Assembly: GCA_963575745.1 (NCBI GenBank)
Contig: CAUYUJ010000198.1
Coordinates: 1-64,000, forward strand
Direction: 5' to 3'
Origin: Prorocentrum cordatum
Lineage: Eukaryota
DNA length: 64,000 nt
Shown here: positions 1 through 64,000 of the stretch, piece after piece
How the letters are laid out: each line of letters opens with the position of its first letter
How positions within the stretch are numbered: position 1 is the stretch's first letter
Translations under genes and position numbers: made by a program
The notes under the pieces: model-generated
Databases searched by the model: none
What the model saw: only the letters and a program-made list of their open reading frames with translations
Told to the model about the DNA's origin: nothing

Positions 1-1150
1 GGGGTCGCTATCCGTTTCGGGCTCGCAAAGCGTGGCAGGCGTGGCACATCCTTGACACCGCAGGGGGCGCGCTGGGGGTGGGGTCGCTATCCGTTTCGGG
101 CTCGCAAAGCGTGGCAGGCGTGGGACATCCTCGACACCACAGGGGGCGCGCTGGGGGTGGGGCCGCTATCCGTTTCGGGCTCGCAAAGCGTGGCAGGCGT
201 GGCACATCCTCGACACCACAGGGGGGAGCCCTGGGTGTGGGGTCGCTATCCGTGTCGGGCTCGCAAAGCGTGGCAGGCGTGGCACATCCTCGACACCACA
301 GGTGGGCGCGCTGGGGGTGGGGTCGCTATCCGTTCCCGGCTCGCAAAGCGTGGCAGGCGTGGCGCATTCTCGACACCACAGGGGGCGCGCTGGGGGTGGG
401 GTCGCTATCCGTTTCGGGCTCCTACCCTCCGTTCTCCTTCTCGCAAAGCGTGGCAAGCGTGGCACATCCTGAAATCCACAGGGGGCGCGCTGGGGGTGTT
501 TTGCGCGGGGGGTGGGGGCCATATGCGTTTCGGGCTCGCAAAGCGTGGCAGGCGTGGCACTTCCTCGACACCAGAGGGGGTGCGCTGGGGGTGGTGGCCC
601 TATGCGTTTCGGGCTCGCAAAGCGTGGCAGGCGTGGCACTTCCTCGACACCAGAGGGGGTGCGCTGGGGGTGGGGGCCCTATGCGTTTCGGGCTCGCAAA
701 GCGTGGCAGGCGTGGCACTTCCTCGACACCAGAGGGGGTGCGCTGGGGATGGGGGCCCTATGCGTTTCGGGCTCGCAAAGCGTGGCAGGCGTGGCACTTC
801 CTCGACACCAGAGGGGGTGCGCTGGGGGTGGGGGCCCTATGCGTTTCGGGCTCGCAAAGCGCGGCAGGCGTGGCACTTCCTCGACACCAGAGGGGGTGCG
901 CTGGGGGTGGGGGCCCTATGCGTTTCGGGCTCGCAAAGCGTGGCAGGCGTGGCACATCCTCGACACCAGAGGGGGTGCGCTAGCGGTGGGGGGCCCTATG
1001 CGTTTCGGGCTCGCAAAGCGCGGCAGGCGTGGCACTTCCTCGACACCAGAGGGGGTGCGCTGGGGGTGGGGGCCCTATGCGTTTCGGGCTCGCAAAGCGT
1101 GGCAGGCGTGGCACATCCTCGACACCAGAGGGGGTGCGCTAGCGGTGGGA
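1..1150. repeat. 79-bp tandem satellite (~14 units), truncated by the window start
   Basis: Unit ggggtcgctatccgtttcgggctcgcaaagcgtggcaggcgtggcacatcctcgacaccacagggggcgcgctgggggt recurs at 1, 80 and onward. A second variant (ggggccctatgcg...cacttcctcgacaccagag) takes over after an interruption at ~420-520. Confidence 0.95.
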
Positions 1151-1579
1151 GCTCGTACCTTGTCAAGAACTGTGAACACCTTGGCTCCAGCCGGCTCGGC
1201 GCGCCTGCGCTCTCACGCAGGCGCGCTCCTGTAGTCCTACTTCAGAGCACCGCCCTTCCTGCGCGCGGCGGTCATGCCGCCGAAACTTGCCATGGGCGCT
1301 CTGCCGCCTCCGTGTCCGGCGATTACAAATCAGTATGTGGGGTTCCTCGGTCGCGTAATGCTTTTTTTTGTCGCCTTTCCACTTCTGACAGGTTCTGAAA
1401 ACCCATAGCTGCCGCCAGATCCCCAAGAGAGCCGCAGAAGGGGCCCACGACGGCCCCAAGACGCCACCGCAAGCGCGCCACAAGGGCGACTATCTTTGGG
1501 CCCCCACGGCCGTCCGCGGGCCCCATTCGCGCAGCGCTCGGAGGTGGGAGCCGGCACGGCTGCGCGATACATGTGCGCC

Positions 1580-1745
1580 TTCCGGCGCCCATGTATCGCT
1601 GCCCCGCCGCCGGGCCCGTTCCTCGATACATGGGCGCCTCCCGGCGCCGGGAGGCGCTGGGAAAGTCAGCTACATTAGCTGATTCTCCCCCCCCCCCCCT
1701 CCCTTTGATATCCCCCCCCTTTCGCCCGGCCCGATCCTCCCTTCG
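1580..1745. repeat. Dispersed repeat with an inverted copy at ~58620-58760
   Basis: gccccgccgccgggccc(g/a)ttcctcga(t/c)acatgggcgcctcccggcgc...agctgattctc...ccccccctttcgcccggcccga is found in both places in opposite orientation. Confidence 0.8.
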
Positions 1746-2321
1746 CCAACTACGCGTGGCAGGTAAGGAAGATACACCCCCCAAGGGGGGTACGATCGAA
1801 GACGACGAGGGCGGGTATCGAGCGTTTGGTACATACATGTTGCGTGAGACGCGACAAGATAAGAAAGACTAAGCTTATTATTGGCGGACCCTCTACAAGC
1901 GCACTGGCGCTCTCGTCTCGGCGCGGGCTGCATTTCGAAATTGAAGCTCACGCTCAAGCGTTTCGGGGTTCCGCCCAAACCGGACCCCCCACGACAATAA
2001 CAACAACACCAACACAGCAACAACAACAGCAGCAACAACATGAACAACAACGATAACAACAACAGCACCACCAACAACACCAACAACACCACCACCACCA
2101 ACAACACCAAAACCACCACCAACAACCACAACAACAGAGACAACTACAACACCACCAGCACCAACAATCACAACAATCAGTTTAAGACTACTCGCGCTTA
2201 CCTGCTCGCATGCCATTCAACACGAACGCGTATATCTCAAATCCTTGGTACCCGCCCTGTTCGTCTTCGATCGTATCCCCCTTAGGGGTATATCTTCCCT
2301 ACCTACCGCGTGTAGTTGGCG
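1744..2321. repeat. ~100-bp inverted repeat arms (1744-1850 / 2220-2321) around a (CAA/CAC)n tract
   Basis: cgccaactacgcgtggcaggtaaggaagatacacccccaagggg..tacgatcgaagacg is the reverse complement of cgtcttcgatcgtatccccttaggggtatatcttccctacctaccgcgtgtagttggcg. Confidence 0.8.
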
Positions 2322-3428
2322 CAGCCCCAGGGGAAGAGAGGACAGATGGAAGAGGGAGGGAGGAGGATGGAGCACGAGCGAGATTAGCAGGAGGGAGGCT
2401 TAGGAACAGAAAGCACGTGGCAGAACCAAACGGGTAGGTCGGTCGGGTGGACCCTAACGGGCGGGTCAGGAAAGCGGGCCCAGGTGGCCACGTCGAGTAG
2501 GCGGGTTGCCGAAGCGTGAACATGAGTCGGGAGGAAGTCTCGTGCGATAGCGCGATTCCAAAGAAGATCACAAGACATGTCGAAGCGACAGCGTGATTCC
2601 CTAAGGGTTGAAGGCGCGACGCTTGAATAAGTTGCGATGAAGTCCCACGCGCGAGCGCGACTTCTGCATAATTTGTGAGAAGTCCCGCGCGAGAGCGCGA
2701 GTTGGGAATATCCGTGTGAGGAAATATCAGGCAGGAGCCTTTGATGTTGTAAACCGAAGGCCAAAGAGACAATTCTAAGACTGAAGACTTTCCCAGAAAA
2801 CAACAGGGTGCGAGTCCCGTGAAAAGGTAACCCAATGGAATAACACCACATGCCCCGGAGGGGTATCAGCAACATTCATTATTTAGACACGAGAATTCAA
2901 CAGCGACAACACCACCGACAATAACAACACCAACAACAGCACCACCAACAACAGCAACAACACCAACAACACCACCACCACCAACAACACCACCACCACC
3001 AACAGTAATAACAACAACACCAACAACATTCATTATAAGGCTGTTTGCTCTTGGCCCGTGTGTCATTCAAAACGAATTCCCACACACCATCGATACCCGC
3101 CCTTTTCTGTCTTCGGTCACACACTCTTTTGGGGGATTCTTTCTCTTCGCGGGGGGCGGCGGGCTTAGACAGGCGGGCAAACCTGAACGGGCGGACAATC
3201 CTTCGTGAGCGTACATGTGCCCGTCATTGGAATTGGTGTGGGCCCTGCAAAAAGAAGAGGGGGAAGAACGAGGGAGAGTGGGAGGAAGGGAGGGGGAGGG
3301 ACGAAGGAAGAGGGAAAACGCCAGGAGAGAAGGAGCGAAGAGGGGGGCGGTTGATTAGAGGCAGAAATAGATAAAGAGAGAGAGAGAAACAGAGAAAGAG
3401 AAATACATATAAGAGAGGTATAACAAAT

Positions 3429-3465
<37 letters not shown>

Positions 3466-4379
3466 AAGAAAGAGATGGGAGAGAGAAAGAAAGAGGGAGG
3501 GAGGAGGCAGGAGAGGGGAGGGAAAGGGGAGGATTGGATTGGACACTTCGGGGGAGGGAAAAGGGAGGAGGGAGAGGAGGAAGAGGGGATAGGGCAGAGA
3601 GGCATAAGGATGAGGGAAGAGAAAAGGGAGAGAGATGGGAGGAGAGGAGGGAGGAGGAGGAGGAGGAGGAGGAGGAGGAGGAGGAGGAGGGAAAGGGAGG
3701 AGGAACAGGAAGGTAAGACGTGAACGTTCGAGGAAGTCCTAAGCGAAAGCGCCGTTCCTGAAGGAAGTCTCGGGCGGGAACCCACGACGGGCGGGCGATC
3801 CCCTGACGGGCGGGTCGGGCGTGTGGGACATTCAAGCGGGATGCCTGAGTATGGCGAGAGCGCGATTCCTGAGAGTAAATTGTGACGGCGTCCTTGGCGC
3901 AGCGTGTTTCCTGAGCGTCGAACGCACGATTTCTGAATACATTGCATGGAAGTCACGGGCGAGAGCGCAACTCCTGAATAACATGTGGGGGGTTCTCTGG
4001 CGGGAGCGGGGGTCTTGATTAAATTGCGAGGAGATCTTGATTCAATTGTGAAGAAATCTCAAGCGGAAGCGAAGTTCCTGAGTAAATTGTGAGAAAGCCT
4101 CAGATTGGAGCGGAGGTCCTGACACAATTGCGAGGAAGTCGCAGGCGGGAGCACCGGTCCTGAGTAAATTGTGAAGAAATCTCAGGCGGGAGTGGGGTCC
4201 GGAGTAAATTTGGAGGAAGCCTCAAGCGGGAACCGTTGTTGTAATCCGGGGGGGCAGGGGCCCAGTTTGAACACGAATGCTTTCCCTGTCAAAAGACAGG
4301 GTGCGAGCGTCGAAGGGCACATTTTGATTGAGAAAATCAATCCGCACCGGTGAGGGGGATCAACAACAAGTGGCACGTG

Positions 4380-5597
4380 TGCCATGGCTCTTGCGCAAAA
4401 AAAAGTGATGATGAGGAGGTGGAAAAGGAGGGGGGAAGAGGGGGCAAACCGTCGCCCTTCGGGGCCCAGCAACGGGGCCTAAATCCCAGGTGGGGAGGGG
4501 GGGGGAGGTGGCGTGCGTCGCGACGCGGAAGAACAGCTCGGAGCGGAGGGGGCACGGGGCGGAGTGGTTCAACAATGGGGGCGCTGGGGTGGGGGCCCCC
4601 CGGGGGCCCCCCCCGCCGCAGGAGTAAGGGGGGGGGGGGAGGTGGTGTGCGTCGCGACGCGGAATAAAATGGTTGGGGCGGACGGGGCACTGGGCGGGGC
4701 TTGGGGCAGAGGGCCGCGGGGAGGTGGTCCAACTGGGGCGCTGGGGACGGGGGGGGAGGAAGGGCGGAGGTGGTGCAAGCCGCGACGCGGAATAACACTG
4801 TCGGGGCGGAGGGGGCACGGGGTGGAACCCCCAATGGGGCACTGGGGCGCGGGGAGGGAAGTGGGGGAGGTGGTGTGCGTCGCGACGAAGAACAAACCGT
4901 TCGTGGCGGAGGGGGCAGTGGGCGGGGCTCCCGCTGGGGAGCTGGGGACGCGGGGGGAATCGGGGAAGAGGCACGTGCCGCGGGAGTTCCAACTCGGCGC
5001 TGGGGACGCGGACTGGGTGTGTGTGTGTGTTGTCGTGTGTGTGTGTGATTGTGTGTGTCGGTGTGCGTCGCGACGCGGAATAAAGCGTTCGTGGCGGAGG
5101 GGGGCAGTGGGCGGGGCTCCCGCTGGGGCTCTGGGGACGCGGGGGGGCTCGGGGCAGAGAGCCACGGCGCGGGGGTCCCACACTGGCGCTGGGGACGCGG
5201 TGTGTGTGAGTGTGTGTGTGTGTGTGTGCGACGCGGAATAAAGCGTGAGCTGGTGGAGGGTGGCGGCAGTGGAACGGGGGCGCTCGGGGCAGAGAGCCAC
5301 GGCGCGGGGGTCCCACTCTGGCGCTGGGACGCAGGGTGGGGTGGGGTGGGGTGGGGTGGGGGGGAGGGGGGGGGGCGACGCGGAACGGAATCAGCGTTCG
5401 TCGCGGAGGGGGGCGGTGGGCGGGCTCCCGCTGGGGCGCTGGGGACGCGGGGGGGCTCGGGGCAGAGAGCCACGGCGCGGGGGTCCCACTCTGGCGCTGG
5501 GGACGCGGGTGGGGGGTGGAAGGGGGGGGGGGTTCTTTGGGGGGGGGCGACGCGGAATAAAATGGTCGGAGCTCTAGACACCCTGTGCAAGATAAGA
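4380..5597. mobile_element. G-rich insertion with ~8 irregularly spaced palindromic GCGTCGCGACGC(GGAATAA) modules
   Basis: It is absent at the homologous point of the next macro-repeat unit (~12440). Modules lie at ~4515, 4649, 4780, 4877, 5065, 5228, 5376 and 5548. Confidence 0.6.
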
Positions 5598-5989
5598 ACT
5601 GTTCTACAGACGTGAGAATTCAACAACAACAATACTTATTCTAAGACTGTTCGCTCGTACTTGCCCGTGTGTCATTCAAAACGAATTCCCCACGCCCTCG
5701 ATGCCCGCCTTTTTGTCTTCGTACACACCCCTTTTGGGGGGATTATTTCTCTTTGCGGGGGGCGGCGGGCTTAGACAGGCGGGTGCGCCTGAACGGGCGG
5801 GCAATCCTTCGTGGGCGTACATGTGCCCGCCATTGGAATTGGCGTGGGCCCTGCAAAAAGAGGAGGGGGATACCGAAGGGGAGTGCGAGGAAGGGAGCGG
5901 GGGGGGGGGGGGGGGTGCGAAGGCAGTGGAAACCGCCATAGAGAAGGAGCGAGCGGGGGGAGGTTGAATTAGCGGCAGAGGGAAGGAGA

Positions 5990-6430
<441 letters not shown>

Positions 6431-6749
6431 GGGAGGAGGCAGGAGAGGGGAGGGAGAAGGGATGAGGGAGGGGAGGGAGAGGGGATAAGGCAGAAAAGCA
6501 TAATGATGAGGGAAGAGAGGAGGGAGAGAGAAGGGAGGAGAGGAGGGGGGAGGGAGGAGGGAGAGGGGGTCCCACCCGTTGGGGGCCGCGCCCTGGCTCC
6601 TCGACGACTAGCGGAGCAGCCCCTGCAATTGAGGGGACCTCCGAATGATGACTTTGAGACGTGCCTTGACCGTCTGGCGAGAGAGAGAGAGCAGCGGATG
6701 GGGCAGGGCGTGTGCGCAGAGCTTGAAAAGCAGAGTGGGGGCAATCTAA

Positions 6750-9700
6750 AGCAATAAGACAGGAGGGGAGAGCCGTGCCATTCGCAGGAGGGAGGAGATG
6801 GGGGAGGAAGACTCCCAGTGGATCATGACCCCAACCAAGTGGAAGAGCAGGCAGAAGATGGACAAGCAGAGGTTGAACGATGGGGCAAACCACATTGTGA
6901 AGCAAGTCGTCTCCGCCAACGCATGCGCAACCGAACTTGCAGCCTTGGGCGCCTTGTCGAAAGCGCTTCGTGGTGTTCCAGCTGTTGAAACACGATTGGA
7001 GCAGCGCAACGAAGACAAAGGGCGGTACCATACTGCTGCTTCGAAGGATGACTCTGAATGAGGTGTCACTATCGGCTCCAGTCAGAGAGGGTGCCCATTT
7101 TCTGAGTCTTGGGGCGACGATACTGGAGATGGGCTCTGAGTGGAAGTCGGGAGTGATCAACAAGTTTGTTCTGGACATTTTTCCTCTGGGTGTCTTCTGG
7201 GGGCCTCTGAATGTACCTCGAGTCCAGGAAGTCTTGATGCACTTGCCAGAAGAGGGAGTCCTTCAGGTACGGGGGCCGCCGAAAAGCAATGCAATAATCA
7301 TCGCCGTCAAGGGTGTCCTGAAGCTGAGTGACCTCCGAGGAAAGAGGTCAGAATTGATGGCAAACGCGAAGTCGTGCAGCAAGGCTACGAATGCGGGGGT
7401 CGCCTGCCTGCGCCTTGAAACCGATTTCCTTGAATCGCGAAAAAATCGCCGGCGGACAAGAATGCCTCGGAGCACAGGTGTAAGCTTGCAAAGCTTCTCT
7501 TTCAGCGCGCAGAATCTGGGGGGTCGGGCGGGAACCATGTAGCGGGTCAGACACATAACCAGTAACCGATAGAGCATATACATGGTGAACGGTGATACTG
7601 CTGGCCAGGCCAAGCCCCACTTTCTTGATGGCGAGGGACCTCTGGGCAAGATTGTAGGCGACAGGATTCCAGGAGAGGCTGGGGGCATTCCACCCAAGGT
7701 AGAACCCAAGATATTTCCCGTGGTATTGTATTTTGAATTGGTTGACACGAATCCCCATTCTTTTGAATTCGGCCCTAGCTGTCTCAACGCTGCCAGGTTC
7801 CAGGAGGACGATGACGCACTTCTTGAGATTTAAAAGAAGCCCATCACCACTCCCATAGAGACAGATCTGACGGACAACGGCTGGGAGAACAGCGTAGATA
7901 TCAGATGAGGTGAGGCCAAGATCGCCGGCAAAAGCTGTGACCCTCTTCGGGGCCTCGATGGGAAGGTGATGCAACCATCTCAGGAGCGGGTCGAGGACGA
8001 ATGCACATAAAACGCCAGAGAGCGGGCAGCCCTGCTTGACGCCCCGCAGGGCGGTGAAAGAGACAGGGTCCGAACCGCGAGAGGAAATGATACATTGCAT
8101 GTTAGAATGCAGTAATGTGATAGCTGTGATCATGAATGTGGGAAAGTTGTACGCCCTCAGAACCCTGAAGATCCAGGAGTGGTGCACAGACGGGAAGGCG
8201 GCGCGAAAGTCGAAGAAGCAAGCTCCAGCTCGCTCCCCCCCGCGCACAGCATGCCAGTGAGCAAGATTGAAATCGACCTCGAGGACGTTATCGATGATTT
8301 GACGACCCTTGATAAATCCACGCTGAGTTTCATGAAGACGATCACGGGCGACTTCCGATATCGGGGAGGCGATTAAACAGCTGATCAGTTTGTTGTCGGT
8401 GTTCGATAAAGCGATCGGTCTCGTGTCTTCGACAGTTTTGTAGACGTGCTCTGAGTCCCCGAGGCCCCCTTTCGGCAAGAGGGCGAGCTTGGCGGCATTG
8501 AAATCCGAGCTCATCGGGTTCCCCGCGAGGAGATGAAGATACACATCGTAAACGGCTTCTTGTGCCACAGGTCCAGCGGCCCTCCAGGCGCTGTAGCGCA
8601 AGCCGTCGGGTCCTGGGGCGGAATCTTTTTTTCCTGTGAAGGAGGTCAAGAAATTGATCAAGCGTAAGGGCCCAGGGGAACCTTTGATGGGTACTGTTGG
8701 TGCATTGGTGGGGGTCAGAGGGGAGGGGGGGGAGGTCCTGAAGAAATTCAGCCCCAGCTCCTGGACACTGATGTCCACGTGCAAATACTGAACTCCAGTG
8801 GTCGGCAAGCATCCTGGCGCAGGTATTGGGCTCCGCGAATTCGCTGCCGTCTGCTCCGATGATCCCCTTCAAAGCTACTGTGCGCTGACTGGCCCTCCAG
8901 GCACGCGCGAGACGCCGAATGCGGTGCAGGTGATAATCGGCCGAGTTGGCTGGCAACCGATCTGCTTGCAGGAGGTCGCGTTCTTGCTCCTCAAGCTCAG
9001 CCTTCATCATTTGACTCGAGTGATTATGAAAGCCTGACCTATGGGTGAACAAGAAAAGCTCGGGGTCATAAAGCTCTTTCAGGACTGGGTGAGCTCGAAG
9101 GGCTCGCTGGATGCCGCGTTGGATTCGCCCGCGATGGGATCTAGCTAGGCGGAGACAGCATGCAATCTTTTCTTGTCGTGATGCAGCCACCGTTCGATAC
9201 ATCTCTTGCTTGCATTGCTGACCTGCTGCGACCATGCATGCCTTGACCTCTAGGAGACGCTCTGTGGGGTCGGTGCTGAAGTCCTGTCCGTTGGCGAGCT
9301 CTTCAAAGATGCTGGCGCGCGACTGGCGCTTAAATACCCAGGCCGGCAGGGACACTTCACCATTCGGCTTCCAAGGTTTGAGGGAGAGATAGACGGGGAC
9401 ATGGTCCGAGGGAAAATAATAATCAGCGACATTCCACTGTCTGGAACCGAGGGGGTTGTGGTCGAGGAGGTCGGCGGTGGGAATATTCGTATAGATGCGG
9501 TCAAGACGGGCATGGGTGGCGGAAGAGGTAGGAGTAGTCGTGATACGCCGATGGGTGAAGGAGTCCTGCTCGAGCTCTGCGAACTCGCTAAAGATAGCCC
9601 TGGGGGCTCCTGCAAGCCTGGGCGGAGAGATGCGCTCAACCCCGCTAGAGGCATATCACCTACTTTCCCCAAGCTCGAGACAGTTGAAATCCCCAAGGAT

Positions 9701-10160
9701 GAAAGAAGAAGAGGATGCAGACGAGGGGAGGGCACGACGAACAGAGCCAAACTGGGCTCGAGTCCAGGGTTCGGGAAGGTCGGGGGCAATTTGAACATTG
9801 ACTATGCTTGGGGCCCCCCGGGGTCCTGGGAGCTGGAGAAGAGCAACGCGGCCAGACACAATATCACGAAATGCATATTGGCTGAACTGCCGCTGAAGCC
9901 GCAGAAAGATAAAGATGAGAAGGCCTCCAGCATTCGCGGGTGGCTCGAACGAGCCGAAGATGGCGTGCTGCTTAAAGTCCCGCTTGAGACGGAGGAGGTC
10001 ACCCTCGGTACCGCGGGCCCCTTGCACTGCTAGTATATCGTTGTGTTGAAGGAGAGAATGGAGGATATGAATTTTATGTCGAACGAGACGCTGGTTAGAA
10101 TAAGCAGAACCAATAAGAGCCTGAGAGTTCCAAGTGGTGATCTTGAAGGGATCTTTCGGG
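6750..10160 (-). pseudogene. LINE ORF2 (APE endonuclease, reverse transcriptase, C-terminal Cys/His finger), with frameshifts, stops and catalytic substitutions
   Basis: APE motifs: KITTWNS, LAVQGAR (for QETH), ILGDFN, ARLDRIY (~9490), FPSDHVP (~9400). RT motifs: SAPGPDG, RPIALSNTDNKL, QRGFIKGR, DFRAAFPSV, GVKQGCPLS, AFAGDL (for ADD), KYLGF. C-terminal CKFGC..DDLLHNVVCP. The motifs are spread over several frames. Confidence 0.92.
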
Positions 10161-10445
10161 AAGTACGGCTGGGAGGAGGAGGGCTGAAAGCTAGACGGCT
10201 CCCCCCCTGAATTCGGCGACAAGGCGGGGGGGGGGGGTCCCGAGGAAGGAGAGGGGGCGGGAGTCAACAGAGGCTCGCCATACTCACTGAAAGCTTCGGA
10301 GATCTGCAGCGGCAGCGAAGGTGTGGCAGCATGCGGGGGGGGAGGAGCAGCGCCCCACGCGCTCCTCCTCCACTAGGAAGACGTCAAAACCAATGCCCTC
10401 TAGGGAGTCGCTCCTGGCTGGAGCGTCGGCCTGCAAAAACAACCA

Positions 10446-11309
10446 TCACAGGTCGTCGAGCACCCCCTGGATCTGGTCGGGTGTGATGCCCCAGGTCGTC
10501 AACGAGGCCTGGTTGGGTTCGAAAGTGAACTGGTCCCCTGAGGCCTGCTTCGCCGACGCGAGCTCGTAGACGTCGCAATTGGAAATGACCTGCAATGCAC
10601 CCTTGTGGCCGTTGGCCCCGAGCTTGCACGAGGCATCCCACAGCGGGCTCTTCATCGCGAGCTGCTTGGCGGAGACGTAGATGCTAAAGAAGGCCCGCTT
10701 CTTCTGACGGACGTGGAGAGGAAGATCTCCCCGAATTCGAAGAGGATGAATACTTTGATCGCGAAAGTCCTGCCAGGAGATGCCAACCATGTTCGCCTTC
10801 CGCTGGAACTCCATGGCTGAGTCCTCAGTCTTGAACTTGAGTTTGTACACCTGCGAAATGCCGTGGAATTGGACCTCGACAGCGTTCTCATCGCCTAATT
10901 CCTTGGGGGATGTGGCCGTCAACTGCTCAAAATGCGCCTGGCCGCTTTTGAGCAGCAGCGGGCGTGGGAAAGTTCCAACATATTTAACCCTCGGGTCGCC
11001 CTGCTCGAAGTCATTGGTTAAGTCGATGGCGGACGTATCAACCCGTCGGCTCTTCGTCCCAGACTGCAAGAAAGAACGAATTGAGGAGCCACCTGAAGCC
11101 GTGCTTGGAGTAGAACTGCGCCTCGACTCAAGTTTCAGAAGACGTTCTTCCTGTCGTGAGACTTGTTCACGAAGCGCCGTAAGCTCAGCGCCCTGAGCGG
11201 TGAGTTGCCCTTGGATCCCTGCCGTCGACGTCTGAATCTCGGCGCGGAGGGTGGCCGTCTGCGCTTCCATGAGTTCCTGCATCATCTTCTTCATAGCGAT
11301 CTCTGCCAT
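10446..11309 (-). CDS. LINE ORF1 protein, 287 aa, N-terminal coiled coil
   Basis: Open frame from MAEIAMKKMMQELMEAQ with heptad segment LTAQGAELTALREQVSRQEERLLKLES. It lies 5' of ORF2 in the element. Confidence 0.75.
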   Translation of the reverse strand: MAEIAMKKMMQELMEAQTATLRAEIQTSTAGIQGQLTAQGAELTALREQVSRQEERLLKLESRRSSTPSTASGGSSIRSFLQSGTKSRRVDTSAIDLTNDFEQGDPRVKYVGTFPRPLLLKSGQAHFEQLTATSPKELGDENAVEVQFHGISQVYKLKFKTEDSAMEFQRKANMVGISWQDFRDQSIHPLRIRGDLPLHVRQKKRAFFSIYVSAKQLAMKSPLWDASCKLGANGHKGALQVISNCDVYELASAKQASGDQFTFEPNQASLTTWGITPDQIQGVLDDL

Positions 11310-11472
11310 GGCTGGGCACTTGACTGCAGGGTCGCCGCGAACGGCACGAGAAAAAAACGCAAGATGGTGCAAGAATGAAGCCTGCGGGGTCGCCTGTCGA
11401 CCCCTGAAGCGCGGCTCGAGCCCCGCCCCTTGGCTATGTCCAAGGCTCAACCGCGAGGCGGCACGGTTCAAC

Positions 11473-11492
11473 CTTGAGCCAATGGCTACGGA
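11473..11492 (-). other. Dinoflagellate spliced-leader relic at the LINE 5' end
   Basis: The minus strand reads TCCGTAGCCATTGGCTCAAG, which is the canonical DCCGTAGCCATTTTGGCTCAAG minus two T. Confidence 0.9.
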
Positions 11493-12123
11493 GGGAGGAG
11501 GGAGAGGGAGGAGGAGCAGGAAGGTCAGAGCGTGAACATTCGAGGAAATCCTAAGCGAAAGCGCCGTTCCTGAAGGAAGTCTCGGGCGTGAGCCCACGAC
11601 GGGCGGGCGATCCCTTGACGGGCGGGTCGGGCGTGTGGGACATTCAAGCGGGATGCCTGACTATGGCGAGAGCGCGATTACTAAGTAAATTGTAGCGGCG
11701 TCCTTGGCGCAGCGTGTTTCCTGAGCGTCGGAAGCGCGATGTCTGAATAAATTGCATGGGGGTCACAGGCGAAAGCTCAATTCCTGAATAATATGTGAGG
11801 GGTTCTCTGGCGTGAGCGCGGATCTTGATTAAATTACGAGGAAGTCTTGACTCAATTGCGAGGAAGTCTCAAGCGGGAACGCCGTTCCTGAGTAAATTGT
11901 AAGGAAATCTCAGATGGGAGCGGGGGTCCTGACTAAATTGCGAAGCGACCACAGGCGGGAGCACCGATCCTGAGTAAATTGTGAAGTCTCAGGAGCGGGG
12001 GTCTTGAGTAAATTTGGAGGAAGCCTCAGGCGGGAGCCGTTGTTTCTGTAATCCGGGGGGCCAGGGGCTCAGTTTGAGCACGAAGACTTTCCGTGTCAAA
12101 AGACAGGGTGCGAGCGTCGAGGG

Positions 12124-12383
12124 CTTCGTGGGCTCTGGAAACGGCAGGGCGTTTTTTTACTGGTTCCGTTTTGCAGTTTTTCGCCGGTTCCGACGCCGTT
12201 TTTTTACTGGTTCCGTCGCCGTTTTTTGACCGCTTCCGTCTCCGGTTCCAATCCTGGAGCTGTTTTTTTGCCGTTTCCGGTCGCGTTTTTTTTGCCGCGT
12301 TTTTTTTTTGCCGTTCCCTTTTTCAAAGGCAGTTTTTTGGAAACGGTGAAAAAACGGCCCTGCCGTTTCGGCGGCCCACAAAG
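12124..12383. mobile_element. 260-bp MITE with ~35-bp TIRs and an 8-9-bp TSD
   Basis: Left end cttcgtgggctctggaaacggcagggcgttttt versus reverse complement of the right end ctttgtgggccgccgaaacggcagggccgttttt. Flanks are gtcgaggg / gtcgacggg, and the empty site gtcgaaggg is at ~4309. Confidence 0.85.
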
Positions 12384-14328
12384 GTCGACGGGCACACTTT
12401 GATTGAGAAAAGAACAGTATGCACCGGTGATGGGGGGATCAACAGTAATGATTCTTCAGAAGTGAAAATTCAACAACAACAGCAACGACAACAATAATAA
12501 CAACAACAACAACTATAACGACGCTCCCGGGCGATACCCCCTCACAATTTACTCCGAGAGGCCCTGGCCAGAGAGGGCCGGCCCAAGCCTCAGGACTGAC
12601 AGTGTAGCATTAAACACGGTCCTTCAGAACCAGGTTGCTGCTACTCGCGGATGCCGGCACGGCCTCTTCGCTTGAGACTTCTGCGACTTAACACCTCAAA
12701 GGGGTCCTTCAAAACATGTTTGCTGCTACTCTCTGGATTGCTGGAACGGCCGTTTCGCTTGAGCCTTACACGCGATTCAACTGTACAAGGGGATCCGTCA
12801 GAGCAGTCTTTCCACTATTTGCGGAGGCCCCAAGAGGTGTCAGGACGCTCAGGATTCGGGGACAGTTTTCGGCCCTCCTGCCCCCAGGAGGCCCCAGGAG
12901 GCATTTCCTGTATTCGGATATGTGCTCGGGGAGAGCTTTCCAGCCCCTCCGCTTCCAGGAAGCGCCGGGAGGCACTTTTTCTGTACTTGGAGGTGGTTGG
13001 GGAGCGTTGCTTGGGCATTCCCGCCCCCCGGAGGCCCCAGAGGACGCTTTTGTGGATCGGGATCACTGCGTGTTCGGGGAGCTCTTTCTGGCCCCCTTGG
13101 AGGCTTTCTGTCTTAGCATCTGTGTTCGGGGGATGATTCGGAGCTTCCCAAGAGCTGTGCCCTCCAAGGCTTCGCCGCCCGTCTCCTGGGGCCCGATCTC
13201 TTTGTGGTCTACGTGCGTTCCTAGAAATGACCCCTCTCCTGGGGCTCGAGCCCTGTGTGTTTTAAATCTGTTCCTACCTATTCCCTTCGACGGGGGCCTC
13301 GGATCCTCTGAGTGCTTCACGCATGTTCCTACACATTGCCCTTCTCCAAGGGCTCGAGCCCTTAACGTTTTGAATCCTCACCGCTCCCCACAGCCGCACT
13401 GTTTTTTATATGTCGTGCGAGTTGAAAGTGGGAACGTGCCTCGGAGGAGGCGTTGGCTCGACCTCCTTAGGCGGGACGTGTTGGTGTGGGAATATCGTCC
13501 CCCCCGCAATTTATACAGGACTCGCGCGGCACTTCCTGGCAATGTATTGCCGCGCCGTGCCCGCAACACTCAGTCAGGAATCACGTTCTCCTCGTCTAGG
13601 ATTTTCTGACGATCTACCCAGGAATCGAACTATCGCTCGAAACTTCCTTGCGATGCAAAATGGATTGACGCTTCAGCGACCCGCCCGCTCGACCCGGCTG
13701 AATGACATCCACCCCAAGGGAGGGGGAGGCCCCTTCCCTCCCTGTGTCACGGGCGACGCTGTCCAGTGGCTCGGCCTGATATCCATAGCATAACATAGTC
13801 CCCGCAACTCGTTGGCTTAGTTTGTTGTTCGTCCTGTGTCGCCTCGGCTTCGCCTCCGATCCTGGACTGTCTTCCTCCGGCCCTTTCGTCGCGGCCGTAA
13901 TGCTTCGGCTGGGCCTTGTACGCCCTGGAGCCCCGAAACGTTCTGTGCTCGATCGCGCTCATCTCTTCTTTTCCTTCCGTTCTCATCCGTCCCCCATCCG
14001 ACGCGGCGCGTCGCTCCATGGGCTCGCGACTCCCTTGCACTCCTCCTCCTCCTCCTCCTCCTCCCTGCCCATGCCCTCCTCCTTCCAGGTATGATGAATG
14101 TGAAGAAGAAAAAGAAAATGAGGATGACGCTGCTCGAGGCTCCCTCTTCGTACGGCACGGGCTTCTATGAATGTGCCTCGTACGTGCGATGCAGAACCGT
14201 AACTCTAGAGCTCTGGTCGGCAAGCGCTGCTGGTCCGTGGCCGAGTCCGGCCTGGACAAACGCAAGACCCCGCGCGGCACGGGCAGAATGAACACATTGC
14301 AATTCAAAGCATCGCCTGAAAACCCAGT

Positions 14329-15549
14329 CTACGTTCTGACCCGTTTGGACGGTGCTGCGTCGGCATCGGCGCATTCGCCCGCAACCACGCGGGCATGAAC
14401 GTCAGCGTATCGCTTGCACTCACGGTGGTAGTCTGGGAAACCGACCAAGCGATGCACATCCTTGTTGGCCATGAGCGCCGGCGTGCTGGTGCATTCCTCG
14501 GGGGCCACAGGCGCGACCTGTTGGTCGTTGTCCCCCTCCCCGTCGCGCAGGCGCCTACACCACTGGTACATGGCACCAATGGACGCATTGAGCATCAACA
14601 AGGGGTAGACAGCTACTTTCGAAGAAAGAATAACGGCATCAACATAAACCTTTCGGAGGTACGCGCGGATTCCTTGGATCTGCGCTGGACCCCCTCCTTG
14701 GCGCGCGGTGCGCGCCAGGGGCGGCGCCTGAGACGCCGTCAGGAGGGTCCGGCGCCGATCCCAGAAATCCGCGCGGAGCTCCGAGTGTGTATGCTTATGC
14801 AGCTGTTCCTTACGCGATATCTTATACCCCATCTCGGCAACTTTCTCCTTGCGGAGCTGGGGGGTCTTTGACCACTCTACCAGGTTGACCATCTTGTGGA
14901 CCCCAGGCAGCGCCTCGCTGTCTGCGCGCATGTCGTCTTCCGAGAGCGGGGCCTCCAGGAAGACCACGTCCGCGCCCATCTCCTTGAACGCCTTCCCTCT
15001 CTTGATGGCCTCGGCTTGGCCCATGATGCGGGCGTCGGTGCGGGCGAGTACGAGGGGCCCACGAGCGCCCATCTCGCTCCTGGCGTCCACCGCCGCCTGC
15101 ACCCGCGCGCAGGCATCCCCGAAGGGCACCACCTGCTTGCCCTCCGTGTGGCCGCACTGCTTCGGGGCGACCTGGTCCTCGATCATCACGCACGCCGCCC
15201 CGGAGTTCGCGAAGCCCTTGATCGTCCTCTTCACCTGCACGGGGCCTCCGTAGCCCGTGTCCCCGTCGACGATGAGTAGGGCATTGGGTACGGCCAAGCG
15301 GATGCGCGCCACGTGCGCCGCCATCTCCGCGAACCCGAGCATGTCGGCGTCCGGCAGGCCCAGGAGAGAGGCCGTCGCGTAGAAGCCGCTGACGAAGAGG
15401 ACCGGGAACCCCAGTTCCACGTGCGCGATGCGGGCCGACAGCGGGTCGCCCACGCCGGGGACGGTCACGCAGCCGTCGGCCGCCAGCAAAGCTCTTAGCC
15501 GCTCTGGCGGCGATCCGCCGTCTGTGGGGAGCGGAGCTGTGTCGCTCAT
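14329..15549 (-). CDS. Isocitrate lyase/PEP-mutase superfamily protein (methylisocitrate/dimethylmalate lyase-like), SL-headed retrogene with one in-frame insertion/intron
   Basis: Motifs PGVGDPLSA, FVSGF, LGLPD, VDGDTGYGG, IEDQVAPKQCGH, LARTDA, GADVVFLEA, GYK..VYPL. ATG at 15549 (MSDTAP), SL relic 100 nt upstream, no other intron. The exact substrate cannot be determined. Confidence 0.88.
   Translation of the reverse strand: MSDTAPLPTDGGSPPERLRALLAADGCVTVPGVGDPLSARIAHVELGFPVLFVSGFYATASLLGLPDADMLGFAEMAAHVARIRLAVPNALLIVDGDTGYGGPVQVKRTIKGFANSGAACVMIEDQVAPKQCGHTEGKQVVPFGDACARVQAAVDARSEMGARGPLVLARTDARIMGQAEAIKRGKAFKEMGADVVFLEAPLSEDDMRADSEALPGVHKMVNLVEWSKTPQLRKEKVAEMGYKISRKEQLHKHTHSELRADFWDRRRTLLTASQAPPLARTARQGGGPAQIQGIRAYLRKVYVDAVILSSKVAVYPLLMLNASIGAMYQWCRRLRDGEGDNDQQVAPVAPEECTSTPALMANKDVHRLVGFPDYHRECKRYADVHARVVAGECADADAAPSKRVRT
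14617..14820 (-). mobile_element. 204-nt hairpin (MITE-like) insertion in the lyase CDS; candidate GT-AG intron at 14616-14813
   Basis: It splits GYK|VAVYPL. Internal inverted repeat tcggaggtacgcgcggatt..gcgctggaccc / gggtccggcgc..aatccgcgcggagctccga. Homologues at ~57410-57570, ~60150-60330 (inverted) and ~37005-37085. Confidence 0.8.
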
Positions 15550-15648
15550 TGGCGCAGCGGCGGCGTCGGCAGTCCAAGGAGCCGAGCGGTTGGGAAGGGG
15601 AGAGCGGGAGCAGCGAAGGGTTAAAAGAAAGCGCGGCCGAGCGCACGG

Positions 15649-15670
15649 CTTGAGCCAAAATTGCTGCGGC
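15649..15670 (-). other. Spliced-leader relic upstream of the lyase gene
   Basis: Minus strand GCCGCAGCAATTTTGGCTCAAG, a 20/22 match to DinoSL. Confidence 0.9.
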
Positions 15671-16606
15671 GGAGGGCAGGAGGGAGGACAATGATGAGGA
15701 GGATTGGGAGGAGGACCAGCGTCCGGAGCAGGAGAGAGAACGAGGGACAGAGCGAGAGAGAGAGAGAGAGAGACGGAAAACAGAGATATATACATATAAT
15801 AAAACGCGAGCTTAAAACATATGGTGCTCTGAAGCGGTTCAAGATTGACAGGGCGCAGCAACTACGTTGATTCGCGGTGTTGAAGTCCCAAGAACGGTGC
15901 TCTGGCACGATGCAGGATCGTCCTGACGCAACAGTCAAGCTGCTTCGTTGCGTTGAAGTCCCGATAATGGTGTTCTGGCACGCTTCAGGATCTTCAAACG
16001 GTAGTCTCCCAACATGGTACTTCCCTCAGCGGAAATGAACTCGTGTAGAGGCCTATGACGAGGGAGCTTGGAGGGAGGACTTAGTATTCCAACATCGTCG
16101 ATGAGTCTTGGGTTTGCACTGGTCCTCCTCCTCCTCCTGATCCTCCTGGTCCTCCTGGTCCTCCTCTTCCACCTCCTCCTCCTCCTCCTTCTCCTCCTCC
16201 TCCTCCTCTCGCTGCCACGGGGCGCGCTGCGGATGGTAACACACAGTGCGCCAAGGAAGGGCTGGACCAACTGCCCCAGCTGGGCAGCGCCCGGCGCCCT
16301 TGGATCTGAGCGCGTTGACTCACTTGGGCGACAATGAGAAACAGGTCATGCGCGAGATGGCATTGCGACCTTCCGCCGCAACTTATGCTGGCCGCCAGCG
16401 CGGCACACCGCGTGGGGAATGAGAGCGCCGAAGACAACCTTTATGCGGGAATCTTACGCACGAATGTCGGCGCAAAGGCGATAATGATGTCATGATGAGA
16501 TTGGCACAATATGCGTTCCATGAGTTCCAGAGCATCTAGCGGCGCAGCCTGTTCGGAACGTTGGGACTTCTGGGACATCCGGGGAACCTTGGAAGCCCTG
16601 GGACGT

Positions 16607-16638
16607 ATCAGCATCATCATCATCATCAGCAGCATCAC

Positions 16639-16687
<49 letters not shown>

Positions 16688-16952
16688 AGCATCAGCATCA
16701 GCATCAGCATCATCACCATGACCATGACCATGACCATGACCATGACCAGCACCAGCACCATCACCATCACCAGCACCAACACCACCATCACCATCATCAT
16801 CATCATCAGCATCATCATCATCGTCAGCATCGTCAGCATCATCATCATCATCATCATCATCAGCATCAGCATCAGCATCAGCATCAGCATCAGCATCAGC
16901 ATCAGCATCAGCATCAGCATCAGCATCATCATCCTCATCCTCATCCTCATCC

Positions 16953-17010
<58 letters not shown>

Positions 17011-17065
17011 CATCGTCAGCATCATCAGCAGCATCATCATCATCACCATCATCACCATCATCATT
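16607..17065. repeat. (CAT/CAG/CAC)n compound microsatellite
   Basis: Direct reading. Confidence 0.95.
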
Positions 17066-17726
17066 ACCTCTTCTCAGGCAGGCCGCGGAGCGACAGCTCG
17101 TGGCGCCAGTATCGGCGTTCCGACGCCCGCCCGCCCCGTCGGGCTCGCAGTCGGGCACCACGCGCGGAGGGCGGCAGGGTTGGCGGGACGGAGAGACGCC
17201 CAGCCACGGCTGCCAGCAGCAAGCCGAGCGGTGTGGTGCGGCTTTTTTATTTGGGGGGGGGGGTCAATTGGCCGACCAGGTTGACGTCACCACACCGTGT
17301 TCATACCAAGTTTAGCCGCGAAGGTCGTCTCGATCGGTGTGGTGCGGCTGGCCCGAGGGAGAAGCACAAGAGGGGCGGAGAGCACAGCGTGCAGATCATC
17401 ATGCCCTCCTGCTCCTCTGACCGCTGGCATCTAGCAGCGCAACCGGTGGGTGCCGAACTTTTGAAGGAGCCCACTAGGCCCTTTCCATTTATTTGTGCAT
17501 CCCTGGGCCTGGCCCAGGGGTGCACAAATAAATAGACACACATATCCCTGGATTCCCCGTTGGTTCGTGCATTTTGTAGATGTTTCTCTCCCCCCCCCAC
17601 TTCCCACAATTTCCGTTTCTTCTTCCGAATCGGCGATGATTTGTGCTTGTGTGTTTCCTCCTCCGGCACATTCGGAAGTGTGGGAAATCCGGGGAACCTT
17701 TAGAATCCTGGAAAGTACCATCTTTA

Positions 17727-19547
17727 CAGTCGGGGTGTTGACCTAAGGAACGATAAACAAGGAACGAGGCCCCTTTTCCCCATATAATAAACTAGAACCA
17801 CGCGCGCGCTTCGCGCGCGCTTAGGTTCTGTCGAGTCACAGACCCAGGAACCGTTGTGAGAAGAAATTGGTGACGCGAAGCGTCGTGGGGGCGTCCTTGG
17901 ACGTCTGGGGTCTCCTGGGGCCTCTTGAGGGGCCTCCTGGGGGCCTCCTGGCGGCCTCTTGGGGCGGAAGGCTCGAGCTTGCGGTTCGTGGTCCCCCTCT
18001 GGGCCCCCTCTTGGGCCCGTCTTGGGGCCCTCTTGGGCCATCTTGGGCGCCTCTTGGGCCGTCTTGGGGCCCTCTTGGGCTGTCCTTGGGCCTCCTTTGG
18101 GCCTCTTGGGGGTCTCCTGGGGCCTCTTGAGGGGCCTCCTGATGGCCTCCTGGCGGCCTCTTGGGGCGGAAGGCTCGAGCTTGCGGTTCGTGGTCCCCCT
18201 CTGGGCCCCCTCTTGGGCCCGTCTTGGGGCCCTCTTGGGCCATCTTGGGCGCCTCTTGGGCCGTCTTGGGGCCCTCTTGGGCTGTCCTGGGGCCCTCTTG
18301 GAAGCTTCTTGGGCCGTCTTGGGGCGGTCTTGGGCGCCTCTTGGGCCGTCCTGTAACGTCGGAAAGCCCAAAAGACAACTTTGTTGAAAATGTACGTTTT
18401 ACGAGGGGAATGTGCCAATTTTTGCATCTAGGGGCCCTCTTGGGACGCATGTTGGAGGCTTCTTGGGGCCTCTTGGGGGCGTCCTTGGACGTCTGGGGTC
18501 TCCTGGGGCCTCTTGAGGGGCCTCCTGGGGGCCTCCTGGCGGCCTCTTGGGGCGGAAGGCTCGAGCTTGCGGTTCGTGGTCCCCCTCTGGGCCCCCTCTT
18601 GGGCCCGTCTTGGGGCCCTCTTGGGCCATCTTGGGCGCCTCTTGGGCCGTCTTGGGGCCCTCTTGGGCTGTCCTGGGGCCCTCTGGGAAACTTCTTGGGC
18701 CGTCTTGGGGCGGTCTTGGGCGCCTCTTGGGCCGTCCTGTAACGTCGGAAAGCCCAAAAGGCGACTTTGTTAAAAATGTACGTTTTACGAAGGGAATGGG
18801 CCAATTCTTGCGTCTAGGGGCCCTCTTGGGACGCATGTTGGAGGCTTCTTGGAGCCTCTTGGGGGCGTCCTTGGACGTCTGGGGTCTCCTGGGGCCTCTT
18901 GAGGGGCCTCCTGGGGGCCTCCTGGCGGCCTCTTGGGGCGGAAGGCTCGAGCTTGCGGTTCGTGGTCCCCCTCTGGGCCCCCTCTTGGGCCCGTCTTGGG
19001 GCCCTCTTGGGCCATCTTGGGCGCCTCTTGGGCCGTTTTGGGGCCCTCTTGGGCTGTCCTGGGGCACTCTTGGGAGCTTCTTGGGCCGTCTTGGGGCGGT
19101 CTTGGGCGCCTCTTGGGCCGTCCTGTAATGTCGGAAAGCCCAAAAGGCAACTTTGTGAAAAATGTACGTTTTACGAAGGGAATGGGCCAATTTTTGCGTC
19201 TAGGGGCCCTCTTGGGACGCATGTTGGAGGCTTCTTGGGGCGTCTTGGGGGGCGTCCTTGGACGTCTGGAGGCCATCTTCAGCATCTCGGAGCCCTCTTG
19301 GAGGCCTCTTGGAAGTTTCTTGGGCCGTCTTGGGCGTTTCTGGGGCCGTCTTGTCTGACCGGGGAGGCCTCCGGCAAGCCCCGACGAGCCTCCGGGCCCC
19401 CCGGGGTGCACATTTGCGGTCGAGGTCCCGGCCCCGGGCCCCCGGACCCGGTGCGCCGTTATATGTATACTCCGAGCACTGTAAAGCAACTAAGGAACAC
19501 GGAGCCCCTCCCCAACAAAAAGGGTTCCGTCGTCAGGGCCCCGACTG
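17727..19547. mobile_element. Tc1/mariner-type MITE (TA|CAGTCGGGG...CCCCGACTG|TA) expanded by a nested insertion
   Basis: TIRs and TA TSDs at 17725-26 and 19548-49. Its ends match the uninterrupted copies at 55947-56122 and 57770-57947. Confidence 0.85.
17792..19470 (-). mobile_element. Helitron-like non-autonomous element carrying a ~386-bp tandem satellite
   Basis: The minus strand ends GCGCGCGC-GAA-GCGCGCGC-gtggtt-CTAG|T. Satellite units start gcgtccttggacgtctgg at ~17891, 18479, 18865 and 19253 and are built from tcttgggcc subrepeats. The 5' TC end was not identified. Confidence 0.55.
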
Positions 19548-20011
19548 TATGACCCCTTGCCCCCCTGCGCACTCGCACTCCCGCCGCTTGCCGCCTCCCG
19601 CGGGCCCTCCGCCGACGGCGAGGCTGAGCCGAAGGCGAGGCCTCGTCCTGGAGCGCCCCGGCTGCCCGGGCTGCCAGCCGCGCGAGCAGCGGCAGCAGCA
19701 GCAGCAGCAGCAGCGCCAACAGCGGCAGCAGCGGCAGCGGCAGCCGCAGCAGCAGCACCGTGAGGCGCCGCCGTCGCGCTGCCAGGGGGAGCGCAGCAGA
19801 AGGAACGAGAGGGGCCCTCCTGGCCACGGCGAGCCTCGGCCACGAATAGGGTACCACGACCTGGATCTAAAAGGAACGGCCCGACCACCGGAGCCCCTCT
19901 TGGAGCCCAGCATGGCTCTCTTACTTCAGCCCCGTGACTGCACCCCGGAGAGCGTTCTCCTGGGACCCTGGGGCCCCTCCCCCCCGGCCGCGGGGGCCTC
20001 GTGGCCGTGGC

Positions 20012-20102
20012 CTCGTGTCTCAGGGTCCGCAGCAGCTCCAGCGCGGACTCGTCGTCGATCTCGTTGTGGGAGAGGTGCAGCTCGTGGACGGGGCCAGCGC
20101 GC
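20012..20102 (-). CDS. LRR gene exon F: (K)RAGPVHELHLSHNEIDDESALELLRTLRHE
   Basis: RI-type LRR, ag|G acceptor, phase 2 matching exon E, probable GAG|gc donor. Confidence 0.85.
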
Positions 20103-20144
20103 CTCCCCCGCGAAGGGGGGGGGTCCTAGATCTCCGGCGATACG

Positions 20145-20400
20145 GTCACGAACGTTTGCGTAAACGCTGTGCCTTGCAGGCGGATGGCGTTCGCTCCGCT
20201 CGGCGGGGCGGGGCGCTCGGGACAGCTCGGGACGTTGACGCTTGGGAATGGGAACGTGGACAGCGTGTCGCGCCGATGCGCAGGGGGCCAGAACCCGCGG
20301 AGCGACACGCTAAGCAAAACTCCTGACTGGATGTTCTGCTCAACCCTGCAGTTTTCCTCAATTTCGGCCTCTGGGGCGCGTTGTCGGGCCCCAGGGCTCC
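20145..20400 (+). repeat. Structured dispersed repeat, with copies at ~38560-38900 and ~46880-47060
   Basis: Shared acgc(t/c)(a/g)tgcc(t/c)tgca(a/g)gcgga..gcgt(g)tcgct(c/g)cgctc core and downstream gacagcgtgtcgc / gcgacacgctaagca blocks. Confidence 0.75.
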
Positions 20401-23400
20401 AAGAAATGGATCTGACACGAAAAACTGGCCCTGGGGACGCGGTCGAGGAGCGCCAAGGCTGGCGCGCCTCGCCTTTGGCGGCTGCCGCGTCGTCGGGGAG
20501 CACTCGAGGAGCTTCGGGGGTCGAAGTTCCAGTGCCGAAGTCTTCGGTCGTCGGGCACCCTTTCTGAGCCTCTGGGGGGTTCTCATCACCAAGGCCGGAT
20601 CCGCCTCGAAATTCTGGGCAGAGCACTCCCCGGTGGGAGGAGGGGCATCGTAAGGCACAGCGTTCCTGCCTGCTTCAGTCCTGCCTCCCCCGCTTGCTTT
20701 GCTCAGCTGCCATCTCTACCTGATCCCCCTCCGTCGCCGTTTTGCCCCGTCGCGCCGACAAGGCCCTTAACCATTTTATGGTCACGCCTCTCAGCGAGGG
20801 GCCCCCAGGGATTGCTGGCTTGCGAAACCCAACCCTCTGGCCGCGGCGCGCGCAGGAAAAGCGAGAGAACATACTTGGTATTTCTTTATGTTGGCGTGGT
20901 TCCGCCAGTGATAGTGGAGCCTACCCGGGCAGGCCGATCCACGGCATTGACACCGTCGAGCAGCATCACGTGTCTGACTCCGTCGGGCAATAGCAGCATC
21001 ACGTGTTTGACAGCGTCGGGCAACAAATCAGACTACGAGAAATTTCAAATCAATGGCGTTCAGAGGCCGTGATCGAAACGAGGCTGTATTCCCAAGGGGA
21101 GGTGGCAAGGGCTACAGCTTCATCCCAGCCTGGGATGGAATACCTCAGGGCTGGAGACGCTATCGCGACGATGTTGAGATCAGAGCCGGCGGCACCCACC
21201 TGAACATAAACTACTGCTGGAAGGCGCCGCGAAACGCGATGGCATAATAACCCTGCGCGACGAAGTGCAAGCAGTGCCTGCGAAGGCGCAGCAACAAACT
21301 GGCGGCGACGGTAACATCATAGAAGACGAAGTTCCATCCGACTACATGAGATGTATCAATAATGCGCTGGCGGCATTGGAGCAGGCGTTCAGACCACAAC
21401 ATGCCATATGTCGAGGACAATGCATGCGTTCTTCGAGTCGATACGCTACAACCGCAGGCATGAATTACGCATCTTTGACCTCTTACCGAGGTTCGAGGAA
21501 GGTATCTGGCGTTTGGAAGATGATGGAGTTCAGTTTGCGGACGATTGCGATGTTCTCGGAAGGGGGCTCCTCAGGCTGCGGTGCTTATCTGGCGGGCGCC
21601 ATGACATAGAGATGGCAGCCCTCCACGACGAAAGGCGCCTTTTCACGGGCATCAGAAAAGAAGTGAGCAGGCTCTTCCAAGACTCGTACGCCATGGGGGT
21701 TCGCAGGACACAGGCGCCGCGCGGGAGCCTGTTCCAGCCTCGTGGAGGGCCGAGGTGAAGCGGTGGTGGCACATCAGGCGGACGAGGGGTCCTCGTCACG
21801 GAAAACGGGCCAAGTGGAGGGCCCGAGGGTGAGAGACCACTAGACTACGAGGACGACGCACTCACCCGCACGAGAACGACATCAGTGAGGTCGAGGTCAG
21901 CGACGTCTAGGGCATTCGTCCGCAAGGAGCCCGAGGCCCCCGCGACCGAGCTCGAGGACGTCGACGTCGACCTGTCCGCGGGCCAGACGGCGGCCCCTAA
22001 AGAGGCCGCGCTCCAAGCCCCCAAACTACCAGGGGCGCTCGGGATCATCAGGGGCGCCCGTGGCAAAATGTTCGGCGGCCGTGACGGCAAGCAGTGCGAA
22101 GGTCGAGCCCGCGGAGGAAGCAGGGGCACACGAGGCGTTGGCGCCCCTGGTCCATGACCGCCCCGAGCTAGCATACGAACTGAAGGCCAGGAGGACGAAT
22201 AATACTCAGAAGAAGAAACGGAAGAGTAGGCATAATACTAAGAAGAACAATACGAAGCAGAAGACGAATAACAATACCAATAATACTAACACTGATGAAA
22301 ACAAGTCCACCCGCAAGGCGTGCGGCCAGATGGGTCGCTGGGCTGGTGATCCCGAGTGTCGCGGCTCCAGCGAGCAGCGAGCCATGGTCACGGCGGAAGG
22401 TGGTTGGAACTTTGAAAGTCACGCGGTCTCGACGGATCTAGACAAGAGCTCACGGATGACCACCACGCAGGTGGCAAAGGACTGGCTCCTTCGGCTGGCT
22501 ACAATGGACCAAGGGCGCCCACATCATCACGAGGAAGTGTTCAAGAACCAAATGATCCGCATGGTCAAGGACCACCTCAGGGCAGTGGTCGACACCGCCT
22601 GTGTGCGAGAAGTTCAGATTCCGAGACGGTGGTGCGCTCATGTCTTACGGGGCCTTCAGGTTTTCAGCGGTGGTCGCGGGCATGCCAGTACTTGTGCGAG
22701 CTTGTGCAGTCACGAGTGACAACCTCAGACTGCTGGTCGGCCGTAACTTCCTCAAGTCCGTCGGCGCCAACATCGACGTGGGGCGCAAGAGGCCGACGGC
22801 TGGCTCGGGCCCCCAGCAGCTGTTCAATTAGGAGAACCACCAATTGGGACTTCCCTTTGGGGATCGAGTCGTCGCCTGCGAGTGCCGCGCGAGCGCAGCC
22901 CCGACGCTGCGCGCTCGCGCTGTGAGGAAGGCCAAAGCACTAACGAATGCACTTCCTCATTCCTCAGTCGCCATTCATCGCTATGGCCCAGAACGCGGCC
23001 CGCGAGGCGCAGCCAGTCTCTGCAGCCCCCGCAGGGCCAGCTCTCGCGACCCCGCCCAGGAACCTCCCCGCCGGAGAATCGGCACCGTTTTGGAGGGTCG
23101 CCGGGCGGCGGCCGCCGCGGCGCCCCTGCCGAGCAGCCGCGAGGCGACGAGCTCCTGGACCACGAAGTGGCCGATCTCGAGGGGCATGGGCGCAGAGAGG
23201 AGTGGGCAGAGGGCGAGGATGGCACATCGGTTTTTCGCCTCTTCCAGCCTGGCGGCCACTGGGGCCAGTTCCCCGCCAGCGCGGCAGTCGATTCGTCGAG
23301 GCCTCCGCGGGTGGCGCCGAGCAGCTGGCCAGGCAATCTTACCGCTGGGGCCGAGCCATCTACGTCGCCTGGACTGACGCTGGCTCCTGCAATTTCTCCC

Positions 23401-23559
23401 CATGCACGCCGATTGACATCGCCGCCAATAAGGGCGGCGCGGAACTTCTGGACTGCGTGATCGGCGTGGATGGCGCCGCAGACGCGTTCGCGAGAGGCGC
23501 GCGGATCATGGGCTTCGCAAACCCATGCGCGGGAAAAACGCATCCATCGCGCGTCGGTA

Positions 23560-23775
23560 TCACCCCGCAGCAATCGCGCATTCTGGGCGCTTTCGTCGCG
23601 CGCGACGCAATCGCTAATCGCGCGCTGCTGCCGCGCCAATCGCGCGCGGATCGCGCGCCAATGGCGCGCTCGTGGCGCACTGATGGCGCGCCCAGCGGAC
23701 ACTAATCGCCCATTGATTGCAAAATAATCGCGCGCACATCGCGCACTGGTCGCGCACTATTCGCGCGCCAATCGC
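23560..23775. repeat. Degenerate ~11-bp cgcgccaatcg-type minisatellite
   Basis: Repeated aatcgcgcgc / cgcgcact motifs. Confidence 0.55.
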
Positions 23776-24904
23776 TGGCCGGGCGGGGGCGGGGGCCCGC
23801 GCTGAGAGCGCGCTCAGTGATGAGGTAATTTCTGATGATTCTACATTACCTTCATGCGCCAAATTCACGGGCTTTTCAAATCAATCCCTGTTGTCCAACA
23901 ATCAGTGCTAGGCGGGGTTCTCCGCCGAAATGAATGCTGGGCCTCCTTTTCGAAGCGTCAACTCAATGCGTCGCTCAGCGGGGCCCTCTGGGGCGGCGCT
24001 GGGGTGCTCGGAACGGCCGACCCTGGGGGGCCCGCAGGTGGGCCGGCTCGGGCCCTCCCAACGCCCCCTCCTCAGGCAGGGGCGGACCAGCCTAGGCCCC
24101 TGCGAAACTCGCAGGGGAGGGGGCCCCTTCGTCTCGGGGCCGCGCGGGGCCTCGAGGAGTCCAGCAGGGGTGGTCCGCAAGAGCATCGGGGCGCCTCTGG
24201 GCAGCATTTGAAAGGCCTCTTGGGCGCCTGGAGCTCGGGGGGCCTTCTAGAAGAGGCCGCGGGCAGGCGTCTGCGCCGCTCGTTTACCGCGCCCCGCGCT
24301 GCTCCGCGCCGCGAGGCGTTCGTCTCCATTGGCCCTGCCCTGCTCTGCTCGGATGCCATGCCTTCTGCTGCAGCAAGCTTCCCCCTGCTCGGCTTATCCT
24401 GCTCCACGTCGCTCAACTATCTGTACTTTCCCTGCTCCACTGCGCTCGACTAAACCCTGCCCTGTATTCTTCTTCCCTTATCCTACTTTACTTCTGACCA
24501 GCTCTGTTCGGCTCTACTGCGCTCTTCTCTGCCCTGCTCTGCCCGCGCGTTACCCGGGGCGCTGCGGGGGCGGCTGGGGAAGCGCGTTGCAATGGCGGGG
24601 GGGGGGACCGCCGCAATGTCAGAGGAGGCCGCTGAAATTACAAGGGATGCCTTTGCAATAGTCTGGGGCAGCGCGCAGGAGTGGGGGTCTCAGCGGACCA
24701 CTTCGACCTTCTGGCGCCGCGCCCTGGGCCCTGGCCCCTGCGGGCTGGAACCGGGCGGCCTCGCGCGTAGGAGTGGCCGCGATGGCGGTTGGCAGCGGCG
24801 GTCGCAGCGAACGCGCGAGTGCCACTGGTAGTCTTATTCGACGTAGCACCGCTGATAAGATGACTTGCCCAACTAATAATAGCCGCCGCCGTCGCGATAG
24901 TATT

Positions 24905-26518
<1,614 letters not shown>

Positions 26519-29500
26519 TTCCATACGGGCACCAGTTATAGCAAGAAGACGGTGAAGAAGCAACGTCGGAGGTCGATCAGTTCATGCAGCACCAGCGTTT
26601 CTCTCATGAGAAGCAGCGGCAAGAGCGGCAATGGTAGTACGACGGCAACCAATAGTGCGAGAACAGCCTATATGCAATGCTGAAATTAGCGTGAAGACGA
26701 GGGGAGTGCAACCAAAGTCGCGACTGCAGAATCGAAATAGGACAGATGCGAATACAACGAATCATCGTGCGCGCATCAACTGGCAAAGAAGTATGGTTCC
26801 TTGCCGTCGTGTATAACGTGTAGAACTGGCATCTGTCAGGAGATATGGGCACTCGGCGCGGAGCGCATGAAACAATTTCAGGCGCTCGCCATCGCGCTCA
26901 GCACAACACTCTCTAGAACAACATGTGAATGCAAGATGGCCTTTGCGTTTGGTGCACGGGGCGCGCGAAGAGGGCCCATCTGCGCGCAGCTCAGCGATGC
27001 ACTAGCTTCGACGGCTTCGCAGGCCTCGAGAAGGGCGCGCTCCCGGGCACCGGGGGCGCTACTGGAGCCGCGTTGTGAGAATGAGGGCCGACTCGACAAA
27101 AAGTGGGCGCGCGCCGACGGCCGGCCCCGCGCCGCTGATTCGGGTGGCCCGACGTCGACCCGCGCCGGCCGAGCGAGGCAGGGGTGACCGGGGGAATCCC
27201 GGGGAAGAGCTGGGCTGCCAGCCGCGAGGCCCCTGGTCAGGGCTCCAGAACTCCACGAAGCGCGAAGCTGAACTGTCGCTGGGCCCTGCTGGCGCATGAA
27301 AAAATTGCTCGCCGGGCTGCCGAAGAATGCTACTCTGCGCGGCGCCTCGGTCGCCTTCGAGCGGCCCCGGCGCTGTCGCGGCTGGGGCGAGCCAGAAGTC
27401 GTGGAGTTGCGACGCCCCTTTCCCTGCGAGCGCGGCTTCGACGGCTGTGCCGCGGCCTCTTGGGCGAGAGAACGGGCGGGCATGCCGAACAGCTGTGGAA
27501 GTTACTCGCCAACCACCAGCCACTCCAGAAGCTCCTGGAAAGAGGCGCCCAGGCGCCCGTCGCCGCATCGGCGGCCGCGAATTCAAAGGGCGCGCGTCCA
27601 AGATGAAGGGCCTCTGCGCGAGGGCTGTGCGCTGCGCAGCCGCGAGGGTCTTCGCGCGCAACACCGCGGGCGCCAACGACGCCTTAGTGAGTCGCGCCTG
27701 ATAGCGGCGACGTGGAGGGCGAGGGCGCCGCGAAGGGCACTGGGGCATCCTCGCCGAGCTCGAATCTTGGCTGCGCGTCGTGCTGATCAGGATCGCGGGC
27801 ATCTGGCTGGAGGATCGAAGTGCCACGTCGCTGCAGCGCTGGCCCATAACTGCCATTGGGCTCAATGCGCCGCCGGCAACGCCATCGACCTCGCTGTGTT
27901 GGAGATGGAGAGAGTTCGGCGACTGCCTGGCCATCGACGCCTTCGAGCGGGCAGACGCGCAGGGGGTCGGCGAGAGGGGGTCGGCGAGACATTAATTCTT
28001 GAAGCACGTTGACTTGGCGACTAAGTACCAGGTCGCTGTGCTGGTCGCCTCGCGCAGGCCAACTGCGATCGGGCAGGCCACGTATCAGGTCGACCAGAGC
28101 CTACAACCCGACGCAAACCGCGGTCTGCGAGAGACGCGGCCGAACGTGGAAGGCCCGCGCTCGAGCTCTCGCGTCGGCTTTCTCTACGTCTCCTTCAACA
28201 GGCTGGAGCAGCCGAAGTGGCTCGCAACTGCCATCAACTGCGCGGTGAATACAGCGGTGGGCCAGTCAGGCTACTCGCCATCCCACCGGGTCCTGGGCCA
28301 GGGTGCCGGCCTGCCCTGCGAGCTCCCAGGCCAGCGTGGTAACCTGAGGATGCGCCGGCGGATGTGGGGCGGAAGCGAATCCAAATTCGACTACTTAGCG
28401 CCGCCTAAAGGCAACGGCCGCCATGGGGGCTAATCGCAAAATCAGCGCGGCCTCTCCGCTGGGAGCCGGGCGGCGACTGCGGGCCCAGCGGCGTCTGCGA
28501 ACCGGGGTGGGCGATCGGGTGTTTTGCCAGAGAGGCCCCGTCGAGGCTAACGCGGAGAAGCGCGGGGCTCGCGATGGTGTGGCCGAGCGGTTGCAATATG
28601 TCCCGGGGCGAAGTATTTCTGGCTGGCGCCGCGTGACCTGGCGACCGCGGCTTCGGCCCGACATTCGCGCGCAGCTGGCGCTTCGGAGGTGGTTGACTGG
28701 AAGGGTATCTTCGAGCGGGCGCTGGGCGCTGGGCATCGAATCGAGGGCCGCTCCTCCTCCCGCCCTGAGCCTGGAGCCCGAGATGATGGCGGCGATGTGG
28801 GAGTTGCTCCTGAGGCCCCTCGACTTGCCGAACCGCCGCCCGCGGGCCATGGCCGTGGCAGCTCGCCCTTGGGCGTGGAGGTTTGCGACCGCGCAGTGCT
28901 GCCGCCGGAACCGGCATCCCCCGGGGCAGAGCCACCGTGCGAGGGCGCGCCCTTCCGCGGACAACCCGCGCGAAGAAGGATGCGCGTCGACTGGGGCGCC
29001 GAGGCCACCGAGTTGAAGCCGGCGCCCCGCCCGCCGCTCGCGATCGAGGGCTCCGCCCGCACGTTGGAACCAAAGGGGCCGGCGGGCCAGCCGCCGCCGC
29101 GGCCGCCGTCTGCGGGGCAGCCGCGGGTGATATTCGAACAGGATGAGACGCCCCAGCTACGGGCGGGCGATTGCGGCGACCTTCCCGCGCCAGACCGCCG
29201 CGGCCCAGGCCTGGTGGAGGTGCCGCACCACTTCGAGGGCGAAGGCGCGCCCCGGCTGCCCGGGCCCAATGCCGATCGCGAAGCAGGAGGGGCAGGCCAT
29301 ACCACGAAAAAAACCCTGGCGCGGAGGATGCCGAGATCCCCGTCGAGGATGCGAGACCATCGGCGATCGGCCCCGCGCGCGGCCAGATCGACGAGAGAGA
29401 GACGCCGCTCCACGATGGCGCGGGTGCCCACCTCCTCGGCGCCAGGAGGGCCGGGGCCCGACAGCTGCAGCGTCGTCGAGTGGAGCGCCTGCATCGAGGC

Positions 29501-31624
29501 CGGCGCCGTCTCGGCGAGCGACCCGCGGAGGAGCGCCCCAGGGCGAAACTCTGCGACCTCATCGACGACGCACCGTTCAACGCGCAACAGGGATTGGCCC
29601 CAAGTCGTCGACCGAGATCTCCATTCTTGCAGGCTGGCCCTGCTCGAGGTCGAGCGGGGCCGCTGGCCGCCTGGGGCCCGAGGCGCGCCCTCGCGCTGCA
29701 GGTCAAGGGGATGCGCGACTGCTTTCTCGCCAGGGCGGCCCCCTCTGGCCCGGGCGCCGACTTGGGCGACGATCGACGAAACCAGGGCGAAGATGACGTC
29801 GCGCGGGGGTAAATAGAGCATCTCTGAAATCCGGCAGCTCTGGAAGATGTCTCGGGCGACGCGGCCTTCGCAGCGCTTTCTGGAACGCCCTCAAGGCGTT
29901 CCGGAACGCTCTGGAACGGATCTATCTTCTTTCTAACCCCGCCCGAACTGCTGGCCTCAAGATGGGGGAGTGGGAGAAGTGGATCGCCTTCGGAGCGAGC
30001 TGCTCGACGTCGTCCGGACCACGGGCTTCAGAAGCACCTGAGGGATGGTGCCAAGGTCGTCGGCACCCGCTGGGTGGTCACTCTAAAGCAAACGAAGCGA
30101 TCGAAATATCAATCCAAACTCGCGTTGCAAGGCTGCCAGGAGCGATCGGCCTACCTCAGGAGCGATGCCCCCGCGGGGTCCGTGGACGCCCTGATGGTCT
30201 TCATGTCTCAAGACGGATGGATGGGCAGGTAATTCGACGCGAAGTCGGCACACCTCCAGGCTGAAAGGATAGACCGCGTGCTGCTGATCCGCATGTCCAG
30301 AAGGTATCCCGCAGCTCCTGGCCAAGTGTCCTGCGCGCAAGGCTCGATGTTCGTCGCGGAGGGCGCTGGCCGGGCATGGGAATATGCACCCTCAACCCTT
30401 TTCCTAGAACACGGGCGTTTACGAGTCCAGGCTCGAGCGCGGAGTGAAAAAGTACCGCCTCCACGGGGGGCTGAAGATGGTCGTGTACAGCCGCGAGGAC
30501 CACCTGCTAGTTGGTGGCCAAGAGGGTCAGAAGCCCCCGAGGTGGACGCGCTCTTGCTGAAGATAGCTAAGTTCTGCGCCCCAAGCGGCGAGATAGCGAG
30601 TTCGAGCATTGCGGCGTGAACGTCAGCATCGGCGAGAAAGGACTCCGAATTGTCCGAACCAAGGCTGTGAGGGCCGTAGAGTACGTGCCGCTGAGCAACG
30701 AGCGCAATAATAAGCCAGACGAGTCAGCGAACGAGGAGCTCAGCGCTTCCCGCAGACACATCGGCAAGCTACAGTGCCTCGCGCATCGATCGCCTTTGGA
30801 CAGAAAAAGCTTGGCCCCGCGGACCTCAGTCCTCAAGGAGTGCGACCTCGACGACGTCTCGGCCGTCACGGGGAAGCTGCAGAAGGAAGGCTTCCACTCA
30901 ATATCTGTGGTGATCGATGTTGCGAATCAGATTTTTCGCAACTACAACGCAGATGGAACTCAAGCGGGGAGACAAGAGGCAATCCCCAGCTACTACTGCG
31001 ACCCCGGCTCAGGTATGATCAGGAACCGTCGACGGCGAGGAGCGCCATAACGACCGCAAGCACTTCGACTTGCTGAAGCCACGCATCCATATCTGAGATC
31101 CATATGTCCATGTCCTGCCTCGAACTTCGAGGCCGCTTGCATATCTTCCTTTACCTCACCCGTGGAGGCGACGCTTCCGCGTGTAGCTTCGTCGGACTGG
31201 CACGGCTTTCCGGCAGGGAGGACGAGCTGAGAGAGCCATCGCAAGGCATAGCGTTCCTACCTGCCCTAGTCCCACCTCCCCCGGTTGCTCTGCTCAGCTA
31301 CTGTCACTACCTGATATCCTTCCGCCGCCTTTTGGCCCCGTCGCGCCGACAGGGCCCTTAACCATTTTACGGCCCCGCCTCTCAGCGAGAGGCCCCCAGA
31401 GATGCCGGGCTTGCGAAGCCCAAGCCTCTGCCCGCGGCGCGTGCAGGGAAAACGAACTATCATTTTCGATATGTATTTTTCCGCTGGCGCAGCCCCGCCA
31501 CTCAGAACAGGTCCAGGGGCTGGTTGTTGACCCCCGCCCACGGACCTCCTCGCTTTGTTCACAAAAACAACACGGCGGGCCTCTCCCTAGGCGATTGGTC
31601 TCATTCCATCGATTATATAAATAT

Positions 31625-32860
31625 TTCTTCCTCCTCCTCCTCCTCTTCCTCCCCCTCCTCCTCCTCCTCCTCCTCCTCCTACTCCCCCCCTCCTCCTCTG
31701 CGCTGCAACGCGATCCATCCCGTGAGCACAACAGATGCCCGCAGATTTCCTCCAGCTCCCTCCTCCGCCCTCCCTCCTCCGCCCTCCCTCCTCCCTGCTC
31801 CCTCCTTCTTCCCTCCCTCCCTCCTCCTCCTCCTCCTCCTCCTTTTTTTTCTTCTTCCCTCCCTTTCTCCCTCCTCCTTCCTCCAAACTCCTCCTTCTTG
31901 CCTCTCTCCTCCATCCTCCTCTGCACTGCAACACGAGCCACCCCGTGAACGCACAAGATCGCACAAGATGCCCGCATACCTCCTCCTCCTCCTCCTCCTC
32001 CTTCTCCTCCTCCTCCTCCTCTCCTCCTCCTCCTCCTCCTCCTCCTCCTCCCCCTCCTCCCTTCTCCTCTCCTCCGCCTCCTCCGCCTCCTCCTCCTCCT
32101 CCTCCGCCTCCTCCTCCTCCTCCTCCTCCTCCTCCTCCTCCCCTTCCTCCTCCTCGGCGCCCTGCTCGCAGGCGCCCCCCCCCGTCGGCGTTCGGCTGGC
32201 TCGGGATCGGCGGCCACTGCAGGTGCACCACGGCAGTGCTCTGCTGCGACTCCACATGCATGGGGCGCGAGGCGCAGCGGGCAGTCGGACGCGTGGCGAG
32301 AGCGACTCGCCGAGGCCCCTTTGGCTCATTCGCCCTCGACCCCAAATGTAAGGACCTCGAGGTCCTAGCCGTCGGGGGATGAGGATGTAGCCTTGGCGGT
32401 GGTTTGCTCCAGGGACCGGTCCCGTTCGTTTTAGTTTGGTGTTTTTCCGACGGAGGCGCTCAGTCCCCCATCTGGTGCCCTCCTCCCCCCTCCTGGGAGA
32501 TGCCCGTCGTCCCTTGATCGCGCCCCTCGGCGCGAGGCCGTTGGCTGCTAGTCACAGTGCGCCCCCGAGCCCCACCAGCACAAACTCCTCCTCCCTCCTC
32601 CCTCCTTCTCTCCTCCTCCCTCTTCCTCTGTGCTGCAACACGATCCATCCCGTGAGCACACAAGATGCCCGCACGCGTCCTCCTCTTCCTCCTCCTCCTC
32701 CTCCTCCTCCTCCTCCTCCTCCTCCTCTCTCCTCCGTGCTCCCTGCTCCTCCTCCCTCCTCCCTCGTCCTCCTCGTGTTCTTCCCTCCTCCTCCTCCTCG
32801 TGCTCCTCCTCCTCCTCCTCCTCCTCCTCGACCTCTTCCCGCTCCTCCTGCTACTGCTTC
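31625..32860. repeat. (CCT)n-rich region with three copies of a ~50-bp module (31695, 31915, 32625)
   Basis: cctctg(c/t)(g/a)ctgcaac(g/a)cga..ca.cccgtga...aca..agatgcccgca, each copy followed by (CCT)n. Confidence 0.8.
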
Positions 32861-33414
32861 TGCGACTGGTCCCCTGGGCGCCGTGCCCTGCAGGGTCGTG
32901 GACATGGCTGGCCCGCCCCCCAATGGGAGTTCATCGTCGTGGTCGTGCTTGTGATTCGCTTCTTCGAATGTTCCTGGACCACCTCTCCAGTTCACCAGCC
33001 CGCAATGGTTGCTGGCATGCGGCAGCCTCGTTGTATATCACACCTGTGCCTGTGCCGGATGCTACCAACGTTAAGACATCATAGCTGCGCGCGCAAGGGG
33101 ACCGCAGGGCCTCAACGACCGACACCTGCCGAGGCACACCGCCTCTCCGCAGCAACAGCGCAGCGCCGCAACACGCACAGACATGCCGAATGAGGGCACC
33201 CAGATGGTCCTTCGAATGCGCAGGCAGTCTCTTACCCCTTCTCTGTGAGGCGCCCAGGAGCATACTTTCCACCAGTGTCGCTCCAGATGTTTGCAACGGA
33301 GGTCACATACAGCCCAAAGCTGCCAAAGATGGCGCCATGACCCAAAGGGGCCCACGACAGCCTTCACGAGGGTCCCAAATGCGCCCGTGGTGGGCCGTTA
33401 GGACCCTTCACGGA

Positions 33415-33420
33415 GAAGAT

Positions 33421-33452
<32 letters not shown>

Positions 33453-33959
33453 TGCTGCTGATGGTGATGCTGCTGCTGCTGCTGATGATGATTATGACGT
33501 TTATGCTGATGCTGATGACGATGACGATGCTGAGTACGATCATGATGGCGAACATGATGCCTAGTAAGATGATGCTGCTGCTGACAATGGTGATGATGCT
33601 GATGATGATTATGTTGGCACTGATTATGATGATGCTGGTGATGACGATAGCGGTGATGGTGTTGATGATGATGCTGGTGATGACGATGGCAATGATGCTG
33701 AGTATGATGATGGTGATGATGGTGATGGTGGTGGTGATGGTGATGATGACGATGGTGATGGTAACGGTGATGATGATGGTGATGATGCTGATGACGGTGA
33801 AGATGACGATGATGCCGAGTATTAGGATGATGATGATGCTGATGATGATGATGGCGGTGGTAGTGGTGGTGGTGATGAGTATGATGATGACAATGATGAT
33901 GATGGTGGTGGTGATGATGACGATGATGATGATGACGACGACGATGATGATGCTGATGC

Positions 33960-33994
<35 letters not shown>

Positions 33995-34132
33995 GTGCTG
34001 GTGATGATGCTATGGTGCTGATGACGGCTAAGATGACGATGAAACTGAGTATGCTAATCATGGTGATGATGATGCTGATGATGACGATGACGATGACGAT
34101 GATGATGCTGATGATGATAATGATGGTGGTGA

Positions 34133-34223
<91 letters not shown>

Positions 34224-34242
34224 GGTGGTGGGGGTGATGATT
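33415..34242. repeat. (GAT/GGT/GAC)n compound microsatellite
   Basis: Direct reading. Confidence 0.95.
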
Positions 34243-34265
34243 ATGAAGGCCCCTCACCCTCTCGC

Positions 34266-34351
34266 TTGTTCGTGCGTATGAACTCGCAGATCGCAAGCAC
34301 GCCGCCCTGGGAAATCATGTTCCTGCACAGCTTCAGCGAAGCCGCGTGCAC
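34266..34351 (-). CDS. LRR gene exon E: VHAASLKLCRNMISQGGVLAICEFIRTN(K)
   Basis: LRR pattern LxLxxNxI, ag|G acceptor, AA|gc donor in phase 2. Confidence 0.85.
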
Positions 34352-34759
34352 CTCGTCCGCCCCCGCCAGGCGGAGGGCACTCCCCCCCCCCCCTTGTAGG
34401 GTTGCACAGTGTGGCCGCGTCCATTGTGTAACGTTGTCGACTTGCGGCGATCACACACCCGTGTTTGCGGGCATGTTGTGTGCCCCCTCTCGAGAGCCCC
34501 CGGGAATGCACTCGGCCGGAGCCCCACGGGGCTGCGTGACCCCGTGTTGGCCATGGCCACCGCTCTAATAGAGAGCCCCTATGACGCGAACAAATGGACG
34601 GCGCCACGCTAGTGCAACTCTCCTCCCTCCTCCGGAAGACGTGCTGAGAGAGGCGCGCCCCCCTTTCGCGCATGCCTCTTCCTTTTCTGACACGCAGGAT
34701 TTGTTCGGGTCGGCATGTTCTATGGCGATTCCAATCGGAACGCGCTCGGTGTTAAAAAC

Positions 34760-36540
34760 ATGATGCTCCCGCTGCAGCGTGGGCCTCCTCTTAGGATCGG
34801 CGCTTCGCTGCCGTCGTTCGGAATGGTACTCTCGCCCCAAGGCGGGCAACTTATCTAGATCCGAGTCCTTCCTCAGTCATCGCCCCCTCGTTTCCCCTCC
34901 TCCGCCTTCCCCTGGTCGCCCTGCTCCTCCCGCTCCTTCAATTCTAGCTCCTGCTGTTCGCCTTCGTCCTCCTCATTCTTGAGTCTCCTTCTTATCCCCC
35001 TGCCCATCCGCCAACTCCTCCTCCAATATACACGGCTCGCACATCACACGATGGGGGTCCTCTTTTGGGTTCCAGCTCCGCCATGACACGCGTGGGCGGA
35101 TAGATAAACATCGACGCAATGGGAATGAATGGGCGGGAGGCCAGGTTGTTAGACAGGGGGTCGAGCGCACCTAGCGTGCCCCTCTCCCATCTGCCTTCGT
35201 CCGCCTCCGCACCCCCTCCTCCCGCCTCTCTCCTACGTCTTCCTCTGCCCTCCTTCCTTCCGCCGCCTTCTCCTCCCGCCGCTCCTTCTCCCCTCCATCC
35301 TACCCCCTCCCCCTCCTCCCCTCCTCCTCGTCCTCCTCCTTGTCCTCCACCCCTTCCGGCCCGTATACACATTACTCGGCGATGACATATTCTGACTGCT
35401 ACTCTCCTCTGTCCCCTGACTTCGTCAGGAAAATATTCGGCCCTCTACGCGCACTGATTTTCACCTCCGAGACTCAAACGGTTGATTTAGCTTCCGGTTG
35501 TTTGCAATCCGACTGCTTTCGGTATTTCAAGGTGGTGCTCCCGCTGCAGCGTGGGCCTCACTTTCGGATCGGCGCTTTGCTCCTGTCGTTCGGAATGACA
35601 CTCTCGCCCTCGTGCGGGTCACTTTTCTGGACCCAAGTCCCTTTTCATCGTCGTCACCCCCTCGTTTCATCTCCTCCGCCTTCCCCTTGTTATCCTGCTC
35701 CTCCCTCTCCTTCCACTCCAGCTCCAGCTGGTGCTGCTATTCGCTCTCGTTCTCCTCGTTCCTCATCCTCCTCCCTTCCATCCTGCTCATCCTCCTGCAT
35801 ACTCGCTACCTCCTCCTTCTCCTCCTCCTCCTCCTCCTCCTCCTCCTCCTCCAATGTGCGCGGTTCCCTTGTTCCGATTGCCCCTAACCCGATGAATGGT
35901 CCTCTTTCGAGTTCCAGGTACGCTAGGGTATGCGTCAGCAGATACATGAAAACAGCGCAATGGGAAGGGATGGGTGGGAGGGGCAGGATGCCGTCTATGG
36001 CGCGTACCTGGCTTGATACGAACGCTACTCTCCCCTCTCCCCCGGAGACAGCCAGTGCGTGGCCCGCCCCCCTCCACGTCTTGTGCTCCACACGCACGAC
36101 ATTTCAAGCCACGGATTTGTCATAGGGTGTTGTTCATTCGGAACGTTGTCGGTGTCTCGTCATGGTGGTCGCGCTGCAGCGTCGGTCTCATTTTGGGATC
36201 GGCGCCCTGCTCTCATCGTTCGGAGTGGTACTCTCGCCCGCAGCGCGGGCCATTTTTCTGGATCCGAGTGCTCCCCCATCGTGGTCGCCCCGTTCCTTTC
36301 CCCTCGTCCGCCTTCCCCTGGTCATTCTGCTCCTCCACTCCTGCTCCTGCTGCTGACGCTGTTCCTCCTTGTCGCCCTGCTTCCTCGTCCTCCTCTTCCT
36401 CCTGCTCATCCGCCACCTCCTCCTCCAATGTACGCGGCTCCCCGATTGCGAGTGCGCATGACACAGCAGGGCCCCTTTAGACTCCTGTCGACTGGTACTG
36501 GAAAGAACAGCGCAATGGGAAGGGATTGGTGGGAGGGGTA
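34760..36540 (+). repeat. Three diverged direct copies (~34760, 35535, 36165) of a ~0.4-kb repeat
   Basis: cgctgcagcgt.gg.ctc...ggatcggcgc...tcgttcgga.tg..actctcgccc...(CCT)n...cctccaat...gcaatggga recurs three times. Confidence 0.8.
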
Positions 36541-37504
36541 CAATGTCTGATTCGACACGAGAGCACCTAACTCGCCCCGACACCATCTTCCTTCTCCCCT
36601 CCTGCTCTCCCGCCCTGATTATATCCAAGGCTTCGTCACATGAAACGGCTAGCATGCATACCGTGCTGCGTTGAACCAGATCACGGGCTGTCGTGTTCAT
36701 GTGGCGCCGGGACATAAAGTCGAGGTTGGTGGCGTGTGCTCCGATCGATCCAATTTCCATCACATCCCATCGTGTGCCCGCAGCAGCGTGACTCAACTCG
36801 TTTCCTGGTGATCCCGTTTGGCGTCTGAGTCCGTTCGGCCGCAGACGGGCTCAGGATCGAGCCCATTCGGCGGCCGAACGGGCTCACACGCCGAACGGGC
36901 TCAGCAGGGCGCTCTGGGGTCTGCCCTCCCTCTCCACCTCCTCCCGTCACCCAGGCTCCTTTCCTCCCCCCTCCACAATTAACGTACGACGCAAGCAGGC
37001 CCTGTCGGTCCGCGCGGGGTTCTTGGATTGATGCTGGACTCCCCGGCGGCGCCGATCCAGGAAGCCCGCGCGGACCTCCGACAGTGTATGCGTAAACGAC
37101 TTTTGGAGGGCAACCTTAGGGGTCGAAAGGCTCAGGGGGGGGACCATCGAGCTGGAATCGGCGATACATCGCCGATAGATCGGCGACAGGCCCCCGATAA
37201 CGCGTCCTCGTACTGGTCCTTCGACTCGTACTGGACGACAACTCGTACTGCTGTTACCACATCTGCAGATACAACACTGATTACGACTACTACTGCTACT
37301 CGAATGGAACACTATCATTATCTAATGTTCTCCTCTGCATCGAAGGAACCTGTAATTCAATATGATACCCTCGCTCGGGAATTCAGACCGGTAAACGATG
37401 TCCCGCGCGCTACCCTGAAGGAGATTCGAAGGAATCGGATGATCGAGGAAAGAGCGGAGGGGACAACTGGCAATGCAGGTTCCTCATGATCTTCCTCCTC
37501 AGCC

Positions 37505-37980
37505 TTATCATCATCAGAATTAATACCACCGCTACCACCATCATCATCACCATCAGCATCACCATCATCATCATCGTCATCATCACCGTCATCGTCATCG
37601 TCATCGTTATCATCATCACCATCGTCATCGTCATCATCAGCAACATCTACATAATACAACGCATCATCAGCATCAACATCAACATCAACATCAACATCAT
37701 CACCATCACCATCATCATCATCATCATCATCGTCATCACTGTGTGGACTATATGACTATATGCATCCTCCTCCTCCTCCTCATCATCATCACCATCACCA
37801 TCACCATCCTCATCATCCTCATCATCCTCATCATCCTCATCATCCTCATCATCCTCATCATCCTCATCATCCTCCTCATCCTCATCCTCATCCTCATCCT
37901 CATCCTCATCCTCATCCTCATCCTCATCCTCATCCTCATCCTCATCCTCATCATCATCATCATCATCATCATCGTCATCA
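37505..37980. repeat. (CAT/CCT)n compound microsatellite
   Basis: Direct reading. Confidence 0.95.
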
Positions 37981-40399
37981 CCGCGTGGACTCTGCACGAA
38001 ATGCTTGAGGAGCCATGGCAGCGTCACACGTGGCTTCGTACATCGGTCACGGACTCCCACTCACACGGGGAGGACACCGATGAAGAGCTGCACCACACTG
38101 GGGCGGCTGGGCAGAGCAGGTCGAACGTGCACCTCTCCCGCTGAGGGAGAAAGTCAAAGCGGGACCGGCTGAGGAGGGGAATCATCGAGTTGGACTCGGC
38201 GATATAGCGCCGATAGATCGGCGATAGGCCCCCGACAGCGAAGCCGCACGTTCCTGGGCCCTACCAGAGATGAATGGGCGATTCGGGGTTGAAGCGCCGC
38301 CCCTGGAGCCTATCCCACCCTAACGTTGCCCTTGATCTTCCTTCTTTGACCATTCCCCGTGTCGTGGGCGGGAAGCATGATATCCGCGTCCACGGTGCCG
38401 CGGACAGAACCCGTCGGCCGCGGCCCTGTGGACATACAGGACGGCCCCGCGCGGACGCCCCCCGCGGGATGGAACAATCCGTGGGATCGCGTATCCGTCG
38501 GATCGGGCCCGCCATCCAAACCACGAGGGTATGGGCATGGACCCAAATATCCCACGACATGTTCGTTTTAAATCCGGGCGTCATTCCTCGATCCGGCCTC
38601 TGGGGCCCGTTGTCGGGCCCCGCGGCCATCAAAAGTGGGCCCAGGCAGAACAAAGACCCCCGGGGAGGGGGTCGGGAGCTCTGGGGCCGCGCACTGAGAA
38701 AAATCAGATCGGCGGATGTGTGAGGATACGGTCGGGGACTTTTGTTGCTAGCGTGTCACGGCGGCGACCCCTGGTGACACGCCATGCCCTGCAAGCGGAC
38801 AGCGTGTCGCTCCGCTCCGCACGGGGACTGGGACGTGGTTAGCCTAACGCGGCGAAGCGTGGTAGGCCAGAATCGGCAGCGCGACACGCTAAGCACCATA
38901 TGTTTGTCGCTTGTGAATTGTCCCCCCCGCCCACTCACCCCTCCCACTCCCCTACGCCAGCATTCCTCTCTGTCTTCCCCCACGTCGGCTCGAACCGATC
39001 TTCTCGCCAGGGGACGCCGACCTCGCATTCGGCGTCACCGCTTACGAGAGCTGCCTCCGAGGCTCTGACCAGGCCCCTGCTGTACCTTTCTGCCGCCGTC
39101 TGCTACTGGAGATATCGAAATGAGCTCGTCTCTTGTCGATGGGTATGCAGCGATGCTCGCTCCTGGGAGGAGCGCCTCGCTCTCAAGTCGACGGTTCAGG
39201 TCTGGGGCTCCGAGGGATGGGGCCCTGAGGACGTGTGACCTCAAGCAGTGAACGTTCAGCTCCCATCCCCAAAGCCCCACCTCTCTGGGCCCCATCTCTG
39301 AGCGGCCGACGGAGGCAAACCGGCGACACTCCTCTGGGGCTGCGGGAGCCCCGCCCTCCCGCCCCATGAGCTCCTCCCCCGGAAGGCCGCTGTCGCCGGT
39401 GTCGACAGGGCGCCTTCGGAGGCCTCTCCACTGGGGTCCGAGCAGATGGGGTCGGAGGATGGAGCCGCAACGCCGATGCATCGCCGATGCGTGGACGTCG
39501 GTGGGCGACGCATCGGCGCCGTCGGTGTGGAGAACAGTCGGGGTCGACATCGAGCCGCATCGCGGAAGCGTCAGCGATGCGGCGCGATCCTCTGGCCCCC
39601 TCTACTCCAGCATCATACGGGAGGCCTGGCACCTCAGGGTGCCTGGGCGTTCGAAGTTGTCCAAGCCATTCCACGTTGGCACAGATGGCTCCTGATGGCC
39701 TCCAAGCTTACGGAGGATTGGCAAGCTTGGTTCAAGATGCCCTCCAAGATGCTGCGGCGTCCAAGATGCCCTAAAGACGGCTTGAGGCGGCCAGGGAGCT
39801 CCCGAGAGGCACAGTTCACCAAAACCTGTTGATTATTCACTGCGTTCACTTCTCCAACTCCTCTGCATAATACAATTCTGGGAGCCCTTCAGAACGCCCC
39901 GGGACGGCCGAAATAACCAAGAAGGGCACCTGGGCGAAAGGACGCAGAGATAGTAGGCCCCAGTGAAACCTACGGGCGGAAGCAATAGGAAGAGACAGTC
40001 AGAACGCCGCTTACTCAGTGTTTTCTTGCTGGCTGCGCGGCTGGTTTGGAACTCGGCCACATCCACGCGGCCAGCAAGTGAGGCAGCCGCTCCCGCTCCC
40101 GAGCCACCCCACATGATGCCCCCTCGACACATACCGTACGTCCTCCACTGCACCGGCACATGCCTCGTGCCCTCCTTGTTGTAGGGTCGGTGCGCGAGCA
40201 GGAGGGAGAAAGAGAGCGAGCGAACGAGAGGGAGAGAGGGATATCGACATACTATACATACATAACGCCATGCACAAATATGTATACACAGATACAGATC
40301 ATAGACATGTTAATCTAGGTGCATATTCAAAGACAGAGAGAGAGAGAGAGAGAGAGATAGAGAGAGAGAGGGAGAGAACCGCCAAAAGAGATAGAGAGC

Positions 40400-40438
40400 C
40401 TCGAACTGGGCAAGGGTCTCCAGCAGCGCCCACACCGC
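40400..40438 (-). CDS. LRR gene exon D (39 nt): AVWALLETLAQFE
   Basis: tcttctctgcag|GCG acceptor and GAG|gc donor. It supplies the amphipathic helix between LRR strands, in phase 0 with exons C and E. Confidence 0.82.
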
Positions 40439-43268
40439 CTGCAGAGAAGAGCCAAACTCGCCTCTCTGTCTACTCTTCTCCCTCCTCCTGCTCACGATTC
40501 CTTTGCGCGTTTCCCCCCCCTCCTCCTCCTCCTCCTCCTCCTCCTCCTCCTCCTCCTCCTCCTCCTCCTCCTCCTCCTCCTCTTATGATTTCCCCTACTC
40601 TTTCACATCATCTTTGTTCGCCACCACGTCCTCACAGATCCAACTGGCGCTGCAGCCACCCCTCTGCCGCTCTGTCATCTCTCTCTCCTCGTTCTCCTCC
40701 TCGTTCTCCTCCTTCTTCCCCCGCTTCTTCTTCGCACTGTCTCTCTGCCTCTCGCGCGCACGCGGGCGTCCGCTCCTCGCCGACCCCCGCGGCCGCAGCG
40801 CCGCGGCGGGCGCGTCCGGGGCGGGGACACAAGGGGGCGGGCGAGAGCGTCAGGAGGGCGAGCCAGCCGAGAGCAGCCAGGGCGGGCCGACGGCAGGGGG
40901 GGCCAGCGAGCGGGGGATGGTGGAGGAACGGCGAGAGGACGAGGGAGGGAGCGTGCCCCGAGTGGGGCTGCTGCAGCCGAGCCGCCCGCGGCGGCTCCTC
41001 GGGGGCCTCGCGGGTCCGACCCATCAGCACGAGGGCGTTGCGGAGGGCGCACTCGCGCCCGACCCTGGCGTCCATGCAGGGGTCCAAGGGGGCACGAAGA
41101 AATTCTTATGGCCAGGTCGCGCAGCCGCAGGCTGGCGTACCAGTCGGAAGCCCAGGTGGCAGGCCCAGGCGCGCGACCTGATCGCCGATGCCCAGGAATC
41201 AATGTTATATTGCTTCAATCTGCGCATTGTTTGTAATGCCCAATCTTGGGACCGCCATGTAGAGGTCCGGAAACTGCTCGACGTACCATTGAACGTCGCC
41301 TCGCCGCCGATGACCGTTTAACAAATGTATAACACGACGTCTAGCGTGGCCATGTGGCCGCGGCACAAGCACCTGTTGCACCTGGTCGATGACGTGCTGC
41401 TTCAAGGCTGGCTGGTCAGGTGGCCGCGACTCGGGCTGAAAGCGGCGCTGGCGCCCGCTGGCGAAAGCTGCAGACTAGGCTGGCCCACGTTGGTCACGTA
41501 GCACGGCATGGCTCAGCGTGGCATTGCGCAGCGAAACATTGCATCACAAAACGTTGCAACGCAAAGCGGCGCAGAACACAACGCCGCCCTTCATGTAATG
41601 GCACGGCTCAAAGTTCCTTGGAGGGTAACTTGATCGCCTTCGAGGTCTGGGCCAGTCTGGAGTTGTGGCTCCATGTCTAACTCCGTGGGTTCCCCGAAAA
41701 GCTCCGCGCAAGGCGGGGCTGATGGAGAGCACCTGCTGGCTCTGCTTTCAACATCGCCTTCTCAATGCAGACCCGGGCCCACGCCTAATACTTCATGAAA
41801 GCGACGACGCCCCAAAGTGGGGGGGCCTCTGCGGCAACAGCCAGCGAAACAACGAAATCGACGCCGAATCTGCAAAACACTTCCTATGTTTGTGAAATTC
41901 GTTCTTCCTCCTTTTTTTGTTTTGTTTCCGGGGGCGGGGTGGGCGCATTTTCTAAATTTTGGGGCCTATTTGGAAGGGCCGGAAACGCTCACGCTGCAGC
42001 GGAAACGCGAATTGGAACAACCAGAGGCGCAGAAATGAAGCCAGCGCTTCAGCAGGAACAACGACAACCCAAGCGAAAACGCGTTTCCCGGGAATCCTGC
42101 GCGTAAAAAGCAATACGCGGAAGGGTGTGCGGATATCTCCCGGACGTTATCAGGGGAGAAAGGAGAGTAGCGTTCATGGTGTTTAATGGTTGAGCGGGGG
42201 AGAAAGCTGATGAGAAGGATGACTGGCAGTAGCAGGCTGACGCGGAGGAAGGGGGCGGTCGCGATGAGGCTGGATTTTTTCTCGGGCAAAGGTAATGTGA
42301 ACACACATGCTCTCTGGATTTGAATGCCTAGCTGCTGGAATAACGTGGTGCTGGCCAGCCATGCTGCAATCCCAGATATCTCCGTTCCCCAATGAAGATG
42401 TACTCGGCGCAGAGCGGCAAGTAACCGACGCAACCACCGCTTGCTCAGGACTTTCGCTGCTATCCAGCATGATGGTCGCGTGCCTCGAGGGCGGTCCATC
42501 TGGTCTTGCTGGGGCAAGTGGGCGCTGCTTGCGGAGCCGCTTTGCAGCCGACTGACAATGCAATGAATTTACTTCTCGCCCGCCAGCAGTCGGCGCGGGT
42601 AGATGCCGCTTGCGCTTCGTTGTCCCTCTGGGTGCTGCTGGGCTGGCCCAGGTGAAGACGCAGTGGCTGTGCCCGAACAGCGACGGCGCCTCTGTGGCCC
42701 GAAAAAAACCGTTTCATTATGTTTCATTGTTTCTCGGTTTGCCTGACTTCAGGATCGGCTCGCGGCCCCCCCCCGCCCGCTTCTTGGGCGGCGGGCGGCG
42801 GGCTGAGGCGCGGCTGGCAGTCGGCCAAGGTGGGGGGCAGCCGATGGTGAGGTCGGGGTTCTCTGTCGGCAGCGGCTTCGCTGCCGCTCGCTGGCTGCGG
42901 GGTCTCGAAGTCGAGGCTCTCGTGCTCTTGTGGCGGCGCCGTTGGAGCTGGCGGCGGCGGCGCTGGCTCCAGTCCTCGCCCCGAGGGGGGGGGGGGACGG
43001 GGGGCACGGGGGGGTGCCTCGACTGTCGGCGGAGGGGTGTCGGCGAGATTGCCGGGCAGGGCGGTCTCCCTGCCGACGTGTCGAACGGCGTGCGACATCG
43101 CAGAAATCACCACCGGGGTCTCAGACCTGTGCTTGCCCCGAGCCCCGAAGCGTGGCGAACTCGCCCGTTTCAGGGCCCCGCCTCTCCCCCTTCTTCCTCC
43201 TCGTTCCCGGATCTCGGGCCCCCCCCCCCCTCCCTGCTCGTCCCTCTCGAGAGCGCGGCGGCGGCCGC

Positions 43269-43359
43269 CTCGTTGCTCAGGCCGTTGCCGCTGAAGTCGA
43301 CCTCCCCAGAGCACCGCCGCAGCGGCCCGAGGCCATGCTCGGCCTTGAAGGAGGCCAGC
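43269..43359 (-). CDS. LRR gene exon C: (R)LASFKAEHGLGPLRRCSGEVDFSGNGLSNE
   Basis: LRR strand VDFSGNGL, ccag|G acceptor (phase 2), GAG|gc donor. Confidence 0.83.
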
Positions 43360-43376
43360 CTGGCCGCGCTCGGCGG

Positions 43377-43377
<1 letters not shown>

Positions 43378-43441
<64 letters not shown>

Positions 43442-43475
43442 CGTCGTCCGTCGTCCGTCGTCCGTCGTCCGTCGT

Positions 43476-43522
<47 letters not shown>

Positions 43523-43625
43523 CTCGTCGTCGTTGAAGGAGAAGGAGGAGGAGGAGGAGGAGGAGGAGGAGGAGGAGGAGGAGGAGGAGGAGGAGGAGGA
43601 GGAGGAGGAGGAGAGGAGAGGAGAT
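43378..43625. repeat. (GTC)n followed by (GGA)n microsatellites
   Basis: Direct reading. Confidence 0.95.
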
Positions 43626-43639
43626 GAGAGCGAAGCAGG

Positions 43640-45355
43640 AGCGCGCCAATCGATGCCGACGCGACCCATCCCCGCGCCCGAGGAAAGGCCAGCGGCCTCA
43701 GGAGGAGGCCTCCTTCATGGCCCCACCGTGCGGGCTGCAGCCAGCGGAGCCTCGAGCGCAGCGCATTCGGCGCTCGCCAGCCCGTGCTCCCGCCTGGCCC
43801 GCACCACGGCCTCGTCGACGGCCTGCTGGTCCAGCGCCGCCTTCGCCTTCTTCTTGGCCTTCTTGCTCAGGGCGGGCGTGGGCAGCTGCGAGCCCGCCTC
43901 GGGCGCCTGCCTGCAGCCCCTGCCGCCGAGCCCCTCGGAGGCCTCTCGATCGACCTCGTCCTCGCCGCCGAGCTCCGAGGCGGCCCGAGGCGCCTGCAGC
44001 GCCGCCACCTCCGCCTCGATCTCCGCGTCGTCGTCGTCCACCTCGTCGACCTTCACCTCCTCGCTGGTCGCCTGGACCCCGTCGCTGCTCACGACGACCA
44101 CCACCTGCACCTTGGGCCGTAACAGCGAGACAGTGCCCTCGAGGTCGCCGCACACCAAGGGCGGCAGCTGCATGCCCATGAGGGCGCAGAAGCCGGCCTT
44201 CAAACTAGAACTGCTGCCCTGAAGTTCTGGATTGCGCTCGCCGCAATTTATCACAAGCTGTGGCCAACTGTTTGTACCAGTGCCTGGGTCTTGGGGAGCC
44301 GCTCCCAGCGGGACTGGTTCCCCCGAGCCGCGCTTCCAGCTGCACGTGCCGTCGAAGCCCTGCTTGGCGGCCTCGACCGTCTCGCTGAGCACCCTGTCGA
44401 CAAGCAGCTCCTCGTGCTGGGCGGCCTCGATCGCCGCGTCGAGCAGCGCGTCGTCGTCGTCGCCGTCGGGCAGCGCTGCGGCCAGCGCCCTTGCCCTGCT
44501 GCCTGCGCCTGCGCGGGCGGCCAGGCTCCACCGCCTCGTCCAGGAACCTCCCCCTCACCTTCTGGGCAGCCCCGGCGGCGGCCCCGGAGGGGGTGACATA
44601 GCCGCCGTCGCAAGAGACCGCCGGCGACGGGGGGAGTGTCACCCCTCTCGAGTGCCCCCTGGAGGCCTCCCCAGGCTCCCCGCGGGGGCGGCTCTGCAAG
44701 CGGATCTGCGCGACCGCCCTCCGCGCCAGCCATCGGCGCGCACAGCACCGCATGCGGGCTGCAGCGGCGGCAAGCTGAGGGGAGCCCTGCATGCCAGCCT
44801 GCTGCGACCAGCGCCTCGTGACCGGCGTCCAGCCGCACGACGGCACCGCCTCGCCGAAGCGCGCCTCCAAGCCGAAGTGCGCCGTACTTGAGCCTGCACA
44901 CGCCGTCGTCGCAGCCGTCGCTCTGCTGCGGCTCCGCTGGAGGGGGCGGGGCGGCCGCAGCGGGGGCTATGCCTCCGCCAGCGGCTCCAGCGTCGGCGCG
45001 CCCTGCCGCCTTCAGGTGCACGCCCAACTCCGCGCGCAGGGCCGGGAGGTCCGCGCGGAGGGCCGCGATGTCCTCCTCCACCAGCGGCTGCCGCGGCGGC
45101 TCCACGCGCAGGACGACCTCCAGCGGCCACGCGGGAGGCGGCCAGCAGGCCGCCCAGCAAGCCGTGCACCAGCGGCCGCCGCAGGGCAGGGTCGCCATCA
45201 GCAGCGCGTCCAGCAGCTGCACGACTGCATTCGCTCCGTATCAGTCGGGGCCCTCCGCGGCGCAGCAAGCGCGGAAGAGGAGCCCGTCGCCAAGATCGCC
45301 TCGGGAAGGCTCGGAGCTGGCTCCTAGGCGCCAAAGCGCAGTTGAGCCAAAACGG
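43640..45355 (-). pseudogene. Decayed SL-headed retrocopy of an unknown protein, between two (GGA)n tracts
   Basis: SL-like CCGTTTTGGCTCAA at 45342-45355. Protein-like segments lie in different frames (EEDIAALRADLPALRAEL; DDDALLDAAIEAAQHEELL; LSKKAKKKAKAALDQQAVDEAV). No family was recognised. Confidence 0.5.
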
Positions 45356-45937
45356 TTCTTGGGAGGAGGAGGAGGAGGAGGAGGAGGAGGAGGAGGAGGA
45401 GGAGGAGGAGGAGGGGGAGGAGGAGGAGAAAGAGGATGATGATGACTAGTGTATTCCCTCTCCTTCGCCTCCTCCTCTAGTGGGATGTCGCCCTCTCCTC
45501 GCCTCCTTCTCTGGGACTTCCTGTTTGCTTGGGAGGTCGCCGGAAACGTGGTCGGCCAAAGAACAAGTGGAACTGGAACGTGTTGTTATGGCGTGCCAGG
45601 CAGCCGGCGACGAGGACACATGGCCTCAACTATAATAAGGGGGCGCCCGCATTCAACGGCATGCAGCGCGCAAGTTCTGCTCACAGGTCGCAGTGCAGGT
45701 CTTTACTTCCCGGCCTGCGTACCACCGCCGACGCACCTCTGACGTGCATGGCGCTCTCTCTCTCTCTCTCTCTCCCTCTCTCTCTTTCTCGCCACCTCCT
45801 CCTCCTCCTCCTCCTCCTCCTCCTGTTCCTCCTCTCCCCCCGCCCTCCCTCGCACCATCGCCCTTGCCCGAGGCCCCTGCCCCTGCCTCTGCTACTGCTG
45901 CACCCCCCCCCGCCCGGCTCGGGGGGGAGGGAGGGGC

Positions 45938-45975
45938 CTGCTCTTGAGCCAGCTGCAGTAGTGGCTCATGCCATC
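45938..45975 (-). CDS. LRR gene exon B (38 nt): DGMSHYCSWLKS(R)
   Basis: gtcag|GAT acceptor, AG|gc donor in phase 2, completing AG+G = Arg with exon C. Confidence 0.72.
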
Positions 45976-47809
45976 CTGACGGGCGGCGGGCGCCGCGGGG
46001 AAGGGGGGGTGGTGCAGAGCAAGAGGAGGAGGAGGCGGACGAGGAGGAGGAGGAAAACAGGAAACGAGGAGCACGATAGGAGCCAACCAGCCTCGAGCTT
46101 ACCCCCTATCCATAAGATTGGCAAGCCAAGAGGCGATGACAACATGTAGGATGTGCCCTCGGAAAGCGGAGGGAATCCTTAAGACTGGCGTCGAGATACG
46201 GAGATGCCAGTCATAGGGATAGGGACGTGCCTCTGGCTGGTAATCAGCAGGAGGCGGAGGAAGAGGAGAAAACGATGAGGAACAACAGGAGAAACGGAGA
46301 TGCGAGAAGATGGCAATCATAGGGATAAGGGCATGCTTCAAACTGTGCTTCTTCAGTCGGACGAATGGAAAATAGAGAGCATTGTTTCAATCCCGGAAAT
46401 CCCTACTCTTTCCGCAAGACCAACTTTCCATTCCGATTCGTTCCTTGATGGTTCTGTGGCCTGACGAGGGCTCCCCCAAGCCGAACGCAAGCAAACACCT
46501 CTCTCGCCGTGACTTTTTTTTATGACGCGAGCATGTCTGGGGATACGAGCACCCTCATCTCTGTTTGCCAGAATTCTGGCCGCGACCGACGAGATTGGTC
46601 GCTACCGATGTTGCTTCGAAATCCGGGATCGGCCGCGACCGAATTGGCGAAACATCGGTCGCGACCGGTCTGGGAGTTGGTCGCGGCCGACTTGGAGTGC
46701 CGATCGGTCGCTACCGATGGTGACCGAACAAAACCTGCACGGTCGAGTTCGATGGGAGAGGACACCCGAGGGAACACAAGTCCGAGGGCCACATGGGAAT
46801 GTAGAAGGCACGGGCCGCTAACGCACAGGATGCGAGGGGAGCTTTGATTTTGGCAGGGTTGACCTGCTACCGTCGAGAGCTTTCGCCTAGGTGGCGTGTC
46901 GCGGCGACGGCCCCAGCGACACGCTATGCCTTGCAAGCGGATTGCGTGTCGCTGCGCTCCGCGGGGCGGGAAGCTGACGCTGAGAGGCCAGGAAGTGGAC
47001 AGCGTGTCGCGGCGAGACTTGGTGGGCCAGACCCAGCGGGGCGAGACGATGAGCCAAAATTGCCGACCGTCGTCAAACTCGACTGTTCGAGTTGGGGGTC
47101 GACTACAACATTGATTTAGCCAAAGGTGCATGTCCCGCCGGACCCATGACAACACGATGGACTGAATGTGTATGCGACAAGAAAGCCAATCCTGGGGTGA
47201 ATTAGCTCTGCAGTCGATCCCTTACTCGGACTGTCTCCAATGATCTGGGCGGGATTGGCGGCGCGCACAAGGGGGTAGTGGGAGGGGGAAAGGCTTCTTA
47301 GAAACACCCTGCTTCTTAGAAAGCGCAGGCGCTACGTCTATAGATAAGGCCCGCGCCTCCCCCTACCCCCTTTCGTCGCGTGGCCGACAAACTCGAACTG
47401 CACGGCCGCACCTAGGACAGAAGGACATCCTTCAAGAACATGAGACCCCCCACTGGCTAAACCGAAAGACGCTCAAAGGTACCCCCCCCAGGGTGCACAA
47501 GAACACCCAACACACACGAAATCATCAGGGCGTCCTCCCCAAATCGACCTCGATCTGATACCTCATTCCGACCGCACCCCCTTTGCGCGTTGCCGACAAA
47601 CTCGGACTGTATTCAAGGACCTGGACGGGAGGCGGCAGAGGGCAGAGCAGCAGCAGGAACCAAGGGGCAAGCAGAAGAACGGGCGGCCTCTCGGGCGGCC
47701 GCGAGGCGCGTCGCGGAGCCCACGTCCACCCCCGCGCGCGCATCGCGCGGGTGGTCGGCGCAAGCGCGCGAGGAGAGTAAAAATGTGGAGCAGCAAGGAA
47801 GGCAAGTTC

Positions 47810-49290
47810 CTTTTTTTCGGATGACGTGAAGCGGGTCAAGCGCGTACTAGAGCAAGTGTTACATTTGGCGCGGTAAGTCGCCACCTTCAGCCACACAACC
47901 ACAAAGGAGAAACCACAAATCGTACCCTGCATACCATGAAGACCAACAGTCGAGTCAGGTGCCCAAGCAAATCCGTCATGCCTCGGTGGCTTCCCCGGCT
48001 TTACTACGAAAGCCCCGAAACACAACGGACTGTTTTAAGAAGTAAACAGTTCCGGCGCAAATATATACAAAGGCAGAGTGGCGGGTGGCATAGAATTGAA
48101 CGGAGTACGGCCCTCAAGTGGGCACTGCTGCTCCATCCACAGTGGACGTAACCAGCACCCACTTGGCATGCGCAAGTGTCGCCGCATCAGCCAGTGCACT
48201 CACGTAGTTCGTGGGAGCAGCGAACCTCGGACTTGCATGCTCTACCACGCTCTTCGTCTCTATCATGTTTGCCCGCGAAGTTAGGCGATGTGCTTCTCTG
48301 GTGCGCTGTCCCTGGATGCCCTTGGGCATGGGGACCGCACTCCAAGAACACATAAGTATCTCAAGATGGCGCCACTCCGAGAGCAAACGCCAACAGCGAA
48401 CGCAAGCGTGTCCACCCACAGCGTTTGCAAATGATTCAACAATTTGAACCGCTCCTCTCCTTGACGGTAAGATCACGATGTTGTGGGCATGGTGCGGTTT
48501 TATCGTGTTTCTCCTCGCCCAGCTAGATCGTGCTGTGGTCGTAGCTGGGCTTACCGTCCGTGATGTTCAGGATGAGGTCTCTGTTAATACTCGCATGCGT
48601 TATGGGGTCGGCTCTCATGCCTCTAATGTCGCACCACGGTATGTCGTCGATCTGCTTGGTGCAAAATTGATCTGAAAAGCTACTCGAGATGTCTGGTCAT
48701 GCTGCTTCCAAATGGGGGTCAAACTTCCATGGCCAGGGCCGGGAAGACGGGTGTTCCGTCGACTATCAAGAACCTTCTGGTTGAACGGCAGGAGGTGTGC
48801 TTTCATGCCGTCAGCTGCGCCGCTGGCTGCGAGCAGCTCTAAGCCAAACGATGATCGGCACACCAGCTTATGCGATCGGCTCACGGCGTCGAGCGACTGG
48901 CATACCTGTTTGCCAATACTGCGGCACACGCCCTGACGCGTGTATGCGGCTCCTTTCATGCCGCGCCCGGTCTCCCATCAGCCTTCCTTTTGCCGTTGTA
49001 GGCGTCGACATGCGTACTCATCTCTCGCCCAGGGCGAGTTCTCGTCTGAGGGACAGGAACCATGAACAGGAGACGCCGTTGGGATCGCCGACTGCTCGCC
49101 GCCGCCAGACATCACTGCACGAGAAACTGATACGGGGCCCCATTCCCATAGTGAAGGCGCGAACAAAAAACTGCCAAGCTCAAGAGCTTTGCCCACCGCG
49201 GAGTAGCAATATCCGTTTTCGCCAATGCGGGCTCACTCCGCCAAAACAATGATTTTGAACCAAAATGGCTTGATCCAAAATTGCTACGGA
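47810..49290 (-). pseudogene. Heavily decayed retrocopy downstream of a tandem SL relic
   Basis: Unique, lower-GC sequence with no long ORF. Possible oligo(A) remnant at ~47811-47817. The product cannot be recognised and the 3' boundary is uncertain. Confidence 0.45.
49254..49290 (-). other. Tandem spliced-leader relic (full 22-mer + 15-mer)
   Basis: Minus strand TCCGTAGCAATTTTGGATCAAG CCATTTTGGTTCAAA. Confidence 0.88.
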
Positions 49291-50214
49291 AGGCGGCGAG
49301 GAAAAGGAGGAGGAGGATCACCTCGGTCGGCAGTCCTGTCTCGCCGCGCACTTCGGCCGCGGGGGCCGCGGGGGCCCAGAGGGGCAACGACGGACCGGCG
49401 GCCGCGCAACGCTGCTTCAGGCCAGCCCTCCCGTCCAATACCGCAGCCCTGCCCAGCCAACTTCGGGGCCGTGGGTTGCCGGCTGATGTCCTGGAGCTGC
49501 ACGGAGCGCGGCGTATTGATATCAATTGGGCTCAGCCGTTTGGGGGTTCTCGTAACCAGTCCACATGTGGACGACGAAAGACACGGGTTTTGCGCGTGAC
49601 GACATACCGACCTTACGCCGCGACTTACGCGGGCCGCCAGCGCGGCACGCTGCGCTGGAAACGAGGGCGCTTGCGAAGGACCTTGCGCGGGTAGCTGACG
49701 CGCCGATGTCGTCGCAGACGACCCCATTGTTTTGCATGGCTCACGTTGCTCGAACACGCACTAACCCGTGTCAGCGCACACCCATTCCTGCCAGGACCGC
49801 GTCGCGAGCCCAGGCCAGCCATGAAGCGGCGCCCACACCCGGATCAGCGCTGAGGGGGGCTGACCCCCGCTAGCGCTGACCCCAGTCACGCGGGTTCTGG
49901 GTGCGCCCCCGCCGCGCGAGCTCCTCCTCTTCCTCCTCCTCCTCCTCCTCACCTCCTCTTCGCCTGTCGTCACGGCATCCTCCTCGCTGCTCCTCTTGTT
50001 GCTCGTCCCCACCCACTCTGTGTCACCTCCGCCTCCTCCTCCTCCTCGTCGTCCTCCTCCTCCTCCTCCTTCTCCTCCTCAGACCACCCGGCCAAACTGT
50101 CAGTGCAAAAAGGAGGAGGAGGAGAAAAAGGACCTGGGCTCCTACGACGAGGCTGAGCCTCGGCGATCGCTGGACCACTCGGCCAAACTGTCAGTGCACT
50201 GGGCTCCTACGACG

Positions 50215-53200
50215 ACCTTGTTAGCTAACGGGGTGGTGGTGGCTGATCCTCAGGCTCTACTAGACGGGCAGGCTCGACAGTACTCTAGCTTGTGGTTGGC
50301 AAAGCCTGAACCCCGACACCCTCAGGAAACGTTTCAACCTCTGCCTCCCCTACCTCGGCTTTCTCCTGAAGAGCTTCGGGCTTGCAGTCGTGCAGTCGTA
50401 GGTTCCCAGCAGGCACGGCTACCTGGATCGACGGGTTCCATATGCGTCACTTCGCCTCGCTGTCGGATGCCTCGCTCGACCTGCCGTCCACGATTTACGC
50501 CGCTATGCACTCTAGCAGTCTCATACCTGTGCAAGCTGATGTCACGGTAATGTTTCTTGTCGGCCATCGGCCTCTTCTCCTCTATTTATCGTCTTTGGGG
50601 AAAGGGGAGGAGGTCGTACCCTCCGAGATGGGAAGATGCTAACAAGCGTCCTTATGTTGCTGCTGGGAAGTTCTCCTCGTCTTCCGGTGTGGTGTGGCGA
50701 CAGGCCGTGCGAGGGGAGGTCGCGGTGCAGGAGGGGAAGGTTTCGGCCATTCTACTTTGGGATCTTTTCAAGTGCTTCGAAACGATTAGCCTCGACCTCC
50801 TCCTCCACAGGTGTGTTTAGTATGGCTTTGATCTGACGGTTGCTCGATTGGTGGTAGGCATGTACAGCAATGCCCGTTTCATAACGATGGGCCAGATTGT
50901 CAAAGGCCCTTTCTATGTTCTGGATGGCATTGTGAAGGCTGCCCGTTCGCGGCGACGATGGTTCGGATTTTTTATCATCGGCCCGCTCGAATCGACGTGT
51001 ATCCCGCGAGCCGTCTCGCTCGACGTATATATCGACGACTATGGGTTAACGGCAGTAGGCACATACTCCGAAGTCATCTTTGACCTGTCGGAGGCGGCCA
51101 CCTTTGCATGCTGCAATGGTTGACGACTTGGGTGGCTGTATTTCTCACGAGAAAGCCAACCTGGTGTCCTCTCACCGTCATGCAGCACTTGCTCTCCGCA
51201 AGAAGCCGGGAGCATTGTCTGGCAAGCGAATCAATTCTTCTGAAGCCAACCTTGGGATCGACTATACCTCTGGACGGCCCCGTCGGGCCCCTAGGCGCTC
51301 CACAGTTTTTCAGGTTCGGGTGCTCACGCTGAAGCACAAGACCAACACGGCTGCAAACTATACGGCAGGCTTTAGGTAGGCACTCCAGGAAGCTGTTCAT
51401 CACGGGCCCTCTGCCAGGGTACTATTATGGGTGTGAAGTCCATGGGATCTAGGATAGTGAATGGGGGCTTGCTCGCCGTGCTTATGGTCGCTGTATCAGG
51501 CCCAAGGCTGGATCCCGCTCGCTCACCTCAGCCGTGGTGCTCGACAAGGACCCCACTTTCCATGGGCCCAGAACCCCCCATCCTGAGGTACTCCCAGGAG
51601 TTCAGGGGCACCCACATGCGTACTTTTGATTTCACGCTGCCCTGGCAAGAACTCCACTCGTCTTGGGAAGCCGTTTTCTTAAATCCTGGGCCTGGCACCT
51701 GGAAGCGGGTCAGGGGCCCCATCCGTGCCATGAAGCTCAGCCTGCGCAGGATAGGGTGGACGATGCCGAGCTTCACGGTGATGCGAGAACAGTTCGAGAC
51801 AGACTTGCCGCTCAGGTTGGTAAGCCCAGCTCTTTTGAAGCGTCAATTGCGGCTTGCTGTTCTGCACCAGCATGAGCGTCGTGATGGTGCTAAGATCCCC
51901 TCCTCGCTCCAGCAGCCAATTGGAGTTTGCCATGACGAGGTTTACGCTATGCTGCAGTCTTCCATATTCACGGCCTACAGAAAGAAGGTTCAATCGGAGC
52001 GGCTATGGCGTGTTCCACTGTGTGGAGTAAAACTCGAGCTCGAACTGCTGGGTATCAGCTAGGCGATGTTCTTTGTGAGCTGTGTGTCAGTGCTGGCGAC
52101 ACCGTCCTCCATCGTCCATGGCACTGCCCATCATGCCATGATGTACGAAATGACATCTTTGGTAGAAATACTTGTCTGGTCCCACCCCCCGACCTCACCG
52201 ACGAACGCGATCCTGAGGAATGTCTCCGGTATGCCAGTGGGTTATATGTGCATCCAGGCGGCTAGATCCCTCGCCCTGCTCTTGCAATTGATGGCCCAGG
52301 TTCTGGATTTCATGCCTCTTGGGCTGGGGACCCCGCCAACACCGACACCATCCTCAGCGGTAGGCTCTATGTTGGTGGCTCCTGTTTTAGCAGTGGTTCC
52401 CCAGAGCTCTCCAGGGCGGGGTGGTCGGTGGTCAGCGTCTCAGAATCAGGCAGGGTGCAGTGTGTTATGTCTGCCCCCTCCTCGCGCACTTCCCCCACCC
52501 CCCTCAGGCTGCTGCATTTGCGGCCTATTGTATGGCGTCTCAGTGTGGTGACACTAGCAATCACATTTTCAGCGACTATCTGAAAGTGGTCAACGCCGCT
52601 CTCGACCCCATCCCCTCTCGCCTGTCTGTTCGCCGCCCCTATGCTGGTTTCATGCTCCAGGCCCTGGGGCCCATAGCCAATTCTGTCAGTAAGGTCAAGG
52701 GCCATGTGCCAGAGAGCCCCGACCTGCCTCCAGAGGCTCGGGCCCACAAGCTTGGTAATGCTAAAACTGATCAGGCTGCCCGCCTTGCCGCCCAGAGACA
52801 CCCGTCTCCAGCGATCGCCGAGGCTGAGCGTGCGGCCCGTGCGACGCGGCTTTCCCGCGCTGTGTGCAAGCTGTCAGCTCGTGTCATGTCGCTCTGGCCC
52901 AAGTTGGACCTTTCCCCAAGGCCCCTGGACCCCCCCCCCTGCTCCCAAACCTCCTCCTCTGCCCATCCCACGACTGGCACTGGGAAGGTCGGTTTTGGAT
53001 GTGTGCGTTTTGTGTTCGGTCTGCCCGTGGCTCCCCCAAGCCCCCTCCTGGACGCTGCAGCGGCGCTTCCTCTATTAAATGTTTAACTGGCCAAAGTCTG
53101 ATCGACCACGGGTACCGATCGATCTTCTTTGATGTAAATGACGGCGCTGGCATCCTTGTCTCCTGCACCCGTTGCGGCTACTACACAAGTGGTGGCCAAG

Positions 53201-53350
53201 TCAGGAACCTTCGCAAGATGTGTGTCGGACCGCCCGACCCTGTTGCTAGAGGCGACCATGGTAGACACTACGCATGGTCACAAATAGTGAAGGGGGGGCA
53301 CCCCAACAATGGCGCCCCTTTGCAATCTGGGCCGCTGGTGGATGACTCCG
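50215..53350 (+). mobile_element. 5'-truncated, decayed non-LTR retrotransposon with RT, Cys/His finger and RNase H
   Basis: RT motifs: IDGFHMRHF, IGLFSSIYRLW, LLWDLFKCFETI, LDVYIDDY (51028-51039). Finger: CELC..GDTVLHRPWHC. RNase H-like: LYVGGS..RAGWSVV, IFSDYLKVV, KVKGH..GNAKTDQAA. C-terminal CxxC pairs. Many frameshifts. Confidence 0.85.
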
Positions 53351-55446
53351 CCTATTCTGGGACGGCCCTTTTTGTTTTGCTATTCCTTCGGGTGGTTGCG
53401 GTGGCCCCGCCCTCCTCCTGGCACTGGAAGGCGGTGCTGGGCCCTTGTGGCTCCTGCAGCTGTTTCATGCACAATGCTGTCTCATCCAGGTGGCCTGCAC
53501 TCTTCGGCGGTTGATGTTGAACACCTTTCTCCTCCTCCCCTTCCTCCATTCGGAGGGCCCCTTCCCCCTCATTCCCCCTGCCCCCATTCTTCCCTTTCCC
53601 CTTCTCGTACTCCTGGTCGCCCCAATGTTCCAAACCACGAGATTGTGGTGGTGCCCGCGCTCGTGCTCGCTGTCCTCCTCCTTTCTCACCCTCTCTGCCT
53701 CCATCCTCCTCCACCCCCTCCTCCTCCATCCCTTTTCTCCTCCGCCTCCTCCTCGTTCTTCTATTCCCTTTCCTCCATCCCTCGTCCTCCTCACCCTCCT
53801 CTTCTCCCATCCTCCTCCATCCTCCGCCTTCCCTCCTCCCCGTATGGACGCAATGGGCACACACGACAAGAACTCTTTCCGTAAAGAACCCTGGAATGCG
53901 TTTCGCGTCGATAGGTGAGCATCTTTCAGTACCTGAAAGCTCCTGTGCACTTCTTTTCCCTCCCAAGCTCCCCGTCCTCCCTCCCCTCCTCCTCCATCCC
54001 CCCCTTCTCCATCCCTTGTCCTTGTGTTGTATATAGATGTGTGTATATATATATATATGTATATGTCTTCCTTCTCGTGTGGCCACCAGGCGTGTCGGTA
54101 GAGCGGGCCAGGCGTTTCGCCTGAGACTCCCTCACAAGGTCTGCTTCTGAATCTGAAAACTTCCAATGGCTGCAAGGGTGGAGGTCGGGTCGTTTTCAAA
54201 ATGGAACTCTCGCCTCCGCGTCGCGATCATGCGTCCCTAAAGCTCGCGACACTTGTAAAGATGGAGGTTGTTCTCTTGGGCGGGGACCACGCACATACGT
54301 CTGAAAGTTTGCAATGACGGAGGGCGGGTCATCTCCAAATGGGATCTCTCGCCTCAACGCCGCGCAATTTAATTTGAAACGTTCGCAAAGGTTGCCTGGA
54401 CGGCGAACACATCTTTTGCAAAACGGTGCGGTCGCTTGCGATTTCCTCGAACCAGAAAACTAGAAGCTGGACCATGATGCTACAGCTGCAGGGATAGATG
54501 TCGGCTCATTTTCCACATGGGGCCCTCGCTCAATGAATCCTCGACGCCAGCGACCAGACTGCACACTTATGCAGCTGTTGCACTGATGGGGGGCGGTTCG
54601 TATTATATAACCACGGGGATATCGCTGGACACCGCGTCTGACTGTATGATTGAACTCGTCGCAAGCCGTACGATATGCTCGACATGGAGGGCCCCCCCTT
54701 TCACAGGGGACTCTCGCCGAATGGTAAGCCCATCGGGTGCTGCTTGTTTCGAGAGCACTTCCTGCAACGAGAAAGACGGCTGTAAGGACAAATGCGAAGG
54801 GAACTTACACGGGAGGGTGTACTGCAACATCGTTGATGCAACGTGGGTTTGCGTTGGTCCTCCATCCTCCTTTTCCTTCTTCCCCTTACTCTCCCTCCTC
54901 CTCCGTTTTTCGTTTCTTCTCCCCCTCCCCCCTCCCCCCTCCTCCACCCCCTTCGTCTACGAACAAGGAAGGGCGACACCACCACCGCCAGCGCGGGGAA
55001 CCGGGAAGGGTCCTCCTGGTGGTGTGCCCCTCCCCCCCCGTCCCGCTCGAGGCATCCCCCATCCCAGCTCGGGGAGGCATCGTGGTCCTCCTCGCTGGAG
55101 GTGGATCCTCTGGTGGTGGTGGTATCGCTTCTCCTTCCTCTGGTCCCTCCTTTTCCTTGGGGCGCCGCAACAGACTGTTGCCTGTGGGCGTTCGCCGGCA
55201 GGCCGGCGAACGCTCACACATGAACCATTTGACGTGGGCTCCGTCATAGCGACTCAGCCCGGGCCGAGGGCCGAGGGGTCGCCCACAAGGGTGCGACTTT
55301 GTCCCGGCGTCGGACTGGACTCTCACGGGGATATCCCTGTTCTCCTCTTCCGCCCCTCCCACGCTTCCGATCGCCGAGCCCGCCCCCCTGCCCCAGAAAG
55401 AGAGGCGCGCCGCCGGCGGCGCCCCTATAGGAAGGGGGGGGCGCTC

Positions 55447-55500
55447 CTCCGTCAGCGGGGGCTCCATGCTGGCCATGCTCAGGCGCAGAAGCCACTGGTC
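55447..55500 (-). CDS. LRR gene exon A: DQWLLRLSMASMEPPLTE
   Basis: gcgcag|GAC acceptor, GAG|ga donor in phase 0. Joined to exon B it gives LRLSMASMEPPLTEDGM, a degenerate LRR (LxLxx..LtdeG). Confidence 0.65.
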
Positions 55501-55946
55501 CTGCGCGCGCGCCCGATCGGGGGAAGAGGGGGGGAAGAAAAGACCTCAGCGGGCGAAGAACGGCACAAGAGAAACTGCCCCGCGATGGGGGGCGCCGGTC
55601 GCAGGGCTGCTGGACACTCGACACGCCCACCTGACACCGAAGGGGTCGAGACTGCGAGCCGCCCTGGGACAGGCGCCCACGATCGCGGGGAAGTTCCTTG
55701 CAAGCCGATCCTCGTCCGCGAAGAGGAGGGAGAACAGGGATGGGGGATGGGCAAGATTAGTCCACGCCGAATTCGAAAACCTGGGCGAATCGAACAAAGG
55801 GCGCCAGATCGGGTCTCACCGGCACAAGGTCGAAGTCGGGTCGGGCCGGCCGCACAAGGATGCGCAACGGCACCACGCAAACATCGGGCCGCGACGGATC
55901 GCCAAGGTTTCGGACTCGAACCGGATCAGGGAAACAACTGCCGATA

Positions 55947-56122
55947 CAGTCGAGGCGTTTACCTAAGGAACCCTAAATCAGGAACGAGGCCCCTATTCTC
56001 CATAAGTTAAACTTCGATTTCGCATCGAAAACCTAAGGAACATCTAAGGCAAGCTGCGAAACACTTAAGGAACACGGAGCCCCTCCCCAACGAAAAGGGT
56101 TCCTTCTTCAGGGCCCCGACTG
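55947..56122. mobile_element. 176-bp Tc1/mariner-type MITE
   Basis: TA|CAGTCGAGG...CCCCGACTG|TA, with internal ggaacgaggcccct and taaggaacacggagccc blocks shared with the other copies. Confidence 0.88.
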
Positions 56123-57769
56123 TACTCCACGGACCTTTCCTGGAGTGCGTTCCAGTTCTGACCAGACTTGCAAGAGGAGTCCGGCTGTGGCGACGTGGAC
56201 TCTCCAGGACGAGCAGCGGCATCGGCACCTTCTTCTGGCCGCCCGCACAAAAGGGGCAGGGGGAGGGGGGAAGGCTTCTTAGAAGGAGGCTGCCTCTTAG
56301 AAGGCGCTGGGCCCACATCTGCAGACAAGGCCCGCGCCTTCTGAGAAGCAGGGGTGCTTCGAAGCAGCCTTCCATCCTCCACGTGTCGCCCCCCCCCCCC
56401 CCCCGCGCGTGGCTGACTGTCCTCTCCTTAGGATCGGGCCCATCAGAATCGATGTGATTAGCATGGGGGAGACGTGTCCTGAGGGAAACGGGGCGTTTCT
56501 TTCCTCTTGAGTCGTTCCCTGACGGTCCTGGGGCCCGTGGAGGGCCCCGAGAGCCTGAGAACAGCGAAAACCTCGGGACCCGTTTCCCTCCGGACCCGTT
56601 TCCCCTATGGCGAACCCTCTTAGGAGCTCGTGACGACGACGACGACGACGACGACCACGACGACGACGACGACGACGGTGACGACGACATCGACGACCAC
56701 GACGACGACGACAACGACGACGAAGACGCCAGCGTGGCTCGCCAGGGCGCGAGGCGGGGAAACCCGACAAGGTCAAGGGCCTCTCGAAGGGACCTGGACC
56801 GCTTCTTGGCGAGACCCGCGCGCTCCCCCCCCCCCCAGAAAAAAAAGCGTCGACCACGACATCCCCAGCCTGGGGGTTCTCACGTCAGCCGAAACGTCGG
56901 CCCGCGCCCCAGCCACTCTGGGCGCAGGTGTGCAGAATGAGGGCGAGGAGGGAGGACGAGCAGGGAAGAGGAGGAGGGAAGAGGAGGGAAGAGGAGGAGG
57001 AGGAGGAGGAGGAGGAGGAGGAGGAGGAGGAGGAGGAGGAGGAGGAGGAGGAGGAGGAGGAAGAGGAGGACGAAGAGAAGGAGGTGGGAGGACCAGGAGG
57101 AGGGAGGAGTAGGAGAAGGGAGGAGGACGACGAGCAGGAGGAGGAGGAGGGAGGACCAGGAGGAGGAGGAGGGAGGAGAAGGGAGGAGGGAGGATGAGGG
57201 GGGAGGAAGGAGGAGGCAGGAGGAGGGAGGAGGAGGAAGGGGAGGAGGACGTGGCAATGCTTTGCTCTCGCCTCTCCCACCGCTCACGGCTTGCCGCTGG
57301 CGGGCACCTGGAGGTGGCCAGGGGGGGTCGGCCCCTCGACGAGCGAACACGGCCGCAGGGAGGGGTCCCAGCGTGCCTCCGCCTTGCCGGCACGTTGGCA
57401 CGACGGCGTCGATCGAAGAAGAAACCTTTGCACAAACGTAACCGCTCGGAGGTCCGCGCGGGGTTCACGAATCGGCGCTGGGGCGGCGCCGGGGCGGCGC
57501 CGTCAGGGGGGGCCCAGCGCCGATCCGAGCACTCCGCGCGGAGCTCCGAGAGCTTCTATTTATGCCGCTCTTGCTCCGACGATTTTGAGGGTCAACGACA
57601 AGGGGGGAACTGGCACAGGAATGGAACCTCGACTCGGAATCGGCGATACGTCGCCGATCGATCGGCGATGGACCCCCGACCGCAAATCCCTACGCTCCTG
57701 GGCGGGGTGGGGCTCTCAGACCCCTATTGGCGATCAGTGGGCGATGGGGGGTCGGTGCATCTCCCACTG

Positions 57770-57947
57770 CAGTCGGGGCGCTGACATAAGGAACCCTAAA
57801 TAAGGAACGAGGCCCCTTTTGTCCAGAAGTTGAACTTCGATTTCCCATCGAATAAACCTCGGGAAAACGTGAGGCAAGCTGTGAAACAAGTAAGGAACAC
57901 GGAGCCCCCCCCTGACGACAAGAGTTCCTTCTCCGGCGCCCCGACTG
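57770..57947. mobile_element. 178-bp Tc1/mariner-type MITE
   Basis: TG|CAGTCGGGG...CCCCGACTG|TA, same family as 55947-56122. Confidence 0.85.
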
Positions 57948-58212
57948 TATGCGCGTCCCCCCCCTATCCTTAGCCCTGAGGTGTCCCCCCACCGGGGGAT
58001 CGGGCCAGCCAGAATCGATGTCGAGTCGGATCGATCGGATCGGAGCGGGCCCCGGCGGGGCCGAAGGAGGGCAAGGGGGCAGCCCGAGGCGCGCGCCACG
58101 GCGTCCCGGCGGCCTCCCGCCTCCCAGGTGCCCTCGCGTGCAGGGTCTGCCACCGCTGCCGCAGCCCGTGCTGCTCGGCGGCGGAGGGGGAGAAAGTGCA
58201 GAGGCCTTCTAT

Positions 58213-59165
58213 GAAGGGGCCCTGGGACACACAAATAAATACACACAAATAAAATTATTCCCCATATTTTCCCATATTTTCTGGGTTTTTGTCTTCCCGC
58301 CCAATTCCCATATTTTCCCATATTTTCCTGGGACTCGACGATTAATTGTGTCTGTGTGTTTCTTTCCCTCCTGATTCTAGACGGGGTCCGAGTAGACGGG
58401 GTCGGAGGATCGCACCACATCGCTGATGTATCGGCAATGCATGGGCGACGCCGGCGTGGAGACAGGGAGGCGAGGAGGCTTTGGGGGAAGTGAGAGGGGG
58501 CGGGCCTTCTCAGAAGGCTCGGAAGGCCTCCGGCCCCTTCTGACAAGTTTTCTGAGCCTTCCCTGAAGACGCAGAGAACTTCTCAGGAGACCGAAGGGCT
58601 GCCGAGAAGCCCCGCCGCCTTCTTCGGGCCGGGCGAAAGGGGGGGATACCAAAGGGGGGGTTTGAGAATCAGCTCGCGTAGCTAATTTTCCTGGCGCCTC
58701 CCGGGGCCGGGAGCGCCGGGAGGCGCCCATGTGTCGAGGAATGGGCCCGGCGGCGGGGGCGGAACCAGCTGCATGCAGCAGATTTCGTAACACCCCTTTC
58801 CCTATCCCCCCCTTTCGTTCGGCCCGACTTCTGCAAAAGCGGACGGGGGGAGACGAGAAGTTAGGAGGAAACTGCAGGAAGGTCGTCGTAAGAATTACCG
58901 AAAGCTGGCAAGCCCGATGGACGGGCCATTGAGCCGGATCGGCCCGGCCTGGGCCCAGGGCTAAGCAAGAATCAGCGGGTTTTCGCCCGATTACAAGGAA
59001 TTATTGAAGGGGCCCTGGGACGCACAAATATATACACACAAGTAACACGATTCACAATATGTTTCATTTCTTTCTTATTTTTCGTCTTACCTCCCCTTCC
59101 CATATTTTTGTATATGTTCCTGGGAATCGACGATTCATTGTGTCTGTGTGTTTTTTCCCTCCTGA
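58213..59165 (+). repeat. Direct repeat (~58213-58375 / ~59006-59165), with a related copy at ~17500-17660
   Basis: gaaggggccctgggac.cacaaata.atacacaca...cctggga.tcgacgatt.attgtgtctgtgtgttt..ttccctcctga. Confidence 0.8.
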
Positions 59166-60678
59166 ATTATGCCGGATTGGCCAGGTTGCCGATCGCGGAT
59201 ACACCAGCGCGTGCCAGACTTTACGGTGGGGGCATTGGACAAGAAGCCGTTCGGTAAGGAAGCCATGGACTGGAAGCTGGTGGAATTCCAATCGTGGATC
59301 GGACAAGGACTCAGACATCGGGCCGCTCCAAAATTTTCGATGTGCGGGCCCCGGAGGTCCGGACCACTTCCCTTGGACCGGGTTTTCGTCCTGAGTCGTT
59401 TTTTGACGCTCCCGAGGACCGGCGAGGGCCCCCAGAGACCGAAAACTGCCCAAACCCCGCCGCTCCAGTTTTTGTTGGAGCGGATCTCTACTATGGCACA
59501 GCCGCCCTCATCAGATAAGGAAGCCTCCCAGGAGCTCTGCATCCTCAAGGGGAAGCCACGGCGCATGCAGACGAGCGCGCGCGCCGGCGGGGAGGCCGGG
59601 GCCGAGACAGGCCGGGCCCGGAGCTCCATGCGAGGCGGGGCTTGATCCAGATCCACCGCCTGGGAACCGACGTCCGGTGCCCCCAGCGGGCGGTGGATAT
59701 GGATATATCTTGGCTCCGCGGGGCCGAATGCACGCAGATCCACCGCCTGTGGCGGTGCGCGAAGATCGAACCCCCAGGCGGTGGCTGTGGATACGGTTTT
59801 TTTCACGCCCGCCGCGGACCCCACCACCGCCGCCACGGGATCGCCGCAGGGCCCGGCGAGGGACCTGGGAGGCCGAAGATGGGCCCCAACTCTGGGGCTT
59901 TCCGATTTCGCTCTGCTTTCGTTCCACGGCCGTAGAAGAGAGCACAAGTGTTTTTCCTTGTTCGTTCTGTGCTCGTTGTCCCTCGTTTTGTCTCCGATCC
60001 GCCAATGCTGCAAAACGAAGTCGAAACGAAAACGGCTCCCGAAATCGCCAGAATACCGTTTAGGTCGAGCCCTGGGCCCAAACTCGTCAGCCGTGATTGT
60101 TCCGTGACGCGAGGGGGCCCAGGGGGCCGCAGTTGACGAGAGGAAGCAAAACCTGCACAGATAGAACCTTTCGGAGCTCCGCGCAAATGGCTCGGATCGG
60201 CGCTGGGCCCCCCTGGCGGCGCTTCCGGCGCCGCGCCTGGCGCGCTCCGCGCGCTAGGGGTCCAGCGCCGATTCGTGAACCCCGCGCGGACCTCCGAACG
60301 GTTACGTTTGTGCAACGGTTTCTTCTTCGATCGACGCTGTCGTGCCAACGTGCCGGCAAGGCGGAGGCACACTGGGACCCCTACCTGCGGCCGTGTTCGC
60401 TCGTCGAGGGGCCCCAGGGGGTGTCCCCGGCCACCTCCAGGTGCCTGCCGGCGGCAAGCCGTCCTCCCTCCTCCTGCCTGCTCCTCCCCCCTCCTCCCCC
60501 CTCATCCTCCCTCCTCCTCCGTTCTCCTCCCTCCTCCTCCTGATCCTCTCTCCTCCTCCTGCTCGTCGTCCTCCTCCCTTCTTCTTCTTCTTCTTCTTCT
60601 TCGATAGCATGCCGCCACCGGTCCGGCCGGCGCGGGTTTCTCCCAGCAGACTGGGAGAAACTTATTAAACGGATTTTT

Positions 60679-61371
60679 CCCTACCTAGGCTCTGCCTAGA
60701 AGGGTTCTTACTCTCTAGCTTAAAGGGGCCAGGCAGTGGAAAGCGCCCCGGGCGGTTCCCCCAGTCCCCGCCCCGCGGTTCCCCCAGTCCCCTGGGAGCT
60801 TTAGCTTTAGCTTTAGCTTAGCTTTAGCTTAGCTGCAGCTTCGCTTTAGTTTAGCTGTAGCTTAGCTTTAGCTTCAGATTGAGCTCAGCTTTAGCTTAGC
60901 TTTAGCTTAGCTTTAGCTTAGCTTCAGCTTAGCTTCAGCTTAGCTTCAGCTTAGCTTCAGCTTAGCTTCAGCTTAGCCTCAGCTTAGCTTTAGCTTAGCT
61001 TTAGCTTAGCTTTAGCTTAGCTTTGGCTTAGTTTTAGCTTAGCTTTAGATTAGCTTTAGCTTAGCTTGAGCTTAGCTTCAGCTTAGCTTCAGCTTAGCTT
61101 TAGCTTAGTTTCAGTTTAGCTTCAGCTTAGCTTTAGCTTAGCTTTAGCTTAGCTTTAGATTAGCGTTTGCTTAGCTTTAGCTTAGCTCGAGCTTAGCTTT
61201 AGCTTAGCTTAGGCTTAGTTTTAACTTAGCTTTAACTTAGCTTTAGCTTAGTTTCAGCTTAGCTTTAGGTTAGCTTTAGCTTAGCTTCAGCTTAACTTTA
61301 GCTTATCTTTAGCTTAGCTTTGCTGTTGCTACTAATGCTGCTTTCCTAGGGGCTCAAACTCCTAGGTAGGG
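60679..61371. repeat. 11-bp (TTAGC TTYAGC)n satellite (~60798-61320) bracketed by an 11-bp inverted repeat
   Basis: About 45 agcttagcttt/c units. ccctacctagg at 60679-60689 and cctaggtaggg at 61361-61371. Confidence 0.85.
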
Positions 61372-62159
61372 TCGCACTGGGATAATATAAGCCTGGCCCG
61401 ACGGTCTGCCAGCGACTCAGCGAGCCCCGAAGCCTGCCACGGCAGGACTGACGGGGTTATCGCTGGACGCCCGTCGGGGGCGCGCTCTCTTGCCAGGTCC
61501 CCCCAGGGTCGAAGGACTCCGTTGGACCGATGAAAGGGGGCGGGGGGAGGGAGGGAGGAGGGAGGGGGGGGGGCAGGGGAGGGGAAGAAGAGGGGGGAGG
61601 GCGAGGGAGGGCAGGGGGGGAGGGGGGGCAGAAAGACGGCGACGACGATCCCGACGAAGGCGGCACCGGCGACGACGACGACAGCGGCGGCGACGGCAAC
61701 GACGGCGGCGACGACACCGACGACGACGCCAGCCCCACCCCGGGGCCGCCCCCCCCCCGGCCCCCAGGATCGCGCCCACGGCCCGCCCGGCCAGGGCCGC
61801 CGAGGCCTGTGACATAAGAGATCTTGTGTCACCAGCGCCCCGCGCCCCCAGCCCGCGCCCCCGGAGCCCCTCCAGCAGGGGCCGTAAGAGCGGGTGATAC
61901 GAAGACCCCCGCCCCACGCCCCCCGCCGGCGAAGTCCCGGTGCCATGTCGGAAGCCGAACGCGCTATCTCGGGGGACGTCCGGGCCGCCGGGGTCACCCA
62001 CCAAGGCCGCCCCGGGGCCGCACGGCCGCCCCCGGGGCCCCCGGAGCCGCCCCGGGGCCCCCCGATCACGAACCCCAGGGTTGTGATCGTGAGGCTCCCG
62101 TGCGTTCCGGGGCCCCCAGGCGCGCGCAAATCTACCACCAGGGCCGCCTTGGGGCCACC

Positions 62160-63250
62160 TCAGAGGTCGTCGAGGGCCTCTGCAGAATGGGTGATCCTGA
62201 ACGGCATATGGGGTCCTTCGACCCACGGGCGCCCGCCTTGCCTCCGTGGTCTGGCCGCGAGCCGCGCCGCTACGGTCACCCCCGTCAGGACGTCGGCGTC
62301 CTGGGCGCAGCGCTGCGCAAGCGCTGCGGCTGGCGTGCCCTCCCAGGCTGCCCCTGCTGCGGCGTCCCGCGCTGCCTGCGCAGCGTTGCGGCACTGTGGG
62401 AGGTGCTGGACGTCAAGCTCCACGCCGTCGCACCACGGACAGGCTGCCTCCGCCGCGCCGCCCCTGCTGGAGGTGAAGCGCTCTTGGAGGCGCCACTGCG
62501 CCCAGGGCCGGATGGCGCGACAGGTCAGGCGGAACTCTGCCGCATCCGCCGCGACCCCTAGCCCTCTGTCCGGGTACCGGGTGCGCTCGGCGGCCACCCA
62601 GAGATCTTCACGCCGCTGCAGCTGTGGGTCGACCTCCTCCACGAGGTAACGCCGGATGAGCCTCTTGCGCGCCTCCCGGCCGAGCGCCTCGGGGGGCGCA
62701 GCGGCCGCCGCCTCCACCCACTCCCGGAACGGTCGCACGTTCAGGCCGCCGGCGTGGTGCTGCATGGCCGCTGTCCAGGTGGTCTGGGATTGTCCCGCAA
62801 GGCGCAGCACGCGCGGCGGGAGGGCGGACTGGGGCATGGCCTGGACCCTGGCCCAGAGACCGAACGCTTGTCGCAGCGTGGTCGTGCTGAGTCTCCACGG
62901 CGTCCCGATCTCGCGGAGGAGGCAGACCCGGGGGGCCGGTTGGGTCAAGTCCAGGAGCTCAGAGACCCATCGGTCGTAGATGGCGCCCAGGCGAGTCGCC
63001 CAGTCGCCGCGGATCACCAAGAGGGCGGCTCCGTGGCAGGCGCCCGGTTGCACGCGGGCCTGCAGTGCTGCGAGCGCCGCCGCCAGGGGGAGGCCGAGCA
63101 GCTCAATGCCCGCGAGGGTGCCGCGCCAGGCCCTCTGCGCCCGCTGCTCAACTTGCTTCAGCAGGCCAGTCATGGTCGCGTCAGGCTCTACGGGGATGCC
63201 CAAGGACGCGTGGAGGTCAACGAAGGCAATGTCATTGAGCGGCCGTCGGT
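62160..63250 (-). mobile_element. 3' fragment of a non-LTR retrotransposon ORF2
   Basis: Open frame with post-RT thumb-like SLGIPVEPDATM..QRAQRAW, LLREIG and the C-terminal finger CPWCDGVELDVQHLPQC. No RT core is present. Confidence 0.6.
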
Positions 63251-63374
63251 CAGCGAGGCCCTGTGCCATGCACTCCGCCTGGTCCTTCCCCTTCCTCCGC
63301 CTCCTCCTCAGACACAGCATGAGGCCAAGTCGAGCAACTGACAGCAGGCTGAAAACGCGGCTCAAAACCGATCT

Positions 63375-63525
<151 letters not shown>

Positions 63526-64000
63526 GCTCGGGATGCCTCTGGGCTGCCCGACCGAAGTGGCGGTCGGCACCAGGCCGCGCAGAGGCGGGAAGGGGTCTTC
63601 CTCGCTCCCGCCCTCGCCCAGGGACCTCCGCCCCCCCGCCGCCAGGGTGGAAACCTGCTCGAAAGTGAAGGGGCAGGTGCTGAGCCTAGCGCAGCTCACT
63701 GTGCACCCTGGCTGTGGGGAGGCGGACCCGGAACAGCGAAGGTGCCACACAACATAATATAAGGCTGACGTAGAATAGAGGACCCAAGCTTCGCTGTTTA
63801 GGGAAAGAGAACGACGGCCTCGCTCTCTAAACTGATTGGAAGCGCACGTGGCCTAAAGTAGCCCACTCCTTTGCGACAAAATGCCGCGGGTGCGTCCCAG
63901 GTGTGTGCAGCAGCTGCCCCGGGGCAGGGGGGAGATCCTCTTTCTCCTTGTCGATAAAACACGCGCAGCCCAAACGCGCAACGCACGCACTATAATACTC

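What the first reader, a model, noticed from the sequence alone, without database searches (positions are those of the whole stretch)
6549..11508. A full-length LINE whose first nucleotides are the host spliced leader
Seen: the element is delimited by an exact 19-bp TSD and an empty site in a sister repeat, and its 5' end reads TCCGTAGCCATTGGCTCAAG. Known: DinoSL is trans-spliced onto mRNAs, and SL relics mark retroposed host genes. Inference: the LINE RNA itself is SL trans-spliced before retrotransposition. The element would then need no internal promoter, because the relic's internal AG (CCGTAG|CCATT) could let each copy be cut out of host read-through or intronic RNA and recapped, giving a self-renewing 5' end.
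Basis: partly seen in the sequence, partly recalled or inferred. Interest (0 to 1): 0.85.

Follow-up and report, generated by a model that had tools for sequence, protein, structure and literature searches.

The report
Decayed LINE copy starting with spliced leader
A broken but end-to-end copy of a dinoflagellate jumping gene begins with the short leader that the cell splices onto its messenger RNAs, so it was copied from a processed messenger, as many retrocopied host genes in these algae are.

Summary
A 4,925-bp insertion lies on the minus strand at 6568-11492. It is flanked by an exact 19-bp duplication and is absent from a paralogous copy of the flanks at 3015-4316. On its own strand it starts with a 20-nt DinoSL that lacks two of the four T.

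It is an APE/RT non-LTR retrotransposon with an L1-type ORF1 and no poly(A) tail. It is full-length only in structure: ORF2 has an in-frame TGA, at least two frameshifts and no ATG.

The leader lies inside the duplication, so it arrived with the insertion. The template was most likely a mature, SL-trans-spliced LINE mRNA, copied to its 5' end and joined through 3 nt of microhomology (TCC).

Re-splicing at the relic's internal AG should leave a fresh leader followed by a 13-nt remnant. That pattern is seen at 49255-49289 but not here.

Whether the leader is a family-wide, renewable 5' end stays open. I could obtain no second copy's 5' junction and no transcript.

Print comes close: Song et al. 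2017 report RT-type genes enriched among DinoSL-relict genes. I rate this a new member of a known kind, of moderate interest.

The parts
6549..6567 (.). Target-site duplication, copy at the element's 3' side
   Evidence: Exact 19/19 match to 11490-11508.
6568..11492 (-). Whole insertion (4,925 bp): leader relic, 5' UTR, ORF1, broken ORF2, 3' UTR. Boundaries are good to about 3 nt.
   Evidence: Absent from the sister repeat 3015-4316. No second copy in the window by blastn or tblastn.
11473..11492 (-). DinoSL relic, 20 nt, with two T missing from the T4 run and no substitutions
   Evidence: Canonical sequence as quoted in PMC7245778.
11310..11472 (-). 5' UTR, 163 nt, beginning GTTGAACC
   Evidence: No Rfam match at E<=1. 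Fold z-score -1.58, not distinct from shuffles. Positions 11282-11457 are covered by diverged copies in run X2 at a depth like the element body.
10449..11309 (-). ORF1, 287 aa, open: long N-terminal helix, disordered linker, RRM-like domain and C-terminal domain
   Evidence: No Pfam hit. 81 relatives at E<=0.001, the best from Prorocentrum cordatum. AlphaFold2 model with pLDDT 86.8. Top Foldseek PDB hits are the human LINE-1 ORF1p trimer, E 3.5e-4.
9659..10372 (-). ORF2 segment with the APE endonuclease. No ATG in the open stretch. It ends at an in-frame TGA at 9656-9658.
   Evidence: Exo_endo_phos 3.5e-7. Translation, codon. In 3 of 3 X2 contigs covering 9656 the codon reads TGC.
8615..9655 (-). 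ORF2 linker segment, same frame as the APE part
   Evidence: tblastn frame -1 with P0085 and P0088.
7351..8868 (-). ORF2 reverse-transcriptase segment, shifted by one frame relative to the preceding part (shift near 8615-8694)
   Evidence: RVT_1 3.4e-23. PDB R2 and LINE-1 ORF2p hits at about 1e-12. P. cordatum RT 42% identical. Frames.
6864..7160 (-). ORF2 C-terminal segment in a third frame (second frameshift between about 7160 and 7366)
   Evidence: tblastn of P0085 residues 605-708, frame -3.
6568..6863 (-). 3' UTR, ending ...GGGTGGGACC with no poly(A) or simple-repeat tail
11490..11508 (.). Target-site duplication, copy at the element's 5' side. Its last 3 nt on the element's strand overlap the leader's TCC.
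3015..4316 (+). Paralogous copy of both flanks without the insertion. The empty site lies in a (GGA)n run at about 3669-3683.

Best explanation
This is one decayed, structurally complete copy of an L1-like (APE + RT, ORF1p-type) non-LTR retrotransposon of a dinoflagellate. It was made by target-primed reverse transcription in a purine-rich tract.

Its template was a mature LINE mRNA that already carried the trans-spliced DinoSL. The reverse transcriptase copied the RNA to its capped end. The cDNA end was joined to the target through 3 nt of microhomology (TCC). The leader was thereby fixed in DNA as a relic, just as in SL-tagged retrogenes.

What is shown:
- the insertion, its duplication and the empty site;
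- the leader lying inside the duplication;
- the LINE domains and the broken ORF2.

What is inferred:
- the leader was on the RNA through trans-splicing at an acceptor directly in front of GTTGAACC;
- the two missing T are a later slip or a reverse-transcription slip in the T4 run.

Whether the family gains its 5' end this way at every generation is left open.
For: - The leader sits within 3 nt of the insertion boundary. That boundary is fixed independently by the duplication and by the sister alignment, where the right flank resumes at 11494.
- The sister site has no leader sequence.
- Two further DinoSL relics lie on the same strand of the window. One heads a PEP_mutase gene (E 1.4e-33), so SL-tagged retroposition operates in this genome.
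- The element has LINE anatomy.
- The 5' UTR is part of the repeated family. Diverged copies (85-95% alike) in run X2 cover 11282-11457 at a depth like the element body.
- Song et al. 2017 (PMC5585692, passages read) report the GO class 'RNA-dependent DNA replication' enriched among genes with DinoSL relicts.
- SymbioLINEs are described with TSDs, conserved UTRs and no poly(A) tail (PMC5890265, passages read).
Against: - There is only one copy. No second 5' junction was obtained.
- The leader is not canonical: two T are missing. A freshly spliced leader therefore needs a later deletion or an RT slip.
- The sequence right after the leader starts with GT, as SL-RNA introns do (PMC6616646). A chimera with an unspliced SL RNA is thus not excluded.
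- The copy is defective, so it may have been copied in trans from a dead RNA.
- The flanks are low-complexity. I ran no formal shuffle test on the duplication.
Confidence: 0.7

Rival explanations
1. Promoter-less life cycle. The family regularly takes its capped 5' end from SL trans-splicing of read-through or host-gene RNA. Every full-length daughter then starts with a leader, which is renewed at each round. In the reader's version the acceptor is the relic's internal AG (CCGTAG|CC). In a version that fits this copy, the acceptor is the relic's own terminal AG (CTCAAG|GTTG), which would swap the old leader for a new one without stacking relics.
For: - The leader is at the exact 5' end.
- The 30 nt upstream are 97% pyrimidine. 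Only 1.6% of 30-nt windows on this strand reach that value. This makes a textbook acceptor context in front of the relic's AG.
- The element lies 2.8 kb downstream of a PEP_mutase gene and in the same orientation.
- Internal-AG re-splicing has happened in this genome, shown by the tandem relic at 49255-49289.
- No ribozyme or other Rfam motif is present at the 5' end.
Against: - The internal-AG version predicts a leader plus a 13-nt remnant. This copy has a single leader.
- A freshly renewed leader should have four T; this one has two.
- This rests on one copy, with no family-level junction data.
- The sense orientation rests on a single neighbouring gene.
Confidence: 0.25
2. Template-switch chimera. 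Near the end of reverse transcription the enzyme jumped from the LINE RNA to a free SL RNA, or to the 5' end of another SL-bearing mRNA. The leader would then never have been spliced onto the LINE RNA.
For: - The base after the leader is G followed by T, like an SL-RNA 5' splice site (PMC6616646).
- L1-type enzymes are known to make such chimeras with small nuclear RNAs (recalled, not from a call).
Against: - The string CTCAAGGTTGAAC does not occur in the one held supplementary table of Fugacium kawagutii SL and SL-like gene sequences (a different species, so a weak test).
- The 5' UTR up to at least 11457 is shared by diverged copies in run X2.
- No Rfam family matches.
Confidence: 0.07
3. 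The leader was already in the target. The LINE landed next to an older relic or inside an SL RNA gene, as SL-gene-specific LINEs of trypanosomatids and nematodes do.
For: SL relics are common in this window: 3 in 64 kb.
Against: - The leader is inside the duplication and missing from the sister site.
- No leader sequence lies at the 3' side.
- No SL RNA or 5S gene was found in the window by Rfam.
Confidence: 0.02

Closest known systems
DinoSL-relict retrogenes ('recycled cDNAs': Slamovits & Keeling 2008, as cited in PMC7245778; Song et al. 2017, PMC5585692)
   Same: The leader is fixed in DNA at the 5' boundary of a retroposed copy. The same window holds a PEP_mutase example.
   Different: The cargo is the retrotransposon itself. 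There is a clear 16-19 bp duplication and no poly(A) tail. The relic is single and has a 2-T deletion. Song et al. noted RT-type genes enriched among relict-bearing genes, but they read this as high expression of retroposition genes, not as the LINE's own 5' end.
SymbioLINE elements of Symbiodinium (de Mendoza et al. 2018, PMC5890265)
   Same: APE + RT LINE with an upstream ORF1, flanking TSDs, conserved UTRs and no poly(A) tail.
   Different: ORF1 here is an L1-type RNA-binding protein, not a DNA methyltransferase. My term search of that paper's main text found no mention of a spliced leader. Its supplements were not seen.
R2 and L1Tc 5' HDV-like ribozymes (PMC3774820, PMC3185411; abstracts in search listing)
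   Same: Under the novel reading, both are ways for a LINE without reliance on its own promoter to cut a defined 5' end out of a host co-transcript.
   Different: No ribozyme was detected here, and the fold is not special. The proposed tool is the host's trans-splicing machinery, which would also supply a cap.
SL-gene-specific LINEs (SLACS, CZAR, CRE, NeSL-1; recalled, not from a call)
   Same: A LINE physically joined to spliced-leader sequence.
   Different: Those elements insert into SL RNA genes, so the leader belongs to the target. Here the leader is inside the duplication and the target is a GA-rich tract.
Human LINE-1
   Same: ORF1p architecture of coiled coil, RRM and CTD. APE + RT ORF2. 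TSD of L1-like length and 5' microhomology.
   Different: No poly(A) tail. Sequence identity is very low (10-12% in the structural alignment). The RT matches R2 and L1 about equally in the PDB search. Clade placement was not done.

Membership tests
APE-type non-LTR retrotransposon (LINE) | Reverse transcriptase domain of the non-LTR type | tested here: met
   RVT_1 3.4e-23. Best PDB matches are R2 and LINE-1 ORF2p.
APE-type non-LTR retrotransposon (LINE) | Apurinic-type endonuclease N-terminal to the RT | tested here: met
   Exo_endo_phos 3.5e-7, upstream of the RT on the same strand.
APE-type non-LTR retrotransposon (LINE) | Target-site duplication, and absence from an empty site | tested here: met
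   19-bp exact repeat. Paralogous empty site.
APE-type non-LTR retrotransposon (LINE) | No terminal repeats | tested here: met
   Self-blastn of the element finds only itself.
L1 clade | ORF1p with coiled coil, RRM and CTD | tested here: met
   AlphaFold2 model with pLDDT 86.8. Ranks 1-10 in Foldseek PDB are human LINE-1 ORF1p. There is no Pfam hit, so this is fold-level only.
L1 clade | RT groups with L1 in a phylogeny | not tested
   No reference set of LINE clades was available. PDB E-values for R2 (6e-13) and L1 (8e-12) do not discriminate.
L1 clade | 3' poly(A) tail | tested here: not met
   The 3' end is ...GGGTGGGACC, directly followed by the duplication.
DinoSL-relict retrocopy | DinoSL sequence at the 5' boundary of the retroposed DNA | tested here: met
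   20 of 22 leader positions are present with no substitution; two T are missing.
DinoSL-relict retrocopy | Leader absent from the target before insertion | tested here: met
   The sister site has only (GGA)n. It is a paralogue, not an orthologue.
DinoSL-relict retrocopy | Tandem truncated relics as a mark of repeated rounds | tested here: not met
   A single leader. Contrast 49255-49289.
SL-gene-specific LINE (SLACS/CZAR/NeSL-1 type) | Insertion inside an SL RNA gene, with leader or SL-gene sequence on the target side | tested here: not met
   The leader is inside the duplication. The target is a GA-rich tract. No RNA gene was found in the window by Rfam.
Ribozyme-processed LINE (R2, L1Tc type) | HDV-like self-cleaving ribozyme at the 5' end | tested here: not met
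   No Rfam match at E<=1 in 6300-12000. The 5' 193 nt fold no better than 13 of 200 shuffles.

The most novel reading that the evidence does not exclude
Dinoflagellate L1-like LINEs have no need for an internal promoter. They land behind pyrimidine tracts and are transcribed by read-through. The host SL trans-splicing machinery then releases and caps them at an AG supplied by their own leader relic. The relic's terminal AG would regenerate a single leader each round. The leader would therefore be a heritable, self-renewing 5' end. The same machinery, with the same target preference, would make the SL-tagged retrogenes.
Probability: 0.25. Interest if true: 0.7.

Novelty: new member of a known kind. 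Interest (0 to 1): 0.4.

Why it matters
How LINEs keep a complete, translatable 5' end is a standing problem. Known answers are internal promoters and 5' ribozymes.

In an organism that trans-splices a capped leader onto its nuclear mRNAs, a LINE could outsource that step to the host. A leader at the exact 5' end of a LINE copy is the expected footprint.

It would also link a specific LINE family, with a purine/pyrimidine-tract target, to the mass retroposition of host genes in dinoflagellates. The enzyme source for that retroposition is still debated: the papers read here name Ty1/copia or LINEs as candidates.

As it stands, this is a single decayed copy. It shows only that one LINE mRNA carried the leader.

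Tried and rejected
- **Whole genome:** none is held, so genome-wide junction tabulation was impossible.
- **Other copies' DNA:** ORF1 and a 4-sequence ORF1 alignment found nothing in metagenome contigs, viral contigs or genome contigs. A 24-nt 5' UTR pattern had 0 hits in genome contigs. The 20-sequence alignment was too diverse for the tool.
- **Sequencing runs:** no RNA holder was listed. The best shares were 0.14-0.15.
- **Laying four runs:** identical short contigs appear in X1 and X3, and diverged copies in X2. The tool skipped 11487-11524 and 6530-6569 as repeats, so the 5' junction was not resolved.
- **Earlier scan notes:** nothing relevant.
- **Target-site duplications for the two other relics:** none found.
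- **5' UTR structure:** no Rfam match, and the fold is not distinct from shuffles.
- **Host-gene orientation:** only one solid Pfam gene among the 137 ORFs I scanned. These were ORFs of 140 aa or more, with low-complexity ORFs and those starting within 6500-11700 left out beforehand. That is too few for a sense-bias test.
- **Literature:** five searches and passages of ten papers gave no explicit description of a dinoflagellate LINE whose 5' end is the leader. Most supplements were not seen; only the one table of PMC6616646 was.
- **Chance match to the leader:** rejected.
Full report
**What is in the sequence.** The feature lies on the minus strand. Read on that strand, the DNA from 11492 downward begins TCCGTAGCCATTGGCTCAAG and continues GTTGAACCGTGCC. 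This is the 22-nt dinoflagellate spliced leader, as quoted in PMC7245778, with two of its four consecutive T missing and no substitution.
- The 14-mer GCCATTGGCTCAAG with up to one mismatch occurs once in the window, against 0.02 expected.
- An exact 19-mer, GGAGGGAGGAGGGAGAGGG on the plus strand, lies at 6549-6567 and at 11490-11508 and abuts both ends.
- When the 5' flank was searched against 8.8 kb of downstream sequence, including the (GA)n tract and the sister (GGA)n run, the next-best unrelated match was 13 nt.
- The last three bases of the repeat, TCC on the element's strand, are also the first three of the leader. The duplication is therefore 16-19 bp with a 3-nt microhomology at the 5' joint.

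**Empty site.** Both flanks have a paralogue at 3015-4316.
- Left flank 5621-6258 and 6278-6566 match 3015-3652 and 3367-3669, at 76-78% identity.
- Right flank 11494-12123 matches 3683-4316, at 87.5% identity.
- Only 13 nt of (GGA)n lie between the two matches, and there is no leader sequence.

This fixes the insertion as 6568-11492 (4,925 bp), good to about 3 nt, independently of the duplication. It also puts the leader inside the inserted DNA. The sister is a member of a repeat family, because the right flank is very high-copy in runs X4 and X2. It is not an orthologous empty site.

**What the insertion is.**
- ORF1 (11309-10449, 287 aa) is open and has no Pfam hit.
- An exhaustive search found 81 ORF1 relatives at E<=0.001. 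The best are Prorocentrum cordatum proteins, 42% identical by BLASTP and 55% over the matched stretches (names).
- An AlphaFold2 model built on 20 sequences has pLDDT 86.8. It shows a helix at residues 2-64, a disordered linker, an RRM-like alpha/beta domain and a C-terminal domain.
- The ten best Foldseek matches in the PDB are all human LINE-1 ORF1p: nine chains of the trimer structures and the RRM-CTD solution structure. The best E-value is 3.5e-4, and TM-scores are low because the domains are flexibly linked.
- ORF2 carries an APE endonuclease (Exo_endo_phos 3.5e-7) and a reverse transcriptase (RVT_1 3.4e-23).
- The RT matches R2 and LINE-1 ORF2p structures at about 1e-12 and a P. cordatum RT at 42% identity.
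- The 3' end has no poly(A) tail. SymbioLINEs are described the same way (PMC5890265, passages).

**State of the copy.** The copy is not intact.
- The open stretch with the APE domain has no ATG.
- An in-frame TGA sits at 9656-9658.
- The frame changes near 8615-8694 and again between about 7160 and 7366.
- In run X2, which holds copies 85-95% alike over the whole element, all 3 contigs covering 9656 read TGC instead of TGA. That stop is therefore private to this copy.

No other copy is in the window.

**How the leader got there.** The leader is inside the duplication and absent from the sister site, so it arrived on the cDNA. The simplest source is a mature LINE mRNA that had received the leader by trans-splicing at an acceptor directly before GTTGAACC. 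It was then copied to its 5' end by target-primed reverse transcription.

The window shows that this route operates in the genome.
- A relic at 15649-15669 (minus strand) heads a PEP_mutase gene (E 1.4e-33).
- A relic at 49269-49289 (minus strand) is followed by a second, truncated relic.
- Diverged X2 copies cover 11282-11457 at a depth like the body. The 5' UTR therefore belongs to the family rather than to a captured host exon.

I give this reading 0.7.

Re-splicing at the relic's internal AG (CCGTAG|CC) is the classical route to tandem relics, and the locus at 49255-49289 shows it. For the LINE it predicts a new leader followed by CCATTGGCTCAAG. The copy has a single leader, so it gives no support to that version.

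A variant does fit the single leader. The relic's terminal AG (CTCAAG|GTTG) could serve as acceptor and would replace the old leader with a new one. That variant would deliver four T, however, not two.

One observation favours a splicing-friendly context. The 30 nt upstream of all three relics are 87-97% pyrimidine. Each value is reached by only 1.6-3.0% of 30-nt windows on that strand. If the three are independent, the product is about 1.5e-5. This could reflect the target preference of the endonuclease, since the duplication itself is the pyrimidine tract, or survival of copies that can be trans-spliced. I could not separate the two.

**Rivals.**
- *Template switch to a free SL RNA.* This is not excluded, because the base after the leader starts GT like an SL-RNA intron (PMC6616646). 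The joint CTCAAGGTTGAAC is absent from that paper's table of Fugacium SL and SL-like genes, though that is another species.
- *Insertion next to a pre-existing leader or into an SL gene.* The sister site contradicts this, and Rfam finds no RNA gene in the window.
- *A 5' ribozyme.* None was found.

**What could not be done.**
- No genome is held.
- ORF1-based and pattern-based scans of the metagenome, viral and prokaryote collections gave nothing.
- No RNA run was listed.
- The read-laying tool skipped the junction as a repeat.

These are 5' junctions of other copies, SL-joined transcripts and sense bias.

**Comparison with print.** Five literature searches and passages of ten papers gave no explicit description of a dinoflagellate LINE that begins with the leader.

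Song et al. 2017 come close. They found 'RNA-dependent DNA replication' enriched among DinoSL-relict genes and suggested that the relic's T-run acts as a promoter motif. Supplements that might list such genes were not seen.

The nearest functional analogues for the bold reading are the 5' HDV-like ribozymes of R2 and L1Tc, which free the element from co-transcripts (abstracts).

**Verdict.** The object is a new member of a known kind: an SL-tagged retrocopy whose cargo is the LINE itself. Interest is moderate (0.4). The bold reading, a promoter-less LINE with a self-renewing 5' end supplied by the host, keeps a probability of about 0.25.

Noticed in passing
window 15649-15669 (-), gene about 15549-14500 (-): A DinoSL relic with 2 mismatches and an intact T4 run heads a PEP_mutase/isocitrate-lyase-family gene (Pfam 1.4e-33). 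This is an ordinary SL-tagged retrogene, 2.8 kb upstream of the LINE and in the same orientation. No duplication was found for it.
   Followed up: partly
window 49255-49289 (-): A full leader relic (2 mismatches) is followed directly by a truncated relic starting CCATTTTGG. This is the classical mark of re-trans-splicing at the internal AG and a second retroposition. No long ORF or Pfam hit lies behind it, so it is probably a decayed retrocopy.
   Followed up: partly
window, 30 nt upstream of the relics at 11492, 15670 and 49290 (-): All three leader relics sit directly behind pyrimidine-rich tracts (97%, 87% and 87% C+T). Each value is reached by only 1.6-3.0% of 30-nt windows on that strand. 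This could be a shared target preference of the retroposition machinery or selection for a splice-acceptor context.
   Followed up: partly
window 11534-11800 and 3683-4316: The right flank belongs to a very high-copy repeat. Its summed contig depth is in the thousands in run X4 and in the hundreds in X2. It contains 41-nt tandem units at 11854-11981 and 4030-4231.
   Followed up: no
window 5977-6568: A (GA)n / GA-rich microsatellite of about 500 bp. The LINE inserted at its purine-rich end. The sister copy has (GGA)n at the same place.
   Followed up: no
proteins P0004, P0010, P0011: ORF1 fragments up to 83% identical to this element are filed in EukProt under a transcriptome labelled Pyramimonas sp. 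CCMP1952, a prasinophyte. All other named relatives are from Prorocentrum cordatum. This suggests dinoflagellate material in that data set, or a mislabel, and shows that such ORF1s are transcribed somewhere.
   Followed up: no
protein P0083: A P. cordatum gene model of 786 aa joins an ORF1-like part (residues 134-262) to the RT (267-624). Gene callers evidently merge the two LINE ORFs there.
   Followed up: no
window 1-1395 (+): A weak Thiolase_C fragment (E 7e-6, just below Pfam's cut-off). It may be an exon of a host gene on the opposite strand.
   Followed up: no

What the first reader, a model, noticed from the sequence alone, without database searches (positions are those of the whole stretch)
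11473..49320. All four SL-headed insertions sit against GGA-rich tracts and face the same way
Seen: relics at 11473, 15649, 45342 and 49269 are all on the minus strand. Each is immediately flanked on + by a purine tract: ggagggaggagg, ggagggcaggagggagg, (gga)n and ggaaggcggcgaggaaaaggagg. At the LINE the SL's TCC is shared with the TSD. Inference: one LINE machinery targets (TCC)n microsatellites and uses the SL 5' DCC as microhomology for second-strand joining, favouring full-length mRNA recycling. Caveat: n=4 and GGA tracts are common in this window.
Basis: partly seen in the sequence, partly recalled or inferred. Interest (0 to 1): 0.7.

Follow-up and report, generated by a model that had tools for sequence, protein, structure and literature searches.

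The report
Leader-capped retrocopies sit in TCC repeats
In a stretch of dinoflagellate DNA, a jumping gene and three gene copies that were pasted in from leader-capped RNA all lie directly behind TCC-rich simple repeats, which points to a copying machinery that prefers to insert into simple repeats.

Summary
An unbiased scan finds the same four spliced-leader (SL) relics, all on the minus strand. Each has at least 85% purine in the 20 nt to its right on the + strand, a state true of about 4% of window positions.

- **LINE insertion proven.** The LINE (6568-11492) lies between a perfect 19-nt CT-rich target-site duplication. A paralogous empty site (3015-4318) shows that the CT-rich tract was there first.
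- **Other three relics.** I found no duplication for the PEP-mutase gene or the two unknown units. Two of them have CT-rich DNA on both sides.
- **Environmental contigs.** 14 of 78 SL relics abut a simple repeat, against 82 of 3900 control positions. The repeats are of many kinds ((TA)n, (TG)n, (CAT)n, (GGGT)n, (CT)n), and there is no TCC consensus.

Best reading: LINE-type insertion prefers simple repeats, here the pyrimidine strand of GGA/TCC tracts. SL-TCC microhomology is neither needed nor shown. The rival, retention because the tract serves as a trans-splice polypyrimidine tract, stays open.

Earlier notes of this scan describe SL-headed LINEs in this genome. None that I saw addresses the flanks. 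No genome was held, so the genome-wide test remains undone.

The parts
6568..11492 (-). Decayed SL-headed LINE, about 4.9 kb. It starts with the SL relic and ends ...GGGACC with no A-run.
   Evidence: Boundaries come from the two copies of the 19-nt duplication and from the empty paralog. The ORFs are broken over several frames.
11473..11492 (-). SL relic at the LINE 5' end (D plus 19 of 21 letters, two T missing)
9659..10372 (-). Apurinic-type endonuclease domain of the LINE
   Evidence: Pfam PF03372, E 3.5e-07
7351..8868 (-). Reverse transcriptase domain of the LINE
   Evidence: Pfam PF00078, E 3.4e-23. Best PDB matches are R2 and LINE-1 ORF2p at similar E-values.
11490..11508 (.). 5' copy of the 19-nt target-site duplication (sense strand CCCTCTCCCTCCTCCCTCC). 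Its last CC, with the T before it, are also the first letters of the SL.
6549..6567 (.). 3' copy of the 19-nt target-site duplication, identical 19/19
3015..4318 (.). Paralogous empty site. 3680-4318 matches 11490-12124 (87.6% over 644 nt). 3015-3697 matches 5621-6567 (73-79%). The CT-rich tract is uninterrupted here, with a (TCC)n run at 3638-3690.
15649..15669 (-). SL relic (19/21) at the 5' end of the PEP-mutase/isocitrate-lyase-family gene
15670..15800 (-). CT-rich tract directly upstream of that relic (0.80 pyrimidine on the sense strand)
14140..15669 (-). Expressed PEP-mutase-family gene with one 204-nt intron (14614-14817) that holds a high-copy palindromic repeat
   Evidence: Pfam PF13714, E 1.4e-33. 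RNA-derived contigs of four runs cover 14140-15664 and skip 14614-14817.
45341..45363 (-). Decayed SL relic (15/21; 13/15 over the 3' part) heading an unknown unit
45362..45436 (.). (GGA)25 on the + strand, that is (TCC)n directly upstream of the 45342 relic
43537..43623 (.). Second (AGG)n array of the same polarity, 1.7 kb downstream of the relic. It may be the other half of a split target array; this is not shown.
49254..49290 (-). Full SL relic (49269-49289, 19/21, D at 49290) followed by a truncated relic (49254-49268), the mark of repeated recycling
49291..49318 (.). Purine-rich flank on the + strand (0.90 purine over 20 nt; GGA repeats start 15 nt out)

Best explanation
The four units are retrocopies of SL-capped RNAs: one LINE and three cellular or unknown transcripts. 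They were integrated by LINE-type target-primed reverse transcription into pre-existing polypurine/polypyrimidine simple repeats.

**Proposed mechanism**
- The endonuclease nicks the purine (GGA) strand.
- The cDNA is primed there.
- The second nick falls about 19 nt away on the pyrimidine strand.
- The copy therefore ends up with its sense strand continuous with the TCC strand, and TCC-rich DNA directly in front of the SL.

The preference is probably for simple repeats in general. GGA/TCC is simply the commonest simple repeat in this GC-rich genome.

**Shown**
- Insertion of the LINE into a CT-rich tract, with a staggered-cut duplication.
- The adjacency for all four units.
- Enrichment of simple repeats in front of SL relics elsewhere.

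**Inferred**
- That the three non-LINE copies used the same machinery.
- Which strand is nicked first.
- That the bias arises at integration rather than afterwards.
For: **The LINE**
- APE and RT domains.
- A perfect 19-nt duplication flanks the element. The downstream flank Y continues as in the empty paralog.
- The paralog (87.6% over 644 nt) carries the uninterrupted CT-rich tract. The tract is therefore the target, not a by-product.
- A staggered-cut duplication argues for endonuclease-made nicks.
- The LINE is a dead copy, with frames broken and no RNA cover found. Host selection for expression is an unlikely reason for its position.

**Window statistics**
- 4 of 4 relics have at least 85% purine in the adjoining 20 nt, against 3.98% of positions.
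- The four flanks are not paralogous to each other.
- CT-rich DNA lies on both sides, on the sense strand, for three units:
  - the LINE;
  - the 45342 unit, with (TCC)n arrays at 45362-45436 and 43537-43623;
  - the PEP-mutase gene, with 0.78 pyrimidine in the 40 nt from 14139 down to 14100, beside the last base covered by RNA contigs.

**Environmental contigs**
- 14 of 78 SL relics have a low-complexity 24-mer directly upstream, against 82 of 3900 control positions in the same loci (p 2.5e-9). A second class rule gives the same result.
- 0 of 28 SL RNA genes do.

**Precedent.** LINEs that target microsatellites are established (passages of PMC4640811).
Against: - Only one of the four has a proven duplication and empty site. 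For the other three I found no duplication and no A-run at a plausible 3' end.
- n = 4 in one 64-kb window, and no genome was held for a wider count.
- Environmental relics show no TCC or CT consensus. Only 2 of 78 have at least 85% pyrimidine upstream, the logo is flat apart from position -1, and A+T is mildly raised. A TCC-specific endonuclease is therefore not general.
- 64 of 78 environmental relics have no simple repeat in front of them.
- TCC arrays on the + strand (14) outnumber GGA arrays on the + strand (5) in the window. Yet no + strand relic exists. Tract polarity alone does not predict this, which hints at a second filter, such as co-orientation with local transcription.
- The LINE clade is unresolved, and its 3' end has no repeat tail that would explain annealing to the tract.
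Confidence: 0.5

Rival explanations
1. **Retention or expression filter.** Retrocopies land anywhere. Those that land just behind a polypyrimidine tract on the transcribed strand are the ones that get trans-spliced again. The tract together with an AG inside the SL relic makes a 3' splice site. These copies therefore survive as genes or as source elements.
For: - **PEP-mutase gene expressed.** Contigs of four runs cover 14140-15664, with the intron removed.
- **Longest contig.** It stops at 15664, the G of the relic's internal AG. It reads the genome's own variant letter at 15662. So the 3' part of the relic is in the RNA, as expected if a new SL is joined at that AG, which lies 5-25 nt behind the CT tract.
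- **Literature.** The SL carries two AG acceptor sites, and relics are truncated after nucleotide 7 (passages of PMC3229502).
- **Strand.** All four units share one strand although TCC(+) arrays are more numerous. This fits co-orientation with unidirectional gene clusters (passages of PMC11453091).
- **Polarity.** It is always pyrimidine on the sense strand (4 of 4).
Against: - The LINE copy is dead and of no use to the host, yet it sits in the tract with a duplication.
- Environmental relics are not pyrimidine-rich upstream. The mean is 0.53, and 5 of 78 reach 0.75 against 99 of 3900 controls (p 0.05).
- The repeats found there, such as (TA)n, (TG)n, (CAT)n and (GGGT)n, are not polypyrimidine tracts.
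- No contig shows a fresh SL joined at the relic AG. Contigs cannot show RNA ends.
Confidence: 0.2
2. **Capture at fragile non-B DNA.** Simple repeats and palindromes form triplex, Z-DNA, quadruplex or cruciform structures and break often. cDNAs are ligated into such breaks without a sequence-specific endonuclease.
For: - Very different repeats stand in front of SL relics in environmental contigs: (TA)n, (TG)n or (CA)n, (CAT)n, (GGGT)n, (CT)n and (CACCA)n.
- Three of those loci (L006, L037, L044) carry a palindromic TTTAAAAGGACCCCGGGGTCC repeat.
- GGA/TCC mirror repeats are classic triplex formers (established knowledge, recalled).
Against: - The one fully resolved insertion has a clean 19-nt duplication. 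That is the mark of two staggered nicks rather than of break repair. The statement that endonuclease-independent LINE insertions usually lack such duplications is recalled.
- Different LINE families in different species, each with its own repeat target, would give the same mixed picture.
Confidence: 0.12
3. **The first reader's specific mechanism.** The SL's 5' TCC pairs with a (TCC)n target during second-strand joining. This microhomology is what selects TCC tracts and favours full-length copies.
For: - At the LINE, the last three letters of the 19-nt duplication are the first three of the SL.
- At 45342, the (TCC)n run reaches the relic.
- In three environmental (CAT)n cases (L054, L112, L114), the repeat ends ...CAT directly before CCG, which gives a possible 2-nt overlap.
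Against: - In a TCC-rich tract a 3-nt overlap is expected by chance about one time in three (my rough estimate, not computed).
- At 15649 the D position is G, preceded by TCC. At 49269 the adjoining letters are GCCGCCT.
- Most environmental repeats in front of the SL cannot pair with TCC, for example (TG)n followed by A, (AT)n followed by G, and (GGGT)n.
- The first nick, at the 3' end of the insertion, already lies in the tract 19 nt away. Site choice therefore precedes 5' joining in target-primed reverse transcription (established model, inference).
Confidence: 0.08
4. **Chance plus local composition.** GGA/TCC tracts are common in this window, and four relics happen to lie beside them.
For: - The window holds 81 purine and 96 pyrimidine tracts and about 19 period-3 GGA-type arrays.
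- n = 4.
- The thresholds were set after seeing the data.
Against: - Tract-adjacent positions make up only about 4% of the window. Four of four is about 2.5e-6 (my arithmetic).
- Independent environmental loci show the same kind of adjacency, with p 2.5e-9.
Confidence: 0.05

Closest known systems
Dinoflagellate retrogenes with relict spliced leaders ('mRNA recycling': Slamovits and Keeling 2008 as summarised in PMC3229502; Song et al. 2017, PMC5585692; review PMC6050394)
   Same: - The SL is encoded in DNA at the 5' end of the unit.
- At 49254-49289 a full relic is followed by a truncated one.
- The PEP-mutase gene is an expressed gene of this kind.
   Different: - In passages found by term search, those papers have 0 occurrences of 'target site' (all three), of 'microsatellite' (all three), of 'direct repeat' (PMC5585692, PMC6050394) and of 'insertion site' (PMC5585692). 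They say direct evidence for the machinery is lacking.
- Here one copy is a LINE with a duplication and an empty site, and the flanks show a repeat preference.
Microsatellite-targeting non-LTR retrotransposons (Togen at (TG)n, some HERO families, and the families of Kojima and Fujiwara 2004 cited in PMC4640811). The names Kibi (TC)n, Koshi (TTC)n, Waldo, Mino and Dong are recalled.
   Same: - A LINE inserted inside a simple repeat, with repeat DNA on both sides.
- The target is a pyrimidine/purine repeat close to the recalled (TC)n and (TTC)n targets.
   Different: - Those families are defined by many copies at one phase of one repeat. Here only one copy could be seen.
- The clade is unresolved.
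- Cellular mRNA copies share the flank type.
- The element carries a host SL at its 5' end.
L1-mediated processed pseudogenes with target-site duplications and 5' junction microhomology (mammals; recalled)
   Same: - Retrocopies of a LINE and of cellular RNAs.
- A duplication of the 7-20 nt class.
- A few shared letters at the 5' joint.
   Different: - No poly(A) remnant at any 3' end seen here.
- The target is GC-rich GGA/TCC rather than the TTTT/AA target recalled for L1.
SL-gene-specific LINEs (SLACS/CZAR/NeSL; 'spliced leader exons' are listed as LINE targets in PMC4640811)
   Same: A link between a LINE and a spliced leader.
   Different: The relation is the opposite. Those elements insert into SL RNA genes. 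Here the SL is part of the element's own RNA 5' end and the target is a simple repeat. The 28 SL RNA genes seen in the environmental loci have no such insertions.

Membership tests
DinoSL-relic retrocopies (mRNA recycling) | SL sequence encoded in genomic DNA at the 5' end of a transcribed unit | tested here: met
   Four relics. RNA-derived contigs of the PEP-mutase gene run into the relic.
DinoSL-relic retrocopies (mRNA recycling) | Tandem truncated relic starting after the AG at SL nucleotide 7 | tested here: met
   At 49254-49268, directly behind the full relic. Not present at the other three.
DinoSL-relic retrocopies (mRNA recycling) | Marks of retroposition at the 3' end (poly(A) remnant, target-site duplication), and loss of introns | tested here: inconclusive
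   - A duplication was found only for the LINE.
- No A-run lies at the end of RNA cover of the PEP-mutase gene.
- That gene has one intron, made of a repeat element.
APE-type non-LTR retrotransposon (LINE) | Reverse transcriptase and apurinic-type endonuclease domains in one element | tested here: met
   PF00078 E 3.4e-23 and PF03372 E 3.5e-07. RT matches R2 and L1 ORF2p.
APE-type non-LTR retrotransposon (LINE) | Target-site duplication flanking the copy | tested here: met
   19 of 19 identical, confirmed by the empty paralog.
APE-type non-LTR retrotransposon (LINE) | Poly(A) or simple-repeat 3' tail | tested here: not met
   The element ends ...GGGACC directly before the duplication. A short C-rich tail hidden in the duplication cannot be excluded.
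Microsatellite-specific LINE families | Most copies of the family lie in the same repeat at a fixed phase | not testable with these tools
   There is one copy in the window, no genome was held, no relatives were found in the fetched loci, and none in earlier notes.
Microsatellite-specific LINE families | Repeat DNA on both sides of the insertion | tested here: met
   CT-rich tract on both sides of the LINE and uninterrupted in the paralog.
Microsatellite-specific LINE families | Membership of a clade known for such targets | tested here: inconclusive
   RT is about equally similar to R2 and L1 ORF2p. The APE had no PDB match. No tree was built.
Microhomology-mediated 5' joining | Overlap between the end of the duplication and the start of the insert that is longer than chance | tested here: inconclusive
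   The 3-nt overlap (TCC) at the LINE lies in a TCC-rich tract. The other three joints give no duplication to compare.
Trans-splice acceptor with polypyrimidine tract | The SL is added at an AG lying just behind the tract | tested here: inconclusive
   The longest contig ends at 15664, the G of the relic's internal AG, and keeps the genomic variant at 15662. No contig shows the joint, and contigs cannot show RNA ends.

The most novel reading that the evidence does not exclude
Dinoflagellate SL-capped LINEs, and the mRNAs they copy in trans, integrate by preference into simple-repeat DNA. In this genome they enter the GGA/TCC repeats in one fixed polarity, so every new copy lands directly behind a polypyrimidine tract. 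That tract, together with the AG sites inside the SL relic, rebuilds a trans-splice acceptor. Target choice and host trans-splicing would then form a self-renewing cycle without a promoter. This would explain why dinoflagellate retrocopies survive so often and why they face the same way as their neighbours.
Probability: 0.2. Interest if true: 0.8.

Novelty: new variant of a known kind. Interest (0 to 1): 0.55.

Why it matters
Retroposition has made about a fifth of the genes in some dinoflagellate genomes (PMC5585692, PMC6050394). Yet the machinery and its site choice are undescribed: those papers say direct evidence is lacking and do not mention target sites.

- **Concrete model.** A LINE that carries the SL, has a clean duplication and sits in a simple repeat, with gene retrocopies in the same kind of site, gives a testable model: LINE-type insertion with a preference for repeats.
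- **Practical value.** If the model holds genome-wide, it offers a way to find retrocopy borders and to date insertions.
- **Possible wider reach.** It may explain the survival and co-orientation of retrogenes.

Tried and rejected
- **Whole-genome scan.** No genome is held for this window.
- **Duplications for the three non-LINE relics.** A 9-mer search of 12 kb downstream gave only low-complexity matches.
- **Poly(A) remnants.** Runs of 7 or more A or T were listed. None lies at the end of RNA cover of the PEP-mutase gene. The A8 at 46514-46521 could be the tail of the 49269 unit, but its flanks do not repeat.
- **Inverted flanks.** Short inverted matches between the 5' and 3' flanks of two units (7-mers, seen by eye) are within what chance allows, and I dropped them.
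- **Gene orientation.** Pfam on 229 ORFs of 130 aa or more, on both strands, found only the RT, the APE and weak sub-threshold hits (including a thiolase fragment). The PEP-mutase hit comes from the earlier 17-ORF scan. The direction of the local gene cluster could not be set.
- **RNA cover of the LINE and of repeat unit A.** Little or no cover of 6568-11491 in the four runs. This says nothing either way.
- **DNA runs.** No run held more than a third of the searched stretch, so no empty alleles could be looked for.
- **Relatives of the LINE.** None among the 245 fetched loci (tblastx and blastn). None in earlier notes by sequence.
- **The 45342 ORF (329 aa).** No Pfam hit and no usable Atlas hit.
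- **APE domain.** No PDB match.
- **Shared upstream element.** Pairwise comparison of the four upstream flanks found only a 153-nt repeat of 74% identity. It lies about 650-800 nt upstream of the PEP-mutase relic and about 280-430 nt upstream of the 49269 relic (my conversion coordinates).
- **Borderline SL matches.** 47048-47062(-) and 32310-32330(+) were treated as chance.
- **IMG/VR scan for more relics.** It returned almost only giant-virus contigs, so it gave no second sample.

Full report
**What the window is.** The sequence has about 60% G+C and carries the dinoflagellate spliced leader (SL; sequence as given in PMC5585692) in several places. No whole genome is held for it, so all tests had to use the 64-kb window, environmental contigs and public RNA contigs.

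**The observation.**
  - 11473-11491 (two T missing);
  - 15649-15669 (19/21);
  - 49269-49289 (19/21), with a truncated relic at 49254-49268;
  - a decayed relic at 45341-45361 (15/21).
- Two borderline matches, 47048-47062(-) and 32310-32330(+), are no more than shuffles give, and neither has a tract beside it.
- The 20 nt to the right of each relic on the + strand are 100, 85, 100 and 90% purine. Only 3.98% of window positions reach 85%. The adjacency is therefore real and far beyond chance, even allowing that the threshold was chosen afterwards.
- The four immediate flanks are not copies of one another.
- Tract edges: 4 of 81 purine(+) tracts carry a relic at the left edge, and 0 of 96 pyrimidine(+) tracts carry one at the right edge.

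**The LINE is a proven insertion into the tract.**
- The unit headed by the relic at 11473 has an apurinic-type endonuclease (9659-10372) and a reverse transcriptase (7351-8868) on the minus strand. The RT resembles R2 and L1 ORF2p about equally. The frames are broken.
- Self-comparison of the window shows two matches:
  - 3680-4318 matches 11490-12124 (87.6% over 644 nt);
  - 3015-3697 matches 5621-6567.
- So 3015-4318 is a paralogous empty site, and the LINE occupies 6568-11492.
- The junctions read, on the sense strand, X-[19 nt]-SL...LINE...GGGACC-[same 19 nt]-Y. Y continues as in the empty paralog, where a (TCC)n run stands at the same place.
- The CT-rich tract therefore existed before the insertion, and the 19-nt duplication speaks for two staggered nicks.
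In a TCC-rich tract such an overlap is expected by chance about one time in three (my rough estimate, not computed).
- The element has no A-run at its 3' end.

**The other three relics.**
- The relic at 15649 heads a PEP-mutase/isocitrate-lyase-family gene.
  - Contigs of four public runs, two of them poly(A) RNA libraries, cover 14140-15664 on the minus strand and skip a 204-nt intron, 14614-14817.
  - The longest contig ends at 15664, the G of the AG inside the relic, and keeps the genome's variant letter at 15662. The 3' part of the relic is therefore in the RNA.
  - Contigs cannot show RNA ends, so this is only a hint that a new SL is added at that AG, 5-25 nt behind the CT tract.
  - The 40 nt from 14139 down to 14100, beside the last covered base, are again 78% pyrimidine on the sense strand.
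- The 45342 unit lies between two (TCC)n arrays of the same polarity, 45362-45436 and 43537-43623. It has no recognisable protein.
- The 49269 unit has a full plus a truncated relic, the mark of repeated recycling (PMC3229502 passages). Its 3' end is not identified.
- For none of these three did I find a duplication or a poly(A) remnant.

**Is it TCC, or simple repeats in general?**
- I scanned JGI metagenome contigs for the exact 21-mer: 132 SL sites in 126 loci.
- I set aside 28 SL RNA genes, 17 sites of a giant-virus type, 2 internal tandem sites and 7 sites too near a contig end.
- Of the 78 relic sites left, 14 have a low-complexity 24-mer directly upstream (10 or fewer distinct 3-mers). 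Control positions in the same loci give 82 of 3900 (p 2.5e-9). A second way of classing the sites gives 14 of 78 against 83 of 3900. None of the 28 SL RNA genes shows it.
- The repeats are of many kinds: (TA)n, (TG)n and (CA)n, (CAT)n three times, (GGGT)n, (CT)n, (CACCA)n. Three loci carry a palindromic repeat.
- The upstream logo shows only the D position (T 56%, A 34%) and mild A+T richness. There is no TCC consensus.
- At least 85% pyrimidine occurs in 2 of 78 relics against 6 of 3900 controls (p 0.01). At least 85% purine occurs in 0 of 78.
- Across dinoflagellates, then, SL-headed copies tend to abut simple repeats. TCC is not special, apart from being the commonest simple repeat of this window: about 19 of the roughly 38 arrays by my count.

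**How it most likely works.**
- Best reading (about 0.5): LINE-type target-primed reverse transcription with a preference for simple repeats. Here the first nick is on the GGA strand and the second is 19 nt away on the TCC strand. This fixes the polarity (pyrimidine on the sense strand, on both sides) and puts TCC-rich DNA in front of the SL.
- LINEs that target microsatellites are well known (PMC4640811 passages).
- Shown: the LINE insertion, its duplication, the adjacency, and the environmental enrichment.
- Inferred: that the gene copies used the same enzyme, the order of the nicks, and that the bias arises at integration.

**Rivals.**
1. **Retention filter (0.2).**
   - The tract acts as the polypyrimidine part of a trans-splice acceptor together with the AG inside the relic.
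   - This fits the PEP-mutase RNA data, the fixed polarity and the shared strand. TCC(+) arrays outnumber GGA(+) arrays 14 to 5, yet no + strand relic exists. Dinoflagellate genes lie in unidirectional clusters (PMC11453091).
   - It does not explain the dead LINE or the non-pyrimidine repeats elsewhere.
2. **Capture at fragile non-B DNA (0.12).** This fits the variety of repeats but not the clean duplication.
It is not needed, because the first nick already lies in the tract, and most environmental repeats contradict it.
4. **Chance (0.05).**

The first two readings are not exclusive. Together they make the boldest case: target choice that rebuilds a trans-splice acceptor for every new copy.

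**Known or new.**
- SL relics and retrogenes are known (PMC3229502, PMC5585692, PMC6050394).
- SL-headed LINEs in this genome were noted before by this scan (e1-7626221, e1-7625583 and others). One note ties a retrogene to a LINE target in a repeated hairpin (e1-7693944).
- None of the notes shown to me deals with TCC or simple-repeat flanks.
- In term searches, PMC5585692, PMC6050394 and PMC3229502 have no occurrence of 'target site' or 'microsatellite'.
- A library search for dinoflagellate + spliced leader + microsatellite + retro gave 6 papers, none on this subject by title or abstract.
- I therefore rate it a new variant of a known kind: repeat-targeted LINE retroposition, here coupled to SL-capped RNAs in dinoflagellates.
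- The claim rests on one resolved insertion, four adjacencies and a mixed environmental sample. The genome-wide census remains the decisive test.

Noticed in passing
L127-L245 (IMG/VR) and 17 loci, e.g. L002, L018: - The exact dinoflagellate SL 21-mer occurs 139 times in 119 IMG/VR loci.
- Nearly all of these lie in giant-virus MAG contigs.
- Each is preceded by a near-invariant AT-rich block of about 50 nt that starts AAAATTGATAAAT.
- These viruses appear to write the host leader into their own DNA behind a viral promoter.
- The scan noted this before (e1-5545961).
- A search for giant virus + spliced leader + dinoflagellate gave 16 papers, none on this by title or abstract.
   Followed up: partly
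window 14614-14817 (repeat core 14650-14785): - The only intron of the PEP-mutase retrogene is spliced out in contigs of four runs.
- It holds a very high-copy palindromic repeat: summed contig depth (the tool's measure) in the hundreds to thousands, many loose ends at 14650 and 14784, and 'opposite strands' joints.
- Copies lie at 60171-60330 and 57480-57550.
- It looks like an intron made by insertion of a mobile element into a retrogene. The intron ends are not GT..AG.
   Followed up: partly
L006, L037, L044: Three environmental SL relics lie directly behind a palindromic TTTAAAAGGACCCCGGGGTCC tandem repeat.
   Followed up: no
L024: Two short SL-headed segments (about 85-90 nt), one with a full SL and one with a cut SL, are each bracketed by the same AT-rich TATATTA-type repeat. 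It looks as if one repeat had been hit twice.
   Followed up: no
window 3680-4318 and 11490-12124: A 640-nt repeat unit with internal 41-nt tandem repeats is followed by several hundred nt of CT-rich low-complexity DNA. Two copies (87.6% identical) lie in direct orientation. Its nature (segmental duplication or element) is unknown.
   Followed up: partly
window 12150-12310: A 23-nt tandem repeat with T-runs on the + strand (A-runs on the minus strand) lies directly upstream of the 640-nt unit. Contigs of two runs match it at about 88%. It could be the tail of another retroelement.
   Followed up: no
window 1-1149, 18109-19269, 25036-26488: Large tandem arrays:
- 79-nt units at the window start, overlapping a weak thiolase C-terminal hit on the + strand;
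- 386-nt units x3;
- a 1.45-kb (GTA)n array.
   Followed up: no

What the first reader, a model, noticed from the sequence alone, without database searches (positions are those of the whole stretch)
20012..55500. Hidden LRR gene: 399 coding nt in six micro-exons across 35.5 kb, with no GT donor
Seen: joining 55447-55500, 45938-45975, 43269-43359, 40400-40438, 34266-34351 and 20012-20102 (minus strand) gives a stop-free 133 aa: DQWLLRLSMASMEPPLTEDGMSHYCSWLKSRLASFKAEHGLGPLRRCSGEVDFSGNGLSNEAVWALLETLAQFEVHAASLKLCRNMISQGGVLAICEFIRTNKRAGPVHELHLSHNEIDDESALELLRTLRHE. It has three consecutive RI-like LRRs and all phases match. Introns are 9471 nt (GA-AG) and 2578, 2830, 6048 and 14163 nt (all GC-AG). 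The ORF track does not show this gene. Most of the window is therefore intronic, and the start and stop were not found.
Basis: partly seen in the sequence, partly recalled or inferred. Interest (0 to 1): 0.75.

Follow-up and report, generated by a model that had tools for sequence, protein, structure and literature searches.

The report
Split LRR gene in dinoflagellate DNA
Six tiny coding pieces spread over 35 kb really are consecutive exons from the middle of a conserved dinoflagellate leucine-rich-repeat protein gene, and their unusual GC and GA intron starts are the normal, already published splicing style of these algae.

Summary
The observation reproduces exactly. The six minus-strand segments join to 399 nt, a stop-free 133 aa. 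Donors are GA then GC x4, and every acceptor is AG followed by G.

The exons are real. Proteins were retrieved with the last segment alone, and all 56 of 56 also align colinearly with the joined peptide. The best, P0004, is 90% identical with no gaps, at residues 535-667 of 865. One uninterrupted contig, L001, matches the joined CDS over 387 nt at 89.9% with no gap across all five junctions. Between window and L001, dN/dS is 0.23. GC3 is 0.92. The window keeps 59 of 60 strongly conserved family columns.

The piece is the middle of a roughly 750-1200 aa protein found only in dinoflagellates among the named sources. No other exon of it lies in the window.

Donor use, AGG acceptors, long introns and about 60% GC match published Prorocentrum cordatum statistics. 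"No GT in five introns" has a chance of about 0.24. No RNA data could be laid on the locus.

The parts
55447..55500 (-). Exon a (54 nt). In the relative P0004 it corresponds to residues 535-552. Phase 0 at both ends. Preceded by an AG acceptor and followed by a GA donor.
   Evidence: Six of the 8 homologues run by tblastn hit all six segments; P0006 missed this one at E <= 5.
45976..55446 (-). Intron 1, 9471 nt, GA...AG, GC 58.5%.
   Evidence: The junction is gap-free against L001 and P0004.
45938..45975 (-). Exon b (38 nt), ending in phase 2.
   Evidence: L001 153-194 matches 45977-45936 at 92.9%. P0021 missed this segment at E <= 5.
43360..45937 (-). Intron 2, 2578 nt, GC...AG, GC 70%. It contains high-GC3 open frames on the same strand (43718-44554 and 44254-45240) that are related to a dispersed sequence seen in Prorocentrum cordatum.
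43269..43359 (-). Exon c (91 nt). It covers the end of a long helix and the first LRR strand.
   Evidence: L001 190-287 matches 43362-43265 at 89.8%.
40439..43268 (-). Intron 3, 2830 nt, GC...AG.
40400..40438 (-). Exon d (39 nt, 13 codons), the helix of LRR 1.
   Evidence: L001 282-323 matches 40440-40399 at 90.5%.
34352..40399 (-). Intron 4, 6048 nt, GC...AG.
34266..34351 (-). Exon e (86 nt), LRR 2.
   Evidence: L001 319-411 matches 34355-34263 at 92.5%.
20103..34265 (-). Intron 5, 14163 nt, GC...AG. It includes a 1.45 kb (GTA)n array and other simple repeats.
19998..20102 (-). Exon f, LRR 3. Homology to L001 and P0004 continues to at least 19998, where the next bases are a GC donor. An alternative GC donor lies at 19989|19988.
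   Evidence: (LRR_6 E = 4.3e-4).

Best explanation
The six segments are six consecutive exons of a nuclear protein-coding gene in a dinoflagellate-type genome. The source is most likely Prorocentrum cordatum or a close relative.

The exons encode the N-terminal cap, a long helix and the first three repeats of a ribonuclease-inhibitor/NLR-class leucine-rich-repeat domain. That domain lies in the C-terminal third of a roughly 750-1200 aa protein. The protein is conserved across dinoflagellates and has no assigned function. Its other recognisable parts are an N-terminal coiled coil, an hnRNP-Q-type acidic domain and, in the closest relatives, a C-terminal RanBP2-type zinc finger.

The exons are joined by ordinary dinoflagellate cis-splicing, which uses G|GC and G|GA as well as G|GT donors, and AG|G acceptors.

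Shown: the exon set, their order, the five junctions, purifying selection on the coding frame, and the LRR fold of a homologue.
Inferred: that this particular copy is transcribed and intact; that its remaining exons (about 530 aa upstream and about 200 aa downstream) lie outside the window; and that the LRR domain acts as a protein-binding surface, possibly in an RNA-protein complex.
For: 1. Independent colinearity. Homologues were fetched with exon f only (37 plus 19 proteins). All 56 then aligned to the joined peptide in order, including the 102 residues not used to find them. P0004 is 90.2% identical over 133 of 133 residues, with E = 3.7e-84. For 34 of the 56, the alignment is gap-free and extends over all 133 positions. 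A separate search with exon c alone found 8 proteins at E <= 0.001, among them P0031, which exon f also found.

2. Nucleotide level. Positions 13-399 of the joined CDS match contig L001 113-499 at 89.9% with 0 gaps. L001 against the window hits only the six exons, in order, and each match ends within about 4 nt of the proposed boundary.

3. Selection.
- dN/dS is 0.228 against L001 (pS 0.253, pN 0.067).
- The window keeps 59 of 60 columns that are at least 90% conserved, against 57 of 60 for P0004 and for L001.
- Its 7 lineage-specific changes all fall in variable columns. My arithmetic from that call: (73/133)^7 is about 0.015 if changes fell at random.
- GC3 is 0.917 and CDS GC 65.9%.

4. Splice signals. 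Five of 5 donors are GC or GA, and 6 of 6 acceptors are AGG. Table 2 of PMC10666404, read as passages, gives for P. cordatum: GC 51.4%, GA 23.8%, GT 24.7%, AGG acceptors 79.7%, mean intron 4709 bp, genome GC 59.7%, CDS GC 65.9%.

5. Fold. An AlphaFold2 model of homologue P0040 with a 40-sequence alignment has block-mean pLDDT of 79-98 (mostly above 90) over about residues 90-330. Its best Foldseek matches are NLRX1 3un9 (E = 1.9e-5), NOD2, the NLRP1 LRR and ribonuclease inhibitor. A profile search of PDB sequences hit designed and RI LRR proteins.

6. Taxa. Named sources are Gymnodinium smaydae, Karlodinium veneficum, Togula jolla, Amphidinium massartii, Biecheleria cincta, Polarella glacialis and an unnamed dinoflagellate. 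An ORF in intron 2 has a P. cordatum relative.
Against: - There is no RNA evidence for this locus itself.
- No other exon of the gene is in the 64 kb window. Nothing matches the conserved block just upstream within 55501-64000, or the conserved fourth LRR and Cys-rich block within 1-19997.
- Where the next exon would be expected, the same strand carries a different gene (PEP-mutase/isocitrate-lyase family, 14329-15795) and a LINE-like element (7348-11660). The copy could therefore be a fragment.
- No identical protein model appeared in the collection in the 116-2000 aa range.
- Pfam on single exons is weak. Only exon f matches LRR_6, at 20.6 bits, below the 23.4-bit cut-off. Exons c and e give nothing.
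- L001 carries an in-frame stop inside the core, so it is not a perfect reference.
- I cannot tell whether L001 is mRNA-derived or an intronless DNA copy.
Confidence: 0.9

Rival explanations
1. The six exons are a truncated, partial duplicate of the gene, that is, a gene fragment or young pseudogene. They are real as former exons, but they no longer belong to a complete transcription unit. The gene ends before the PEP-mutase-family gene that lies 4 kb downstream on the same strand.
For: No further exon of the family is detectable in 8.5 kb upstream or 20 kb downstream. A different, apparently intact same-strand gene lies at 14329-15795, and a LINE-like element at 7348-11660. No identical annotated protein was found. 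Dinoflagellate genomes are rich in duplicated genes (PMC10666404, passages read).
Against: The frame is open, and all 5 donors and 6 acceptors are intact. dN/dS is 0.23. Fifty-nine of 60 conserved columns are kept, and the 7 window-specific changes all avoid conserved columns. Introns here already reach 14 kb, so a flanking intron longer than 20 kb is not far-fetched.
Confidence: 0.2
2. The match is a chance concatenation of short open frames in GC-rich DNA that happen to resemble LRR repeats.
For: GC-rich DNA has many long stop-free frames; the window holds 2011 stop-to-stop frames of at least 8 aa. Pfam support on single exons is weak.
Against: E = 3.7e-84 to P0004, and colinear matches to 56 of 56 proteins that were fetched with only one of the six pieces. 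A gap-free 387-nt match at 89.9% to L001. GC3 of 0.917.
Confidence: 0.01

Closest known systems
Protein-coding genes of Prorocentrum cordatum as described in Genome Biol 2023;24:265 (PMC10666404; passages and Table 2 read)
   Same: Genome GC is about 60% and CDS GC 65.9%, matching the window. Donors are mostly GC and GA. Acceptors are AG followed by G. Introns run to kilobases, with a published mean of 4.7 kb. An ORF in intron 2 has a P. cordatum relative.
   Different: Exons here are much shorter (38-105 nt) than the published mean of 240 nt. The five introns average about 7 kb. Only 1.1% of the 35.5 kb is coding. I could not show that the window is from that species, and no identical protein model was found.
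Symbiodiniaceae gene structure (Sci Rep 2016;6:39734, PMC5177918; passages and table read)
   Same: The predominant donor dinucleotides are GC/GT/GA. Exons are short (means of about 100-110 nt in two of the three species), there are many exons per gene, and genes are arranged unidirectionally.
   Different: Mean introns there are about 0.5-0.9 kb, against 2.6-14 kb here.
Ribonuclease-inhibitor / NLR-class LRR domains (NLRX1 C-terminal fragment 3un9, NOD2 5irl, NLRP1 LRR 5y3s, RNase inhibitor 1a4y)
   Same: A model of homologue P0040 shows alternating short strand and helix units of about 28-29 residues. These are its best Foldseek matches, with E from 1.9e-5 to 3e-4. The Pfam LRR_6 signature is present in 29 of 40 family members at E <= 0.1.
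   Different: There are only about 4-5 repeats, flanked by family-specific caps (a beta-hairpin plus long helix before, and a Cys-rich segment after). Sequence identity to the solved chains is 14-24%. TM-scores are low (0.2-0.5) because the chains differ greatly in length. No NACHT or other NLR module is present.

Membership tests
Dinoflagellate spliceosomal introns with non-canonical donors | Donor dinucleotide is GC, GA or GT, usually preceded by G | tested here: met
   The donors are GA, GC, GC, GC, GC. Four of the 5 are preceded by G and one by A (exon e ends CAA).
Dinoflagellate spliceosomal introns with non-canonical donors | Acceptor AG is followed by G (the AGG motif) | tested here: met
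   Six of 6 exon starts are AG|G. The published figures are 79.7% in P. cordatum and 93-97% in the other free-living and symbiotic dinoflagellates of that table.
Dinoflagellate spliceosomal introns with non-canonical donors | The introns are actually removed from RNA at this locus | not testable with these tools
   No sequencing run was listed and no genome is held. Indirect support comes from the gap-free match to the uninterrupted contig L001 and to transcriptome-derived proteins.
Unnamed dinoflagellate family (coiled coil, hnRNP-Q-like acidic domain, RI-type LRR) | Colinear, near gap-free match to the LRR core of family members | tested here: met
   Fifty-six of 56 align. P0004 is 90% identical over 133 of 133 residues. 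Fifty-nine of 60 columns that are at least 90% conserved are kept.
Unnamed dinoflagellate family (coiled coil, hnRNP-Q-like acidic domain, RI-type LRR) | The N-terminal conserved blocks and the C-terminal fourth LRR with its Cys-rich block are present in the same gene | tested here: not met
   They were not found anywhere in the 64 kb window by tblastn, HMM, motif or nucleotide searches. They may lie outside the window, so this limits the claim to 'a segment of such a gene'.
Pfam LRR_6 (PF13516), RI-like leucine-rich repeat | Score at or above the gathering threshold of 23.4 bits | tested here: inconclusive
   Exon f alone scores 20.6 bits, E = 4.3e-4. Exons c and e give no hit. The joined peptide could not be submitted to the Pfam tool. 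Full-length relatives also score just below the cut-off, for example P0004 at 21.6 bits.
RI/NLR-class LRR fold | A curved solenoid of strand-helix units resembling ribonuclease inhibitor | tested here: met
   This was tested on homologue P0040 (65% identical in the core), not on the window's own protein. Block-mean pLDDT is 79-98, mostly above 90, over the domain, and the top Foldseek matches are NLRX1, NOD2, NLRP1 LRR and RI.

The most novel reading that the evidence does not exclude
The copy is intact, so the gene is far larger than the window. Under this reading, the intron after exon f is longer than 20 kb. It hosts, on the same strand, an independent and apparently functional PEP-mutase/methylisocitrate-lyase-family gene plus a LINE-like retroelement. 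Intron 2 hosts a further ORF-bearing dispersed repeat. That would make this a same-strand nested-gene arrangement inside a host gene whose coding density is about 1%. It would raise the question of how cis-splicing of the host intron and spliced-leader trans-splicing of the nested gene are kept apart in a dinoflagellate.
Probability: 0.5. Interest if true: 0.4.

Novelty: new member of a known kind. Interest (0 to 1): 0.25.

Why it matters
The result shows that a careful reading of raw sequence can recover a real gene that has about 1% coding density and non-GT donors. Standard ORF tracks and many gene finders miss or fragment such genes. In Polarella glacialis, the cluster of the full-length family transcript P0038 also holds six genome-derived models marked partial, of 100-359 aa.

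Biologically, the finding adds one locus to a conserved, uncharacterised dinoflagellate protein family, and it is a clean example of published dinoflagellate splice rules. It does not change what is known about splicing. The only open point of wider interest is whether the host gene spans a same-strand nested gene.

Tried and rejected
- **Whole genome:** none is held for this window, so the rest of the gene could not be sought.
- **Sequencing runs:** none was listed for window:34200-43400, kind rna.
- **Homology search with a 30-aa exon:** it was below the tool's 40-aa minimum. I used the 211-aa open frame around exon f with region 1-45 instead.
- **Other LRR exons in the window:** a self-tblastn with the joined peptide found none. 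The best non-self hit had E = 0.18.
- **Upstream and downstream exons:** all of these gave only low-complexity or chance hits.
  - tblastn with 8 homologues.
  - HMMs of the flanking conserved blocks against all 2011 stop-to-stop frames (top hits re-read).
  - Motif searches for the fourth-LRR and upstream blocks.
  - blastn-short with L001.
- **GC3 scan:** it recovered five of the six exons (the 13-codon exon d is shorter than the scan window), the PEP-mutase gene and the LINE ORFs. It found no further exon of this family.
- **Introner-type terminal inverted repeats:** only intron 1 has one, a 9-nt exact inverted repeat near both ends. In GC-rich DNA I judge this compatible with chance.
- **PAM2 motif:** the conserved N-terminal motif of the family (consensus) reminded me of a PABP-binding PAM2 motif. 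This is recall only. No PAM2 family appeared among Pfam matches at E <= 0.1 in 40 members, so I make no claim.
- **Earlier findings of this scan:** nothing bears on this locus.
- **Pfam on 30 of the 61 stop-to-stop frames of at least 250 aa and on further frames:** the only hits above the curated cut-offs were PEP_mutase and ICL (both in the 14332-15861 frame) and RVT_1.
Full report
**Observation**

The five introns are 9471, 2578, 2830, 6048 and 14163 nt. Their first two bases are GA, GC, GC, GC, GC. Every segment is preceded by AG and starts with G. The window has no N, is about 60% GC, and is full of simple and tandem repeats. This looks eukaryotic. No genome is held for it.

**Are these real exons?**

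Only contiguous window DNA can be sent to the search tools. I therefore searched with the open frame around the last segment only (residues 1-45 of window:19490-20125:-). That returned 37 proteins of 403-1199 aa and 19 of 132-362 aa. Nearly all come from transcriptome or metagenome assemblies.

On the script machine, the joined peptide was compared with them.

- All 37 and all 19 align colinearly, including the 102 residues that were not used to fetch them.
- P0004 (865 aa) matches residues 1-133 to its 535-667 at 90.2% identity, with E = 3.7e-84.
- Most of the others are 57-70% identical and 56-82%. Two distant ones are about 45% identical.
- For 34 of the 56, the alignment is gap-free and extends over all 133 positions.
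- In the reverse direction, tblastn of 8 homologues against the window hit the six segments in order. Six of the 8 hit all six segments. P0006 missed exon a and P0021 missed exon b at E <= 5.
- A separate whole-library search with exon c alone (30 aa) gave 8 proteins at E <= 0.001, including P0031, which exon f had also found.

**Nucleotide-level evidence**

A scan of metagenome contigs with P0004 gave four loci. L001 is 1164 nt, with one reading frame that runs to a terminal stop apart from a single internal stop. It matches positions 13-399 of the joined CDS at 89.9% identity with no gap, so it runs straight across all five junctions. When L001 is run against the window, it hits only the six exons, in order, and each match ends within a few bases of the proposed boundary.

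**Evidence of selection**

- Between window and L001, pS is 0.253 and pN is 0.067, so dN/dS is 0.23.
- The joined frame has GC3 of 0.917 and GC of 65.9%, while the introns are 58-70% GC.
- Against the family, the window keeps 59 of 60 columns that are at least 90% conserved (P0004 57, L001 57).
- Its 7 lineage-specific substitutions all lie in variable columns. If they fell at random, that would have a probability of about 0.015; this is my arithmetic.

So the frame has been under purifying selection, including on the window's own branch.

**A correction to the last exon**

P0004 also carries the corresponding extra residues. The exon therefore runs at least to 19998, where the next bases are again a GC donor. 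A second G|GC lies at 19989|19988, and after 19998 identity to L001 falls to about 60%. Both options leave the exon in phase 2. Only a transcript can choose between them.

**What the gene is**

The peptide is the middle of the protein. About 530 aa upstream and 200 aa downstream are missing.

Family members share several features, seen in the 40-sequence alignment A1:

- conserved N-terminal blocks;
- a Tup_N-like coiled coil, in 19 of 40 at E <= 0.1;
- an hnRNP-Q acidic-domain match, in 26 of 40 (best 1.6e-6; only P0004, at 28.6 bits, was seen to clear the 26-bit cut-off);
- LRR_6, in 29 of 40;
- in P0004 only, a RanBP2-type zinc finger (1 of 40). L001 shows the same Cys pattern in its translation.

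An AlphaFold2 model of homologue P0040 with that alignment is confident across the LRR region, with block-mean pLDDT of 79-98 over about residues 90-330. The model shows a beta-hairpin, a long helix, then strand-helix units. Exons a to f map onto the hairpin, the long helix and the first three units. Foldseek places it with NLRX1 (3un9, E = 1.9e-5), NOD2, the NLRP1 LRR and ribonuclease inhibitor. A sequence profile hits designed and RI LRR proteins in the PDB.

Named sources are all dinoflagellates: Gymnodinium smaydae, Karlodinium veneficum, Togula jolla, Amphidinium massartii, Biecheleria cincta, Polarella glacialis and one unnamed dinoflagellate. No source gives the family a functional name. 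My functional reading is that the LRR is a protein-binding surface in a possibly RNA-associated scaffold protein. That is inference from domain content only.

**Comparison with what is known**

Non-canonical donors are a published hallmark of dinoflagellate genes. PMC5177918 (passages and table) lists GC/GT/GA as the predominant donors in Symbiodinium, with short exons. PMC10666404 (passages and Table 2) gives these figures for Prorocentrum cordatum:

| Feature | Published value |
|---|---|
| GC donors | 51.4% |
| GA donors | 23.8% |
| GT donors | 24.7% |
| AGG acceptors | 79.7% |
| Mean intron length | 4709 bp |
| Genome GC | 59.7% |
| CDS GC | 65.9% |

The window fits these figures closely. 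With them, five introns without a GT donor have p = 0.753^5 = 0.24, so that aspect is not unusual.

An open frame in intron 2 has a 70%-identical 'unnamed protein product, partial [Prorocentrum cordatum]' (P0051) and an 87%-identical 153-aa ENA protein (P0050). This points to Prorocentrum or a near relative as the source, but it does not prove it.

**What remains open**

No further exon of the gene is in the window. Downstream of exon f, the same strand carries three things:

- a 386-bp-period tandem array at 18109-19269;
- an apparently intact PEP-mutase/isocitrate-lyase-family gene at 14329-15795. Pfam PEP_mutase gives 1.4e-33. The NCBIfam methylisocitrate-lyase model matches at positions 3-225 of 285, with E = 3.8e-51, below its equivalog cut-off. 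GC3 is 0.93-0.97;
- a LINE-like element, with RVT_1 at 3.4e-23 in the frame 7351-8868 (listed as 7348-8868 with its stop) and further long frames at 8342-9655 and 10446-11660.

Either the next intron is longer than 20 kb and hosts these, or this copy is a fragment. I put the fragment reading at about 0.2.

No RNA run could be listed, so transcription of this copy is not shown. No identical protein model of 116-2000 aa was in the collection, which is compatible with the gene being unannotated or fragmented. In Polarella glacialis, the cluster of the full-length transcript P0038 also holds six genome-derived models marked partial, of 100-359 aa.

**Verdict**

This is an ordinary dinoflagellate gene segment, a new locus of a conserved but uncharacterised family with splice signals of a known kind. 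Interest is low to moderate.

Noticed in passing
window 14329-15795 (-): This is a long open frame of the PEP-mutase/isocitrate-lyase superfamily. Pfam PEP_mutase gives E = 1.4e-33, and NCBIfam methylisocitrate lyase matches at model positions 3-225 of 285 with E = 3.8e-51, below the equivalog cut-off. It lies on the same strand as the LRR gene, 4 kb downstream of exon f. GC3 is 0.93-0.97. The match stops about 60 model positions short, and the frame then runs through non-matching sequence before coding-like sequence resumes, which suggests a short in-frame intron.
   Followed up: partly
window 7348-11660 (-): A LINE-like retroelement. The frame 7351-8868 (7348-8868 with its stop) carries a reverse transcriptase (Pfam RVT_1, E = 3.4e-23). 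Two further long frames lie upstream of it, at 8342-9655 and 10446-11660, with high GC3 segments but no Pfam or NCBIfam match.
   Followed up: partly
window 43718-45240 (-), inside intron 2: A 70% GC stretch with several frames of GC3 0.94-1.0. The frame 43718-44554 is 87% identical to a 153-aa ENA protein (P0050) and 70% identical to a partial Prorocentrum cordatum model (P0051). P0051 follows two different window frames, so the copies differ by a frameshift. This may be a dispersed repeat, a retrocopy, or a small nested gene of unknown function.
   Followed up: partly
window 1-1149 and 17907-19353: Two large tandem arrays. One has a 79-bp unit (about 14 copies, 93-96% alike) at the window start. 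The other has a 386-bp unit (3 copies, 96% alike), itself built from 11/21/32-bp subrepeats, between exon f and the PEP-mutase gene.
   Followed up: no
window 25036-26488 and 33418-34209: Very long trinucleotide arrays inside intron 5: (GTA)n of 1.45 kb (484 copies, 88% matches) and (GAT)n of 0.8 kb. The second ends about 57 nt from the exon e donor.
   Followed up: no
window 19998-20020 (-) and L001:490-517: The sequence around the exon f donor is locally duplicated: the same 8-base string containing G|GC occurs twice, 14 nt apart. The closest relatives (P0004, L001) carry 7-8 extra residues here that other family members lack. This looks like a lineage-specific donor shift that lengthened the exon.
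   Followed up: partly
L001:100-499: The contig L001 has one in-frame stop codon inside the otherwise conserved LRR core, at a column that is invariant Glu in the family. It could be an assembly or sequencing error, a pseudogene transcript, or RNA-level variation.
   Followed up: no
window 22730-22813 (+): A high-GC3 frame whose peptide reminded me of a retroviral-type aspartic protease motif. This is recall only. Pfam gave no such hit for the frames I scanned nearby (21889-22716 and 22747-23457, + strand).
   Followed up: partly
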